NCBI GenBank assembly: GCA_051313645.2
Contig: JBNRSN020000010.1
Span: 94,736,001-94,800,000 of the forward strand
Direction of reading: 5' to 3'
DNA length: 64,000 nucleotides
From: Centroscyllium fabricii
Lineage: Eukaryota
Numbering within the stretch: position 1 is the stretch's first letter; each line of letters starts with the position of its first letter. Below the pieces are notes generated by a model. The model was not told where the DNA came from and did no database searches. It saw only the letters and a list, made by a program, of their open reading frames with translations. Below are positions 1 to 64,000 of the stretch, one piece after another. The translations under genes were made by a program, and so were the position numbers.

Positions 1-991
1 CTGCCAGCGTGCCAAGCTGCACAACCACATCAAGGCACCGCTCGAACCCATCGCCATCCCAGCTAGACGCTTCAGCCACGTTCACGTCGACCTGGTCGGA
101 CCACTACCGCCATCACGTGGACATTCATACATTTTAACCATGGTCGACCGCACCACCCGCTGGCCGGAAGCGGTTCCCCTCACCACTACCACCACCACCG
201 ACCTGGCCAGGGCCTTCATTGCCACCTGGGTCGCCCGTTTTGGCGTCCCCACCGACATCACTTCAGACAGGGGCCCCCAATTCACCTCAACCCTATGGTC
301 AACCATCGCCCACGACCTCGGGGCAACCCTGCACCGAACCACCGCCTACCACCCACAGGCCAATGGCCTCTGCGAACGGTTCCACCGATCTTTCAAGGCT
401 ACCCTGCGGGCCAGCCTCCAAGACACAACCTGGACCGACCGCCTGCCCTGGGTAATGCTCGGCCTCCGCTCAGTGGCCAAGGAGGACCTACACACCTCAG
501 CAGCCGAACTGGTCTATGGCCAACCACTAACTGTACCGGGCGAGTTCGTGGCAGAAACTAACGAACCCTGGTCAGCCGAGCGCTGCATCCGAGACTTTAA
601 TAACCAGGCAGCCGCTTTCAAACCACTTCCGGTGGCCCGGCACGGACAGCCAGCAGCACGTGTTCCAGACGGCATCCAAGATGCCAAGTATGTGTTTGTC
701 CGCCATGACGCACATCGAACACCACTACAACCACCGTACGACGGACCATTCAGAGTGCTTCGGGCGGGACCCAAAACTTTTGACATTAAAATGGCCAACA
801 GAGCCGAGACCGTCTCCATTGACCGTCTCAAACCAGCACACGTAATGGCGGGCGAGACAACAGTCCCCGCACAGCCACCAAAGCGCGGATGCCCTACCGC
901 ACCAAACCCCGCCCACACTCCTACGCAGAACAAGGAGCAGCGCACGACACGTGCTGGCTGCATCATCAGGCCACCTCAGCGCTTTGCCTGA
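1..991 (+). CDS. Gypsy (Ty3) pol 3' part: integrase, 5'-truncated by the window edge
   Basis: ORF 140..991 plus upstream in-frame CQRAK...HVDLVGPLPPS. It has integrase core motifs (VDRTTRWPEA, ITSDRGPQFTS, TTAYHPQANGLCERFHR) and a GPF motif (PPYDGPFRV). Confidence 0.93.
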   Translation, partial: CQRAKLHNHIKAPLEPIAIPARRFSHVHVDLVGPLPPSRGHSYILTMVDRTTRWPEAVPLTTTTTTDLARAFIATWVARFGVPTDITSDRGPQFTSTLWSTIAHDLGATLHRTTAYHPQANGLCERFHRSFKATLRASLQDTTWTDRLPWVMLGLRSVAKEDLHTSAAELVYGQPLTVPGEFVAETNEPWSAERCIRDFNNQAAAFKPLPVARHGQPAARVPDGIQDAKYVFVRHDAHRTPLQPPYDGPFRVLRAGPKTFDIKMANRAETVSIDRLKPAHVMAGETTVPAQPPKRGCPTAPNPAHTPTQNKEQRTTRAGCIIRPPQRFA

Positions 992-1188
992 GACGATACG
1001 TGCGGGCTACATCATCAGGCCGCCACAACACCACTTTTCGAAACATGGAACAGCACACGACGTGCGGGCCACAACATCAGGCCACCTCGGCAAACTGCCG
1101 GACATCCTGTGTGATAATCGAAAATGTGTGTTTGCTCTCCTTTATGTCTCCCTCTCCTCTAGGTCCAGCCCCGCTCTACCTCACGGAT

Positions 1189-1482
1189 TCTGGGGGGGAG
1201 CTGTGTGGTGACACGCCCACCTGCAACATCGAATCCGCCTCGGGAGCGCTGCAAGACGGCCCTGCCCGCCGGGTGGCGTGCTGACGTCGCCGCGATCCCT
1301 GACGTGATGACTTCACCAGGTGGTCAACCGGCAGTGACGTCACCTACCGTGGGACCTTTAAATACCTGGGCTCCAGGTGGCTCACTCTCTTTTCCACCTG
1401 GCCCTAGCTGTAACTACATTAAATGATAACTTTCTGAATCCTCTGTGTCCAGTGTGGTTCTTCGGCCCTGCATGCCTCTACA
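1189..1482 (+). mobile_element. Polypurine tract and 3' LTR of the Gypsy element
   Basis: TCTGGGGGGGAGC (1189-1201) is followed by TG(TG)TGGTG...CTCTACA ending at 1482. Shares GAATCCGCCTCGGGAG and the 3' GTGTGGTTCTT.G..CCTGCA.GC.CTACA with the LTR at 63569-63804. Confidence 0.85.
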
Positions 1483-2025
1483 ACCTGCTCGATTCTATGT
1501 AACTAATTAAATGGTTTATTGCTAGTTATGGACACCCTCAGCCCAAATATAGATGTTAGTATCCGCTTAATTTAATTGGAATTAAACTAAATCACTCAAT
1601 CCCTCTGATGACACCAGTTAACTGGTTTACCAACAGTCACTCTACACAGGAAATGAGTCACCCCTGCTGACTGCTTACAGAACTGGTTTTCACTGCCTGC
1701 TGTGCCAATTTACTCCTATTGCCGTGTTACCTTATTTTACCCTTCTTAAACTAACAGAATCCCAAATATTTAACGTTTCCCCTTTACTTAAACTGCTTAC
1801 TTAAACTGCTTAAGTAACCTTAATCTTAAGAAACCACAAAAACTTACGTTTAAAAGAATTTAGAGAGAAAATACTTACCAGCCAATCACTTACCTGCTTT
1901 CTGGTGACGTCACCCTTTGATTACCCTGCCCACAGCTGAATGAGTCTCAGCCCACCTCGCTGCTCGCTGAGTCGGCTTTTAAGGCCGATCCTGCTCCGCT
2001 GCTCCCGCCTCCGGTCCATCTCCAA
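1483..2025 (-). mobile_element. Probable 5' UTR region of a CR1 LINE adjoining the Gypsy LTR
   Basis: Resembles recalled shark CR1 5' ends (ATACTTACCAGCCAATCACTTACCTG...TGACGTCAC...GC-rich terminus). Pattern recall only. Confidence 0.35.
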
Positions 2026-2032
2026 CTTTTTC

Positions 2033-2132
2033 CAGTACTGAGGAAGGGTCATCGACCTGAAACATTAACTCTGTTTCCCTCTCCACAGATGCTGCCTGAC
2101 CTGCTGAGTATTTCCAGCATTTTCTGTTTTTA
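2033..2132 (+). mobile_element. Penelope-like terminal fragment with degenerate hammerhead motif (family B)
   Basis: CTGAGGA-A-GGGTC-ATC-GACCT-GAAA-CATT-AACT, then TCTCCACAGATGCTGCCTGACCTGCTGAG. Related copies at 4124-4215 (+) and 56490-56625 (-). Confidence 0.6.
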
Positions 2133-2260
2133 TAGAATTTGTAGAACAATTTACAGGTACATTGTCGGTGGTCAAATCAGTGTTTCTTTACTGAGTTTGT
2201 ATTTGGCTCATATGTTTTCCATGAATATAACATGGTGATGTTTGCTTTGTTATATATATT

Positions 2261-3015
2261 AACAAGGCAAGGGAATACACAATGAATGGTAAGACCCTGG
2301 GAAAGACAAAGGATCAGAGGGACCTTGGTGTGCATGTACATAGATCCCTGAAGGCAGCAGGACAGGTAGATAAGGTGGTTAAAAAGGCATATGGGATACT
2401 TGCCTTCATTAGCCGAGGCATAGAATATAAGAGCAGGGAGGTTATGATGGAGCTGTACAAAGCGCTAGTAAGGCCACAGCTGGAGTACTGTGTGCAGTTC
2501 TATTCGCCACACTATAGGAAGGATATGATTGCTTTGGAGGGAGTGCAGAGGAGATTCACCAGGATGTTACCTGGACTGGAGCACTTCAGCTATGAAGAAA
2601 GGCTGGGGTTGTTTTCCTTGGAGCAGAGAAGGCTGAGGGGGGACCTGATTGAGGTGTACAAAATTATGAGGGGCATAGATAGGGTAGATAGAAAGGAACT
2701 GTTTCCCTTGGTAGAGGGGTCAATAACTAGGGGGCATAGTTTCAAGGTAAGGGGCAGGAGGTTTAGAGGGGATTTGAGGAGGAACTTTTTCACCCAGAGG
2801 GTGGTTGGAATCTGGAACTCACTGCCTGAAAGGGTGGTAGAGGCAGGAACCCTCACAACATTCAAGAAGCATTTAGATGAGCAATTGAAATGCCATAACA
2901 TACAAGGCTACGGATCAAGTGCTGGAAAATGGGATTAGGATAGACTGGGCTTGATGGCCGGCATGGGCCGAAGGGCATCTTTCTGTGCTGTATAACTCTT
3001 AAGACTATGATTCTA
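2261..3015 (+). mobile_element. 5'-truncated CR1 LINE (C-terminal RT region and 3' tail)
   Basis: ORF 2282..2938 has RDLGVHV, LVRPQLEYCVQF, RRLRGDLIEVYK and FFTQRVVGIWNSLP; ends in a CTATGATTCTAT tail. Confidence 0.93.
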
Positions 3016-3227
3016 TATGCAGATATTTTTCTGTTGACGGTTTCTGTCTCAATTACACTTGAAGAAAAATTCTGGGAATAAAAAGTTACAAGTATGCGAA
3101 ACATAAAAAATACAGCTCAAGGTGCAGTTTACACTGATTTTGTGCGCTCATTGACCTGAAATGCGATCGGATAACTTTGGGTTATTTATTAATTACTAAT
3201 CTGAAACTTGAACACACTAAAATCAAA

Positions 3228-3382
3228 GCCCAGAAATTTCCTCGGAGTAGCTTTCACTCCACCACTGGAACTTCACTGAAAGCGAAGCGGGATCTCCATT
3301 TAAGATCATAGCCAGGGTTTCCACCACACTCCTGCAAAGTTAGGGCAGTCAAGCAACAGTGGCTTTGAGGAAATTACCGGCC
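3228..3382. mobile_element. Short MITE with PIF/Harbinger-like termini
   Basis: GCCCAGAAATTTCCTC ... GAGGAAATTACCGGCC form imperfect terminal inverted repeats (13/16). Confidence 0.5.
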
Positions 3383-6300
3383 ATGTTGGGGGATAAACCC
3401 CACGAAAATCTAGGTCACCAATCTCAGGCCAAAGCCGAAACTCCCACCAGCTCGAGGGTTTGGCCTATTGCTCAAGGTTTCATCGCATGTCCTCTCGCCT
3501 AGTCAAACGGCCGTTCCTCCTTTCTGCAATCATTTTTATAACTAATAAACCAAAGCGGTCAAACAAAATAGAATTTTAAAAACACACACAATTGTTCTAA
3601 TAACCCTATGAATTTTCTTCAGGATTGCTCGCAGCAGTGTCAGGAAGATTCATCTTGGATTTCTGGAGATTTAAGAACAACCCTGTGTTGGCAAACCTAA
3701 CCTGCTCGCTCCTAACTTTCAAACTGTGAAGCGCTGAGCTCTGCCCCTGTATGAACGCATACATCTGTTCCTGCACACGAGTTACAACGGAAAAGAGGAT
3801 CCAAGGAGATGGTGCGATCATTTATGTTATTCTACAGGGAGGTGGTAGCGAAGATACATGTGATTTTATGCACAAAAAGTACATTTGATACATGTCTTAT
3901 GAGGTGATGTTTGTGACTATGTGTGTGTGCTATGTATGCGCGCACATTTACTTAATTCTATATTTTAATGTGTGTGTGCGCTGAATATTATTGGACCTAT
4001 CAATATTCATCACGAACACACTGCTTTATCCCCCGGGGTTCGGTCCCTTTCGATGGGAGGGACAGGGAAAACAGTCCGGTTCTCTGAACCAAACTAAACC
4101 CCAAAACCTGCATTGAAATTATTCTGACGAAAGGTCTTCGACCTGAATGAACTCTGTTTCTCTCTTCACAGGTGCTGCTTGGCCTGCTGAGTATCTCCAG
4201 CATTTCCTGTTTCTTATATTTGGAATTATTGGAACCGAGTGCAAAGCTACAATGAGAAAACCTCTGCAACTTGCAGATGTCGAAACTATTCTAAAATTGG
4301 CATAATCTATTTTGCATTTCGTTTTATTTCGACAGGACGACACATTCCTTTCGAGCTACTGATATCGCAATCGTGGCGACACCCACTAAACCTCTCCGTC
4401 AAGGTAATCTTGGTGGGTATGTTGGCACTGAATGCAGCAAAATGCAATTGACATTGCTATATGTTCCAGCTCTGTTCTAAGTCTATACTAAAATGTACAA
4501 TGCCTGCATTCAGATCATCCTCTGGTGCTTTCGTTTTGAAGGGTGGAGTGCGGTTGGTGAGTGCAGGGGAATGTTTATGTGTTTGATTGCAAACTGAAAC
4601 CGCATCAAATGCCACAGGACCACAATCGGACAAAGTGACCATAAACCAGCGCACACATTCGGTCAGAGAAACTGCCTGATTCCTCCTTGCTATCGATTCT
4701 TGCATTCAAATGCTGCAGTTTTGCCAGGTAAAACATGTTGTTAACGTGTTGTATAATAAAACTGTTCCACAAAGTGTAATTTTCTGCGCGATCTCTGTAC
4801 ACTGAAATCTGTGCTGCTTCATACAAAAGGCTGAAGAGGGATCCTGTCCCTTTCGACCCTTGGCTGACACATGACCGCTGCTTTGGAAATATTCCTCACA
4901 AGTGGAACCAAGGACATTTCAACAACAGTTGGGCAGAGCTTTTAATATTTATTGGAAACTAATCTGGGACCATTTATCTTGAAACCGCACGCCTTATTTA
5001 AAGAACGTTTCTGTAAGAGACGTATCAGTTATCACTGACGTGTTCATAAACCCATTTGCACATGTAGGTGTGTAAAAAAAAGCTCTATGAATTCTGGGTT
5101 AATCAAACAGGAGAAAATAATATTGCATAATGAATATGCAACGTTTATCTTATTCACCAGGCAGTGAACAGCCCAGTATCTCAGAATAAAAGATTAACAT
5201 CCTAATTCACACCGCCTAATTGGTATGATACCTCACAAAAATCCTAACAAGTGTGAGTAACTGTGGCAACTCGCTGAAGGCCTGGGATGTTTCTGACGAG
5301 AAAAGCGATGAAGAATTCATCACCTTAATAAATGAAGGAGATGTAAGTCACAATTCCGATCGTTTGGATAACATAAACACGCTCAAAGCGTTGCTGTCAC
5401 AATGAAGTCACCTGAAATATATAGAAGGCAATCCGTTCACCTGTAATGAATAAAGGAAAATTACCCTGATTGGGATTCGCTTTCTTCAGACAGAATGTGC
5501 CTGTTATTTTGCTCCTATCACACCAGATGCCCAGGTATATATTTAAGGCGCTCATTCTTCGTGATTAACTGTCAATTTACCCTGATCCAATATCGGATTT
5601 TTTTTCAAAAATGTAAAGTAATACTTCCTGTAGATTCTCCAAAATAGACACAAAGATACATTCTCAAAGTTCGAATTACACACATAGGTTGTCGTTTTGG
5701 TTTGGGATCTGTGCATGTGTTGGTACTGCCTCCAGACCATAATTGGGTATATCAGACAAAAAACATTGTGGGTGCTGGAAATCTGCAATAAATACTAGAA
5801 ATTTAGAACAGGTCACTGAACATCTGGAAGAGAAAGGTAGGTTCACATTTTGGATGGGACACTGCAATTGCGCTGTATACGCTATCCGCCATTTATTCCA
5901 AATCTAACTTAGCTACAAAATATATGTGCAATCTTATTTCTGAGTTACTGTGTATATTTATAAACCGGCATACTCGTGGCATGTAACAAACAAAACCCTT
6001 TCATTATCAAATAATAATGAAACATTTACTTTTGTTTTTTGGACAATATCAAAAATCCAATTAGCAGGAAAGTGCATTGACATCTGCTCTGATGACTTTT
6101 GACCTCGCCGGCATTTTTCATTCTTTTTCCTAACGCTAGTCAGATGTACCAAAAAAGTACTGAAAGGCACATGAAATAGGTTACTTCCATTATACCACTG
6201 AGTATAGTAAATACAAATACAGTGTATAAAAAACCTCAGTGAGGTAAAGTATGTAGAACATATTGCAGAATGGTAAATTACTGTTCACATGTGTGGAATA

Positions 6301-6714
6301 ATTTATGTAATTCATCCCATCTATGATCTTTTTCATTATTATTAATTGAATGTGCATCAACTTCCTCCATTCGAAAATATAATTTGTTCTATGATCTTGT
6401 GGGGGAAAAAGCTTTAATCTTGAAAATAGCAAATTTCAAATGATAACATTTAAGTGTATCATTCTTGGATTGGCAATGGTACCTTCCTAACTGACATACT
6501 AAAAGCTAACATTGGTCTAGGAATAGAAGATCTGATGCTTTCACTTTCTTAGTCGTGTTATTCAGTGTAAAATGTGTTTTCTCATTTTCAGGCAGTAAAT
6601 TAAATACAATACTTTGTCATTTTAAAATATCCCCCAAAAACTGATTTGTTTTGTTTATGAAGTCCTCCTGAAGTAAAATATTCTCATCTTTAGAATTGGA
6701 TTTGATTGGGTGGT

Positions 6715-7440
6715 ACAGTGGATTGGCACACTAACCTTTCTCCTCTGGAATCCATGCTACAATCCAGATCTGGGTGAAAATCTGTTACTTCTAATGTCTG
6801 TAAAGGTCTTGAATAAGTAAAATAGTTATGAACAGTCTCAACTCAATTCCCTGTGGGTAAGGGGCCACATCATAAAACCATCCACAATTTCATTTACAAA
6901 GCGGTTATTTGGGAAATAATAAAATCCACATTGATGCGGCAGAAGATAGTTTACTAAACTGAACAGCGCTTAGAAATTGGCCGTTCACGTGTGAGCTGGC
7001 ATCAAGTCCATCCCAGTCTAAAGAGATGGAAAATCGCTTGTCTGTCAACTGAATGCGTCCTATGTGAAATGAGTCTTCTGGCTGTATGTGTCCAATGTGA
7101 AATGAGTCTTCTGGCTGTATGTGTCCAATGTGAAATGAGTCTTCTGGCTGTATGTGTCCAATGTGAAATGAGTCTTCTGGCTGTATGTGTCCAATGTGAA
7201 ATGAGTCTTCTGGCTGTATGTGTCCAATGTGAAATGAGGCTGTTAGCTGAATATGTCCAGGATGAAATGAGTTTGTGCAGCTGCAATCCAATTCCTAGTA
7301 GGCATGACTCCACAATACAAAACTGCCCCTAATTGACATTAATTGGCAATCTCACTCAGAGAGGCCACAGGATATCTAAATGTTGCATCGGTACAGTAGA
7401 GGTACTCTTCTGAGGTTGGGGTGAGGCATATTATTGGACC
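6715..7440 (+). mobile_element. Two adjacent degenerate LF-SINE-like elements (about 6715-6890 and 6975-7440)
   Basis: Blocks match the recalled LF-SINE consensus in order: CCTATGTGAAATGAGT, CCAATTCCTAGT, CCACA.TACAAAAC, TAATTGGCA...CTCA...AGAGAGGCCA, GG.TGAGGCA.ATT. Confidence 0.6.
7062..7272 (+). repeat. 33-bp minisatellite: 5 perfect copies plus degenerate flanking units
   Basis: Unit ATGTGAAATGAGTCTTCTGGCTGTATGTGTCCA starts at 7062, 7095, 7128, 7161 and 7194; diverged unit from 7227. Confidence 0.97.
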
Positions 7441-8389
7441 ATTAGCAATAATTTTTACTCCACATTTATATTAGACCTGACCTGGGCATGTGTAATGTTG
7501 ACACCAGATGTCCAAAACAGATATGCTCCATTCACCTTGATGAATACAAAATGTCAGAATAAAGTTAAAAATGAAAGGGATGATTTATTGACCCTGTGAT
7601 TAAAGCACACTTGAGACTTACTGGAGCAGAGAAGTGGGTATTTCACTCTGCACCTGACTCATGCTATAGCTGTCATAGCAGACAAATAAAAGAAAAGCTC
7701 CATACCCAAGAACCAATGGCCTCATCATGCTGTCATAAATATTTACATTGTTGAAAATTGAAAGATTAAGTTATCTGAAAGGCATAATTCCCTTGAGGAG
7801 CGATAAACAGTTTTGAAGTGCAAATAAAACTGGTTGCTTTGCTTGGTCATTCCTGTATTTCTTTTTACAAATAATCAATATTTTAATGTAAATTGTCAGT
7901 AGACAGAACTTTGTGTAAATCAAAATATACTGTCTCTGTGCTGCATTAGCAAAAATCATTTCCATTTACTGTCAATAATTTACCTTACAGAACACCCACT
8001 CTCGGTGCATTTTGCATAAATGAATAAACATACTATATATACAGAACTTTATCCACAGAAAACAGTGATGAGATGGTTCTATAATTAATTTGAATAACAA
8101 ACATAGCCCAATAGGTTTTGATGGCTGCCTGTGCCTTTATGCTATCCAGCAAGTGGCCAAAATATATTCTACTGATCAAAGAGTCCAAGGAGAAACCTTG
8201 ACAAACAAAGACATTCCTTATATTTACTTTGAAAACAGTAGAAAGTCTGACATTTGCATAAACTTGTGTGATTGTTTGGGATTTTTTAAATCATAAAATA
8301 CAGGTAATGAGTGATCAAATGAAAATTGTGGACAATCCGATCACCACATATCCCCCATCTCTTTTGGTCAAATGATAAAATAACTGCAC

Positions 8390-8720
8390 CCAGGTTTGTC
8401 AGGTTAGTAGCGACCCCATGCAGAACAGGAAGATCCCAGGTTTGACCACCATTCTGTGTTGAGTTAGCTGATCTCAGCTGGGTCAGATTTAGTACCAATT
8501 TATTAAGAGGGGGCCATGATTCCTGCTCTTGATTTCTATCCAGTGATCCCTGTTGAAAGCCTGTATGTGTGAATGTTACCCCTCCCTAATGGTTGAATGG
8601 CTTGCTAACACTCATTGCCAAGGTTAATGGTCACGCAAGCAAGGTACCAGAAGGCACTCACTGTTTGAGGAACCATGGCCCAGTAAAGAGGTAACACCTT
8701 CAGGAGAAGAGAAAATAGAT
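8390..8720 (+). mobile_element. Old tRNA-derived SINE-like relic
   Basis: B-box-like ATCCCAGGTTTGA followed by CTGTGTTGAGTTAGCTGATCTCAGCTGG, which resembles recalled shark SINE bodies. Confidence 0.35.
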
Positions 8721-10333
8721 GGAAAAATTGACAAGAGAAAAAAATATATTACATCATGCCATAGTTCTGAAGGTCACTATCCCATCTCCCTGGGATTTTC
8801 CAGGCCTATCTATATCTGGTTTGGGTTACAATGACTTAACTGTGAGAAATTTTCAATGATAAACAGTGATTTTTATACATTTACTACAGATGGTCAGACT
8901 ATTCCAGTATTTGTGATCTGAATGAATTGTTAGCAGCTGGCTAGTTTCATGTATTTTTTTCATTAGTCCTATGGATGAATATTGAAGATCCTCCATAAGC
9001 TTTCTTGTTTAAAGGCAGGCAGGTTAGGATTGCCCTGAAGATAACACAAAAGTATGTGGGACAAAAAGGGGCAATTCAATTCATAAAGCTCGTCTCATTT
9101 AATGGACTGGTGTTGCAGGCTTTGCTTTTCCACTATTATTCTCTAAAATCTCCCATAACTGACTCATCTGGCATTATCTTGCAGTGAGTTTAAGATTATT
9201 CCCCATTATACCCCCTGTAACAGAAACACTCTTTTGAACCAATTCAATAATTTGATAAGTGGCACTTCATTCCACAAGCTACAAAAGGTTGTGCAGAGTT
9301 TTAGTTCATGGACTCCTGACTTAAAAGTATGATCTAGGGTCACATTTCTAACTTGGCTTCCTCGTGCTCTACTACTTGTGGTTACCTCAAAATCTTCATC
9401 TTTAAGAAATAGTTTATTTTTTGCTCAGAAGGCGATGGTACTTTTGCTTAAATATTGCGCAGAAGCAGCAGATGTGCAAAGTGGCCAGAATCCAGTATCT
9501 CGTGCTAGTTTCTTTTCTTCTGTTTTTGTTTTCCATTTTCAAAATTAACCTCTTAGATTGTGCTGCATGTTCTGAATTAGATTCCAACTGATTTCAGAGT
9601 TGATCCAGTTCCCAGTGCCCAATATAAACAGTGAGTGTGTTCTGATGCAAATATACGTCTAAGGAGATGACAGTGTTGCTAGTGTGAACCAAATCAGTGC
9701 AAAATAATTTTTTGGAGTTAGTTTTACTTAGACTGGTGCTTTCAAAATTGGACTACTGCTAGCAACATTAAAATGCAATTTTAGTGCGAGCGATGTGAAA
9801 GCCTCAGTTTGGCAACAGCGTCCCCAAAAAATAACATCAGGTCAGCATGTGGCTCCTTTACCTAAAAATTATGTGAGATAAGCAACTGAAGGCCTGTTGC
9901 AGCTCAACAGTAACTTTCTGTTTTATCGTGTGTTAGGTCAATTGGTCAGCGAATAATGCAATGTGGCCTCACACAAATTTACCGAGAAATAATCTGAAAT
10001 TGACTATAGGAAAATTGTAAATCTACGAAAAATAATACAATAACATTAACCAGTGAGAGATTTCAGCTTTTTGTGCGGAAATTAATCGATAAACTATTGC
10101 ATTGCCAAATAAATAACAAACTACTCAGGCTCGAGGGGCCGATTGGCCTACTCCTGCTTCTTATGTTCTTGTGTACTCCGGGTATGATGGGAAATACAGT
10201 TTCGTTCTGGCTTTTTCTTTGGAGGAGTTGAATAAGAAACATTAAATGATTTCTGAACCTAACAGGAAAGACAGTAATAAAGTGTAAGAAGTCACACAAC
10301 ACCAGGTTATAGTCCAACAGTTTTATTTGAAAT

Positions 10334-10369
10334 CACAAGCTTTCGGAGCCGCAGCTCCTTCGTCAGGTG
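10334..10369 (-). ncRNA. Minimal type I hammerhead ribozyme motif
   Basis: Minus strand reads CAC-CUGACGA-A-GGAGC-UGCG-GCUCC-GAAA-GC-UU-GUG: intact core boxes, 5-bp stem II, palindromic stem III and stem I CAC/GUG. Confidence 0.75.
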
Positions 10370-10389
10370 TAAGTTAGAGATTCATTTCT

Positions 10390-11364
10390 AGTATACATCA
10401 ATGACCTGGATATGGGAGTAGGGGGTATGATCAGCAAATTCGCTGATGATACGAAAATCGGAAGGGTGATAAACAACGATGAGGATAGTAAGGGGCTTCA
10501 GGAGGATATAGATCTAATGGTTAATTGGGCAGAAAAATGGCAAATGGAGTTCAACCCAGAGAAATGCGAGGTCATTCAATTCGGTAGACCAAATGGGGTA
10601 AGGGAATATACCATGAACAACAAAACGTTAAATAGGACCGAGGAACAGAGGGACCTAGGGGTACAGGTGCACAGCTCCCTGAAGGTTGCTGGACACGTTA
10701 ACAAGGTGGTTAAGAAGGCATACGGAATTCTGGCCTTTATTAACCAGGGCATAGTATACAAAAGTAGGGAGGTAATGTTAAACTTGTATAATACACTGGT
10801 GAGACCCCAGCTGGAGTACTGTGTGCAGTTCTGGTCACCGCACTTCAGGAAGGACGTGGTTGCCCTGGAAAGGGTGCAGAGAAGGTTTACCAGGATGATA
10901 CCTGGTCTGGGGGACTTATGCTACGAAGAGAGGCTGGACAGGCTGGGGTTATTTGCCCTAGAGAAGAGAAGGTGGAGGGGTGACATGATTGAGGTCTACA
11001 AGATCATGAGAGGACACGATAGGGTAGATAAAGGGGCATTGTTTCCATTGGTGGGAGAGTCAAGTACCAGGGGACATAGATTCAAGATTAGGGGAGGGAG
11101 GTTTAGGGGGGAGGTAAGGAGAAATTTCTTTACCCAGAGGGTGGTGGAAGTCTGGAACTCCCTGCCTGTAAGGGTGGTGGAAACAGAAACCATCGCAACA
11201 TTTAAAAAATATTTGGACCAGCACATGAAGGACCATAACATACAGGGTTATGGGCCAGGTGCGGGCAAATGGGGTTAGTATAGCGAGGAGTTTCCTGGGC
11301 CGGTGCGGACTGGATGGGCCGAATGGCCCTTATCCGCACTGTAAAATTTCTATGATTCTATGAT
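10390..11364 (+). mobile_element. 5'-truncated CR1 LINE with intact C-terminal ORF
   Basis: ORF 10412..11278 has SKFADDTK, WQMEFNPEKC and [15 protein letters not shown]; 3' tail TTCTATGATTCTATGA. Confidence 0.95.
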
Positions 11365-14300
11365 TTAAACACAGCATATATAGAGGGAGAGAACAATGTA
11401 ATCTTTCCAACTGTCCTACATCACACCTCGGCAGAGACATTAATTGTCCACCCCAGTCCAACACCGGCACCTCCACATCATCAGTAATAAAGTGCTCAGC
11501 GGGATTCTGGCAGGAAATCATGGCTTCAGCCAAGAACTTGACATTTTGCACCTTGTCTGCACAGGTAAAACCATCCTGGAAGAGTGGAAAGTAAATCCCA
11601 GTCTTATCATCTGTCACCTGGTCAAGAAACGGTCGTGAACGTTTTACCCTGGCGATAATTTTACCCTGGCGACGATCATGGGAATATAATCGCGATTGTG
11701 TGTCTTTAATCAGTCTGAAATCAGCGCAATTTCACTCTAATCTTCCTGAAACGTTCGGAACGTGTTTCTGAATGATCGATTTAACAGTGCAGGGCATTTT
11801 AACCCCCCCCCCCCCCCCCACCAAATCATTATTACTATATGTTGGAATAAAATCAGACACCTTGAATGTTACAAAAAGACGGAGGGCAATTTTGATTTGT
11901 TAATAAACAATAACCCTCGACCTTTCGTGTTATTTTGTATTGGAGGTCGAACACTGTATATTTGCAATGGCACATTGCAAAGGCCAGAATAGCACAATGC
12001 AGGTATTGGTTGTTTAAGAATGTCTACTAGTAGCCGCAATAGACAAACTTGGATTTTTGCACTAATGTCACTCCTTTCACATATAGATAACTCATTTGAA
12101 TTAGAATGGTCCAATTAATTTCGCAACATTGTTAACAAAATCCACCCTGTGCATATCGCTCTTTAGATGCAAATGAGACCTTTCTGAAACCGTCAGCGTC
12201 CCCCGAGTCGCTCCCTCCAGATGGATAGTTTCTGTTCTCCGATATACGCCGACTGCTTTCTCTGCTGGTTATTGCCAGTGCTGCTCCTTAATTACTGGAA
12301 ACACTATTTGCAGGTAATCCGCGGAACTGCTATAAATTACACTTGTGAATATATTAACCTGTTTGTTTACAGTCAGTTTATTTGCTTCCTTTACACGATG
12401 GGGGGTACGAGTATTTTTCAGGCATGTTTTTTCTGATCCTACCGTCCAAAGATAGACTTTGTATTCAGGAGATGTACAGTCCTCACGTCCGCATAATCAA
12501 CATAGAAATAACTGTCACTAAATTATATTTTAAAATATTAAAAAACTTTACATACTGCATCTGAAAAAATTATTAAGATCACATAAACATTTTTGATTCA
12601 GTAAACTTCAGCGGTATTCTCCAAGACACGACTATCTGAGTTCTTCGAGAATTGTCTTAGCAGCTAATGTTATCAATGAACACGAGTAGATGTTCTCTCC
12701 AAAATGATCTTCAAACAGAACGGAATATATATTTAGTGTTAACAGGTGTATCACCGAACACACGGTGCACAACTCGAACCTATTTTGGGGCGAGATGTGG
12801 GACACTTGGACCTCTTGGAGAACTCAAAGTCAGGGATTTCCACCGACTTGCACTGGTTAAAACAGGCCCAAGTGTGTGGAGTTGGACGGTAGAGATCTGC
12901 TCTTGGACCAATTCCTTGATCATCAATGTACTTAAACAATGACACTACAGAGGACGATCATGTTAGCAATGTTTTCCCTATACAGTATTTTTTTAAACAA
13001 TGTTACCAAAACACATAGAAAGGGTGCAATCATGATGCCAAATAGAATCGTGTATGCGGATTTAATAAACTGACAAGACTTGGTATTTCACAAAGTGTAC
13101 ACGTGCTTAGGTTCCCGAGGATGAGCTGTGCCGGCTATTTATTGGTTTGAAGTCCACGCTCATGGGATGTACCAGATTTGCTCCTGACACCGTTGGCAAA
13201 GGATGTACAGATTCATTTATGAATTGCTTCGTTGAACAACACGTCTTCACTCGGATGCAGGTTAGGTGACCGTTTAACTGTGGCCCCTTTGGCAGATCTA
13301 AATTGTAGTCATGACAAAACATACGGACTGGAGATAGCGTCCTTCCACAATATTACTTCATTCCAAAATGTATAGTATGTTTTAATGAAAATAACGAGAT
13401 CGCCTCGGCAAAGTGACCTGTTAGCCTTCCTTTACAGAGAGAAAATCGAATCAATCTCTTGGCATTTCTCAAAACCTCCGTGCTTCTGACAAAACTTCAA
13501 ATATTACATCCCAGTTATGCAAAGAAGTAAAACGCTAAAGGTCTCTGATCCACTGTTTCCATCAAGACTTTGAAAAGGGCCCAAGTAAACAGGTTCAGAA
13601 TGGGCGCTTGCTCTGATTGGATTTCAATCTCCCTAACATTTCATCTGAAAATAAACGGCGCACAATTAGGCTAAAATAATTTCAAAGCACTAAGTAAATC
13701 ACATCACAGAAAGAAGGCAATATATAAAAAGTAAAAAGGCAAACTATTCAGCTTTCATTCGACTATTTACACTTTGTCTCCCCGCTATGCGAGATTTTTA
13801 AGCACGTGTTCCCAGCCGCAAGCCCCCAGTTTTCTCTCGTGCTGTAGTTGGGACCCAGCTCACGGGCGGAGCGGCAAACTTCTTGCAGAAGACAGAAAGA
13901 CAGAGAAAGGAGAGAGTCCAGAACTGTTCATTTTGTTCGGGTTAACATCCCTGCTCCAAAAGCTGTCCCGTTGCTAGGCGCTACAGAAAGCCAGTGCACA
14001 AGCTGAAGTTTCCTTTATTGATGACTTGGAGCGAGGTCTGTTGCTGGCTGCAAAGTCCTAAAGAGGGTAACCCGAGGTACGTGATCTTGAATGCAAACTA
14101 TTCTTTCATTCTGCATTTTTACGACCTATCGCGACGAAAGAAGGACGAAGAATGCGTTTATTTACACCATTCCTCAAAGACGTCATACCGCAGAGTAAAT
14201 TCTACCTCAGGCTAATTACATCTGCCACTTTCAGCCCGATTCGTCTCTTTCAGGGCAGGAATGTCGCCCAGCCTAATACCTTATTAAACAGACATTTGTT

Positions 14301-15487
14301 TAGATTTCTAAATGAACAACAGACAGAAAGGTCCGTCGCCCTTTATAAGCCTGTTCACCAGGCATGTGGAGCTCAGATTGCAGCTCACATAACGGTGTAA
14401 TTTAATGAATTGCCTGGGATCAGGGCTGAATTTCCCAGAAATAATTTGTTTTTGGAATGCTACCGTTATTGATTGAGATAAGATATTTGCTGGTCCAAAG
14501 GTTTGCTAGCGGTGTTATCGCTAGACAGGCAGCCAGACCAACTATCTCTTTTACAGTTTACTGATTTACCGGAGTAATGCATTTTACACAATCCTTCCAA
14601 CCTTCACCATGTATTTCTGTCTGATGGGAATGATTCTAAACAAAGTGTTTATTAAATTAATCCCCAGTGTTGACATTTTGTTGAAATGTGTTAAATCTGT
14701 GGGACTTGGTAGCTTTAACGATCAGTTTTAAAGCTGTTAGAAGACCAAATAAATCACATAAGGGTGCAGTTTATCTCAATGTATTTGCATTTATCGCCTT
14801 TCTGAAAATGTGATGCGCGGTGTAAACTGCTAAGGTTAACTTTAATTTGCTAAAGTAAAGTCAGATTTCAGCTAAGGTGCCTTGTTGTTGAGAAAATAAT
14901 TGATCTTTTAAAAAAAGGATCAATAACTTAATTTGAAGAAGAATGTCACCTTAGCAGAGATATTGTAAAAAGCTAGAATCATTAGCTGCAACAAAACACC
15001 CTCCGTTTCCTCACCCCATTTAATCGTTCGGAAAAATGCGTCTCTGGTTTCGTTTTTGCTGCCGGATTAATTTATCGTTTCTCATCCCATTGCTATAGTT
15101 TGTCTTTCCTATTGTTTCCAAGTTAAACCAATTAGTCTCTTTACAAATCCAACAGGGACTATTTTCAATGGCTAAAGTCTGGCCCCGCTGAGTGGCAGCG
15201 AGTTGGGACGTGAGCGGTGCCTGGAGGTAAGGCAGGTGTGCAATAGGAACAGAGTATCCTAACGCCTAGGTGAGAGCCGATTATTCAAATAGAGAAAGAT
15301 CTGGGCAAATCGGGAAAGGAGGCAGGATCTGTGGGCAGTTAAATCACTACGCATGTCCCCAGCGCCACTCAAAGTGTTCGCCTCCCAAGCCTTGCTCAGT
15401 CTGGCAGGCTCCATTCTTTCCATCTTCCTCACTGTACTTCAGCCAGAGTGCATCCGCGCTGGGATTTTATTTTGGGGGCGAGCTTTG

Positions 15488-15517
15488 ATGTTGGTTTATT
15501 GTACTCTGCCTCCATGA
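15488..15517 (+). promoter_or_regulatory. 9-codon upstream ORF whose stop overlaps the FOXA1 start (TGATG)
   Basis: ATG TTG GTT TAT TGT ACT CTG CCT CCA TGA; the A of TGA (15517) is the A of the MLGTVK start codon. Confidence 0.6.
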
Positions 15518-15588
15518 TGTTAGGTACGGTGAAGATGGAAGGACACGAAGCTTCCGAGTGGAGCACTTACTACGGCGATCCGCAGGAG
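15517..15588 (+). CDS. FOXA1: Forkhead box A1, coding exon 1
   Basis: Encodes [24 protein letters not shown] (FOXA1-type N-terminus), followed by the donor GAG|GTGAGT (phase 0). An extra in-frame ATG lies at 15514. Confidence 0.96.
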
Positions 15589-16287
15589 GTGAGTAAAAGT
15601 AACAGTTGTACCTTATTTTGAGGTGAGCGCTTGCGATCATCAACTCACGGATCATATATAGAGCGCTGGATTAGTAAACGTCTTACTTTCAAACCAGGTT
15701 TATAGGCAGTTTGCCGAGGAACTCCTTCCCCCCCCCCCCCCCCCCAAAATTGGACACTGTTCAGTCGAAGCAACTCGAGCGGATGTTATGTGGGGGTTTA
15801 AGGTGCCTCAAATGAAGGGATACTAAGCTATAACGCTAATAGTTAATAAATCGGCATGGCTGTGTTACCGTGTGTCCTCGGTGCGGGAGCCAGCCTCAAA
15901 GTTAGTGACCACGCGGTGGCATCAGAGAGAGGGAGCTCCCGGGCGGCCAGCCCGCGGCCCCCACACCGGCTCCAGGAGCGGCGGGACATCACAGGGAGAA
16001 TCTGCACAAGACATCAACAATATAACCAGTAGCGCTGCTGTATCGATTACTCTTAAACCGGGGAGGAAGCTGCTGCAACTTTGTACTTTGTTTTAAGAGG
16101 CGTGGCTTTCTCACCTAATTTCACCTAAATGAGTCCGAAGGTTTTTCTCTCGCTCTCTCCCCGTGTTGCAAAAAGACAAGTTTCCCGTCAAAATAAGTGG
16201 TGACCAAAGTGTAGCGAGTTGTGAATAAAGATAACAACATTGGCCATTCTGAGCCGTCCAACTGAGATCTTTCTTTTTCTTGTGCAG

Positions 16288-17502
16288 GCCTATTCGGCGG
16301 TGCCAGTGAACAGCATGAACCCAGGACTGGGCAACATGAACAGCATGAACACCTACATGAGCATGAACACCATGGGCTCCGGCGGCAACATGACCTCGGG
16401 CTCCTTCAACATGTCTTACGGGAACGCGGGGATGGGGGCCGGGCTGAGCCCCACCATGGGCGGCATGGGCGGAGGAGGAGGCGGAGGAGCGGGGGCCATG
16501 AACGGCCTGGGCGGCGGGGTGACGGCCATCAGCCCCAACCTGAGCGGCCAGCAGGCATCGCTGAACGCGCTGAGCCCTTACTCGGCCATGAGCCCGGCCC
16601 TCAGCCCCATGGCCTACAACCAGAGCGGCCTGAGCCGGCCCCGGGACAGCAAGAGCTTCCGCCGCAGCTACCCGCACGCCAAGCCGCCCTACTCTTACAT
16701 CTCGCTCATCACCATGTCCATCCAGCAGGCGCCCAGCAAGATGCTGACCCTGAGCGAGATCTACCAGTGGATCATGGAGCTCTTCCCCTACTACCGCCAG
16801 AACCAGCAGCGCTGGCAGAACTCCATCCGCCACTCGCTCTCTTTCAATGACTGCTTCATCAAGGTGGCCCGCTCGCCCGACAAGCCGGGCAAGGGCTCCT
16901 ACTGGACGCTGCACCCCGACTCGGGCAACATGTTCGAGAACGGCTGCTACCTGCGGCGCCAGAAGCGCTTCAAGTGCGAGAAGAAGGTGCCGCTGAAAGG
17001 CGGCCCGGCGGACGGGGGCAGGAAGGAAGCGGGCGCCTCCTCCCCGGCCGCCCTCAGCGACTCCAACTCGGCCACCAGCCCGGACACGGCGCCGCCTCCT
17101 CCTGACCTCAAGCGGCCGCTGAGCTCGGCCTCGGCCTCCGGGGGCCCGCTCAGCCCGCACCCTCACCCGCACCCACACCCGCACCCCGGGCCGCCCCTGG
17201 GCCACGTGTCGGCGGCCGACTCCCAGCAGCAGCAGCAGGTCCACCAGCTGAAGGGCGACCCGCACTACTCCTTCAATCACCCCTTCTCAATCAACAACCT
17301 CATGTCGTCCGAGCAGCAGCATCACAAGATGGACTTGAAGGCTTACGAGCAGGCCATGCACTACTCCAACTACGGGGCCAGCATGGCCAGCGGCCTGGCC
17401 CTCGGCTCAATGGGCAAGAGCGGCATGGAGCCCTCGGTCCTGGCCAGCGAAGCGTCCTATTACCAAGGTGTGTATTCCAGACCTGTTCTCAACACTTCTT
17501 AG
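16288..17502 (+). CDS. FOXA1: Forkhead box A1, coding exon 2 (spliced protein 428 aa)
   Basis: Acceptor TTTCTTTTTCTTGTGCAG|GCC. Forkhead domain [14 protein letters not shown]...[15 protein letters not shown]...[15 protein letters not shown]; region [14 protein letters not shown]; region [22 protein letters not shown]1 synteny supports FOXA1 over FOXA2. Confidence 0.97.
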
Positions 17503-18317
17503 TCTTGCACCAAAAAAAACAAAAGCTAAAAACCGTCATAGAATAATAACAAACACTTTTCCCTCTTCGGGATTGCACCTTGCGTGCAGAGACTGTTACT
17601 TTCAACATTTATATGTATAAAAACTGTGGAAGTGTAAAGTAGCTGCAAGATTTGGCGATGGATCACGACTTGTACATTTCGCGGAGAATATATCGCAAAC
17701 ATCTGCAGAATGTATTTAAATTTTTTGAAACGTGTTGTAAAATTTTAGAATTGGTTGTGTTATACTGTATTTCTGCGCGTCCACTCACCATTCCCAGTCG
17801 CTGCCCACAAGTTGTGGCAACACACAGATACTGATCCCAGACTTGTCTTTTAACTAATGAAAAGATGAGCGGGAATGGTGGGCGGTGGTGGGGGGGGGGG
17901 AGGGGGGTAAATAAAATGAGCTGCTTGAAGAAAATAATTGTATGTTCATTTTATGAAACTGCTATTTCAAAGCTCTGTTGGATGCTGTGCAGTTTTAGTG
18001 AAGCAGGAAAGGCCGTTTCTCTTGACTGGTTTTGCATGTTCATTTCAACTCAGTTTGCGAATACATTTTTGAAAGCGGGTTTGTTGTAAAAAATGAACCA
18101 AATGTTACCTGCATCAGGAACCTCGAAAAGTTACTCCTGTTTCCGTTCCACAATGCCGTTTAACTCTTATTTCCACCCAATGCACTTTCCCCCGTTTTTA
18201 GCTGTCCAGACATGTTGGTGTTAGCATATAGCCAGGCGGGTTCTTGCGGCTTTTCTCAATGTGCCTAATTTATTGCATGGTCTACTCTAGGTCCTTTCTA
18301 GTTTTAAGTTGTTTAAA

Positions 18318-18421
18318 AATAAATATTGCAAATTACAAATGGAATTTATGGAGTTGTTAATTTTGTATTTGTAATTCTATGAAAATGAATAAAATTATTT
18401 TGATTTGATGAGAAAAATAAA
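18318..18421 (+). terminator. Candidate FOXA1 polyadenylation signals
   Basis: AATAAA at 18318, 18388 and 18416, followed by the GU/U-rich TTGTGTTTTTT at about 18445-18455. Confidence 0.55.
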
Positions 18422-18829
18422 AAAAAGGTTAATTCGCACCTACCTTGTGTTTTTTATTAATCAGATCACTCACCAATAAGTTGGTTTATTTTTTTTAAAG
18501 ATTCAAAATTATTTCTTGTTTATGCGTGCAATTCAGTATTGCAGTAAAAGTGAGTGATTTATAATAATTAAAACAGCTTTTGAGCTTAGTACCTTCACAA
18601 GATAATATCGCTGTCAAATCAATGATTGTAACTACAATGTGCTGATCTTTGCAAAAAAAACAGAAAAACGTCAGCGGGAATTTAAATTGTTGTTCACTGG
18701 CTGCATGTATAAAATAACTCTTCCTGCTCCAGCTATATAAAAACTGTCGTTTCAAATATGAATGGTCAGATTCACTGTGAGCATTTTCAATACTGCAGTA
18801 ATACATTCCCAGATCCGAAAACAGTATGT

Positions 18830-18861
18830 GGAGGTGCCGGTGTTGGACTGGGGTGGACACT
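18830..18861 (-). mobile_element. Solo Penelope-like tail micro-insertion
   Basis: GGAGGTGCCGGTGTTGGACTGGGGTGGACA lies between direct repeats CGAAAACAGTATGT (18816-18829 and 18862-18875). Confidence 0.75.
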
Positions 18862-18918
18862 CGAAAACAGTATGTTAGCGTCAAACATCCGTGTCTGGGT
18901 TTGCTCAACACCTTCAGC

Positions 18919-19238
18919 CATAGAATCATAGAATCCCTACAGTGCAGATAGAGGCCATTTCGGCCCATCGAGCCTGCACCAACACATATCCCACCCTATC
19001 CCCGTAACCCCCCACATATTCAATCCCCCTAACACTAAGGGTCAATTTATCATGGCCAATCAACCTGACCCGCACATCTTTGGGCTGTGGGAGGAAACCG
19101 GAGCACCCGGAGGAAACCCACGCAGACACGGGGAGAATGTGCAAACTCCACACAGATAGTCACCCGAGGCCGGATTTGAACCCGGGTCTCCAGTGCTGTG
19201 AGGCAACAGTGCTAATCACTGGGCCACGGTGCCGCCCT
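18919..19238 (-). mobile_element. V-SINE (HE1-like) with CR1-type 3' tail
   Basis: tRNA-like head GGGCGGCACCGTGGCCCAGTG...GGGTTCAAATCC; V-domain TGTGTGGAGTTTGCACATTCTCCCCGTGTCTGCGTGGGTTTCCTCCGGGTGCTCCGGTTTCCTCCCAC; tail matches the CR1 3' end at about 11315-11363. Confidence 0.9.
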
Positions 19239-21399
19239 GATACAACACTTTAATCGCTTTGCTTCATGTTTTTAATTTATAATTAATAACAGAACTACCA
19301 GAATATGTATCTAAGAAACCAAATCTTACAAAATGTTTAAAAAGTCAAGATAAGCAAGGGATAATAATGTCTGCACATTCTCTATCGTTGTCTTTTAATT
19401 AAACAACGCAGGTCTAGGTTGGTGTCACAAAAATCAGAAAGTGCACAATTAAAGCCAAGCATTCTGGACGATTTTGAGTAACACGACCATTGAGAAACCA
19501 GCTGCGATTCAGTTCACGATATGTATTTTTAAATAGGAAACTGGTGCCACAGGCGCTACCCCATATATGAACCGCCAGTGCCAAAATGACGACACTTCGC
19601 AAAACAAAGGAATGACTGGAATAAATATTGTTACAAAATTACATTTAATATTGTCAGTTATTAAAATTATCTGTGGGTTTATTTCATTTTCATACATGAA
19701 TGTTACTTCGTTGATCCTTATTTCAGAAGCAGCGCGTCACAGATCCCTGTGCGTTTTATCTCGACCGAAAAGAGCACCGAGTTTGTTGATAGAGAAACAG
19801 GTTCAGAAATAAAACCAACCCGCGAGCATTATCACCCATCATTTATAAAGTCTGCGCAGAACAGATAGCTACACCAGGAAAAAAGATTTGGCCGCCTGTT
19901 TCCTTTGTCACGCTGAGAACAAGTATAAAGTATTGTCTAATACAAATGCTGCAATGTGTGACAGAATTGCATTTCTTTGTATCTGGATACAAAACACTTT
20001 GTAATTTCGACCCACACAAGAGTGGATTTTGGACATGAATAGCTTTCGCTTTGATCACTGATCACTGGCGGGACACACACATTGTCAGTGTAACCGTGAA
20101 ATTCTTTTAATTATCATGTAATTGCCCCCTGATGAGTGAAAAAATGTAGTGCGAAATTAAGAGGAGGAGGTAGCCAATTCTCTGAATATCCATGGATGGG
20201 TGGCTGCACCAGCGGTGTGAGCATTACTAATTCACAATTTATTTTCTGTAAACAGTATCCTTCCCAACAAGTGCAGGTGAATCACGATACTCAGATCATT
20301 AATTTGAAAATGCATTTTAGGATTCCCATGGAATATACTTAAACCAGGCTCTATATAAGCTACAGGGAACTGGCCAAATTGGAATTTGTTCGCTTCACAA
20401 GATCCATTCAGCAATTTATTTACAGAAAAGCTAAAAAAAAATAATTAAATATACTGTCACGATGGGTAAAATTGGAAACCATGCTATTTATTGTATTGTA
20501 TATTTTTTTGTCCCAATAATTAAGTTACGGTTGGATCCGGATTTCAATAGAAAGTGTTCGGGTACATTAAATTCTCCCCTTGTATCGCGTGTCTGGATTC
20601 CATTGTACAACCACGGTCAGATGTGTGCACGATTTATATAGCATACTTACAAGCCTCCACGTTTTAATTTGACACGGTATCGTTATTAAATGACAGAGGG
20701 TTCCTACCTATTCGCTGCCTGGTGTTTCATATACTTTCAAATTGTATAAAATCTGTTTTATTCCATTTACTTTTTAAAATAACATTTGTAAAACATGGTG
20801 TTTGAAGGTGCTATGCGTTTTTAATTTTTCAAGATAGACTTTTTTTTAGGGTTAGCACATCAGCCGGATGTTAGAAGTCAGTAACTAAAGCATTCATTTC
20901 AGAATTCGAGCATTGCTATTTCCCCTCCGTGTGTTAGAACATGAGGTGTGGCTGGTGTTGCAGTACAGGTGCTCAGTGACAATGCCTGGTTAAAGTCTGG
21001 GTTCATTGTACCTACAACATTGATTTCATATCTATTTTCTGCTTTTATAATAATTTTAGAATTTCGGAAGAACTCTATCAGAAGTAACCGCTGCAAATAT
21101 AGCAGGTGCTTACCATTTATGACCAGAAAATTGTTTTTATTTATATTTGATTCTGTTACCATTCGAACACCCCCTCAAAATAAGTTCCTAAGAACTTCCG
21201 TTGCCCGTTCTTTGATTGCTCTCGATGGTAAATATGTAAAAAGGATCAATCGCGCTTGGCCGTCGAATGTAAAATTGAACTGTACAGGTGGTGGTTGTTT
21301 TCTTTGGTGCTAAAGTCAACAGAACAAACTAACGTTCAGGCTAAGTATGGAGAACACTTCAGATCTCAACCCCCCTCCCCCACTTCTACCAGCAAGAAT

Positions 21400-21589
21400 T
21401 GTAAAAAGTCACACACCAGGTTATAGTCCAACAGTTTTATTTGAAATCACAAGCTTTCGGAGCGCTGCTCCTTCCTCAGGTGAAGTCCGAAAGCTTGTGA
21501 TTTCTAATAAACCTGTTGGACTATAACCTGGTGTTTGTGTGACTTCTTACAATTGTCCACCCCAGTCCAACACCGGCACCTCCACATCA
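21400..21589. mobile_element. Compact Penelope-like element: inverted pLTR pair plus tail, with 10-bp TSD
   Basis: Segment ~21397-21462 is an inverted repeat of ~21486-21554; tail runs to 21589; CAGCAAGAAT is duplicated at 21390-21399 and 21590-21599. Confidence 0.8.
21447..21483 (-). ncRNA. Minimal type I hammerhead ribozyme motif
   Basis: Minus strand reads UCAC-CUGAGGA-A-GGAGC-AGC-GCUCC-GAAA-GC-UU-GUGA. Confidence 0.75.
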
Positions 21590-24500
21590 CAGCAAGAATA
21601 GTGACAGCTTACATTACATTACACCACGGGAAATGGTGCATTTACTGGTTTACAGTAAAATTGGCGATCATATAAAGGTGCTCAGAAAGGGGGAATGAAT
21701 CAGAGTGCTACACGATTCTCAAACGTGACATTGAAATGACATAGTGCAGTGTTATTTGTTTATTTCATCAAAACATTTATCTAACTTTTTTCACATTTAC
21801 ATATCCATTATCCTAATGGGAGGAATATATGCGTGTTTCGGTTTGTTATCCAGTTCCCATCCTCAGCTTTCCCCTGCATAGACTGACCTATTGCATATTT
21901 CCTAATGCACCTTCAGACAACTTTCAATTCTGCAAATGCCGGTTAAAGGGGTTGACGAGAACACCATACACGCTTTAACTCCAAAAGCGAACAATACTGC
22001 AAAAGTACTGACTTCAAAGTAGTTAAGGTTAGACATACAAGATCTTTTTATGTGATTTTAATATACTCAATGCATTTTCTCCACGATTATTTTTTGAGAG
22101 TTGTGTGGTTACAGAAAATGTTAAGACAACTGCTGACTAAAGGCGCCTCCTGCTTTGAATTTAGGACTTTGCTCTGTTTCACAAGCTCCTCATTCCCTTA
22201 TTCCAATCTGATTCTGTTCTCTTTGTGATTTCTAATCCATCAGTGTGGGGCCAAGAGCTTTTCAAGTTAATAATTTTCTTTATGAGACTAGCCAGATTCA
22301 GAAGTCTGCATTATTCCTTTCTGAATACATTGTCGCGTTACATTTGAAGCTTATTCTGTGCTGTGCAGTTAATATGGTATGGGGTTAATAGAAAGGCAAT
22401 AACTTTTAATTTACTCGAAAATCTATTCCTCCTGCATTAATGCACACAGTTGGAAATACGATTAAACGTCCAGCGAAGAACGAGATATTGCAAAGCGAGA
22501 AGTGGCTTGCAAGGTGCTCTCTATTTAATATTAGTTGTCAATTGATTTGAATACAGGGTTGTTCAATATAATTGCAGCCTTTATTAAGTGGTCTAGGTAC
22601 TTTTTTTAAAGGAGGGAAAATACTTTTGGTTTTAAAGCTGTTGACTTCAAAAAAAGACGCTGCTTGTGTGTGATAAAGTGATAATAAGCACATTTAAAAT
22701 AGTGTGGAGTTGACGGGCGCGACAAGAGGTGCCAGTGACGTGGATGATGTATCTGAACATTGTGCCGCCATGACTTTGTGCAAACTACTTCCTCTCAATC
22801 GATAGATTTTCTGATTATTTTACAACTTTAATACAAAAATCGATGTATAATCGCTCAACAGCGACAGGACGAACATGGTGGTTGCATAAACTATCATTCG
22901 TAAAGATCAGCAAAATAACAGGATGTGTGTCAGGCAAGGTGAGAAAACGAATCCTCGTGTTGCTCTCAACGCCGAAGGATGACAGAGCACGAAGTTTAAC
23001 TCAGCTAAATAGGGCACTCTCATCGCCATCGTCACCTTTACCATCACATCAATGATTAGTACCTTTGGGCTGGAGTTAAAATGTGTTAAGTAATACTGTA
23101 ACTCAAAATGGATGTAGTCAATAATATTTAAAACATGCAGAACCTTTCCAATGACAACATACATGAATATAAAATTATGACTGAGTATCTTCAGCCGGGA
23201 TTTATCTAGACCTTAAGAACCAAATATTGAGATTAATGTAAATTGTAACTCTCATTCCTTTAAATCATATTTTAACGAAAGGAAGGGCCTGTGTCTGTCC
23301 ACTTTCGTTCTGCGGTGTCCCTGGAATGTCAGCACTCCGATCGGTCTTGTCAATGATAACAACAGTGTCACTGGATGAAAACGACTTTCAGATTTAAAAG
23401 TTTGGGTGTGATTAAAACAGTTCGAATGGAATGAAACATCAGCTATTTATGAGAAAAGTAAAATAAAGCCGAGTCTGCATTTGCAGCAGGCAAAGGAATC
23501 AATCGCAGTTCACTTTAGAGATACAATGTCGGTTAATGGAGACTCAGCCCTGTATTTTTTCCAAGATAAATCTTCCAGTTTTAAGGACGGTACAAAAATA
23601 ATCAAGGCAGCTGTGAGCGAGGACACTTGGTCTTCTCCTAACATTTAGCATTTTGTTCCATCCCACCAGCTTCTTGGGTCCAGTCTTGCTCTTGTTTCCC
23701 GCTTTGTGACTTCTAATCCAGCAGACTGGGGCCAAGAGCTTTTCAATGCGAACTTTGGACAGGACAAACAACGTCTCCTGACCTCTGACAGCAACTGGAT
23801 TTAACAATCACTACCTGGGGAAAGAATGTGCCTCTCTGTAAGATGAAAATATACTCAACTGGAAGCCGAAACCAGTATTAATTAAAAGAAACATGCCCAT
23901 TTTTCACGTAATTCGTCTTGTTTCAGGAGGAGCCCGCCGTTTACTTTTAACTGCTATCATTTTCTCACGTTTCCTTGCAAATTTACGTATAAGCGAAAAT
24001 CTAAATGTCTGCAGATGGTTAAACACAGCCGCGAACAATTTTCCCACCAGGATTTGTGCAGTTAGTTATGATTTCACTTCTCACTTCTTTGTACGGATAA
24101 CCTGGGAATCGTGTTTGCTGTTTAGTGTGTTTTGCGCTCCTGAATTGTTAACGGTGTGACTTTCAACCTGGAAATAATTTACGACCAGAAGACCAAAACA
24201 GAGAAATATATGCACAAACAAACTGCTAGCCTCAAAAAGATCTGAGGATTAGCACCGCTTACTTACCATGTGTAATACTTGACTTTTGGCAGTGGCAGTT
24301 TTTAAACTGTATACAGTGCTGCAATGGTTCAGTGTATCTGGTGAGCAATCGCCGCGCCAAATACAGCATCGACACCTTGTGATTTCACACTGCCCTCTTT
24401 ATCATTACTGATCATACTCAATGACGGTGTTGCAAACAAATAATAAACGGTATTATTATGGTTCCCGCTCTCCTATTATTATTCGTATTCAGATTCGCTA

Positions 24501-27500
24501 ATTGCTTAGTTGAAATAATAATCAGAATGACCTTAAATTGCTGATTTTAATGAAAACTCGCTTATTGGGTAGGATGCAGAAGTGAAATATGTGTGACTGA
24601 CATAAAGGGACGTTTGTGAATATTCTCGTTTTTCAGTTGCTCAAGTCAACAAAATTATTGGCAAGCATTAACTGACAAAATACAAAACTATCTTCTAAAC
24701 AAAAAATAATAATTCGACTACTTACTGTTTCTTTTCTTTGTAATACCGGGTTTCAAGTATTTTAAAATTTCATTGGATTGCACTGGTCAGGTACATGTGG
24801 TTCTCAATTTTTCGAGACTTCGCAACAAATAACTGTTTGTCATAAAGGTATGTTAAAGATCGCCGTCACATCGATGTTGGCTATTTTGCTTTTCCCAATT
24901 TATGAATATTTAGGTTGCGTTGGGTTAAATGCTCCGCGCGCTGCGCCCAGTCTATTTCAGGAGAGAAGACGCAATTATTTAAATTGTTTTTGTAAATAAT
25001 AAACACATAATCTTTAACCAATTAAATGTCACGATGTATTTATTGAGAAACAACAATTAAAACGTCTAGTTTGTCGATAACATTTTAATGTCGAACCATG
25101 GCAAAGCACCTTTGTAACATTCCCTCACAAAGGTACATCAAAGTCAGTTTCCATGTGATCTGTTGTAACAACCCTGGCTTCTTGTCCACGTTTGCTTGTT
25201 ATGGGCAGTTTCCCTTTCCCTCAATATAAATAAAAAGCAATACATCACCCTTCTTGACTCTAGAGACCTTCCCCAGTGTCTCATTAGGTGCAACAGCAGA
25301 TATGAAAGAGCCAGGCCGACCTATTATTGGTCTCTTTTTAACACTGCCCTAACTTCACTTTCCATTTTGAGTTGGGATTGCACCCTGGACACTTTTTTTC
25401 CCTGAGAATTAGCATTTAGCTCCACGCCAGTGTAGTCAGCGAGCAGAAGTAATTAGATGGAGGGGTCTGTATTAAAAGCTGACATATGTTATCAGCAGGC
25501 GGAGCACTGACGCAAAGCACGATGAAGACTTTGGAGCTACTTGTTGCTGCTGTTATGAGGGGAGTTCTCAGATGTCCATCAAAAGCCCCTACTCTTTCTT
25601 GTGCCGTATGGGCAAAAATTTCGACAACAATGCTGGAACCCTTTCATTTCAAAGCAGCTATCAGTGTGGTTGCTCGGCGAGTTTTGTGTTCTCTTTCTTC
25701 TCGTTTTAAACCCACTACATCCAAAGACGTGTTAATACCTTTTGATAGGGATTGAATTCATTATCTCCAATAACACAATTGTGCTTGGCCAACGAAAAGA
25801 GCAAAGCAATACCCTTCAGATCAGAAGGGTGGGGGGGGGGGGGGGGGTGGAGAGGTGGACGAAGTGGAGAGAAGATCTCTATCGAAATCTGCCCGGGAGC
25901 CAGCTGCTCTTTTATCAGAGGTTTATAAACAGGTTTACAAGAGCATCGCGAAAATATATGAAAGATCGATCTGTCTTTAACCGTCTAGAGCAAACAAAAT
26001 TCCTGGAAAATAAAATACAACTGCCGAATAGAGAGGAAGCAGCGATTGAGATGTTCTGTAATTGTATGTGTCTCGGGGACCCAGTTGACAAGCGGTTGTA
26101 AACCAGCATTAAAACCGATCATATGAGCTGGGAAGATAATGGTGTCAGGTTACAATAACCGCATGTCTGAACCAAACAATGCGACCAAACCAACACGTTG
26201 AACATTATTGAATATAATCGCAATTAGCGGCATAAGACAATTTTAATCTATTCAAGGTCTCTCACATTCTTCCTCGATTTTGATTCTAATGTAATCTCGG
26301 ATCAGTTGTAACCCGGGGATGATCCAACGCTATCCGTTCAAATGGCGGACGCACCCTCCACCCTCAATAGAAATGATTTTACAAGGATTGTCCCCACCCC
26401 TCAATGGACACTACAGATGTAGTAGCACAACTAAGAGCACAGCGTCAAAGAGGGGATTGTATTTTGCACTTCGGATAATACGGGAAACGGGCACTTTTAA
26501 GGTAGACACACTGCACGGGACTTGAGATACTGAACCGACAGAAGACATTAATTTGTACAATAAATGGGTGTGATATTGCTAACGTGTTTGGGACGTTTTC
26601 TGGAGTTTAGTTGGTGTTGGTGCAGTAGCAGGTGTTGGTTGCTGGCTGCAGCGGGAGTATAAAACACAACAGGCGTAAAAGATTTACTGTCGTTATAGCA
26701 ACCGGACCAGCCACGCTTTCTCAGATCGCATTCATCTTTTCTGTCCTTGTAACACGTTTTTAATTAAACCGTATAAAAAGTTGTTTTGTAGTCTTGTCGA
26801 CATCTTTTCGGTTTCAAAATGGTTAATCAGGCTTCATGGTCTTTTGTTGGATGAGCAAGCGTGTAACATAATCTGTTGCATTTCCAACAACTGAGGCGTT
26901 ATCACTTCATCAGAGCTTCACATATAGTTATTATTTTGAAATAATTTGCTGGTATTGTCATAATTGACAAAGAACGTTACATTTAATCGACACGGACATT
27001 TTAAAGAGAGAAAGATTCTCTTCCCCCTTCAGATGGCCACTTTTCTTTTGATGTCGGACTGAACAGCTGAGACAATGTATTTATTTGACAGCATAGGATT
27101 ATCGACAACAGAAAACGACTTAGGCTCGAAAACATCCAGTGCGGACTCTTTGGAATTAGAGAAAGGACACCCAGGTTGTGCCATCTCCAGGGTTACGGTT
27201 GGAGGTGGATTCTACTAGATCTAATGGTGTTCTTTATTGGAGGGGAGGGACTCTCAGCAGCCAGCCCCTGTCAGAACAAAAACGTACACCCTCACATCTC
27301 AGGCGGGGGGAGATCCAATAAAACCATCACCAGTGTTCACACATCATCGATCGTCTCACAAACTACACATTACAGTTCTCTGGACACAGATTGAAATAGA
27401 CAGCACTTCAGATTTACAAAGGGGGAAAATCATTTTCATGTCACTAGCAACAACTTAAAACTGTCAAAAGTCAAAGCGACATAGTATGCTTTCTGAATTT

Positions 27501-30500
27501 CTCAGATTGATAGCAAATGACGGCAATTTCCAGCTACTTTATAATTGTGATGAATAGTTTGTAGAACGAATTGCTATGCAACTTATATGAGCAACTTTTC
27601 AGAAACATCAAGTGGAATTGAAATTATATTTATTTGCGGGAAGGGGTCAATTTTAGGAGCCCATTCAACAGGGTGCGATGTTATGCAGTTAGGTAACTCC
27701 TGAGATGCAGTGTACAAGTTGCTCGTCTTGAACCTGACATCATGGTTAATTTCTAATAATATACATGATGTTCTTACAGATGCAGTTACATGGTAGATAT
27801 ACAAAAAATAAATCCAGAGACTTCCCAAAGCTGCTTTATCAAGAGCCTCCCGCGTTTTCCTTCTTATCGCGGTTCTCGGATATCCCACCTTCGAATAACC
27901 AGAAAAGGGAGTCAATTTAGCAAAACCACATTTTAGCAAAAAGTCAGAGAGAGATCTTTTCGATCTTTACACAGGTCGGGACCTGGAAACTATTAATTTG
28001 GCTCATATGCAGCAGAATAGATTGGATGACTGTCCAGACATACATTAAAGGTGAAGTCCAGCTCCCTCAGCAGGGTTCGGGGTTATGGCAGTCACACATA
28101 GGCTGTTTGGCAAATGTCCACTATTAACTTTGATGAAATAAATAAAACTGCTTTTGTAGGAGAAATTTTTGCCTTGTTTACTACAATCTCAACAGGAACA
28201 TTGACGAGATCACGAATACCACAAAAAAATCTCAGACAGGATATTTCAGGAAATAGCTGATTTTCACCACTTGCTCAGTTTGTAATAGTTCTGATCCGGT
28301 CTTCAGAAATTTCCCTTAAAATTGATATTAAAAGTGATAAAGTGTCATCTCATCAATAGATTTTCTGGATTGAGTTAAATTGTTTTTTTTTACTTTATTG
28401 GAGCCCACGTCACAATCCACTTCTGTCCTTGGATTAAAGGAATCAAAATCTGGTTATGGCATTTTTATATAACTGCTGGTGGAAGGTGTGATTGACGTTT
28501 TAACAACCCATTCAATATAATATACAGTCTACACCTATATATGGTGTCCATGCTCGTCTTTAGAATTATTTTAATCTTTTCTGTTACATTCTGTGCCCTC
28601 AACATTACCTCCCCTCCCCCACACACAAACCGCCGTACACATCATTCAACGGTTTCAGGTATTCCCTCCCCCACTATTTTATCTCGCACATCTCGATATA
28701 GTATTTTTCCATGTTTCAGTCGTATTCACGATGCTTCTACTTCGGGAACGGTCTCAAAACTACTTTTCATTGCTACCTCTCTCCCCTCCTTCAAGACTTT
28801 AAAAAATCGAAATCTTGGACCCTGCTGTTAGCCTCCGCTTTATTTTCCCCGTCTGACTTCCCTGGATTCTCTCCCCCTGGATTCTCTTCCCTCTGGTAAA
28901 ACGCCCTGAAATGATTTGCGTCAGGGGCGGCTATGTAAATACAAGTGGATGTTGTAGTCAGGCAAACATAATTCTGTCCAAAGATATTAATACTTGAACA
29001 AGCAAATTTAGTTTTAGATCTCGCAAGCATTTGTTTTTTTTACAATATCGTCCACTAAAAGATTTTTTTAAACTTGTTCAGAAATATACTGCAGGAAAAA
29101 CATAAGTTATCGAGCTGTTCCTTTTCTACCCCTCCCCGCCTCGAATTATTTCTGGTGGTGGATATTTCAATCACATTTCTAAACATTCAAATTGAAAATT
29201 GCATTGAACGAAAATTGTTGTGTCTGATTTGTGTCATAAAATGTAATGTAATTTCCAAAGAAACCTAGACAATTTTAAATTAGGAAATAATTTTTCGCCT
29301 TTGAGTTGACAAGAAACTAGGCTATTCGACCTTCAGGCACTGCCCTGTCTTTATGCGTTAAATTGATATGAGCCATCATTAAAGATTCATTTACTGACTC
29401 TAACATTTTATAAACATACGTTAATACGCCGAATCATTTATTCGACAGAGCATCTGTATGACTTTTTTTTGCGCGTGGAGTTATTTATGCAAAATAATTT
29501 TCTGTGCTCGTTTAATATAGATGGCTGGTTCGTTAATCACGTTTGCATCTACTGGAACATAACTAATGCACGAAAAACCAAAAAGCAAAGTTAAAATCTT
29601 TCAGATAACAAATTACCTCAAGTAATAATAGCCAAACCCATGGAAACGTGAATGTTAAATTAGTCCCCTTCCCATCTCCAGCTGGGTCAGCAAATCTCCA
29701 CATGTGGGATCAGTCCATATTTTTGCCTGTGCCCGCCCCTTTTCAATTAGAATCATAGCAACCAACCGGCAAAGGATTCCTATTAAACACGACGGCACCT
29801 CTGCACTTGTTAACATTTCACATTTGATATTTCTCTCTTTTGCTTTCTTTGTAATCTTTTATTAGCATTGTAATTCGAGGTGCTGACAATTTAAAAAGTT
29901 CGTGTCTTCACATAATTAGAATATATACAGTGCAGCCCAATTCATAGATGGTCCACATACAAATTTGAATATACCGCATGCATCTGAATGTGCCAGCACA
30001 CGTTAATTATACTTCGATTTTAGCCGTTAAAATAGCATCGTTTTTATTACACTTTGTAAGTACCAATACTGTCTCACATTTTAGGAATAGGAGATTTTTA
30101 CATGTACGGTTAATCGGTTGTTTGGCACCAAATTGAAGATTAACAGATTTCGATATTGCTACAATAGCACCAATTACTAACGCCAGCTTCCTGTTCAAAC
30201 TGACACGAGTAGCTCCTGTTCTCTGCCGTGTCTTTTTGGGGAGTTTTTAAGGCACTGTCAAATACATTCACAATAGACTCCACCATATAACTTTTCACAA
30301 GTGAATTTATTCCTTGATGCGAGTTAAATAAGAGACCATTTAAAACACAGACAGAAGACAGAACTCGTATTGAAAAAGCTCACAATTCCCCCCCATTCCC
30401 CCCAAAAGTCAAAATGCACTCAACATTAGCAAATTTACACAGCTCTTTATTTCACGACTACAGGGGATTAGATATAAATTGAGAACATTAAAAATGTGAA

Positions 30501-31100
30501 GGCTCGGACAAAGAACCGACATTCCAGCTCTGAATAATGCTACATTGTACTAAACTACCAAAAATATACATATTAGAAAAAGAAACCACAAGTACTGATG
30601 TACATCATGTTAAAACAAAGCTAAGCATCAAGGAACTACAAACATCAACTCAACATGCAATGCCCCTTTTTAGATTCAAAAGTGTAAAAATATAATTTGG
30701 TTAATGTCCTATAGGTGTTTTCTAGCTGGTAAGCAAGTGAACAATGTCATGAATTTTCACTAGATTTAAGTCAGCATTTCTGGTAAGAAGGTAGTATTTC
30801 TTAATTATTTTAATTAAATATGCATGAAAAATATGGAACTATTTATGGACACGCATCTTACAAATTCATGGTAAAATCTGTACATTTGAAAGTGTCTCGT
30901 GCATGTCTACAAGTTTTGTCAATACAGAATACTTTCAAGTTTCCAGACTTAAAAAAAATTAGATTGATATTTTTTGGAATGTTATTTCAGTGTGCTGGTT
31001 ACAACAACTGTTTGCTAAGACCAGGCTTTTTTATTTGTATAGTGATGAATAGAATGCCTGGTCACCAGATGTGACTACATCTCCAGACTCTGCTACTCAA

Positions 31101-31167
31101 TCAGGTCACCGTCCTGATGTTCCCTGTTCCAACCTTCTTCCTCAGGACGTCCACCAGCCGTTCCAAC
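31101..31167 (-). CDS. MIPOL1: Mirror-image polydactyly 1, last coding exon
   Basis: Acceptor CTTTTCTTCCTGCAG|G; reads (K)LERLVDVLRKKVGTGNIRTVT*, matching the recalled MIPOL1 C-terminus. Phase 2 joins the AA ending the 46149-46379 exon. Confidence 0.92.
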
Positions 31168-32217
31168 CTGCAGGAAGAAAAGAGGAACGAGTATTAGGAA
31201 TTCATAGGCTGAAAGAGGCAGTGTTTGCACTGTAGAAAGGCTTGCCTGGTGGTCATTAGAAAACAAAGATGTACTGTGCAACACAGACACTGGTGAGGAT
31301 GCCGACTCATCGTTAGATTTTGTTTTCGATCTTTACCAGTCTCTGAACAGATGAACTAGTAAGCTCCCTTGTTAGAATGGCCATGGTACATTTTGTACAG
31401 TATGATTTTTTTTTGTATTTGATTCAATAAGTATTTTGTAAAGCTTACCAATCCTCAAAAGCATATACATAAATAAAACAGTTGGCAAACTTAGTGCAAA
31501 ATTTTAGATTTCAATGTTCAGCTGCTGGACCCTCAATTATTTCTTTAAAAATAATTTCAGATTTTATTACAAAGCATTACAATTTTTAGGCAACAGCCAC
31601 TGTGAGACAGGCTCTTTCGTATGGTCGTAGCAAAGCAAATGTCAGTATCTAAGTCATATATCCAGACCAAAGCTTCTGGTGTAACAGCGTGGATATCTTG
31701 TAGGCTGCCTGCAAATTTCCTGAGGGCAGTGTTCGATGATATGCTCCAGGGTCTGATTAGGAGCTCCACACTCACATGATGGGGATGCTTTAATCTTCCA
31801 TCTATGGAGAATTGGCAGCAGCTACCATGACCAGTTCTGAGGCGGTTGACTGTTGTCCACTGTTTGCAAGGAAGGTTTGATCCTTCAGGTTGTACTGTGG
31901 AGTCCTCTATAAGGTATCCATTCCATATTTCACAGTTCTTCCAATCATTTCACCATTGGTCATCAAGGCTGAGGGGAGATCGCTGAAGGGTTTCGGTGAT
32001 GGTCCAAAATGGCTTTCTAGATTGTAGGTTGTTTAAGTTGGTCTGGATTGGCATGTCTTTGCTGGTGTAGCGGTTGTATTCTCTGGAGATTACATATTTG
32101 CAGAGTGGGTGTGGTGGTGCGATGTTTGCAAGCACGGGCAGCCAAGGTGTTGGTGTCAATAAAAGCGTACTGGTGATAATTTTCCTGGTAGAATTCAGCT
32201 TGACATCAACGGATTTG

Positions 32218-32392
32218 AACATAAGAAATAGGAGCAGGAGTAGGCCAATCGGCCCCTCGAGCCCGCCCCGCCATTCAACAAGATCATGGCTGATCTGATC
32301 CTAACCTCAATTTTATTTTTACTCTCCACCCCGCCCAGACCCATGTGATCACCTGGGAGGGGCGAAAAACCAGATAAAAAACCCAGTAGCCA
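32218..32392 (-). mobile_element. CR1 3'-end fragment
   Basis: Near-identical to 61159-61331 (AACATAAGAAATAGGAGCAGGAGTAGGCCAATCGGCCCCTCGAGCC...AAAAACCAGATAAAAAACCCAGT). Confidence 0.85.
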
Positions 32393-32596
32393 GTACCCAG
32401 TTGACACGCGGACTTGATAGCTATGCCGGAGAGCAGTACTCCCCTGTAGAGTACACCAGGGCGAGTGCTGCTGTACAGAGGGTTTAAGCATCTGCTCCCC
32501 ACATGGATCCAGTGAGTTTCTGCATCAAGTTGACCCTACTGTTTAATTCCTTCCCAAGGTTCTGGAGACGTTGTCTATATGACAGGGTGCGGTCAA

Positions 32597-33290
32597 GCTG
32601 AAGGTAAGCATGCAAGTGCAGCAGGCGGTTAAGGCGGCAAATGGTATGTTGGCCTTCGTAGCGAGAGGGTTCGAGTACAGGAACAAGGATGTCTTGCTGC
32701 AGTTGTACAGGGCCTTGGTGAGACCACACCTTGAGTATTGTGTGCAGTTTTGGTCACCTTATCTAAGGAAGGATGTTCCTGCCATGGAGGGAGTGCAGCA
32801 AAGATTTACCAGGCTGATACCTGGGATGGCAGGAATGATGTATGAGGAGAGATTGGGTCGACTGGGCTTATACTCACTGGAGTTTAGAAGAATGAGAGGG
32901 GTCGCATTGAAACTTATAAAATTCTAAAAGGACTAGACAGACTAGATGCAGGAAGGGTGTTCCCGATGGTGGGGAGCCCAGAACCAGGGGTCACAGTCTA
33001 AGAATAAGGGGTAAGCCATTTAGGACTGAGATGAGGAGAAATTTCTTCACGCAGAGAGTGGTGAACCTGTGGAATTCTCTACCACAGAAGGCTGTAGAGG
33101 CCAATTCATTAAATATATTCAAGGAGGAGTTAGATGTATTTCTTAAGGCTAAAGGGATCAAGGAGTATGGAGAGAAGGCAGGAACAGGGTACTGAATTTG
33201 AATGATCAGCCATTATCTCATTGAATAGCAGAGCAGGCTTGAGGGGCCAAATGGCCTACTCCTGCTCCTATCTTTTATGTTTCTATGTTT
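32597..33290 (+). mobile_element. 5'-truncated CR1 LINE nested in the Vingi-like element
   Basis: ORF 32610..32927 has [20 protein letters not shown]; frameshifted downstream; tail ATGTTTCTATGTTT. Confidence 0.92.
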
Positions 33291-34547
33291 CCTAAACAGG
33301 AGTTTTTTTTGGAATGGTTTACCTCTGCACCGTAAAAGGAGACTTTCAAAACTTGGCTTGCTTGATTGAGGTGGAATGTCGAAGTGACGGTCTTATTGCG
33401 GGTTTGGCCAAAATCACGATTGACAGAAATAGGCCTCCATCCTCTGTAAATCATTGGTCAGGGTCTCCTCGGTGATGGACAGATTCATATTTTGCGTGGC
33501 CAAGGCAATGTCATCAGCGTATACGAACTTGCGGGACTCTCTGTTGGGTAGGTTACTGGTATAAATATGAACATGGGTGCCAGGACAGAACCCTGTGGGA
33601 GTCTGTAGTTCAATATCCTATATCTGCTCTTCTGGGTGCCAGCATACACACAGAAGCATTGGTTGCCAATGCAATACTGGATTCCTTGAGCATAGCAGAA
33701 AAGCATTGGCCCTGCTCCGCCAACTTGGCGGGGCAAACCCCGCCTATAAACGCAGGACAACCATCAGAGTAGACGCCATTGCATCCCACTTGATAAACAT
33801 CAAAGGCTCCAGTGGACAAAGAATTTCAATGCCAAGTGAAGCGGCAGCTTTCGACAAATTTGATGGAGCCACCAAGATTGTCAACAATGTCTGATTCATT
33901 CACCTTGGATGAACTAAACGCAGCCCTGCCGACAACCAAATCTGGAAAAGCTGCTGGTCCAGATGGTGTTTACTCAGCATTCCTAAAAGCACTGGGACCC
34001 AAAGTACTGGCAAATGGTCAAACTCCATTTATTTGGAGGGAGGTTAAAATAATTGCCCTCCTGAAGCAGGGGAAAAATGCTTGAGATCTCCAGCTGCTGC
34101 CCGATTTCCTTACTTTGCACCTGTTATAAAGTGCTGGAGAGGCTACCACTCCACAGACTGGCCCCCACCATTGAGTCAACCATCCATAAGGAGCAAGTGG
34201 AGCGACTGTAACTGCTGTGACCAAGTGGTAGCTTTAACAACGCACATCAAAGCAGGCTCGAGTGCCAGCTCAAGACCACCATGGCACTCGCGGACTTGTC
34301 AGTGGCGTATGACAGTATGGAAGCATGGACTGCTTTTCAAGCTCTCCACCATTTTACCCTGCAGAACAACGATCCATCTTCTCAACACCATGCTTAGCAA
34401 GACAACCTGATTTGACTGCACTTAAATAACTGAAGTTTATTTGGAACATCTTAACAGTATTGTTCATTTCTGTGATACTGAACATGTGTACAGTTAAATA
34501 TTTTTGATTACATCGCACACCATGTGCCAGTCGGAAAAATAAAAAAG

Positions 34548-35205
34548 CAGGGATTGGGAAATGTTGGTATTCAGAGGGACCTGGGTGTCCTTGTACACGA
34601 ATTACAGAAAGTTAACACAACAGGTACTGCAATTAGGAAAGCAAACGGTATGTTACACTCCAAAACTTTTGTAATAAAGGCCAAGAGTAAGGAAGTCTTA
34701 CTGCAATTACATAGGGCTTTGGCTAAGGAAGGATATACTTGACTTAGGAGTGCAACAAAAGTTCACGAGACTGATTCCTGGGATTGGGGGGCGAATTGTC
34801 CTACGAGAAGAGGTTGAGCAGACTAGGCCTACATTCATTAGAGTTTAGAAGAATAAGAGGTGAACTCATTGAAATGTATAAAATTCTTCAGGGGCTTGAC
34901 AAGGTAGATGCTCGGAGGATGTTTCCCCTGGCTGGGGCATCTAGATCTAGGGGTTAGAGTCTCAGAACAAGGGGTCGGCTATTTAGGACTGAGATGAGAA
35001 ATTTCTTCATTCAAAGGGTTGTGAATCTTTGGAATTCTCTACCCCAGAGCACTGTGGATGCTCAGTCGTTGAGTATATTCAAGACAGAGATTGATAGATT
35101 TTTAGATACTAAGGGATAGTGTGGGGAGGTGGAGCTGAGGAATGGCAGAGCAGGCTCGAAGGGCCAAATGGTCGACTCCTGCTCCTATTTCTTATGTTCT
35201 TATGT
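34548..35205 (+). mobile_element. Decayed CR1 3' fragment
   Basis: QRDLGVLVHELQKV, GTTGTGAATCTTTGGAATTCTCTACCCCAG and tail CTCCTGCTCCTATTTCTTATGTTCTTATG. Confidence 0.88.
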
Positions 35206-36604
35206 ACTTAATGCTATTGCCAAATTGCAGCAGATATTGCAATGCCAGCTGCGTGTCTAAAGCTGTCATTGTCTGCACTGTACAACATCTTAAAAGATAC
35301 TTTGACCTGTGTGTTCATTTACAGTTTGCCTAAAACTCTTGGATGGAAGATGAAAGTTTGTACATTACTACACATCTATATTGATTTATCAGTAACACTT
35401 GTGCATACAGACTGTACCAAAAGGCCATCTCTAGTACCAGAAACATAACATCTTGTTGTTGAATACTTGCAACAAGTCAGTCACAAAGTTGACCAATGTA
35501 AGATTAATGATGCAATATGACTACTTCATGAATAGGAAAAGCTAATATTTAATGAGATTTGTAACATGAAAAAAATTGGACACCGAATTTTCCAGGATTT
35601 TCACAACATAAAATTGAAACTACAGTTTGCAAATAGTTTATATGTTAATTCTTTTTGATTTTGGTCAACACACAAGAGAAAGTACTATTTGTTTTCAAAT
35701 GGAACTCACTCCTCCCCCACCCCCCCCCAAAAATACAATTCCTCAAGATTCAGCTTTTGGGGAGACCAGCTGTGGCTTTAAAGTTCACATTAGAATTCAT
35801 GAAAAGAGCTCTGTTCTCATTGCCAAGTTTGTCTCTTCCAGCAATTTTACATTCTCCTCAGCTTCGATCAATGAAGCAACTTTCTACACCAATGTGTTAA
35901 ATTCCGTGCTCCTTATGGTTTCTTTTGCCAGCTACATCACATAAGGAGTACTTGGTTCTAACCACATTTTTCTCACAGCTGTGTTAGAAAGAGTGTCAGA
36001 ACTTCCTCTTACAACCCACATAATCTCTCATGGATTTCAAGGCTGAGGGATCAGTTCACATTGAGGTGTAATTATTTCATATTCATTCGTATTCTCAAAC
36101 TGCATTGCTTAGTTTCATTGTGACAGATTAAGGCCTGCCAGTAGTTACTAATGAGTGTTTACATCCTTCACAAGGAATACACACCAAGTATTCCACTATT
36201 CGGAAATAATATGAACCTAATTAATAAAATTAAGTTGAAATAACTAAACAGGTCTCACGTTAATTAGTTCCTATTTTGTTAAATGATATCTGAAGAAAAC
36301 GAACACTAATGTGAAAGAATGGTCTTTTGAAATAAATTGCTCATATCTCTTTTTTGACATTTTAATTTTAAACAAACTACAAAAATCTTACTTGGAAGGA
36401 GTATAGCACCTATTTATGTTCTTATATCTAAGATTTTAGCGTGAAATAGTTTTTCTTTTGGATTAAATAGGCAAATATTTCTACATCGCAGTGGTAAAAT
36501 GAATACTTTCCAGCCTTTTTCGTGAGAGTTTTTGCAATAGCTGTCTAACACCATTGAGTCTCAATAGGATAAGTTGTTCATTTAATTAAATATATGTATG
36601 TATT

Positions 36605-36960
36605 ATGCTACCTGTCTGAGTTGGAAGGGTTGGTTGTGGGTTCAAACCCCACTTTAGGAATATATTTTATAATCTGGCTCGAAACTCCAGTGCAGTATTG
36701 AGAGATGCTGCTCATCAGATGAGATGTTAAACTGAGGCCACGACGGCTTGTTCAGGTGGATGTTAAAGATACTGTAACATTTATCAAGAAGAGCAGAGAG
36801 TTCTCCCATGTCCTGAACAACATTCCTTCTTTAACCAACACAATTTAAAAAATCAGATTAACTGGCCATTGCTGTTTGTGGGATCTTGATGTGTTCAAAT
36901 TGGCTGCCACATTTACTGATAGAACAGCTGCTGCACTTCAAAAAGTAATTTGTGTGAATT
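36605..36960 (+). mobile_element. DeuSINE (SacSINE1/AmnSINE1-like)
   Basis: GTTGTGGGTTCAAACCCCAC head and Deu-domain-like GATGAGATGTTAAACTGAGG...TCAGGTGGATGTTAAAGAT...TTGCTGTTTGTGGGATCTTG. Reverse copies at about 37150-37440, 45370-45590 and 45835-45995. Confidence 0.7.
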
Positions 36961-37449
36961 GGTTTAACACATTTCTCAGAGAGGTGAAGCACTTTTTTTC
37001 TCCAGGGTGGAAGTTATTTTATATAACTAGATACCCTTTATGCTAAATTGTGTCTTACACCAAGAGTTCATTGACCTCAAACACAATGGGCTGAATTTTA
37101 ACAGCCAAGAGTAGGTGGGTTGGGGGTCATGGAAGCCAATTTGCATACAGTGGTGAGATAATGTCCAGTTAATCTGTTTTCGATGATGTTGGATGAGGGA
37201 CACAGAGAACTCCCCTGCTCATCCTCGAATAGTATCTCGGGATCTTGTGTCCACCAGAGCAGGCAGACGGTGTCTCAGTTCATTGTTTCATCTGAAAGAT
37301 GGCACCTTTTGACAATGCAGCACTCTTTCAGTACTGCACTGAAGTGTCTAGTCTGTGTGCTTAAGCCCTGGAGTGGTGCTTGAAACTATGACCTTCTGAT
37401 TTAGAGGCGAGAGTGATCCTACTGAGCCAAGCTGACACTCAAATGATGG

Positions 37450-38510
37450 GATGAGGCCATGTTACCAACAAGGACCATGATACTGATTTCAATTCTCTGT
37501 GGCAAATGGAGCCAATGGAGGTCAGCAAGGACGGGGTCATGATGAGCAATACTTATTCTGGGACAGGATGAGAGTAGCAGAGTTTTGATTGTATTGGAGT
37601 TTGTGTAGGGTGAAGCTCAGGAGGTTGGTGAGCAAGTTGTTGGAGAAGACAAGTGTGGAGCTAACAACAAGACAGATAAGAGTTTCAATGTTGCTAGGGT
37701 GAGGTAAGGGCAGAGGTGTGTGATACTGGGGAGGTAGGAGTAAACAATCTTGGTGATGGGTAGGATATTAGATTTAATGGTCAGCTGAGAGGCAAACTGA
37801 ACAGGTTTATCCTAAGTGAGCAGCTAAGAAAATTTCATATTAATTGGGGGCTAAGCATGGAGTTTTTGACTGGTGTTACATAGCATGGTGGAGATACTAC
37901 AATGTGATATAGCATCAGGGCTGGAATGAGAGAAGGGCACGAGAGTTGGTCAGGGACAGGAGTGGACAGGGTATTAAAGCATCAGAGCTGTGGTAAGAGA
38001 ACAGCAGGATGGGTGGTCAGGACTTAATCTTGAAATGAAAAAGTTGCTTGAGCTTCTCACGTGGCTTTGGAGGTGAAGATAAAAAGGGCAGGAAAATGGG
38101 GTCAGGAGGAGGTAGTTTGTTGAGAAGAATCAGGAAATACTGTTACCCCCCAGGATGATGCTGGAGATGCAGTAGGATTTGGCTGTGGAAATGGAGATAT
38201 GACATAGCTCAACTTGATCCCGCACATCCTGGGGGAGTCTGGCCAGTCATGTGCCAAATGCATTCAAGTCTGCAGAGCTCAAGCTTGATGGTATGAAGGT
38301 GGGAACTGTACCAGGGAATGGCAAGAGTGGGAGACCATGAGCGACCTGGTAGAGACAATGGGAGAACCAAGAAAGCTGTTGATCAGGTCAACAGAGGTAG
38401 TTGGGAGGTCGTGGGAGTGGAGTTTTCTCCAGGGATAGTTGATGAGGATAGTGGGGCTGGAGGTGTGCAGGGAGATGAGGAAGTGATTAGAGATGGCCTT
38501 GTCAATAATC
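37450..38510 (-). mobile_element. Very old L2-like LINE remnant
   Basis: Purine-rich + strand typical of reversed L2 ORF2; only fragmentary similarity. Confidence 0.35.
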
Positions 38511-38639
38511 AAATTTGAAACAAAATCTAAATTTTTTATATTAACTGCTTTTAACTCTAACAATGGTCTTGGGTTACGTTCTGGCGTTAAGAAATAAAAA
38601 AAAAGCCACTCAATTTTCCTGAACACACATTAAAATGTT

Positions 38640-39344
38640 GGCCTGTAATTTGCAGTCAGCAGTGAAGTTAAGGCGCTCGCTGCTGACCTCAAAGAAAGCT
38701 GGCCACATCTCTGTGGCGAGAAGTTTGCCTTTCTCGACGTTCAATTGATTGTAGTACTGTGAAATGGGAATCCCCAGCGAAGTGCTGCAGTGACATCAAC
38801 AAGTTGCCTAAGCAGCCAATCACAATGAAAAATTCTCAGGCAGCAAACCAGGAAAAGAAAAGCAGCTTTTATCTGCACTTTTTATAAATGTTAGAGAGAG
38901 CAAAATAAAGATTGGGACTTTCACATGGGGATAAGGGACAAACTGTCATTTTTATCATAATGGAGAAATTTTATACTCCATAAATATAAAAATTAGTTTT
39001 TTAGGACCAGAACGGTTGTTTAGCAGACAATACGCTGTTAAAACCCCAGTTACACCTATTTCAACAAGGCTTAACAGTTAATGGGGTAATTAACAGCAAT
39101 ATTAGCTCAGAAAAGCTTACATTTTTGTCAGTTCCACTGATTGCCGGCTTATGGTGGTTGGGGAGGGGGAGGGGCGGTTGTCGCAGCGCAGCCCGTGTCA
39201 GAGCAGTGAATGACTGACCGCAACGAGAGGATTTCCGCACTTAGATCTGCATGCACTAAATCCTGATGGTGCAGTCAGTTTCAGAGGGGTAATGATAGCA
39301 AATACTGACAGTTCGTCGTCATTACCCACCGCAAAATCTGGGCC
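38640..39344. mobile_element. Non-autonomous DNA transposon with PIF/Harbinger-like termini
   Basis: GGCCTGTAATTTGCAGT ... ACCGCAAAATCTGGGCC form imperfect TIRs. Confidence 0.55.
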
Positions 39345-40329
39345 TTTGTCCTTTGCTCTGGCTGTGGCCATCTTGTAATGATCCTGTTGCCAGGATACTT
39401 ATCACCATAACTGAAGTCAATCCTCTGCAGCAAAACTGAACAATTTTGTAAAGTCTTTGAGCACAATACTATTGCTTTATCTAAAAGCTGTAGAAACCTC
39501 TCTGTCTTCCCAGCATCCATGCCTATCCACACCACCTACTAATTCACCCAGCAAACAGATCAAGCAGCTGAGTTTGTAGAAAGTCTGTTTGCTCTTGCTA
39601 AGAACCCTTATGTGACCCTTTACAGATTCAACTAGCATCGCTGGGAGAACTGCAGAGGGTATGCTTAATCATCAACAACACTGCAGTAATGCTCCAAATT
39701 CTAAGCTTATTTTATTGAAATTTACGCCCCGACTGTCGATAGACTTCAAATATATATATTACATTCAAATATATAGATATTACATAGACATATGTGCACA
39801 TACATATACACAAGTAAAAAATAAAGAAATACATATGTATGACATTGAAGCAAAGGCACACTATTGCTGCAAAACTCCCTCGATACCTCTGAAAGATTAC
39901 AGCACCGGTTTTCCTAGCTCTAAGCTGCAGACGTGATTATGAATAGGAATTTTCAGACTTCATGCCACTTATGCCAATAGCACTTGTGTATCACCTAATG
40001 GACTGTGGATAATCAATACTGAAGACTAATACCAAACCCTTTTGTCAGTTCCCTGATTCACTGTAAATACTTGTTACACATTCTATTAATTGTTTTCCAG
40101 AGCAGATTGTTGAACTACAACAAACAGTAGAACTTATAGAAAAAACATATATATTTGTTAACCATCACAAAATTTCACAATTTGAAAAGTTTACTGAACA
40201 GTTCCTTAATTTACTACAAACTTTCACAAGTATTATTTGTAGTACTTTGTGAATGAAAAAAACGGTTACTTTACCATCCAATCAGTACTTCATTTATTAT
40301 TTTTTTGGTGAACAGATCAAAGTATACTA

Positions 40330-41350
40330 ACTTGTCCTTCTAGGTGGTAGAGGTCGTGGGTTTGGGAGGTGCTGTTGAAGGAGCTTTGGCGAGTTGCTCC
40401 AGTGCATCTTGTAGATGGTACACATTGCAGCCACGGTACGCCGGTGGTAGAGGGAGTGAATTTTTAAGGTGGTGAATGGGGTGCCAATCAAGCGGACTGC
40501 TTTGTCCTGGTTGATGTCGAGCTTCTTGAGTGCTGTTGGAGGTGCACTCATCCAGGCAAGCGGAGAGCATTCTATCACACTCCCTGCTTTTCTGGTCAAT
40601 GGTGGCCCCCAGGATGTTGATGGTGGAGGATTCGGTGATGGTAATGACGTTGAATGTCAAGGGGAGTTGGTTAGACTCTCACTTGTTGGAAATAATCATT
40701 GCCTGGCACTTTTGAATCCGAATGTTACCTGCCACTTATCAGCCCAAGCCTGAATGTTGTTCAGGTCTTGTTGCATGCAGGCATGGACTGCTTCATTATC
40801 TGAGGAGTTGTGAATGGCGCTGAACACTGTGCAGTCATCAGCGAACATCCCCATTTCTGACCTTATGTTGGAGGGAAGGTCATTGATGAAGCAGCTGAAG
40901 ATGGTTGTGCCTCGGACACTGCCCTGAGGAACTCCTGCAGCGATGTCCTGGGGCTGTGATGAGTGACCTTCAACCACCACAACCATGTTCCTTTGTGCTA
41001 GGTATGACTCCAGCCAGTTGTGCGTTTTCCTCCCGATTGCCATTGACTTCAGATTTACTAGGGCTCTTGATGCCACACTTGGTCAAATGCTGCTTTGATG
41101 TCAAAGGCAGTCACTCTCACCTCACCTCTGGAATTCAGCTCCTTTGTCCATGTTTGGACCAAGGCTGTAATGAGGTCTGGAGCTGAGAGGTCTTGGCAGA
41201 ACCCAAACTGGGCATCAGTGAGCAGACTATTGGTGATTAAGTGCCGCTTGCTAAGCACTGTCGATGACACTTTCCATCACTTTGCTGATGATTGAGAGTA
41301 GACTGATGGGGTGATAATTGGCTGGGTTGGATTTGTCTTGCTTTTTGTGA
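40330..41350 (-). mobile_element. Decayed CR1/L2-clade LINE RT region (family distinct from the main CR1s)
   Basis: YHPISLLSIISKVME, FDIKAAFDQVWH, GVPQGS, FINDLP and MFADDCTV occur across frameshifted ORFs. Confidence 0.85.
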
Positions 41351-42594
41351 CAACTCTTGTAGATGCATGCGCCTTGCTTCAGGCACTCCTCAGCTACTGT
41401 TAGTACAACTTTTCGAGGGGTCACTATCCATGGCAGCAAAAGGTAAGCCTCGTCACCACAAGACATCCATTTTTACTTCTATCTTGAACATCTTCCTTGC
41501 AGAGCTCAGGGAGAGCTGGACATTTAGCAAATAGTACACCTTTCTATTAAGAAAGATGACAGGGTCAATTGTAGGAGCACACAATGTCATGTGCATGCCA
41601 TCTACTGCATCCTGCACTTGGGTAAGTTAGTAATATGATTAACTAGATGGCCTTATAGTGGCAAACCAGTTGAATGCTACAGCTTCTAAAAATGTTAGTA
41701 ACCTGACCAATACATGACCAAAAGGTATCCAAGGTGACAGATCCCCCATCGATGCTTGATTAAAACTTACGCAATCGTCACTTTCACAGCAATACACAAA
41801 GCTGTCCGGGTAGATGACCTTGGCCACAGGTCTTCACGTAGTAGCTGGCACAGCTCCCCCATTGCATCGTTGGTGAAATGCACTCTTCTCACGCACCGTC
41901 ACCGGATCTGCGAAGCCGGTAATTTCCTTACAGAAGGCAATACATTGTAGGGTGCCTCCTCTTCATATGCTGCCTCACTCTCCTTCCATCCATGCTGTAT
42001 TGCTCCTCCTGCTCCATTAAAATTGAAAATAAGGGAATGCCCATTGGGAAACCCATATCTGGTACTCAAAACCACTTACTGTGGATGGGGATAAACACAG
42101 CCCAGTGGCCTCACAGGCCCTCAGATGTAACCTTTATCGAGGGGAAAGTTAAAAGTGACACTTAAAAAGTCCTTCTGGAACTCCAGCAATCACTCCTCAA
42201 AGTTTCTTCAGGCTGCAGGCTCAGAGTCCAGAGTAAAGCACTTCCACCCTGTCTCAACTGATGCTGGCAACAGATACACCTCTTAACACATCGTTAATTT
42301 CCCTTGGTGCAGTGGGAGATCAAGTCTTGGGGATTTGGCACTCCAGCACTGTTCCTCCACGTTAGCATTTACTTTAATTACCACCCAGCAGCATCACTGC
42401 ACTACTTTGAGAAGGTCCCAGACTGTGATGGAAATTATAGTGCTTCCACGGAAATGGGTCTCATCCCAGAATAAACTTCCAAAATTGCCAGAAACCTCCT
42501 TTCAAGCCCCAAAGTTGCCATAAATTACGAATTAGATTTGGGCCGCCATGTAAGATTAGTATAGAAGTGACTTTTCCTCCCGCAAATGGATGTA

Positions 42595-43058
42595 CAGGTT
42601 GAGCACCGGTAATTCGTTAACCGGAAAGCCGGCAGCTTCAGTCGTCCAGCATAAATTGCCCCGACTGCCCTGCGCATGCGCAAAATGGTCGCCGCGCTTG
42701 ATGCTTCGGCGAAAGATCTGCACATGCGCAGATCATTCACAATGGTCTCCGCAGGCCGGATCTCCCCGAGCCGATCGCGGGCCGGGTCTTCCCGAGTCTC
42801 TCTGAGCCGATCGCGGGCCGGGTCTTCCCGAGTCTCACCGAAGCCGATCGCGGGCCGGGTCTCTCCGAGCCGATCGCGGGCCAGGCCTCCCCGAACGATA
42901 AACGCATGCGCAGACCACTCAAAATGGCCGCCGGCCTTTCGCGGTGATCATTTTGAATGGTCTGCGCATGCGCTCGCCGAAGCTTCAATCGTTCGGGATT
43001 TTCACTTTCCTGGCACGGGCCTGGTCCCACCTGTGCCAGATTAACAGTGCTCAACCTG
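42595..43058. mobile_element. pogo/Tigger-like MITE (copy A), TA target duplication
   Basis: TA|CAGGTTGAGCACCGGTAATTCG ... CAGATTAACAGTGCTCAACCTG|TA, TIR match 18/22; GC-rich interior. Confidence 0.88.
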
Positions 43059-44460
43059 TATATTTGGATTTCCACAAGGCATTCGATAAGGTGCCACATA
43101 AAAAGCTATCAAACAAGGTGAGGGCTCATGGGGTTGGGGGTAATATAGTACCATGGATAGAGGATTGATTAACAGACAGAAAACAGAGTAGGGATAAACT
43201 GGTCATTGTCTGGTTGGCAGGCTGTAACTATTGGGGTGCCGCAAGGATCAGTGCTTGGGCCTCGGCTATTTACAATGTATATTAACGACTTAGATGAAGG
43301 GACACTTCCGCTCCTGGGCCTGTCCAGTGTCGAAATGCGCAGGGCCCATATATCCCAGGGGTGAATGAAGTTCGCAAGCGTCCCTGAGATCACGTGGGCC
43401 AGGCCAGCCAATAGGAGAAGGGAATCTCCCTTCATACTTTTGACAGATAAACCTGTCAAATATATGAATGGAGATCACCCCAAAAACACAGTAAAACATT
43501 AAATACATTAAAAAAAAACTGTCACATTTTTAAAATGAATTAATATTACATTAAATTAAATATTGTAAACAAAAATGTAATTTTTTCAAAAAAATAATTA
43601 AACTTTTTACAGGGCTAAAAATACACTGACATCATCTGACACCGGCTTTCCCTCAATTGGCTAGCAAGTCTGCAGGGCGGGGCTTAACAAGGCCAATCAG
43701 GGGAAAATAGCATCTGTGCGTCGGACGTCACTGGGGGTGCGACAAGAACCCAGAAGGCAGCAGTCCCGCTCCCAACTCGTCTCCGAGTAAAATCCAGCCC
43801 AGAAAGTTAGCATGCAGAATACAGCAAACAATTAGGAAGGCAAATAGCATGTTGGCCTTTATTGCAAGAGGGTTGGAGTACCAGAGTAAAGAAGTCATAC
43901 TACAATTGCACAGGGCTTTGGTGAGACCGCACCTGGAGTACAGTTTTAGTCGCCTTATCTGAGGAATGACATACTTGCCTTGGAGGCGGTGCAACAAAGG
44001 TTCACTAGATTGATCCCTGGGATGAGAAGGCTGTCCTATGATGAGAGATTGTGTAGAATGGGCCTATACTCTCTGTAGTTTAGAAGAATGAGAGGTGATC
44101 TCATTGAAACATACAAGATTCTGAAGGGGATTGACAGGGTAGATGCCGAGAGGTTGTTTCCCCCGGCTGGAGTGTCTAGAACGTGGGAGCATTGTCTCAG
44201 TTTAAGGGGTAGGCCATTTAAGATGGAGATGAGGAGGAATTTCTTTACTCAGAGGGTCGTGAATCTTTGGAATTCTCTGCCCCAGATGGCTGTGAATGCT
44301 GAGTCATTGAGTATAGTCAAGGCTGAGATAAATAGGTTTTTTGACTCTCGGGGAATCAAGGGATATGGAGACCGGGCAGGAAAGTGGAGCCATGATCTTA
44401 TTGGATGGCGGAGCAGGCTCAAGGGGCTGTATGACCTACTTCTGCTCCTAATTCTTATGC
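43059..44460 (+). mobile_element. CR1 LINE fragment interrupted at 43304-43800 by a Harbinger-like MITE remnant
   Basis: YLDFHKAFDKVPH and GVPQGSVLGP-type sequence to 43303; resumes at 43801 (AGAAAGTTAGCATGCAG); MRGDLIETYK ORF. The insert ends in GTAAAATCCAGCCC. Confidence 0.88.
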
Positions 44461-44556
44461 TCTCTGAACAATAAGAAAATGACAATGAACATTTCCTGAT
44501 TTGTTTAATCTAAACAAAACAAAATAAAAATAAAACAAATATTTCCAAGAAATATA

Positions 44557-45281
44557 GGCCCATATATTCCGATCCCTATGGGTGTGTATGCGCTGTGTAC
44601 TCACTCGTAGGGACATTGGAAATGCTGGTTTCAGGCATGCACAGCACATGTGCTGAAAACCGGCATTTCTGATTTGTCAAGGATGATCTTGACAGATCCT
44701 CCTGCTGCCCGAGAGAATGGCCGCTGCGAGCGAATAGTTCTGTTCTTTGGAGACCCTCCGCCCGCAGAAAACCCTTACAATTCTTACGCCTGGTAAAAGC
44801 CTGATAAGAGTTGAAAAAAAGTTTAAAAAAAGTTTCTCTCATTTATTTATCATTTAAAAATACTTTTGTAAAAAGTTTATTTTTTGACACTTAAAAAACT
44901 TTAATTATTTTTTTCAAAAAATAAAATATTTGTTTAATACTTAATTTATTGTAATTTCAAGTCATTTGAAAAATGTGATTAAAAATGTATTTAAAGTTTT
45001 ACTATGTTTTTGAGATAATCTCCATTGATATATTTGACAGGTCTTCCTGTCAAGTGTTGAAGGGAAATTCCCTTCTGTGATTGGCTTTCCATGGCCTACG
45101 TGATCCCAGGGATGCTGCAAACTACATGTGCCCCTGGGATACGTGGGCCCTGCGCATTTGGAGTTTGGAGAGACCTAGGAGCAGAAGCATGTGCATCCCG
45201 GGGGTCCTCGGGTAAGGGCGTAGATTTTTCCAGATCACAGGCCTCCGCCCGCGGGAGGCCTGCGATCGGAAAATACAGGCC
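44557..45281. mobile_element. PIF/Harbinger-type MITE with 3-bp TSD (ATA)
   Basis: ATA|GGCCCATATATTCCGATC ... GATCGGAAAATACAGGCC|ATA; AT-rich centre and GC-rich arms. Confidence 0.82.
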
Positions 45282-46148
45282 ATAGTCAGAAGTGAATTAC
45301 AAGAAACCATACTTTATTATATTTCTCAGAAATGTATATATTTTATATATGATGAATTAATTTGAAGTCTGCTGTTAGGTAGATAGATGTGGCAGCCAAT
45401 TTAACACATCAAGATCCACAAACAGCAATGAGATGGATGCCTAATTAATTTGGGTTTGGGGGTATTGGTTTAGATAAATGTTGGCGAGTAACCTGGAACT
45501 CCTTCCCCTTTACATGGTGCCATCCTAACATCCACTTAAACTGCTGGGACATGCAGACAGGACCTCAGTTTAACATCACATCCAGGGGTTAACATATTAA
45601 AAGAACTTGGATCTTTATAGTGCCTTTCACTTCCTCAGCTTTGTTAAATTTAATTGTACTTGAATTATTTATGTGTGCCAATAATAACCGTAAAAATAAA
45701 TATAAGTCATTGCTTAAAAGGCATTGTGCATATAAATTATGGATAGGTGAAGGGTTCTTTTGCTTTGACGGTGTACAACTGAACACAGTAGCCAGTTAAG
45801 TAACATAATTAGGTCATGAGACATAGACACAGAATGTCCCAAAGCACTTTACAGCCATTGACTACCTGACAATGCAGAAATCTCTCAGTGGCATATTGCA
45901 GTATCAGCCTAGATTATGTTCTCAAATCCAGATATAGGGCTTGAATGCATAACTTCTGATTCAGAGGCAAGCATGCTACCAACTCAGCCAAGCTATATAC
46001 TGGAAATACAGGTCCTTTAGAAAACATGTGCTATTAAAAAAGTTGAATTTATGTATTTTTTTTACCTTGTGTTGAACACAATGAAAAGCAGAGCAGAAGA
46101 ACAAAAGAAAGCATACTTTCACTTTTTAAAGCTCGTCAAAGCACTCAC

Positions 46149-46379
46149 TTCTGAACTTTTTCAATCAGTTCATTTTTGGCTTCCAAGGCTTGCTGCAGTT
46201 TAATCTCCATGTTTGCCCGCTCTGCCACAGCCAATTGTAACTGGTTTGCAAGATCTTCATTTTGGTGGTGTGTGGCTGACATAATGCCCTCGCTGGCACG
46301 TAAAGCACTGTCATAAGTGCCTAGAGCAAAGTTGAACTGGTCTGTGAGAAGAGCCTCTTGTGATAACGACTTGTGTAAG
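46149..46379 (-). CDS. MIPOL1: MIPOL1 penultimate coding exon (231 nt, phase 2/2)
   Basis: Acceptor TGTTCTTTCAG|C and donor AA|GTGAGT. Encodes the coiled-coil LHKSLSQEALLTDQFNFALGTYDSAL...LANQLQLAVAERANMEIKLQQALEAKNELIEKVQK, matching recalled MIPOL1. Confidence 0.93.
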
Positions 46380-47713
46380 CTGAAAGAACATGAACAAATG
46401 TGACAAGATAATTTTTCTTCATTAAATGTAATTGTACTTAAATTATTTATATATACCAATAATTTTTACAACAAAGTCAGTGCTTGTGTATACAAATTAT
46501 GGGCAAGTAAAGTGTCTTTTAGCTTTGACTGTACAACTGAACATGAGACATATCATGTCATGCCATGAGACATAGCAAGATGGTAGCAGTTGACTTTGGT
46601 TTAGTTGTGCCGAGGAACTGCATTACTTCCTATGCCATTTGTCCATTTTGTTAACAAGTGGAACTAATGAAAAATAAAAGAGAAATTAAAATATTTTCTT
46701 TTCTTTGAGAAATTCCTCTTGCATTGGATACTAAAGCTTTCCTTACTTGGCTACCAATCAAAAACTGAATGTAATGCCATATGCCACCTCAGTTAGTCTA
46801 TTCATTACTTAGGTTGTGTTCTACCACTCCCTTGAAATGATTAGTGGGACTGCACTGCATGTTGAGTTGGAGACTGTGCTTCCCAAATCCGTTATACTCC
46901 ACTTCTGCACAATATACATAGTCATAGTCAAACCAACTGGCCACAAGTATGGGTGGAGATCACTTATGCCAGATCTCTACTTGTAATTTGACTGCATTCC
47001 TGATGAACCTTTGGACTAGCGCTTCATTTTGATGAGGAAAGATAATGTCATTGAGATGTTCTGGCAATTTCTCATCATTCATGCAGGATGTGAACATAAT
47101 CATAAATCTGAACCTGGAAAATGAGCATCCAGGATTGCTAGGGAGCTGCTGGATAAGGAAGTAATGATTTAAAGGGACAGTTAGGAAGACACACTAGCCT
47201 AAATTTTCCACTTGGCCATAATGCCAATGTAAGTGTGGTGGGACAGGAGTTCCGGCTGCTACAAGAATGTGCCCTGACCCTAGCTGATTAAATCATTTTG
47301 ACTGTCTCCCTGGTTTCCACTGAGGAATGGAAAAGGCTGGAGAATGGCTGCAGCAGACTGTAAGCATTTGCTGTGGTGCAGAATGACTGGTGGCCTCGGG
47401 GTTAGCGCAAGTGCTGATTTTTAAACATTTTATTTAAAGCATCTTAGATTATGTAATCAATCTCCCTCTCTGACTGTATAGGGTTTCCAACCTCAATTTT
47501 TAAAACCCTCTGCATTGTCCATAGTAATGTTGGACACTAGGAATACACTGCTAAGGTGCAATGTCACAATGAAGTATGTCTACCATTTCCATCTCATTAT
47601 AATGTGCCTACCCAAACTGGGTGGATGTATTTTATCCCCAATGTCACTTCCGACAGAAAATGCCAGAAGTGGCAAGGATGAGCGGCTCCCAAAGAACTCT
47701 GTCATATTCAAAG

Positions 47714-48237
47714 TGCAAAAAGTCACACAACACCAGGTTTAAAGTCCAACGTTTTATTTTAAATCACAAGCTTTCGGAGCTTTTGCCCCTTCGTCAGGTG
47801 AAAGAGAAACTAAAGTCAAAGATCACACACATGGGGGAGGGGAGTTACTCTGGGAAGATGGTCTAACTTGATCAGTATATTTTGATTGTTTTTGAAGAGT
47901 AATATGTTGTGAGTTTGTTTTTGAAGAATATATTGAGTTTTTCTGTCAACTATTTAAAAACTTTTTTGTTTACTTAATCAGCGAGAAGGCTTTGTGCCAC
48001 TGGTTCTGGCACTGCCATATTTTGCTTAGATCCTGAAAATCTGTATATTGGGTTTCTCTATGTGAATCCCATTAGATTTATGTTTTCTGCATGAAGTAGA
48101 GGAGCAATGGAGTGGTGCCAGGCAGTTGAAATTGAACCAAAGGAGGCCTGGGACCACCTGCTGGTACATATAAAGACATATAAAGTGATTTCAAATAAAA
48201 CTGCTGGACTATAACCTGGTGTTGTGTGACTTCTTGC
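47714..48237. mobile_element. Penelope-like inverted ends (47714-47803 and 48185-48237)
   Basis: AAGTCACACAACACCAGGTT...TTTCGGAGC...CTTCGTCAGGTG, with its reverse complement GTGATTTCAAATAAAAC...CCTGGTGTTGTGTGACTT downstream. Confidence 0.65.
47764..47801 (-). ncRNA. Minimal type I hammerhead ribozyme motif
   Basis: Minus strand reads UCAC-CUGACGA-A-GGGGC-AAAA-GCUCC-GAAA-GC-UU-GUGA (one G-U pair in stem II). Confidence 0.72.
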
Positions 48238-48476
48238 ATATAAAGACAGAAGCATGCTTAACTTGATTTGTGCTAGGGAATTTGTATAGGCTAAGATTCA
48301 CCAGGAACGCTGCGACAGAGTAGTGTACATGCCGCAATCTGCCTACAGCCAAACTCCACCACAAGCATACATTGCCAATGGCTGCCAAGGTCACTTCAGT
48401 TCCTAACTTTTATGCCTCCGGCTCATTCCAGGCTTCCAAGGAACATGAGTCAATCTGCAGTGCATCAATGTATCAA

Positions 48477-48510
48477 TGATGTGGAGGTGCCGGTGTTGGA
48501 CTGGGGTGGA
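48477..48510 (-). mobile_element. Solo Penelope-like tail micro-insertion
   Basis: 34-bp TGATGTGGAGGTGCCGGTGTTGGACTGGGGTGGA lies between direct repeats CAATGTATCAA (48466-48476 and 48511-48521). Confidence 0.8.
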
Positions 48511-48714
48511 CAATGTATCAAGGAGGTGATTAATGGATTGTGTACCAAAGCAGCAGTACTTTCCCCATGAACAACTGGAAACAACGAGAGGGCTTTATAT
48601 TTTTTCCAAATGGTAGGATCCTCAGTCTCACTGACATTAAATCTGTGAGACCTTCACTAACTTTAATACATGCAACCACCCTGCATTCCAGTGCTGGCAT
48701 TGTCAGTGACCGTC

Positions 48715-48934
48715 AAGGTCATGAGTATCATCAAACTGTGAGCAGACTTATCTGCTCCCACATGCTATGGGTGTGGGAAACAATATTGACAATATCAACC
48801 ACGTTCTGCCAGACTTGCTGCACATTGTAACACACAGGGTTCCGCTCAGCCCCAAATAAGGCTACCATTCTTTACAGCACCTCTGCCAGCAGAACATCCA
48901 AATGGTCATCACTAAAAGGGGCAGTTCTGCCCAT
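48715..48934 (-). pseudogene. Relic Myb/SANT-like ORF of a Harbinger transposon
   Basis: MGRTAPFSDDHLDVLLAEVL*RMVALFG...QVWQNVVDIVN...HSMWEQI resembles the Harbinger Myb-like DNA-binding protein; contains an in-frame stop. Confidence 0.45.
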
Positions 48935-49711
48935 ATTCACTTGCTGACCTAACTCTTCAATGCAGCCAAAGAAAACAGCTACGTTCAAATGAAGTAGCAG
49001 CCTATCGATTGCTTCTGCTCTCATGATTCTCTGCTCCCTTCCATTCATAATGCTTCCTGTGGTCATGGAAAACGCAGAGGGAATGCATTCAAACTATTCT
49101 AATAAACTGAATTTGCTGAATCCAGCAAATTTAGTTCCTCTTTCAAGTTGCCAATGGATCATAGGAGTGTAACAAACCCGTCATAATTTTTGCCAGGGCT
49201 GCTGAATCATCCTTTAAATGCCAATCTGTAAATGTTCTTCTTTTGATGTAGCTGTGGGAACACATTTTTTACCTAATCCTGTTGAATCTACCTTCTAGCA
49301 AACATACTTACATTACTGTATAGGCATGGCTGATCACAGGCTGACATGTCTTGGCAAGTCCATCCCTATCCAGAATGACTGGCATTATATCAAAATCTGG
49401 CAGTAGGCAGGGGAAAAAAAGAGCAGATGGAGCTACAGAACTAAAAGGTTTCTGTGGATGTGAGTGGATAACATTGTCCTTTTGGAATAATACCTGCACT
49501 CATTCCCTCTCCATGGGCACACCAATCTAACACCACATTTTAAATCAGTTGGACTGCATCATGATAGAACATTGTGTCTGAACTGAAGCATGAGATTTGG
49601 CCATTCATCCGTCAGAAGATTGAAATAAAATAGCTCAATTTTACACTTCCTGTGCCCAAATATGTTACACCAGCATTAAAATGGACATAGGAACTGGTGA
49701 TATAAAATATT

Positions 49712-50388
49712 GGCGCAAACTTTCCTGTGACAATTCGGGTCAATGGATGGCACCCGCTGTTAGTTGAACTTGCTTTGGCCAGTTTAATGTCGACGATATT
49801 TTGCACTGTAAGTTGCTGGAAGTGCAAGACGGAAATGGCACGGCACCCTCTACAAGGTATCTGGGATCAAAGTGAACTGTGCAAGCAACTATGTATCTCC
49901 TTAACCAATCAGATTGAAGCATTGTGAAATGACCGCAAGGTCGGAGAAGGAAGTGTAAGTTAGAATGGTGAATTCAATGTCAAATCAGGTGCTGTACATA
50001 GAAAAATACATAAGAAAATCTCCAACAATAATTAAAACCTGAAGGAATGAAACTGCACACTCACATTAGTTAATGTTCAGTGCCAGAGAGGTTGGCTGGC
50101 AGCAATGAACACTTATCACATCGTTAAAAAGTTGTTTAGACTTGAAATGACTTGACTTAACTTTGTGGCAATTTTACTTCATATCTACCGTGCAAGTACA
50201 GGAAATTCATGCTGTTCGATGCATTTGAATGGGGAACTGGATAGCGACATGCCGTCTCCGACAGCAACTTTTCGATTTCCGCATCTAATCGCGCATCTGC
50301 CCCTTGCCTGAAGATGCTGTGGCATTTGCGCATAAATAGCAGCGAGTGCTATTAGCCTCACCGTTATTTTGACAGCAAATTTTGGGCC
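49712..50388. mobile_element. Harbinger-like non-autonomous element, same family as 59073-59940
   Basis: GGCGCAAACTTTCCTGT ... ACAGCAAATTTTGGGCC termini; shared interior CCTTAACCAATCAGA...GAGAAGGAAGTGTAA...AATTCAATG.CAAATCAGGT. Confidence 0.7.
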
Positions 50389-50876
50389 AACACTTTCTAA
50401 AATAAGGAAACTTAAGTTACTGTTCAACAGCTAAATCTAGGCCAAGATTAGTAAGTTAACTTAATTTTCAGCCATCTTCTCCTGAAGACAGTGATCCATT
50501 CTGGGTACAGTTCAATTGGGAATGGTGGCCCTCAAGTAACTTGCCCAAAGTAAGCATTCTTCAAGTAGTGCCTGGACAGTGAAGCCTAGATTTTTCAATT
50601 GTGACTGCCCGTTTTACGAATCAGAACAAAGGTTGGCGTTCAGTTCTGCTACAACTTTGTTCATTTTAGCACCCATCCAATCCTTGGACAGCCCACTTTT
50701 GGGTGGGCACACAAAGAAGATGGTAAATACATCATTGCCTCATTTTCAATCATTTCTTCCTTGTTCATGCTAGTTCATGGTTTGCCCATATGATGCAGGC
50801 GTTCACAGTAGCTAAGCACAGTAGAAAAGGCAGAAGTGAATTTAAAAAGCCAGCAATTATAGTTGCAAGATTAATA

Positions 50877-51600
50877 GGACACGAAATTCGCGCTCTGGCG
50901 CCGGCCCGGTAGCGCCAGTGCTAATAGGGCGGTTGCGAATTAGCGCTAAAAATAGCGCCCAGCGCTAAATTCAGCTGGGCGCCAAGTTGGGGGCTAACTG
51001 GTAGCGCCCCAACAAATTTAGTGCCCAGCTGGACGTCGGGAATGACATCAGGCCACGCAGTGCTGGGAGGCGCCTGCGGCCGAAATTGGGCAGCGCCTGC
51101 CGTCTTGCCCCTGGGCGCTGCCCACGCCAGCTTTCCCCGGCCGAAAAAGCAGCGCTCGAGCGCTGCTTAAGGGGAAATGTGGCAGTCGGCCATTTTTATT
51201 GCTGGCTGACTGCCAGCACCTTCCCCCTCGGCCTCCCCCGCTGGGGTCAGGCCTCCCTCAGCTGAGCCCGGCACTTTCCTCCAGTGCCGGGCTCGTGCTC
51301 CGGCTCTCAATCGCTCGGCGGCCCCGCGGGGCTCTGGCCACAGCTGCACTAGGCCCCTCCCCTTTAATGGGGGAGGAAGGCCTGCCGTTCAGCGGGCCGC
51401 CGCTGCGGCCTCACTCGCGCAGCGCGGCGCCCGAGCCCCAGTATTCGGCCGCCTCGCACTGGCCCGCCCGATTCTGCGCCCGCCCACCCGTAATGGGCGA
51501 TGCGGCCAATATCGGCATTTTTAGCACCAATCGCTGGCGCTAAAAATAGCGCATTGCCCAGGTCAGCGCCACAAAACGTGGGCTGACCAATTTCTCCCCC
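50877..51600. mobile_element. GC/CpG-rich Harbinger-like MITE with ATA TSD
   Basis: ATA|GGACACGAAATTCG ... CCAATTTCTCCCCC|ATA; repeated AGCGCC/GGCGCT motifs. Confidence 0.7.
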
Positions 51601-52009
51601 ATAGAGATTTTTTTTGGACTGGTTAGTGGTGCTTTTTATTAGGTTTATTTTCTGTTGCTAATAACTTTTCCATTTACCTTTGTGTCATTTGTTTGGGGTG
51701 GGGTGGGGGGGGGAGGGGAGCTCTACCCTGCATATATTCCGCATCGTACAAGTAAATGCTTAATTCTCTGGGTGTTGACACAAATATTAGGCAATCCACT
51801 AAGTTAGCATGCTTTCTGCCAGAAAGGCAAAGTTCGGGGAGATTAAGGGCATCTTCTGCACTCACGACAATTTCTCAGTTATGAACTGAGCTCAAGTATA
51901 ATGAGGTTTATTCATGCGCTAGAACAATAATTGAGCACATCACTAGGAAGTTGAGTGCATGCTTCTGGTGCCTGAATTGACCTGGGGATGTCCTGAAATA
52001 TAGTTCTGC

Positions 52010-55000
52010 TGTAGGAGAGCGAGGTTTCCTAGCAAAATGAGGGAGCCCACACGGAGGAACGATTCACAACAGGTTTTTTACTTCCAAACTCTAAATCAAC
52101 ACAACTCAAAAGCCTGCGAATCACGTGATGCCATCACCGCGTTGAGTCACGTGGGTCCGTTTTCCCGCGCTCTTAAAGGGAAGGTACATTACACAGGTTA
52201 AAGGAAATTATACATGAATGTTTTATATACAAGTATCTACAATGGGATGTGGTCCTGCCACATGCGCCCCCCCAGAATTCCCTTTAACAGAGAGAGTCAA
52301 TCGTATGGGCGGGTTGACGAGACGACCAGAACTGCTGTAGTATCCAGGCATCGGAGGCTGCGGTGTGCTCTGCAGACTGGCAGGCTGTAGGGCAGGCAAG
52401 CTGGTCGGCTGACAGGCTGGCGGACTGATGGGCTGGCAGGCGGGCAGGCTAGCAGGAGGACAGACTGGCGGGCAGCTGGTGTGCCTCAGGGAGGACGCCG
52501 ACACGAGGTCTCCCACGCTTCGGTGGCATTGCTGGCTGTACTGGGGAGTCAGGGTCCAGGTGCGCCAGTTTGAGGCGGTCCACAGAGACGTGGTCGGGCT
52601 TGCCACCCATATCCAGGGTTAAGGACTTCTCACCTGCTTCCAACACATGTAAAGGTCCAGTGTACGGGGCCTGGAGAGGGTCTCTGTGCGCGTCTTGGCG
52701 CACAAACACATAATCTGCGTGCTGCAGATCCTTAGGCACGTGGGAATGCTGGAACCCGTGCTGTGACATGGGGACTGGGCGGAAACATCTGGCCGCTTCC
52801 TGATGCAGAGCCAGTTGTGCGGAGGCAGACCAAGGATCTGTGGTGGTAGGTAGAAAATCGCCAGGCACCCCGAGAAGCTGTCCATAGACCAACTCGGCAG
52901 AGGAGGAGTTGAGGTCTTCTTTAGGGGCCATGCGAAGTCCCAGCAGAACCCACAGCAGCTTGTCTACCCAGCCAGTGCCCTGCTGACTTGCCCTCAGTGA
53001 GGCCTCATTGACCTGTGAAAACGTTAACAGAGGCCGCTTGCTTGTGGATGATAGGCGGTGGTCCTGTGGAGCTTCGTTCCAAGCCCTTGAGCGACAGCGT
53101 TCCAGAGTTGTGACGTGAATTGTGGACCCCTGTACGAAGAGATGTCGGCTGGTACGCCAAACCTGGCCACCCATGACGCCAGGAACGCCCTGGCCACATC
53201 TGCCGCGGTGGTGGAGGCAAGTGGGACTGCTTCTGGCCATCTCGTGGTGTGGTCTACCATTGTCAAGATGTGTGAGTAACCTTGAGACGGTGGAAGTAGG
53301 TCCACGTGGATGTGGTCGAATCTGCGCTCTGGCACCATGAAAGTTGCGAGCGGTGCCTTGACGTGCCGGTGAGTCTTCGCTTTCTGGCATACCACGCACG
53401 TGTTCGCCCAGTCCCAGACATCTTTGTGTAGGCCGTGGCACACGAACTTTGCGCCATCATTCTTTGAGAGACTTTCATGACCGGGTGCGAAAGCCCGTGT
53501 ACGATGTCGAAAACTCATCGACACCAGGAGGCAGGAACAACTGGCCGCGGGTCTTGGACGGAGACGTCGCAGAGTAAAGTGGTACCAACCGCCTGGAAAT
53601 GGACATCGGCCAGTTTGAGGCCCGTGACCCCTGTCCGGTAGGACTGGACCTCCGTGTCGGAAAGTTGGTCTGCCGCCATGCGGGCATAGTCAATGCCGAG
53701 GTGCACGGCATGTAGGGTTGGGCGGGAGAGGAAATCTGTCACCATGTTCTCCTTGCCGGCCACGTGGCGAATGTCAGTGATGAACTCGGATATGAAAGTG
53801 AGCTGTCGTTGCTGTCATGCGGACCACGGTTCAGCAGTCTTAGACATTGCAAATGTCAGAGGTTTATGATCTACGAAAGCCGTGAAAGGGCGGCCCTCCA
53901 ACAAGAAGCGAAAATGCCTGATCGACAGGAACAAAGTGAGTAACTCCCTGTCGTAAGTGCTATACGCCCCCTCATTTTTGCGGAGCTGACGACTGAAGAA
54001 CGCCAGGGGTTGCCATGCGCCGGCGACCCACTGCTGTTGAACCGCCCCAAATGGTGTAGTCAGAGGCGTCCGTCATGTGTGCAATTGCAGCACCTGGTCT
54101 AGGCTGAACCAACATGGTGACGTTGACCAATGCAGGTTTCATATTCTCGAAAGCCAGGGACATTTTGGTTATCCAGGAATGCGGGTGTTTGCCGGTCCTG
54201 CCTCTGGTGGCCTCAGAGTGGTCGCATGAGGAGTGCAGCTTTCGGCACAAAACGATGGTAGAAATTGACCATCCCTAGGAACTCCTGCAGGGATTTGACC
54301 GTCTGGGGCTGTTGGAAAACCGACACCACTTGCACCTTGGCCAGAAGAGGAACTGCTCCTTCAGCCGAGATATGATGGCCGAGGAAATCAATCTGAGCCA
54401 GGCCGAACTTGCACTTGGCGGGGTTGACTATGAGACCGTGCTGGCTCAGCCACTGAAAGAGAGCACGCAGGTGCATGAGGTGCTCCAACTTGACATCCTG
54501 GTGGCCAGTACAGACATCGAGGTACATGAAAAGGAAAGGGAGGTCCCGAAGCACCGAGTCCATGCAGCGCTGGAAGGCTTGTGCGGCATTCTTCAGCCCA
54601 AAAGGCATCCTTAAAAATTCAAAGAGGCCAAAAGGGGTGATGACCGCGGTCTTCTGCACGTCTTTCGGGTGAATGGGGACTTGATGGTATCCCCGGACCA
54701 GGTCCACCTTAGAGAAGATGCTCTTGCCCACCAAGTGCGTGGAGAAATCCTGAATGTGCGGTATGGGGTAGCGGTCCGGCGTGGTGGCGTCATTCAGTCT
54801 TCGGTAGTCGCCGCAGGTCCGCTATCCTCCGCTAGGTTTCGGGACGATGTGTAGGGGGGAGGACCAGGGACTACTCGACCTGCGAATAAGCCCCAGGCGC
54901 TCCATCATCGCAAACTCTGCCTTCGCCACCGCCATCTTGGGGGGCCGTTGGTGGCTATATGGTGCTCTGCACCGTGCTTGGTCGATGCGCTGAGAAGGTC

Positions 55001-56430
55001 AGCTGCCTGAGGCTGGGGAATTCGCTCAGCAGGCGAGAGTAGTCATCCGTTGCTGGAGAGGCGCATGAGATGGTGAGTGCCGTTGTGTTGCTGCGCTGCC
55101 ACGGCATAGAATGGAATGTGGCTGCGTTCATGAGGTGCCGGTCATGGACATCGACTAGGAGGCCGTGGGCGCACAAGAAATCTGCGCCGAGCAGAGGCTG
55201 GGAGACTGAAGCCGTGACGAAGTCCCAGTTGAATCGCCGCCCGTCTAAGCAGACTTCTGCCCGCCGCTTGCCGAACGTGTGGATGGTGGCGCCATTAGCT
55301 GCCTCGAGGGGAAGCCCGTGCTGACCAGCCTGGACGTTGAGGGTGAATGTGGGCAGTATGCTGCACTGCGCGCAGAGAACCGCCAACCCGAGAGGGAGTC
55401 CGTGATGTAGAGGAGCTTCCCCGCTGAACCGACAGCCATTGTCGCAGTGGGAGGACGGCTAGAAGTGCACTGCCGCGGCCGCGAGCTCAGTGGACCGGGA
55501 TTTTCTTTTGAGGCGAACGTGCAGGGCGGGCGACAGCATTGAGCCTTCGTGCCAAGCCTGGCGTGGTAGTAGCAGAGGCATAAGGTCTGGCGAGCTGGGG
55601 TGTTTTCTGCGGGGGTTGGGTGCCTCGTGGCGGCGCAGCTGAGCTTGGTTACAGCAAAACTTTTATCGGCCGCAGACGCGAGTTTACGCAGTCGGTGATG
55701 TATGAACCTGCGAGGGCAGCCTGAACCTGCTCGGGCAGCTGGCTGAGGAACAATGCTCTGAAGAGGAAGCATTGGGGCTCCGATCCCAGTAGTGTGAGCA
55801 TTCGGCTCATCAGTTGGGTGGGGGTAGAATCCCAGAGGCCAGGCAATGTGAGCAGCCAGCGGGCGCGCTCTTCTTTAGAGAGACCGAAGACTTGTAGCAG
55901 TCTGGCTTTTACAGCCACATACTTGCCCGTCTCCGGCGGATTCTTGAGGCGATCGACGACTCTGGAAGCAGTGGAGCTGTCGAGGGCCGAGACAACGTAT
56001 AAGAACTTGGGTGTTGTCCTCCTCGACGTCCCGTAAGGTGAACTGCGCCTTGACGTGTACAAACCACGTGGGCGCCTGCTGCTCCCAAAATGAAGGCAGT
56101 TTCAGGGCCACAGCATTCGCTGCCATGATGGTGCAGAAGCTGGTGAAAAACCTTCACCAACTCGGGGTCACCAATGCAGGAGAGCGAGGTTTCCTAGCAA
56201 AATGAGGGAGCCCACACAGAGGAACGATTCACAACAGGTCTTTTACTTCCAAACTCCAAATCAACACTGAACTCAAAAGCCTGCAAATCACATGATGCGT
56301 CACCACGTTGAGTCATGTGGGTCCGTTTTCCCGCGCTCGTAAAGGGAAGGTACATTACACAGGTTAAAGGGAATTATACATGAATGTTTTATGTACACAA
56401 GTATCTACAATGGGATGTGGTCCTGCCACA
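52010..56430 (-). mobile_element. Full-length, decayed Gypsy LTR retrotransposon
   Basis: LTRs at 52010-52262 and 56175-56430; TSD CTGC (52006-52009 and 56431-56434); PBS TGGTGACCCCGAG (56161-56173, tRNA-Trp type); PPT TCTGGGGGGGCGCA next to 52262; internal order gag, PR, RT, RNase H, IN. Confidence 0.97.
52290..56126 (-). pseudogene. Frameshifted gag-pol of the Gypsy element
   Basis: gag MAANAVALKLPSFWEQ; PR region LLGADFL; [19 protein letters not shown] with broken YLDD; IN HVDLLPPS, TTAYHPQASG. Split over many ORFs. Confidence 0.93.
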
Positions 56431-59072
56431 CTGCAAGATTTCAAGGACTGTGGTTGTGTATTGGATTTCACACAATTTAGTCTTACTAAAACGATAGCAA
56501 AATACTGCGGCTGCTGGGAATCCGAAATAACAAACAGAAAACTCTGGAAAAACTCAGCAGGCCAGGCAGCATTGGTGGAGAGAGAAAGAGTTAACGTTTC
56601 AGGTTGATGACCTTTCTTCAGAGTTTTCTGTTCGTTATTTAGTCTAACAAAAGGTGCACTTACACTACAATTGTAATGTTGGTGTGAAGTGAACTGGAAT
56701 ATAGGCCTGACCTCAAACCTGAGCGAGGCAGAGCGAGACTGGAGGAGAGTTCGAACCTCAACACACAATTTACAATGTACACGCTAAGCATCAGTGTGAA
56801 GCTGAAACCGATTCACACCAAACTAAACTTGCAGTGTAAATGCAGTTGTAAGAACCTCATCGTGGAGGCCCTAGTGGAGCAAGGCTCCTATGAGTAGCAG
56901 GAGCTTGCAGAAGACATGGAGGCCAATCCTTACTGGCTACAGGATATCGGAGGAGATTTTGAGGTCTCCCAGCTGGTGGAAATGGGGTGGTAGCACCGCG
57001 AAAATCGCGGGGAAGAACATACTACACCATTCCCACTTTCGCTGTGGCCATCATCATTTTGCCAGAATAGGCAGATCAGCCATTTTGATATTTAAATCTA
57101 AGTCCTATGACGTCCGTAGAACCCTCACTCAACTGTGTGAAGCGTGCAGGCTCTGCCCAGTATCAGCTGATGGTCCAGCCAAAGAGGAGCCCAAAGTTAA
57201 CCACATATTTATATTTGTGGGTTCAGGAGGACCGGACTGCAAAAAAATAACTTGGGCCGCTACCGCACTGGGACCGCCTCCTGAAAATGTTCCCCGTCTC
57301 AACCTATATTTTTATAGGACCAGAGGCCGGCTGATCCGCTCAATATTGTGGCAGGTGCATGTTTTCTGTTCATAGCCCTATGATATTAAGACACAGCCCT
57401 CTAAAATGGACCTGGCCTCCTGTTGGCATTATTGGCCACCCGAAAACCAAATGGAGGGAAAATCTACCACGTTCGTACTACTCTCTTACAGGATACCTTC
57501 TCTCATCTATCGTATCTGGATAACACATTAACAGTCCGCTGTACATCTTCCTCCTTCCTTCCACAAAGATGCCGTCATCTACTGACTCTGTTCTGTGTTC
57601 AACACCTCACATTTATGCCATCTTATGAAAGCCACTTACACAGTTTTCCAAAATCAATTCCAGCTTTTTTGATGCTGTTGGCTAGTTTTCAAGGTTGGCA
57701 TACATATGTCTGGAAAATAATCCAGTCTGTATACAGTAATGTCAAATTTGTTACTAAGCTTGGTAAATTATGCTATAAAGCTTGCTTACATTATACAAAC
57801 CCTTAGTGGTGTTGGGAATGACATAAAAAGCCACACATCATTGTTTCTTTATTATTAGAATCAGGCACATACTTGCACACCATTATAAATTAGCACAAGG
57901 AACCCATCCCGCCTCCATGCCAATGTCCCAGGAGGCGGTATCCGACCTGTGCTGGGAGCTGCCTCTCCGAGGCAGGAAGGGGATTAGTGCCAATTAACTG
58001 CCTGTTCACATGTAGTTAACAGGCAGTTTTTTGCCCAATTCCTATTTTTAGCCCTGAAGTGTGGGCTTCCCGATGGCTCTGAACCATGCCAAATTAGCGA
58101 GGCGGGCCATCGATCTGAAGGTATTGGAGGGGTCGAGATGTCCGTTGTGCAGGTGAGTGATGGGTGCAGGTGTGCAGAGGTAAGTGCATGAGGTAAGTGT
58201 CAAGTGTTTTAATAAATTTTACTTACCTTTACTTTCTCCTGCAGGCTCCCTTCCTTCAGTTCTCAGGAGTCCCTCAGTTCACCGGCACAGAAAGCAGAAT
58301 GGCCGCTGAACTGTCAAAAGCTGCAGCCTCTGCTTTCTGGTCTGGAGATCTCTCTAACTGAGTCTGAGTAGAAGGACTCAAGTTAGAAGACAGATTGTCA
58401 GTGTTTGACAGCTTCACAGAGCTGTCAAATGCTGATTTTTCATCTGTCAAAAGCTCTTGACAGATGAAATGTCAATCACTGACATCACCAGTAACCAGGA
58501 GTCCCTTAGTTGGCCTGCTGAGCCCGCTGGGCGGGCTTAATAAGGTCAATCAAGGGAAAACAGCATGGGTTGGCCACAAGTTGATGGAGGCGGGACTACA
58601 ACCCAAAAGGTGGGAGTTCCGTCTCCATTGACAAAATCCAGCCCATAGGCTTCAATGCAAAAATGAAAGACTGGGTTTGGATTGCAGTAAATGCATTTAA
58701 GAAAATGCAACTTATACAACATATGCAACTGTCTGACAAAATGCAGAGTGTAGAATTTAGTTTCAAGGTAAAAACTCATGATTACAAATAGCAAATTTGC
58801 ACAAAACAGCATAACAGGACTAGCCAAGGAAGTAAATTGAAATAAACTCGTAAATCTTCTATATTTTTTTCAACAGTTCCTTAGCCACTGACATTTCTGA
58901 AACTATTGTATCATTGACGAGTTGCAAGATCACCATTCAAGAAAAACCTGCAATTGACCCATCACAGCATTCACCAGTTTCTTAAATGATTCCAAGGTTT
59001 ATCCCTCTACTAATCTACTCAGGAAACCATTCCACCTTTTGCTAGTTTGAATCTGTCTATTGTTACATTAGT

Positions 59073-59940
59073 GGGCCAAATTTTACTGTACCAGGGCATC
59101 TAACGGCATCTGTAGACTTGCCCTTGCATGATTTGATATTTAAATTTTTTACGTGGCCAAGTTGCTGAAAGTGCGAGCTGGTAATGTTGCAGCGAGGGAA
59201 ATGGCTCCTGGGACGCGAATGAACAGGCCAAGCAACTGTGTATATATCCTTAACCAATCAGACTGAACGATTGTGAAATTAACTGCACAAGGATTGAGAA
59301 GGAAGTGTAAATTAGAGTGGGTAAATTCAATGCCAAATCAGGTACAGAAAGAGAAATAAAATGAGGGAAATAAAGATTTGATTAAGAGAGAAAGGAAAAA
59401 AAGACAAAGAAAAGTCAAATTAAAATTTTAAATAACATTTTTAAATCTCCAACAATAATTAATATCTGAAGGATTGAGACTCCACACTTGTAATAGTTCA
59501 TTTTCAGAACCAGAGAGGTTGTTTGTCAGTAATTAACATGGTTAAATGGGTACTTAGACTAGAATGAACAAGACTATACGTTGTGGTGAGTTTAATTTGT
59601 ACCGACTGCGCAAGTACAGCAATCTTTACGCCATTCAATGCATTTTCAATGGTGAGCTAGACAGTGAGATGACGTTTTTGTGAAGCTAACAGCGGAACGG
59701 CGCAACTCGGACAGCAACTTTTGGATATTTGGGCTGGATATTCCGATCCCTACGGGTGGGTATGCGCTGTTCACTCACCTGTAGGGACATCGGAAATGCC
59801 GGTTTGAGGCACGCACAGCGCATGCGCTGAAAACTGCCATTTCCAATCTGTCAAGAATCCTCATGTTGCTGTGCCATTTGTACATAAATAACGGAGAGAG
59901 GCATTAACCTCATCGTTACTTTGACAGGAATATCTGGGCC
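59073..59940. mobile_element. Harbinger-like element carrying a nested fragment (about 59730-59856) of the 44557 MITE family
   Basis: GGGCCAAATTTTACTGT ... ACAGGAATATCTGGGCC termini (13/17); internal GGGCTGGATATTCCGATCCCTACGGGTG matches 44557 onward. Confidence 0.72.
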
Positions 59941-61155
59941 AATATATTTTGCGCGTGAAACTTTAATAGCAAAAAACTGTCACTTACTGCAGAACGATTT
60001 ATATTAAAGGTTATTTTTAAAACATCAAGAAAAATGTTATCAATAACACAAGTAAGCAAATGGGTTATTTTCTCCCTCCCGTTTTCTCTTTTCCTCTCCA
60101 GAAGCAATGCATCATGCTGGGTAGAGCTCTGTAGGCGCAGGCAGGTTTCTGATGTACATGAGGCGAGACAATGAGTCTCAGTAACTAATGCAAACATGGG
60201 GAGAAGAATCACAGGCAAGCCACATTGTGTCTTCAGTTGGTGTCCACACAAAATACACACTTTCCAGCACAGGTCATAGCACAGGGATCAAGAGCAGAAA
60301 TCCTGGCTAAGTTTTCTCATACCTATCCCAGAAGGCCAACTGTAGTGCTCTTACTGTGCCATGGGGGTGGAGCTCAATTAACAGTGCAGACCAGGAGCCA
60401 GGGCTTGGCTGTGATTCCTCTCCCCATATTTGAATTGGCTGCTGAGAATCATTGTCTAGGCACTTATATGCTGGTGTTTCAGAAATCTGCTAGCACCTGC
60501 AGAACTCTGCTCAGCATGACCCACGGCCTGTGGAGAGGAAAAGAGAAAAGGGAGGGGAAAAAGAAACATAAGGCCTTCCTGTTCTGAATAACTCAGTACT
60601 GCCCCGTGTAAACATTTAATCATTGGACCATTTGAGCAACAATAGTTTCATTTCGAAAGGAAAATATCAATCTGTACTCACAACCAGTTGCACAAATAGA
60701 AAATTTATTCAAGTGCTATTTACCACATCTACCAAAATGAGTCGTTGTGCAATTTAGGGTATGCTTATGCTGTAACTGTAATGTCACTAAGTATAAAAGT
60801 CACAGTATCATTAAAAAAAACATGGGAGAAAATGAATGAGTTGGTTCTAATCGGACTCCAGAAGGAAGCAGTTTGAGACTCTTACAGAGGCAATTTCACA
60901 CTGACTGGGTTTGACATGCCAGAGTATAAATAACTCTGGTGTAAGTCAAAGTGTGTTTAAAAAGCGCTCGGCGTCCTTTGGACTTCCAGAGCACTTTTTA
61001 AAACATACTTAAACGTATTGAGAGTATGGCTGTTTCCATCAGCATTTTTAAAACGTTTGAACTTTAATGATTAGGGAAGGAGCTCGGCGACACATAAGTA
61101 CATGTGAACAGCTCTCTCTCCTGGACGAGAGAATTCAAATTGGAGCCAAGCAGTA

Positions 61156-63485
61156 TAAGAACATAAGAAATAGGAGCAGGAGTAGGCCAATCGGCCCCTC
61201 GAGCCTGCTCCACCATTCAACAAGATCATGGCTGATCTGATCCTAACCTCAATTTTATTTTTACTCTCCATCCCGCCCAAACCCACGTGATCACCCGGGA
61301 GGCGAAAAACCAGATAAAAAACCCAGTGGCCAATATGGGAGAAAAAATCTGGGAAATTCCTCTCCGACCCATCTAGGCGATCGAAAACTGGTCCAGGAGA
61401 TCACATGGCCAATCTGAACCTAGCCTCATGTCCACTTACCTGCCCGCTCACCATAACCCCTAATTCCCTTTACTTCCAGGAAACTGTGTCTGTTTTAAAT
61501 TTATTCAATGTAGTAGCTTCCACAGCTCTCTGGGGCAGCGAATTCCACAGCCCCACCACCCTCTGAGTGAAGAAGTTTCTCCTTATCTCAGTTTTGAAAT
61601 GGCAGCCCCTTATTTTAAGATTATGACCCCTAGTCCTAGTTTCACCCACCATTGGGAACATCCTCACCGCATCCACCCGATCAAGCCCTCTCACAATCTT
61701 ATATGTTTCAACAAGATCGCCTCTCATTCTTCTGAACTCCAATGAGTAGAGGCCCAATCTACTCAACCTCTCGTCATATGTCACCCCCGATCCCCGGAAT
61801 TAACCTAGTGAACCTTCTTTGCACTGACTCGAGAGCAAGTATGTCCTTTCTTAAATATGGATACCAGAACTGCACGCAGTACTCCAGGTGTGGTCTCATC
61901 AATACCCTGTACAATTGCAGCAAGACCTCCCTGTTTTTATACTCCATCCCCTAAGCAATAAAAGCCAACATTCTGTTGGCCTTCCTGACCACCTGCTGCA
62001 CCTGCATACTAACTTTTTGTGTTTCCTGCACCAGGACCCCCAGATCCCTTTGCACTGAAGTACTTTCCAGTTTCTTTCCATTTAGATAATAACTCGCTCT
62101 ATTATTTTTCCTGCCAAAGTGCATAACTTCACACTTTTCAGTATTATATTCCATCTGCCAAATCTCTGCCCACTCACTTAGCCTATCTATGTCCTTTTGC
62201 AGGTTTTTAATGTCCTCCTCACTCATCACACTCCCTCCCATCTTTGTGTCATCCGCAAACTTTGTAATGTTGCACTTGTTCCCTTCCTCCAAATCATTAA
62301 TATAGATTGTAAAGAGTTGCGGTCCCAGCACCGACCCTTGCGGAACACCACTCGTCACTGACTGCCAGTCTGAGAACGAACCATTTATCCCAACTCTCTG
62401 CTTTCAGTTTGAAAGCCAATCCTCCACCCATGCCAGAATATTACCCCCAATCCTGTGATTTTTTTATCTCGAGTAATAATCTTTTGTGTGGCACCTTGTC
62501 AAATGCCTTTTGGAGGTCTAAATACAGGTTGCGCACCGGAAATCCGGCACGGGCGGGACCAGGCCCGTGCCGGGAAAGTGAAAAAAACGGCAGAATGAAG
62601 TCGGTCAGTGCGCATGCGTGCACCATGAAAAATGGCCGCGGGCATGCGCACAACATTGGAAATGGCCGCCGAACGTCTTTGTGGAGTCTCAGCTGCGGTT
62701 TGTTGCTTATGATGACGGCCTGCAGGCTGCTCCGGGAAACCGCACGCTTCACCTTGGCGGGCGCTCGGGACTCGCAAATTCAAAACATGGCGCGAGTCGC
62801 CGCGCCCTGACGCCATGGAAGGCCCAGCGGCCATTTTGAATGATCTGCGCATGCGCTAGCCGTCCGGCGGCTGCCATCTTGCGCATGCGCAGTGCAGTCG
62901 GGGCAATTTGTTCTGGCAGACTGAAGTTGCCGGCGTTTTGGGTCACGGATATTCGGTGCACAACCTGTACACTACATCCACTGGTTCCCCTTTATCCACC
63001 CTGTATGTTATGTCCTCAAAGAACCCTAGCAAATTTCTCAAACATGACTTCCCCTTTGTAAAACTATGCTGACTTTGTCCCATTATATGATGTTTATCCA
63101 AATGCCCTGTTACTGTTTCCTTAATAATGGATTCTAACATTTTGCCAACCACAGATGTTAAGCTAACTGGTCTATAATTTCCAGCCTTCCGTCTACTACC
63201 CTTTTTAAATAAAGGCGTTACATTAGCAGTTTTCCAATCTGCCGGGACCTTTGCCGAGTCCAGAGAGTTTTGAAAAATTATTACCAATGCATCCACAATC
63301 CCTACTGCCACTTCCCTCAAGACCCTAGGATGTAAGCCATCAGGTCCAGGGGATTTATCCGCCTTAAGTCCCATTATTTTACTGAGTACCACTTCTTTAG
63401 TGACTTTAATCGTAATTAGCTCCTCCCCCCAGAGCCCCCTGTTTATCCAGTGTTTGGATATTTTGAGTGTCCTCTACTGTAAAGA
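61156..63485 (-). mobile_element. CR1 LINE, about 1.9 kb of ORF2 and 3' UTR, interrupted by a MITE
   Basis: KSPGPDGLHPRVL, NYRPVSLTSVVGK, GVPQGSVLGPQLF, KFADDTK and RMRGDLVETYK; tail TTCTTATGTTCTTAT. Confidence 0.95.
62525..62967. mobile_element. pogo/Tigger-like MITE (copy B), TA target duplication
   Basis: TA|CAGGTTGCGCACCGGAAATCCG ... CGGATATTCGGTGCACAACCTG|TA, TIR match 19/22. Removing it restores CR1 VDVVYLDLQKAFDKVPH. Confidence 0.92.
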
Positions 63486-63568
63486 TTGCATAAACAAGGT
63501 ACTGCCTAGCTTTAACTTATTCTGTCGCTACCAGTCTCGGACCAGTAGCTACAGTATAAATGCAACCT

Positions 63569-63818
63569 TGTGGCGGTACGCCGACTGACGAATCCGCCTC
63601 GGGAGTTCTGCGGGGCATAGACCCACCCACCGGGTGACGCGATGATGTCACCACGTCTCTCGGCGTGATGAGGTCACTAAGCGGGTAGTTTAAATAAGCC
63701 TGCTCCTCGTGGTTCAGTCTCTTTCTTGCTATGTAGTGTTAATTAAACAAGTGTTATCTGTCTCTCCGGCTCCTGTGTGGTTCTTGGGTCCTGCAAGCGC
63801 TACAGTGGTGACCCCGAC
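63569..63818 (+). mobile_element. 5' LTR (63569-63804) and tRNA-Trp PBS of a third Gypsy element
   Basis: TGTGGCG...CGCTACA termini followed by G-TGGTGACCCCGAC; related to the LTR ending at 1482. Confidence 0.9.
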
Positions 63819-63895
63819 TTGGAACGTCTTCCAAGGAGAAAACAGCAGCTACAGGACTGAAAACCAAGCAGCCTCAGAACACTTCCAAAAACAAC

Positions 63896-64000
63896 ATGTC
63901 TTCAAGAAACCAAGCTTCTCGATCACAAGGACTTGGCCAGAACCCCGGGCACAGACTAACTCTACCGGAGTTCTGGGAGCAACGCCCGGCAGCGTGGTTT
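63896..64000 (+). CDS. Start of Gypsy gag, truncated by the window edge
   Basis: MSSRNQASRSQGLGQNPGHRLTLPEFWEQRPAAWF is homologous to LKLPSFWEQQAPTWF of the element at 56126. Confidence 0.8.
   Translation, partial: MSSRNQASRSQGLGQNPGHRLTLPEFWEQRPAAWF

Follow-up and report, generated by a model that had tools for sequence, protein, structure and literature searches.

Introduction

Minimal hammerhead ribozymes (min-HHRs) in the pseudo-LTRs (pLTRs) of metazoan Penelope-like elements (PLEs) were described by Cervera and De la Pena in 2014, who also reported inverted pairs and solitary copies (PMC4209133). In that work monomers were inactive and dimers were of low activity; dimer cleavage is also stated in a review citing Luense et al. 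2017 (PMC6765202). A CX2-5CxxC linker marks the Neptune and Nematis elements and, in the sections of Craig et al. 2021 that treat it, is given as absent from Penelope and Poseidon (PMC8557442). The same paper calls the in vivo role of PLE hammerheads unclear. In their study of PAc, a Poseidon element of Anolis, Frangieh et al. 2024 tied a layout of tail and inverted copy to two internal starts of reverse transcription, and reported that cleavage needed protein and that cleavage was dispensable for insertion in vitro (PMC11167929). A preprint on non-LTR retrozymes reports that one of nine retrozyme dimers was active, and its survey includes one chondrichthyan (bioRxiv 10.64898/2026.07.22.740005). 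None of the papers listed by our literature search deals with shark PLE hammerheads, and the supplements of PMC4209133 and of the 2026 preprint may include some.

Here we analyze a 64,000-nucleotide stretch of shark DNA (the window), in which a sequence-only reading had noted three intact minimal hammerhead motifs. We find that these motifs are 3' pLTR remnants of a young Penelope-like retrotransposon family.

Results

Three hammerhead motifs share sequence beyond the core

All three motifs lie on the minus strand: site 1 at 10334-10369 (loop II UGCG; predicted cut between 10337 and 10336), site 2 at 21447-21483 (loop II AGC; predicted cut between 21451 and 21450), and site 3 at 47764-47801 (loop II AAAA, with a G-U wobble; predicted cut between 47768 and 47767). 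Their minus-strand reads are CAC, CUGANGA, A, GGRGC, loop, GCUCC, GAAA, GC, UU, and GUG, just as the sequence-only reading had described. We read this order as a type I hammerhead, with a helix I of 3-4 bp (four pairs at sites 2 and 3, three at site 1), CUGANGA, an extra A, a 5-bp helix II, and GAAA; an AGCU palindrome replaces helix III, and U17 stands at the predicted cut. The core (CUGANGA and GAAA), UH at the cut, and helices I and II are present at all three sites.

Stems I and II are predicted at each motif in isolation, with z of -1.97, -0.75, and -1.34 for sites 1, 2, and 3, so that folding energy alone is not significant. A loose core pattern has 10 matches in the window versus 3.2 expected. 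The three sites share 85-91% identity over 93-96 nt, including about 60 nt downstream of the motif, and across the 7.21-Gb genome a tight motif pattern finds 105,701 exact matches, or one per 68 kb, and its reversed control none. Because of this common downstream sequence and this genome-wide excess, we do not attribute the three motifs to chance. The Rfam hammerhead check that had been suggested was run on the whole window and gave 0 matches at E<=1, a miss that would be expected for a hammerhead motif without helix III.

The three loop II sequences noted earlier are all there, but UGCG probably does not stand for a progenitor loop of its own. It occurs in none of 79 sampled copies (described below) and was also unseen in the 100 tight-pattern matches listed, where UGC does occur. 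This points to a private one-base insertion at site 1 as the likely source of UGCG, rather than a third progenitor loop.

Full-length elements carry the motif in both pLTRs

At one of the first ten loci, the end of a frame encoding reverse transcriptase (RT) and GIY-YIG lies 390 nt upstream of the motif. We used the 370 residues of that frame end as the query in a search for full-length elements, in which 111 of 104,774 candidates were scored; besides the query's own locus, the matches had 96-98% protein identity over the 370 residues. Mean pairwise nucleotide identity was 98.9% in 30 of the 111 scored copies. A 22-nt anchor in the downstream tail, which has 174,837 matches genome-wide, lies less than 800 nt past the stop codon in 28 of 30 ORF-selected copies, each time with a motif before it. 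The pLTR varies in length and makeup: the copies L015-L044 have 415-564 nt between stop and tail anchor and differ in the pLTR middle through internal duplications and deletions, with a frame that is 98.9% identical, and in L049 the 5' pLTR contains five copies of a 58-nt repeat in tandem.

Twelve long copies were retrieved, with frames of 876-937 codons between stops in eleven and 686 in one; in most of them the first Met directly follows the pLTR end. Seven of the twelve have the motif in both pLTRs, 3,134-3,342 nt apart and identical in six of the seven, and in the other five one or both motifs are absent through truncation or change. The full element is a pLTR, a single frame that encodes about 890 residues counted from the first Met, and a second pLTR, with RT, a CX4CX2C linker, and GIY-YIG in that order within the frame; the 5' pLTR has one hammerhead, about 90 nt ahead of the start codon, and the second is found about 3.2 kb further on. 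The Penelope-like origin of the motifs, their minimal type I form, and the palindromic helix III, all proposed before, are in this way supported directly by full-length elements.

The RT domain scores as RVT_1 at E 7e-10, and the protein has the motifs KPADKG and RYIDD, the CX4CX2C linker (residue 778), and a GIY-YIG-like motif at 815. Pfam found no family in the C-terminal 370 residues, and its GIY-YIG model did not score on the element protein; PF01541 is annotated on several protein relatives. These relatives have 81-91% identity in three named sharks and 43-46% in turtles. The linker is Neptune-type, a type common to Nematis.

For the structure and variation of copies, we took 100 tail-anchored places as listed (of 174,837), picked irrespective of the motif; 79 span the motif and were scored, and the 21 truncated ones were left out of the scoring. 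The 3' ends fall at two points, about 60 and about 95 nt past the predicted cut, and the stretch of about 35 nt between them is what we call the tail. The longer end, with tail, is found in 47 of the 100 copies, and an inverted piece less than 400 nt upstream in 46.

Three further observations concern copies of the family. The downstream end (window 21516-21575, plus strand; L008:1550-1610) is predicted to form a long stem-loop closed by the tail, which may serve as a priming or protein-binding element. A pyrimidine-rich tract lies 10-20 nt upstream of the motif in the pLTR (for example, window 47802-47820), with CAG before it in several lineages; by analogy with Penelope of D. virilis, this could be a splice acceptor region. 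One fold-back copy, L171 (window-equivalent 85313-85521), has many A/T to G/C changes on both arms and an identity of 75-80%, versus 1-5% divergence in most copies.

Variation among copies partly supports selection on the progenitors

Core positions are constant in 74-79 of the 79 scored copies. The extra A between 9 and 10.1 is present in all 79, G10.1 in 77, C11.1 in 74, and the palindrome's G and C in 78 each. The commonest core changes, C11.1 to U (4 of 79) and G12 to A (5 of 79), are two faces of one CpG and hence expected from decay after insertion. Fully intact copies number 43 of 79 and those with an intact core 57 of 79. Since the family is young and so many sampled copies are intact, finding three intact motifs in one window is unremarkable, and is weak evidence taken alone.

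Differences among the 79 copies are found at N7 (C40/G19/U18/A2), at position 10.3 opposite a fixed U (A46/G32), at the middle base of helix I opposite U (A70/G7), and in loop II, for which there are 13 sequences. The optimum for a hammerhead at position 17 is C or A; U17 is fixed here (79/79). The 12 bases upstream of the motif are highly variable, and the 24 nt downstream of the anchor are constant in 72-76 of 76 copies at most positions, equal to the core. The comparison of core with neighboring positions, which had been put forward as a check, thus comes out as anticipated within the motif and on its upstream side, but fails on its downstream side. Two-sided compensatory changes do not recur in the sample, and one was seen among the 100 tight-pattern matches listed.

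The CpG at N7-G8 allows a sharper comparison, as decay alone predicts equal numbers of UG and CA. Genome-wide there are 18,685 matches with N7=U versus 2,551 with G8A, which suggests that lineages multiplied when they carried the tolerated change but not when they carried the core change. We also found a core variant with an extra U, CUUGANGA, with 5,637 exact genome matches in three loop II backgrounds; it occurs in both pLTRs of L050 (2883 and 6225, plus strand) and of L055 (2946 and 6224). It may be a tolerated variant, with U3 opposite G8 and a spare C, or a sign that cutting is optional. The suggestion that the progenitors were under selection for self-cleavage therefore stands in part. 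The CpG asymmetry and the lineage variation at N7, loop II, and wobble-compatible stem positions argue for selection, but the tail is as conserved as the core, the altered-core CUUGANGA lineage amplified, and cleavage is a possible rather than proven target of that selection.

A weak signal at the predicted cut site

A separate copy at 48185 begins exactly past the predicted cut, which prompted a test for a cut-site footprint. Copies truncated close to the cut number 6,265, and in the first 30 of them a start at +1 occurs once. Genome-wide starts number 803 at +1, 658 at -1, 347 at -3, and 521 at +3 (four of about fifteen positions counted), and +1 starts are 1.2-2.3 times those at neighboring positions. 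With flanks estimated to pass the filter about 40% of the time, +1 starts would make up about 1% of copies. Because the listings mix in short deletions and fold-back joints, the +1 excess is equivocal as a record of cleavage and a weak hint at best.

The 5' ends of sampled copies form a loose cluster near the motif. Of the 100 sampled copies, 79 run through the cut site, which indicates that the template is usually RNA that is uncut (or was re-ligated). In 31 of the 100 the 5' end falls from -60 to -21, for the most part at a fold-back joint. Over the whole sample, 5' ends range widely, from beyond -350 to +6, continuous with full elements, with neither a fixed 5' start nor a single peak at the motif.

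These data bear on an alternative that we hold to be improbable but deserving of attention, namely that the window copies are Penelope stubs whose motif was kept for a reason other than cutting: the whole 125-nt end would be conserved as a module for priming, protein binding, and the 5' UTR, in which the hammerhead fold is a vestige or a structural component. Such a module would account for a tail conserved like the core, for the amplified CUUGANGA lineage, for a U17 that never gave way to the optimal C or A, and for the lack of a sharp cut-site footprint; ribozyme mutants were also without effect on insertion in the PAc study (PMC11167929), and Naiad elements thrive without the motif. It accounts less well for the fact that lineages vary at just those positions that a hammerhead leaves free (N7, loop II, and wobble pairs) and that G8A did not amplify, or for the Anolis motif, which cut in the presence of protein and showed C3/G8 rescue (PMC11167929).

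Insertions of the family within the window

Site 1 is part of an insertion of about 1.2 kb at 10285-11481, flanked by a 13-bp target-site duplication (10272-10284 and 11482-11494). Its pLTR 3' part (minus strand) lies in two pieces, at about 11440-11361 and about 10387-10285, on either side of a LINE fragment on the plus strand (about 10388-11360), whose open frame of 301 codons spans 10373-11278, and a 38-nt inverted tail lies at 11444-11481 (plus strand). Since the LINE fragment interrupts the pLTR, it is younger than the site 1 insertion. A 7-bp repeat around this LINE was considered as its duplication and rejected, because it overlaps the LINE's own tail repeat. Site 2 belongs to a 190-bp fold-back at 21400-21589, with a 10-bp target-site duplication (21390-21399 and 21590-21599). 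The minus arm contains the motif and finishes at the short 3' end, and the inverted plus arm (21486-21589) is without CUGANGA and terminates in the tail. Site 3 lies in a 134-bp 5'-truncated pLTR end at 47711-47844 (minus strand), 89.9% identical to the pLTR of one full-length element; no target-site duplication of 7 bp or more was found around it.

The window contains further members of the family that the sequence-only reading had missed. In addition to the inverted pieces at 21486-21589 and 11444-11481, these are a separate 54-bp copy at 48185-48238 (plus strand), which starts at the first base past the predicted cut and has a 12-bp duplication, and two tail-only copies on the minus strand, at 48476-48513 (11-bp duplication) and 18826-18859 (14-bp duplication). 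Clear duplications of 10-14 bp in ordinary sequence thus accompany five of six window insertions.

Stubs that are short, numerous, and hammerhead-bearing could suggest an independent non-autonomous element, a non-LTR retrozyme or SINE-like unit spreading via small circular RNAs, all the more as retrozymes derive from pLTRs. We regard this as very unlikely, because we found no head-to-tail tandem units at the three motif sites, the 5' ends are scattered and continuous with full elements, and the layout of fold-back and tail is that of the autonomous element.

We note several other repeats in the window. A segment at 57931-58625 was considered as part of the element described here and dropped, as the full-length frame has no match there; it has 697 nt at 81% identity to sequence beside copy L003 and is a different repeat. 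Remnants of an LTR retrotransposon at 52000-56400 and 1-1475 have repeats of 93-98 nt that are 4.2 kb apart and 95-96% identical; their RT and integrase frames, on the minus strand, are broken. A 33-nt tandem repeat of about six to eight units lies at 7016-7279.

Site 3 and the neighboring genes

MIPOL1 lies on the minus strand, with its penultimate coding exon at 46149-46379 (acceptor side 46379), its last coding exon at 31104-31169, and an upstream exon at window-equivalent 123,068-122,967. The MIPOL1 exon has 82-91% identity to named shark proteins, which identifies the host as a shark. With the exon read from 46379 to 46149, site 3 is indeed sense to MIPOL1 and 1.4 kb before the acceptor, as had been stated. 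The intron that hosts it spans 76.6 kb. It also contains three other motif copies in sense orientation, of which one is degenerate, one has a mismatch in helix II, and one closes a 2-kb copy that retains remnants of the frame; two pieces are antisense. In a related organism, one contig spans both places and has neither site 3 nor the 48185 copy; it differs from the window intron at 62 of about 1,800 bases. Orthologous conservation of site 3 was not seen in this relative, and given the empty matching sites on this one contig, site 3 and the 48185 copy are most simply read as recent insertions.

Equilibrium predictions of folding in context differ from those for isolated motifs. In 60 nt of native flank, site 3 has a helix II probability of 0.07, and its motif is thus predicted to misfold in the intron. 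The corresponding probability for site 2 is 0.05-0.12, with a fold-back of -104 kcal/mol; site 1 keeps helix II, and its helix I has a probability of 0.06.

A forkhead open frame at 16225-17502 (plus strand), with an exon 1 candidate at 15517 (gene 15517-17502), is what we take from its sequence and the MIPOL1 neighborhood to be exon 2 of FOXA1. The forkhead gene and MIPOL1 converge, with 13.6 kb between their stop codons. Site 2 falls between these stop codons, and site 1, antisense to the forkhead gene, is about 5 kb from its exon 1 candidate, on the upstream side. Nothing ties the three copies to MIPOL1 or to the forkhead gene, and the relevance for MIPOL1 that had been implied is not borne out: site 3 is most simply a recent lineage-specific insertion, is one of several copies in the intron, and is predicted to misfold. 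The idea that the host has co-opted site 3, which would cut MIPOL1 pre-mRNA and tune splicing of the 46379 exon as amniote intronic hammerheads might, can draw on its sense position 1.4 kb upstream of the acceptor, its intact core, and precedent in RECK and other genes, but is hardly credible in view of the empty matching site in a relative (62 differences over about 1,800 intron bases), the further family pieces in both orientations (three of them sense motifs) in the 76.6-kb intron, the missing helix III and predicted misfolding, and a placement expected at one match per 68 kb.

Discussion

We consider the three window copies to be 5'-truncated stubs of a young PLE whose progenitors were likely selected for slow, partner-dependent self-cutting, the copies themselves being probably inert at these loci; we give this reading a probability of about 0.72. 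Reverse transcription would start inside the RNA at the two end points and usually stop early, leaving one-motif stubs as most insertions. Insertions keep an unbroken motif on both sides of the cut site, so the RNA being copied would mostly be uncut. In a multimeric transcript, two such motifs are predicted to pair via the AGCU palindrome, perhaps aided by the element's protein, and to cut at UU/GUG, which would set free a unit-length RNA bearing a 5'-OH. An extra A14-U17 pair, made possible by a U at position 17, would likely slow the cut, and a lone stub without a close partner would rarely cut. Counting against this reading, the helix III duplex is predicted at only -4.3 kcal/mol.

A more speculative extension, on which we would not rely, treats the >100,000 copies as a natural mutational scan in which N7, loop II, wobble pairs, and CUUGANGA were explored and G8A was not. 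The +1 excess would then reflect occasional germline cleavage, and the slowness conferred by U17 would spare host transcripts that bear intronic copies. Whatever its merits, the family lends itself well to tests of what PLE hammerheads do in vivo, being young and combining >100,000 genomic copies, some of them full-length and intact, with two variants of the motif.

The arrangement that we describe has been known since 2014, and the shark family is another case of it, to which the window copies add little. It resembles the min-HHRs of PMC4209133 in being type I with a short helix I and an unpaired base between 9 and 10.1, in its G10.1-C11.1 pair, in the palindromic 15.2-16.2 without loop III, and in having a motif in each pLTR, about 3 kb apart, with most copies solitary or in inverted pairs. 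It differs in number, with at least 105,701 exact matches for one shark family, whereas about 4,000 and 9,000 are called remarkable in the part of that paper we draw on, which names no sharks, and also in its 5-bp helix II and its CUUGANGA sub-lineage.

Two other groups of hammerheads are less close. Like the non-LTR retrozymes (bioRxiv 10.64898/2026.07.22.740005), the shark family has a type I hammerhead from pLTRs, but those elements are defined by tandem units in the text cited, and the three window sites are solitary or inverted. Site 3 shares its sense intronic position with amniote intronic hammerheads such as that of RECK (PMC6155905); these are described there as conserved across classes, whereas site 3 is absent in a close relative and has no helix III.

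The closest parallels are among PLEs. As in the EN+ PLEs Neptune and Nematis (PMC8557442), the shark element has a C-terminal GIY-YIG, a DKG motif, and a CX2-5CxxC linker, together with partial tandem pLTRs, 5' truncation, an inverted copy, and a 30-40 bp tail; the microsatellite targets reported for EN+ PLEs contrast with the ordinary sequence, with 10-14 bp duplications at 5/6 insertions, targeted by the shark family. With PAc (PMC11167929) it shares an AC-rich tail delimited by two 3' end points, a hammerhead near the start codon, and copies that keep the motif whole. Unlike the shark element, Poseidon is without a linker Zn finger, as far as the cited accounts describe it, and in PAc the motif includes the start codon and the frame includes the tail, whereas in the shark family the start codon comes after the motif and after both end points.

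Follow-up and report, generated by a model that had tools for sequence, protein, structure and literature searches.

Two MITEs lie in the 64-kb stretch of DNA analysed here (the window), each inserted in a CR1 LINE. Their positions, which agree with the boundaries drawn in the first-pass annotation and include a TA on both sides of each element, are given in Table 1 together with those of the host CR1 copies and the neighbouring DNA.

Table 1. Features of the two MITE-bearing CR1 copies (positions are those of the window; nt offsets refer to CR1 sense)
Feature	Position	Strand	Remarks
Non-CR1 DNA adjoining MITE A on the left	41360..42582	-	Left boundary approximate; 0 Pfam families
CR1 remnant left of MITE A	42583..42594	+	12 nt, 10/12 identical to host B
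Left TA of MITE A (target duplication)	42593..42594	+	In first Val codon of CR1 motif, 5 nt upstream of B's site
MITE copy A	42595..43058	+	464 bp, non-coding; ~23-bp imperfect TIRs starting CAGGTTG; GC 61%, CpG o/e 1.18
36-bp tandem repeat, 3 copies	42761..42869	+	Interior of MITE A; absent from MITE B
Right TA of MITE A	43059..43060	+	2 nt upstream of Tyr codon (43061)
Host CR1 A, RT segment from YLDF motif onward	43061..43304	+	
Fragment of another repeat	43305..43799		79% to 44874-45187; replaces ~260 nt of host A
Host CR1 A, 3' part of ORF2 and 3' end	43800..44468	+	
Host CR1 B downstream of MITE to 3' end	61150..62524	-	Frameshifted, stops; RVT_1 E 7.3e-13
TA duplication of MITE B, CR1-downstream side	62523..62524	-	First two bases of Tyr codon in VDVVYLD
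MITE copy B	62525..62967	-	443 bp, orientation relative to CR1 as in A; GC 60%, CpG o/e 1.12
TA duplication of MITE B, CR1-upstream side	62968..62969	-	
Host CR1 B upstream of MITE	62968..63470	-	Open RT frame ending VDVVY; RVT_1 E 1.6e-5

The arms of the two MITEs are homologous, as had been proposed, with 113 of 146 ungapped columns identical on the left and 86 of 110 on the right (77-78%). The interiors had been described as divergent; they are not wholly unrelated, as judged from a local score of 50.5 against a shuffle mean of 32.6 (p = 0.01). The TIR ends within one MITE are identical at 18/23 and 19/23 nt, and TIRs compared between A and B at 16-19 of 23. Two of the eight variable positions co-vary, so the TIRs are barely element-specific and their co-variation is weak as proof of two MITE subfamilies. 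In the right-end hairpin, one pair is T-A in A and C-G in B, a compensatory change as expected for ends kept under transposase selection. BLASTN with both MITEs gave no third copy in the window, and the four matches to the TIR pattern are the four ends of A and B, in line with the original count of two copies. No Pfam family was found in the two MITE-derived frames scanned, which include the longest ORF of MITE A, and a structured-RNA or tRNA identity was rejected, the window having no Rfam or tRNA match.

Their TIRs, flanking TA and lack of coding capacity mark A and B as non-autonomous members of the pogo superfamily of cut-and-paste transposons. The name Tigger suits their termini reasonably well; the window contains no transposase. 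We take these termini to be closer to those of mammalian Tigger4/Zombi, and a literature search gave no confirmation of this. The combination of a TA duplication and short TIRs is shared with the pogo-superfamily MITEs Tigger, pogoR, Lemi and Passer, and A and B are short and non-coding with conserved ends and a variable interior, as are pogo/Tigger-type MITEs. Their TIRs, at most 40 bp long and beginning CAG, lie within published pogo/Tigger ranges; the cited part of one survey gives 8-33 bp for Tigger and 18-23 bp in Chondrichthyes (PMC9219625). CAGGT termini also occur in pogoR, Tigger and Lemi entries in the excerpts consulted (PMC7386202 supplement 3, first 12 places per term; PMC9219625 supplement). 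None of five chondrichthyan Tigger entries carries the A/B TIR, four starting CAGTA and one CCAGC (PMC9219625 supplement).

The host RT domain is RVT_1 and is closest to CR1-type ORF2. Among the matches listed, the named relatives are vertebrate RT fragments, from Callorhinchus milii at 64-71% and from turtle and bird at 45-56%. The name CR1 follows the first-pass annotation and the motifs of the hosts. The non-CR1 DNA to the left of MITE A gave a weak DUF8040 lead only (score 0.89, fourth-ranked) and is, by its appearance, presumably a decayed Harbinger-type element.

Both MITEs are located at the VDVVYLD/KAFDKVPH motif of the CR1 RT. They have the same orientation, as first reported, the left arm facing the CR1 5' side in 2/2 copies (chance 0.5). 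The two MITE copies in the window thus occupy both of the CR1 copies that reach this motif; the other six of the eight CR1 pieces start 211 to 1317 nt downstream of the insertion site, and CR1 accounts for 379 of the 3704 TA sites in the window. A degenerate YLDF..KAFD pattern matched twice in the 64 kb, each time directly behind a MITE, and never in 100 shuffles, and a six-frame scan added no more than an L2-like, different motif at 41090 without a MITE, together with a match at 4612 that is due to chance. In B, the VDVVYLD frame is open again once a single TA is kept. In A, 3 nt of CR1 are missing across the MITE, and reading the TA as a target duplication requires this 3-nt loss in the host. 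The best fit of A's left flank to CR1 lies 5 nt upstream of the B site (10/12 nt, with 1-5/12 at other shifts), and CR1 similarity ends beyond it (8/28 identical); the flank is short, as had been noted, but measures 12 nt rather than about 9. Likewise, the two sites had been placed within 2 nt of each other, which is correct for the right junction of A, whereas its left junction lies 5 nt upstream. The insertion position is not identical in A and B on either measure, and the use of this CR1 site would be a loose preference rather than a strict one. Exceptional conservation of the insertion site was considered and rejected, since its conservation is moderate (it ranks 27th among 162 protein windows, and 8-26% of host-host DNA windows are as similar). 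Nor does either MITE contain a copy of the target or show complementarity to it that could act as a guide (p 0.24-1.0 in 8 comparisons).

The two host CR1 copies are distinct, as had been stated, being ~72% identical with mismatches at 50 of 250 first, 29 of 249 second and 113 of 247 third codon positions. This corresponds to a dN/dS of 0.13 (Fisher p 8e-29) at a dS of 1.2-1.3; the segment touching the MITE taken alone gives 0.12, and synonymous host differences begin 3 nt into the shared flank. Hosts A and B diverged as working LINEs and two separate insertions are needed. The codon-level divergence of the hosts shows that A and B entered two different CR1 subfamilies in two events, and the initial preference for independent insertions stands. 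If one ancestral CR1-MITE composite had been multiplied by retrotransposition, or passed between CR1 copies by gene conversion, the shared orientation would come at no cost and the similar divergence of MITE arms and hosts would fit. However, a broken RT should drift neutrally, with a dN/dS near 1, so the mostly synonymous divergence rejects a single dead composite, and the synonymous differences right at the junction argue against a co-converted tract. Moreover, the TA used differs between A and B, giving no single shared junction, and splicing cannot restore the frame: intron-like splicing of the MITE was rejected on inspection, which found no suitable AG at either right end. A composite origin is accordingly very improbable.

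A second scheme accepts independent insertions and adds spread through RNA. A MITE-bearing CR1 would be copied in trans by an active CR1, MITE-headed CR1 3' halves would become over-represented, copy A would be a 5'-truncated retrocopy, and a mild hotspot would suffice. On the left of MITE A, CR1 similarity does stop after 12 nt, the 3-nt loss lies at that end, and the rest of the window holds no CR1 5' part. The MITEs are also CpG-rich, with repeated motifs that we take to be NRF1- and YY1-type promoter sites, and their RNA folds strongly (z -8.7 and -5.6). RNA spread by itself, however, leaves two CR1 lineages at the same motif unexplained, and a further deletion junction in host A, at 43305, indicates that simple deletion can account for the lost 5' part. 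We regard this scheme as unlikely.

The more serious competitor is coincidence, in which a pogo-type MITE of the usual kind, preferring a short motif such as TG-TA-T, landed twice near one CR1 codon and the case was picked from many windows. Both sites share a TGTAT context, which occurs 173 times in the window (29 times for an 8-bp motif fitted afterwards to both sites), and their registers differ. Homologous TA pairs fall within 2 nt in 419 of 6,820,971 cases (6e-5), and within 10 nt at 1.4e-4; for homologous TA pairs in TGTAT context the count is 6 of 14,878 (4e-4), and for the fitted motif 1 of 406 pairs (2.5e-3). If 60,000 windows with one MITE pair each are assumed, ~2 (P 3e-5), 12 (2e-4) or 150 (2.5e-3) chance cases would be expected. 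Against coincidence stand the low probability per pair (6e-5 to 2.5e-3), the extra factor of 2 that matching orientation costs under the first two nulls (any TA, TGTAT), and the expectation that random insertions would mostly strike the common 3' part of CR1 rather than a site reached by 2/8 CR1 pieces. The evidence for targeting consists of two events noticed after the fact; it hints at a site preference, with coincidence the less probable reading.

The absence of a third case from the protein, GTDB-genome and plasmid collections searched is in keeping with coincidence. The right-junction peptide of B gave 12 matches among 1.84 billion representatives, all plain RT and none with MITE-derived sequence; the B junction query when repeated gave 10, none with a MITE junction, and a search with the left-junction region gave no candidates. 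No MITE-type junction was present among the 120 listed of 426 matches to the host B ORF, of which 89 reach the insertion site (14 of them at 60% identity at least); the protein sets searched favour intact ORFs, and all of the outside searches have low power. The 23-nt MITE pattern was absent from GTDB genomes and MITE B from plasmids, and an RT alignment in GTDB genomes returned four loci, none with TIR or MITE similarity, one of which (L001) ends before the site. The TIR pattern had no match in literature text, and no autonomous partner or transposase sharing the TIRs was found in the window or in the outside collections searched; for the Tigger family proper, such a partner would carry CENP-B_N/HTH_Tnp_Tc5 and DDE_1 domains.

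In the passages cited, the pogo target motif is TA only, with motifs reaching at most 3 bp past the duplication (PMC3276498), mariner/Tc1 motifs extend up to 8 bp (PMC3706591), and the Passer target is an 8-bp palindrome (PMC9976928). Targets of ordinary pogo and mariner elements, being short and palindromic, confer no orientation bias, and for the known pogo members described there TA or a short palindrome suffices, in contrast to the putative CR1-motif preference of A and B. The eukaryotic target-specific DNA transposons named in the portion of a 2022 survey used here are Pokey, CryptonV and Dada (PMC8869645). Dada elements insert at fixed sites and in fixed orientation within conserved multicopy sequence; they have no TIRs, make 6-7-bp duplications and target snRNA or tRNA genes, and the extracts cited found no target-specific families in vertebrates outside ray-finned fish (PMC3706591, PMC8869645). 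A and B, in contrast, have TIRs and a 2-bp duplication in a window free of tRNA and Rfam RNA, and so fall outside the definition of Dada. Pokey, a piggyBac element with MITEs of its own, is described in the same extracts as preferring one 28S rDNA site while also inserting elsewhere (PMC8869645, PMC3706591). The 2-5-nt scatter of A and B is compatible with such a loose preference, but Pokey and CryptonV belong to different superfamilies and target rDNA and microsatellites, respectively, rather than a LINE coding motif. Some non-LTR retrotransposons are reported, in the part consulted, to target other TEs (PMC8869645). They share with A and B the use of another mobile element as landing site; however, they are retroelements with their own endonuclease, whereas A and B are DNA transposons inserted in a retroelement. 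A LINE coding site as a target class of a DNA transposon was not found in the literature searched.

Taken together, A and B probably belong to a pogo-type family that prefers this CR1 site. Targeting of the CR1 motif, suggested by the first-pass annotation, is the best remaining explanation, although it rests on two events for which a short TA-context preference and a genome-wide look-elsewhere effect could suffice. The MITEs would be moved by a transposase encoded elsewhere which, beyond TA, most likely prefers the DNA around the D-V-V-Y-L-D/K-A-F-D-K-V-P-H codons of the CR1 RT. For a shared orientation combined with TAs that differ by 2 to 5 nt, the simplest mechanism would be asymmetric recognition of nearby CR1 sequence, either direct or via a host factor that binds CR1, with insertion then taking place at a TA a few bases away at most. 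The element would gain a very abundant and harmless landing site, as for elements that target rDNA or small-RNA genes. An intact CR1, if struck, would lose its RT; the earlier idea of a hyperparasite that disables LINEs is nevertheless unsupported, with no sign that the hosts were active when struck. A stronger version, to which we give somewhat less than even credence, is that a pogo-type transposase in a cartilaginous-fish-like genome evolved recognition of a long, asymmetric CR1 RT motif that far exceeds the 8-bp targets described for TA-type transposases. Several MITE subfamilies would then home to the same bases across diverged CR1 lineages and fill a large share of sites, parasitising and perhaps restraining the dominant LINE.

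Target-specific DNA transposons are rare. Pokey, CryptonV and Dada all lie outside the TA-duplicating pogo/mariner elements, and LINEs are a target of none of them. If the proposed preference is true, it would represent a new target class for DNA transposons and would mean that preferences for site and orientation can evolve in the group of transposases on which common gene-delivery tools are based; this would be a good reason to look for the autonomous partner. Such chimeras would also be a trap for repeat libraries, in which they would corrupt CR1 consensus sequences, and the system would give a direct example of a mobile element being shaped by another.

Two MITEs had been placed by the first-pass annotation at the same CR1 reverse transcriptase (RT) motif, in the same orientation relative to CR1 and as the only copies in the 64 kb, and all three observations were borne out, with corrections: both elements, MITE A (464 bp) and MITE B (443 bp), are flanked by TA, and two copies were found in the window. 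Their arms are homologous as described (113/146 and 86/110 identical alignment columns), but the interiors, described as divergent, retain weak similarity (p = 0.01). The interior of MITE A is a 36-bp tandem repeat. GC content is ~60% in both MITEs, their CpG o/e is 1.1-1.2 compared with 0.33-0.39 in the CR1 copies that carry them (hosts A and B), and a hairpin adjoining the right TIR is kept in both, with one compensatory pair. The reading frames scanned in A and B gave no Pfam match, and neither MITE matched Rfam. Passages in two reports list a TA duplication and short TIRs beginning CAG as pogo hallmarks (PMC9219625, PMC7386202), and A and B are classed as pogo-type MITEs because they have these sequence features. 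TIR differences were dropped as added proof of two MITE subfamilies, since only 2 of 8 variable positions fit such a division. Three GCGCATGCGC-type and two to four AAnATGG-type motifs are carried by both MITEs, and these we take to be NRF1 and YY1 sites. Six of the seven CGCATGCG sites in the window fall within the two elements, both of which may be small promoter-like islands.

Coordinates and properties of features in the window
Feature	Position	Strand	Properties
Integrase piece	26-522		67%; related to LTR retrotransposon 52010-56430
33-bp minisatellite	7049-7272		6.8 copies, 93% matches
Short repeat family	10279-10374, 21397-21554, 47710-47804, 48185-48238		palindrome once
FoxA/HNF3-type forkhead ORF	16225-17502	+	Forkhead, Forkhead_N, HNF_C domains
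Inverted pair, 30 bp	18826-18855, 21558-21587		perfect; 2.7 kb apart
CR1 3'-end variant, 179 nt	32217-32395, 61159-61335		94% identical
LINE fragment, presumably L2-like	40300-41350	-	related RT motif at 41090 uninterrupted
MITE A	42595-43058	+	TA at both ends, ~23-bp imperfect TIRs
Short inverted-repeat element family	43305-43799, 44558-45280, 59738-59865		
LTR retrotransposon	52010-56430	- (frames)	two LTRs of ~255 bp each, 93% identity; frames for RT, integrase, DUF7041
MITE B	62525-62967	-	TA at both ends, ~23-bp imperfect TIRs

The Tyr codon of VDVVYLD in host B begins with the duplicated TA, and the reading frame is open for ~500 nt upstream of the MITE. The claim that the two sites lie within 2 nt holds for the right junction of A, where the TA is 2 nt upstream of that codon, but not for the left, whose register is 5 nt upstream of the B site; the CR1-like left flank is short, as reported, but measures 12 nt (10 identical) and not about 9 bp. 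Because the two flanks match different CR1 registers, 3 nt of CR1 were lost across MITE A. Left of the 12 nt the DNA is unrelated to CR1, and the window lacks the 5' portion of host A. Deletion would be enough to explain this loss, since host A has another deletion junction at 43305; alternatively, host A may be a retrocopy, truncated at its 5' end, of a CR1 that carried a MITE. A truncated copy from the short inverted-repeat family replaces part of host A. Host B is limited upstream by an LTR-like stretch (~63478-64000, by eye), presumably a further LTR with a primer-binding-like site after it, near 63805. Two CR1 copies in the window extend to the motif and the remaining six pieces begin further 3'; the related motif of the L2-like copy is empty of any MITE.

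If one ancestral CR1-MITE insertion had later been amplified, RT would have been broken from the insertion on, and mismatches between the hosts should be even across codon positions. The observed mismatches are 50/29/113 at positions 1/2/3 (chi-square p 6e-14), with pS 0.61, pN 0.15 and dN/dS 0.13; the 244 nt adjoining MITE A, taken alone, give a dN/dS of 0.12, and four further CR1 pieces show the same codon-position pattern against host B. This unevenness shows that the LINE lineages of hosts A and B were still working when they diverged, and that each host was hit separately. The retrotransposed composite offered as an alternative is thereby rejected, and the earlier preference for independent insertions into differing CR1 copies is upheld. 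Gene conversion between the hosts is unlikely because synonymous differences start right at the junction.

Among the matches listed, the nearest named relatives of the host RT are from Callorhinchus milii (64-71% identity), with turtle and bird entries at 45-56%, which points to a cartilaginous fish as the likely origin of the sequence. The 94% identity between the two copies of the 3'-end variant suggests that the host B subfamily, and hence insertion B, is fairly young. CR1-like RT is present in four GTDB prokaryotic assemblies (L001-L004); L001 (1-621), a 621-bp contig of an Aeromonas cavernicola assembly that is 72% identical to host B RT, is probably animal DNA carried into that assembly. 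The forkhead ORF and many retroelement fragments identify the window, from its sequence, as vertebrate DNA. The coding region of the LTR retrotransposon is split into several frames.

For the probability of coincidence, both MITEs were removed from the window and TA pairs at homologous repeat positions were counted: 419 of 6,820,971 pairs lie within 2 nt (6e-5) and 960 within 10 nt (1.4e-4). The TGTAT context common to both sites occurs at 173 TAs, where 6/14,878 pairs qualify (4e-4), and an 8-bp motif fitted to both sites (29 sites, 406 pairs) gives 2.5e-3, orientation included. These per-pair values are small and speak against a coincidental landing at nearby CR1 positions, yet if 60,000 windows were scanned and each held one MITE pair, both being assumed numbers, about 2, 12 or 150 coincidences would be expected. 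Many more such windows would come from a targeting family that numbers about ten thousand copies, and targeting is therefore ranked higher: it is plausible and somewhat favoured, but based on two events, and coincidence is rather unlikely, a weighing that is judgement and not computation. Against targeting, the site is only moderately conserved (rank 27 of 162; not outstanding), the register varies between A and B, and a search for a copy of the target sequence inside the MITE found none. No MITE-CR1 junction was seen in 142 proteins (12 + 120 + 10, among the matches listed, in sets that favour intact ORFs) or in the four GTDB loci, and a MITE pattern search of GTDB and a plasmid search returned nothing, these last three covering prokaryotic DNA; the power of all these searches is low, and the positive evidence is confined to the window. 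Among the matches listed, 0/14 close RT relatives extending to the site carry a junction, a slight argument against the site being heavily occupied in every related genome.

The alignments show a TIR element with a TA duplication, inserted twice, separately and in the same orientation, at sites 2-5 nt apart. Pogo/mariner transposases are described, in passages of three papers, as inserting at TA inside short, palindromic motifs (PMC3276498, PMC3706591, PMC9976928). Under targeting, a transposase supplied in trans would recognise CR1 DNA near the motif on one side, or be tethered there, and would then insert the element at a TA no more than a few bases away. One article names Pokey, CryptonV and Dada as target-specific DNA transposons of eukaryotes, with 28S rDNA, microsatellites and small RNA genes as their respective targets (PMC8869645). 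A and B differ from Dada in TIRs, duplication length and target, and membership was rejected on these three points. The full-text literature searched, which lies outside Repbase, Dfam and most subscription journals, where a curated note may exist, yielded no account of a pogo/mariner element that targets CR1 or another LINE. A and B are ordinary-looking pogo-type MITEs whose target preference, a probable one, is unusual.
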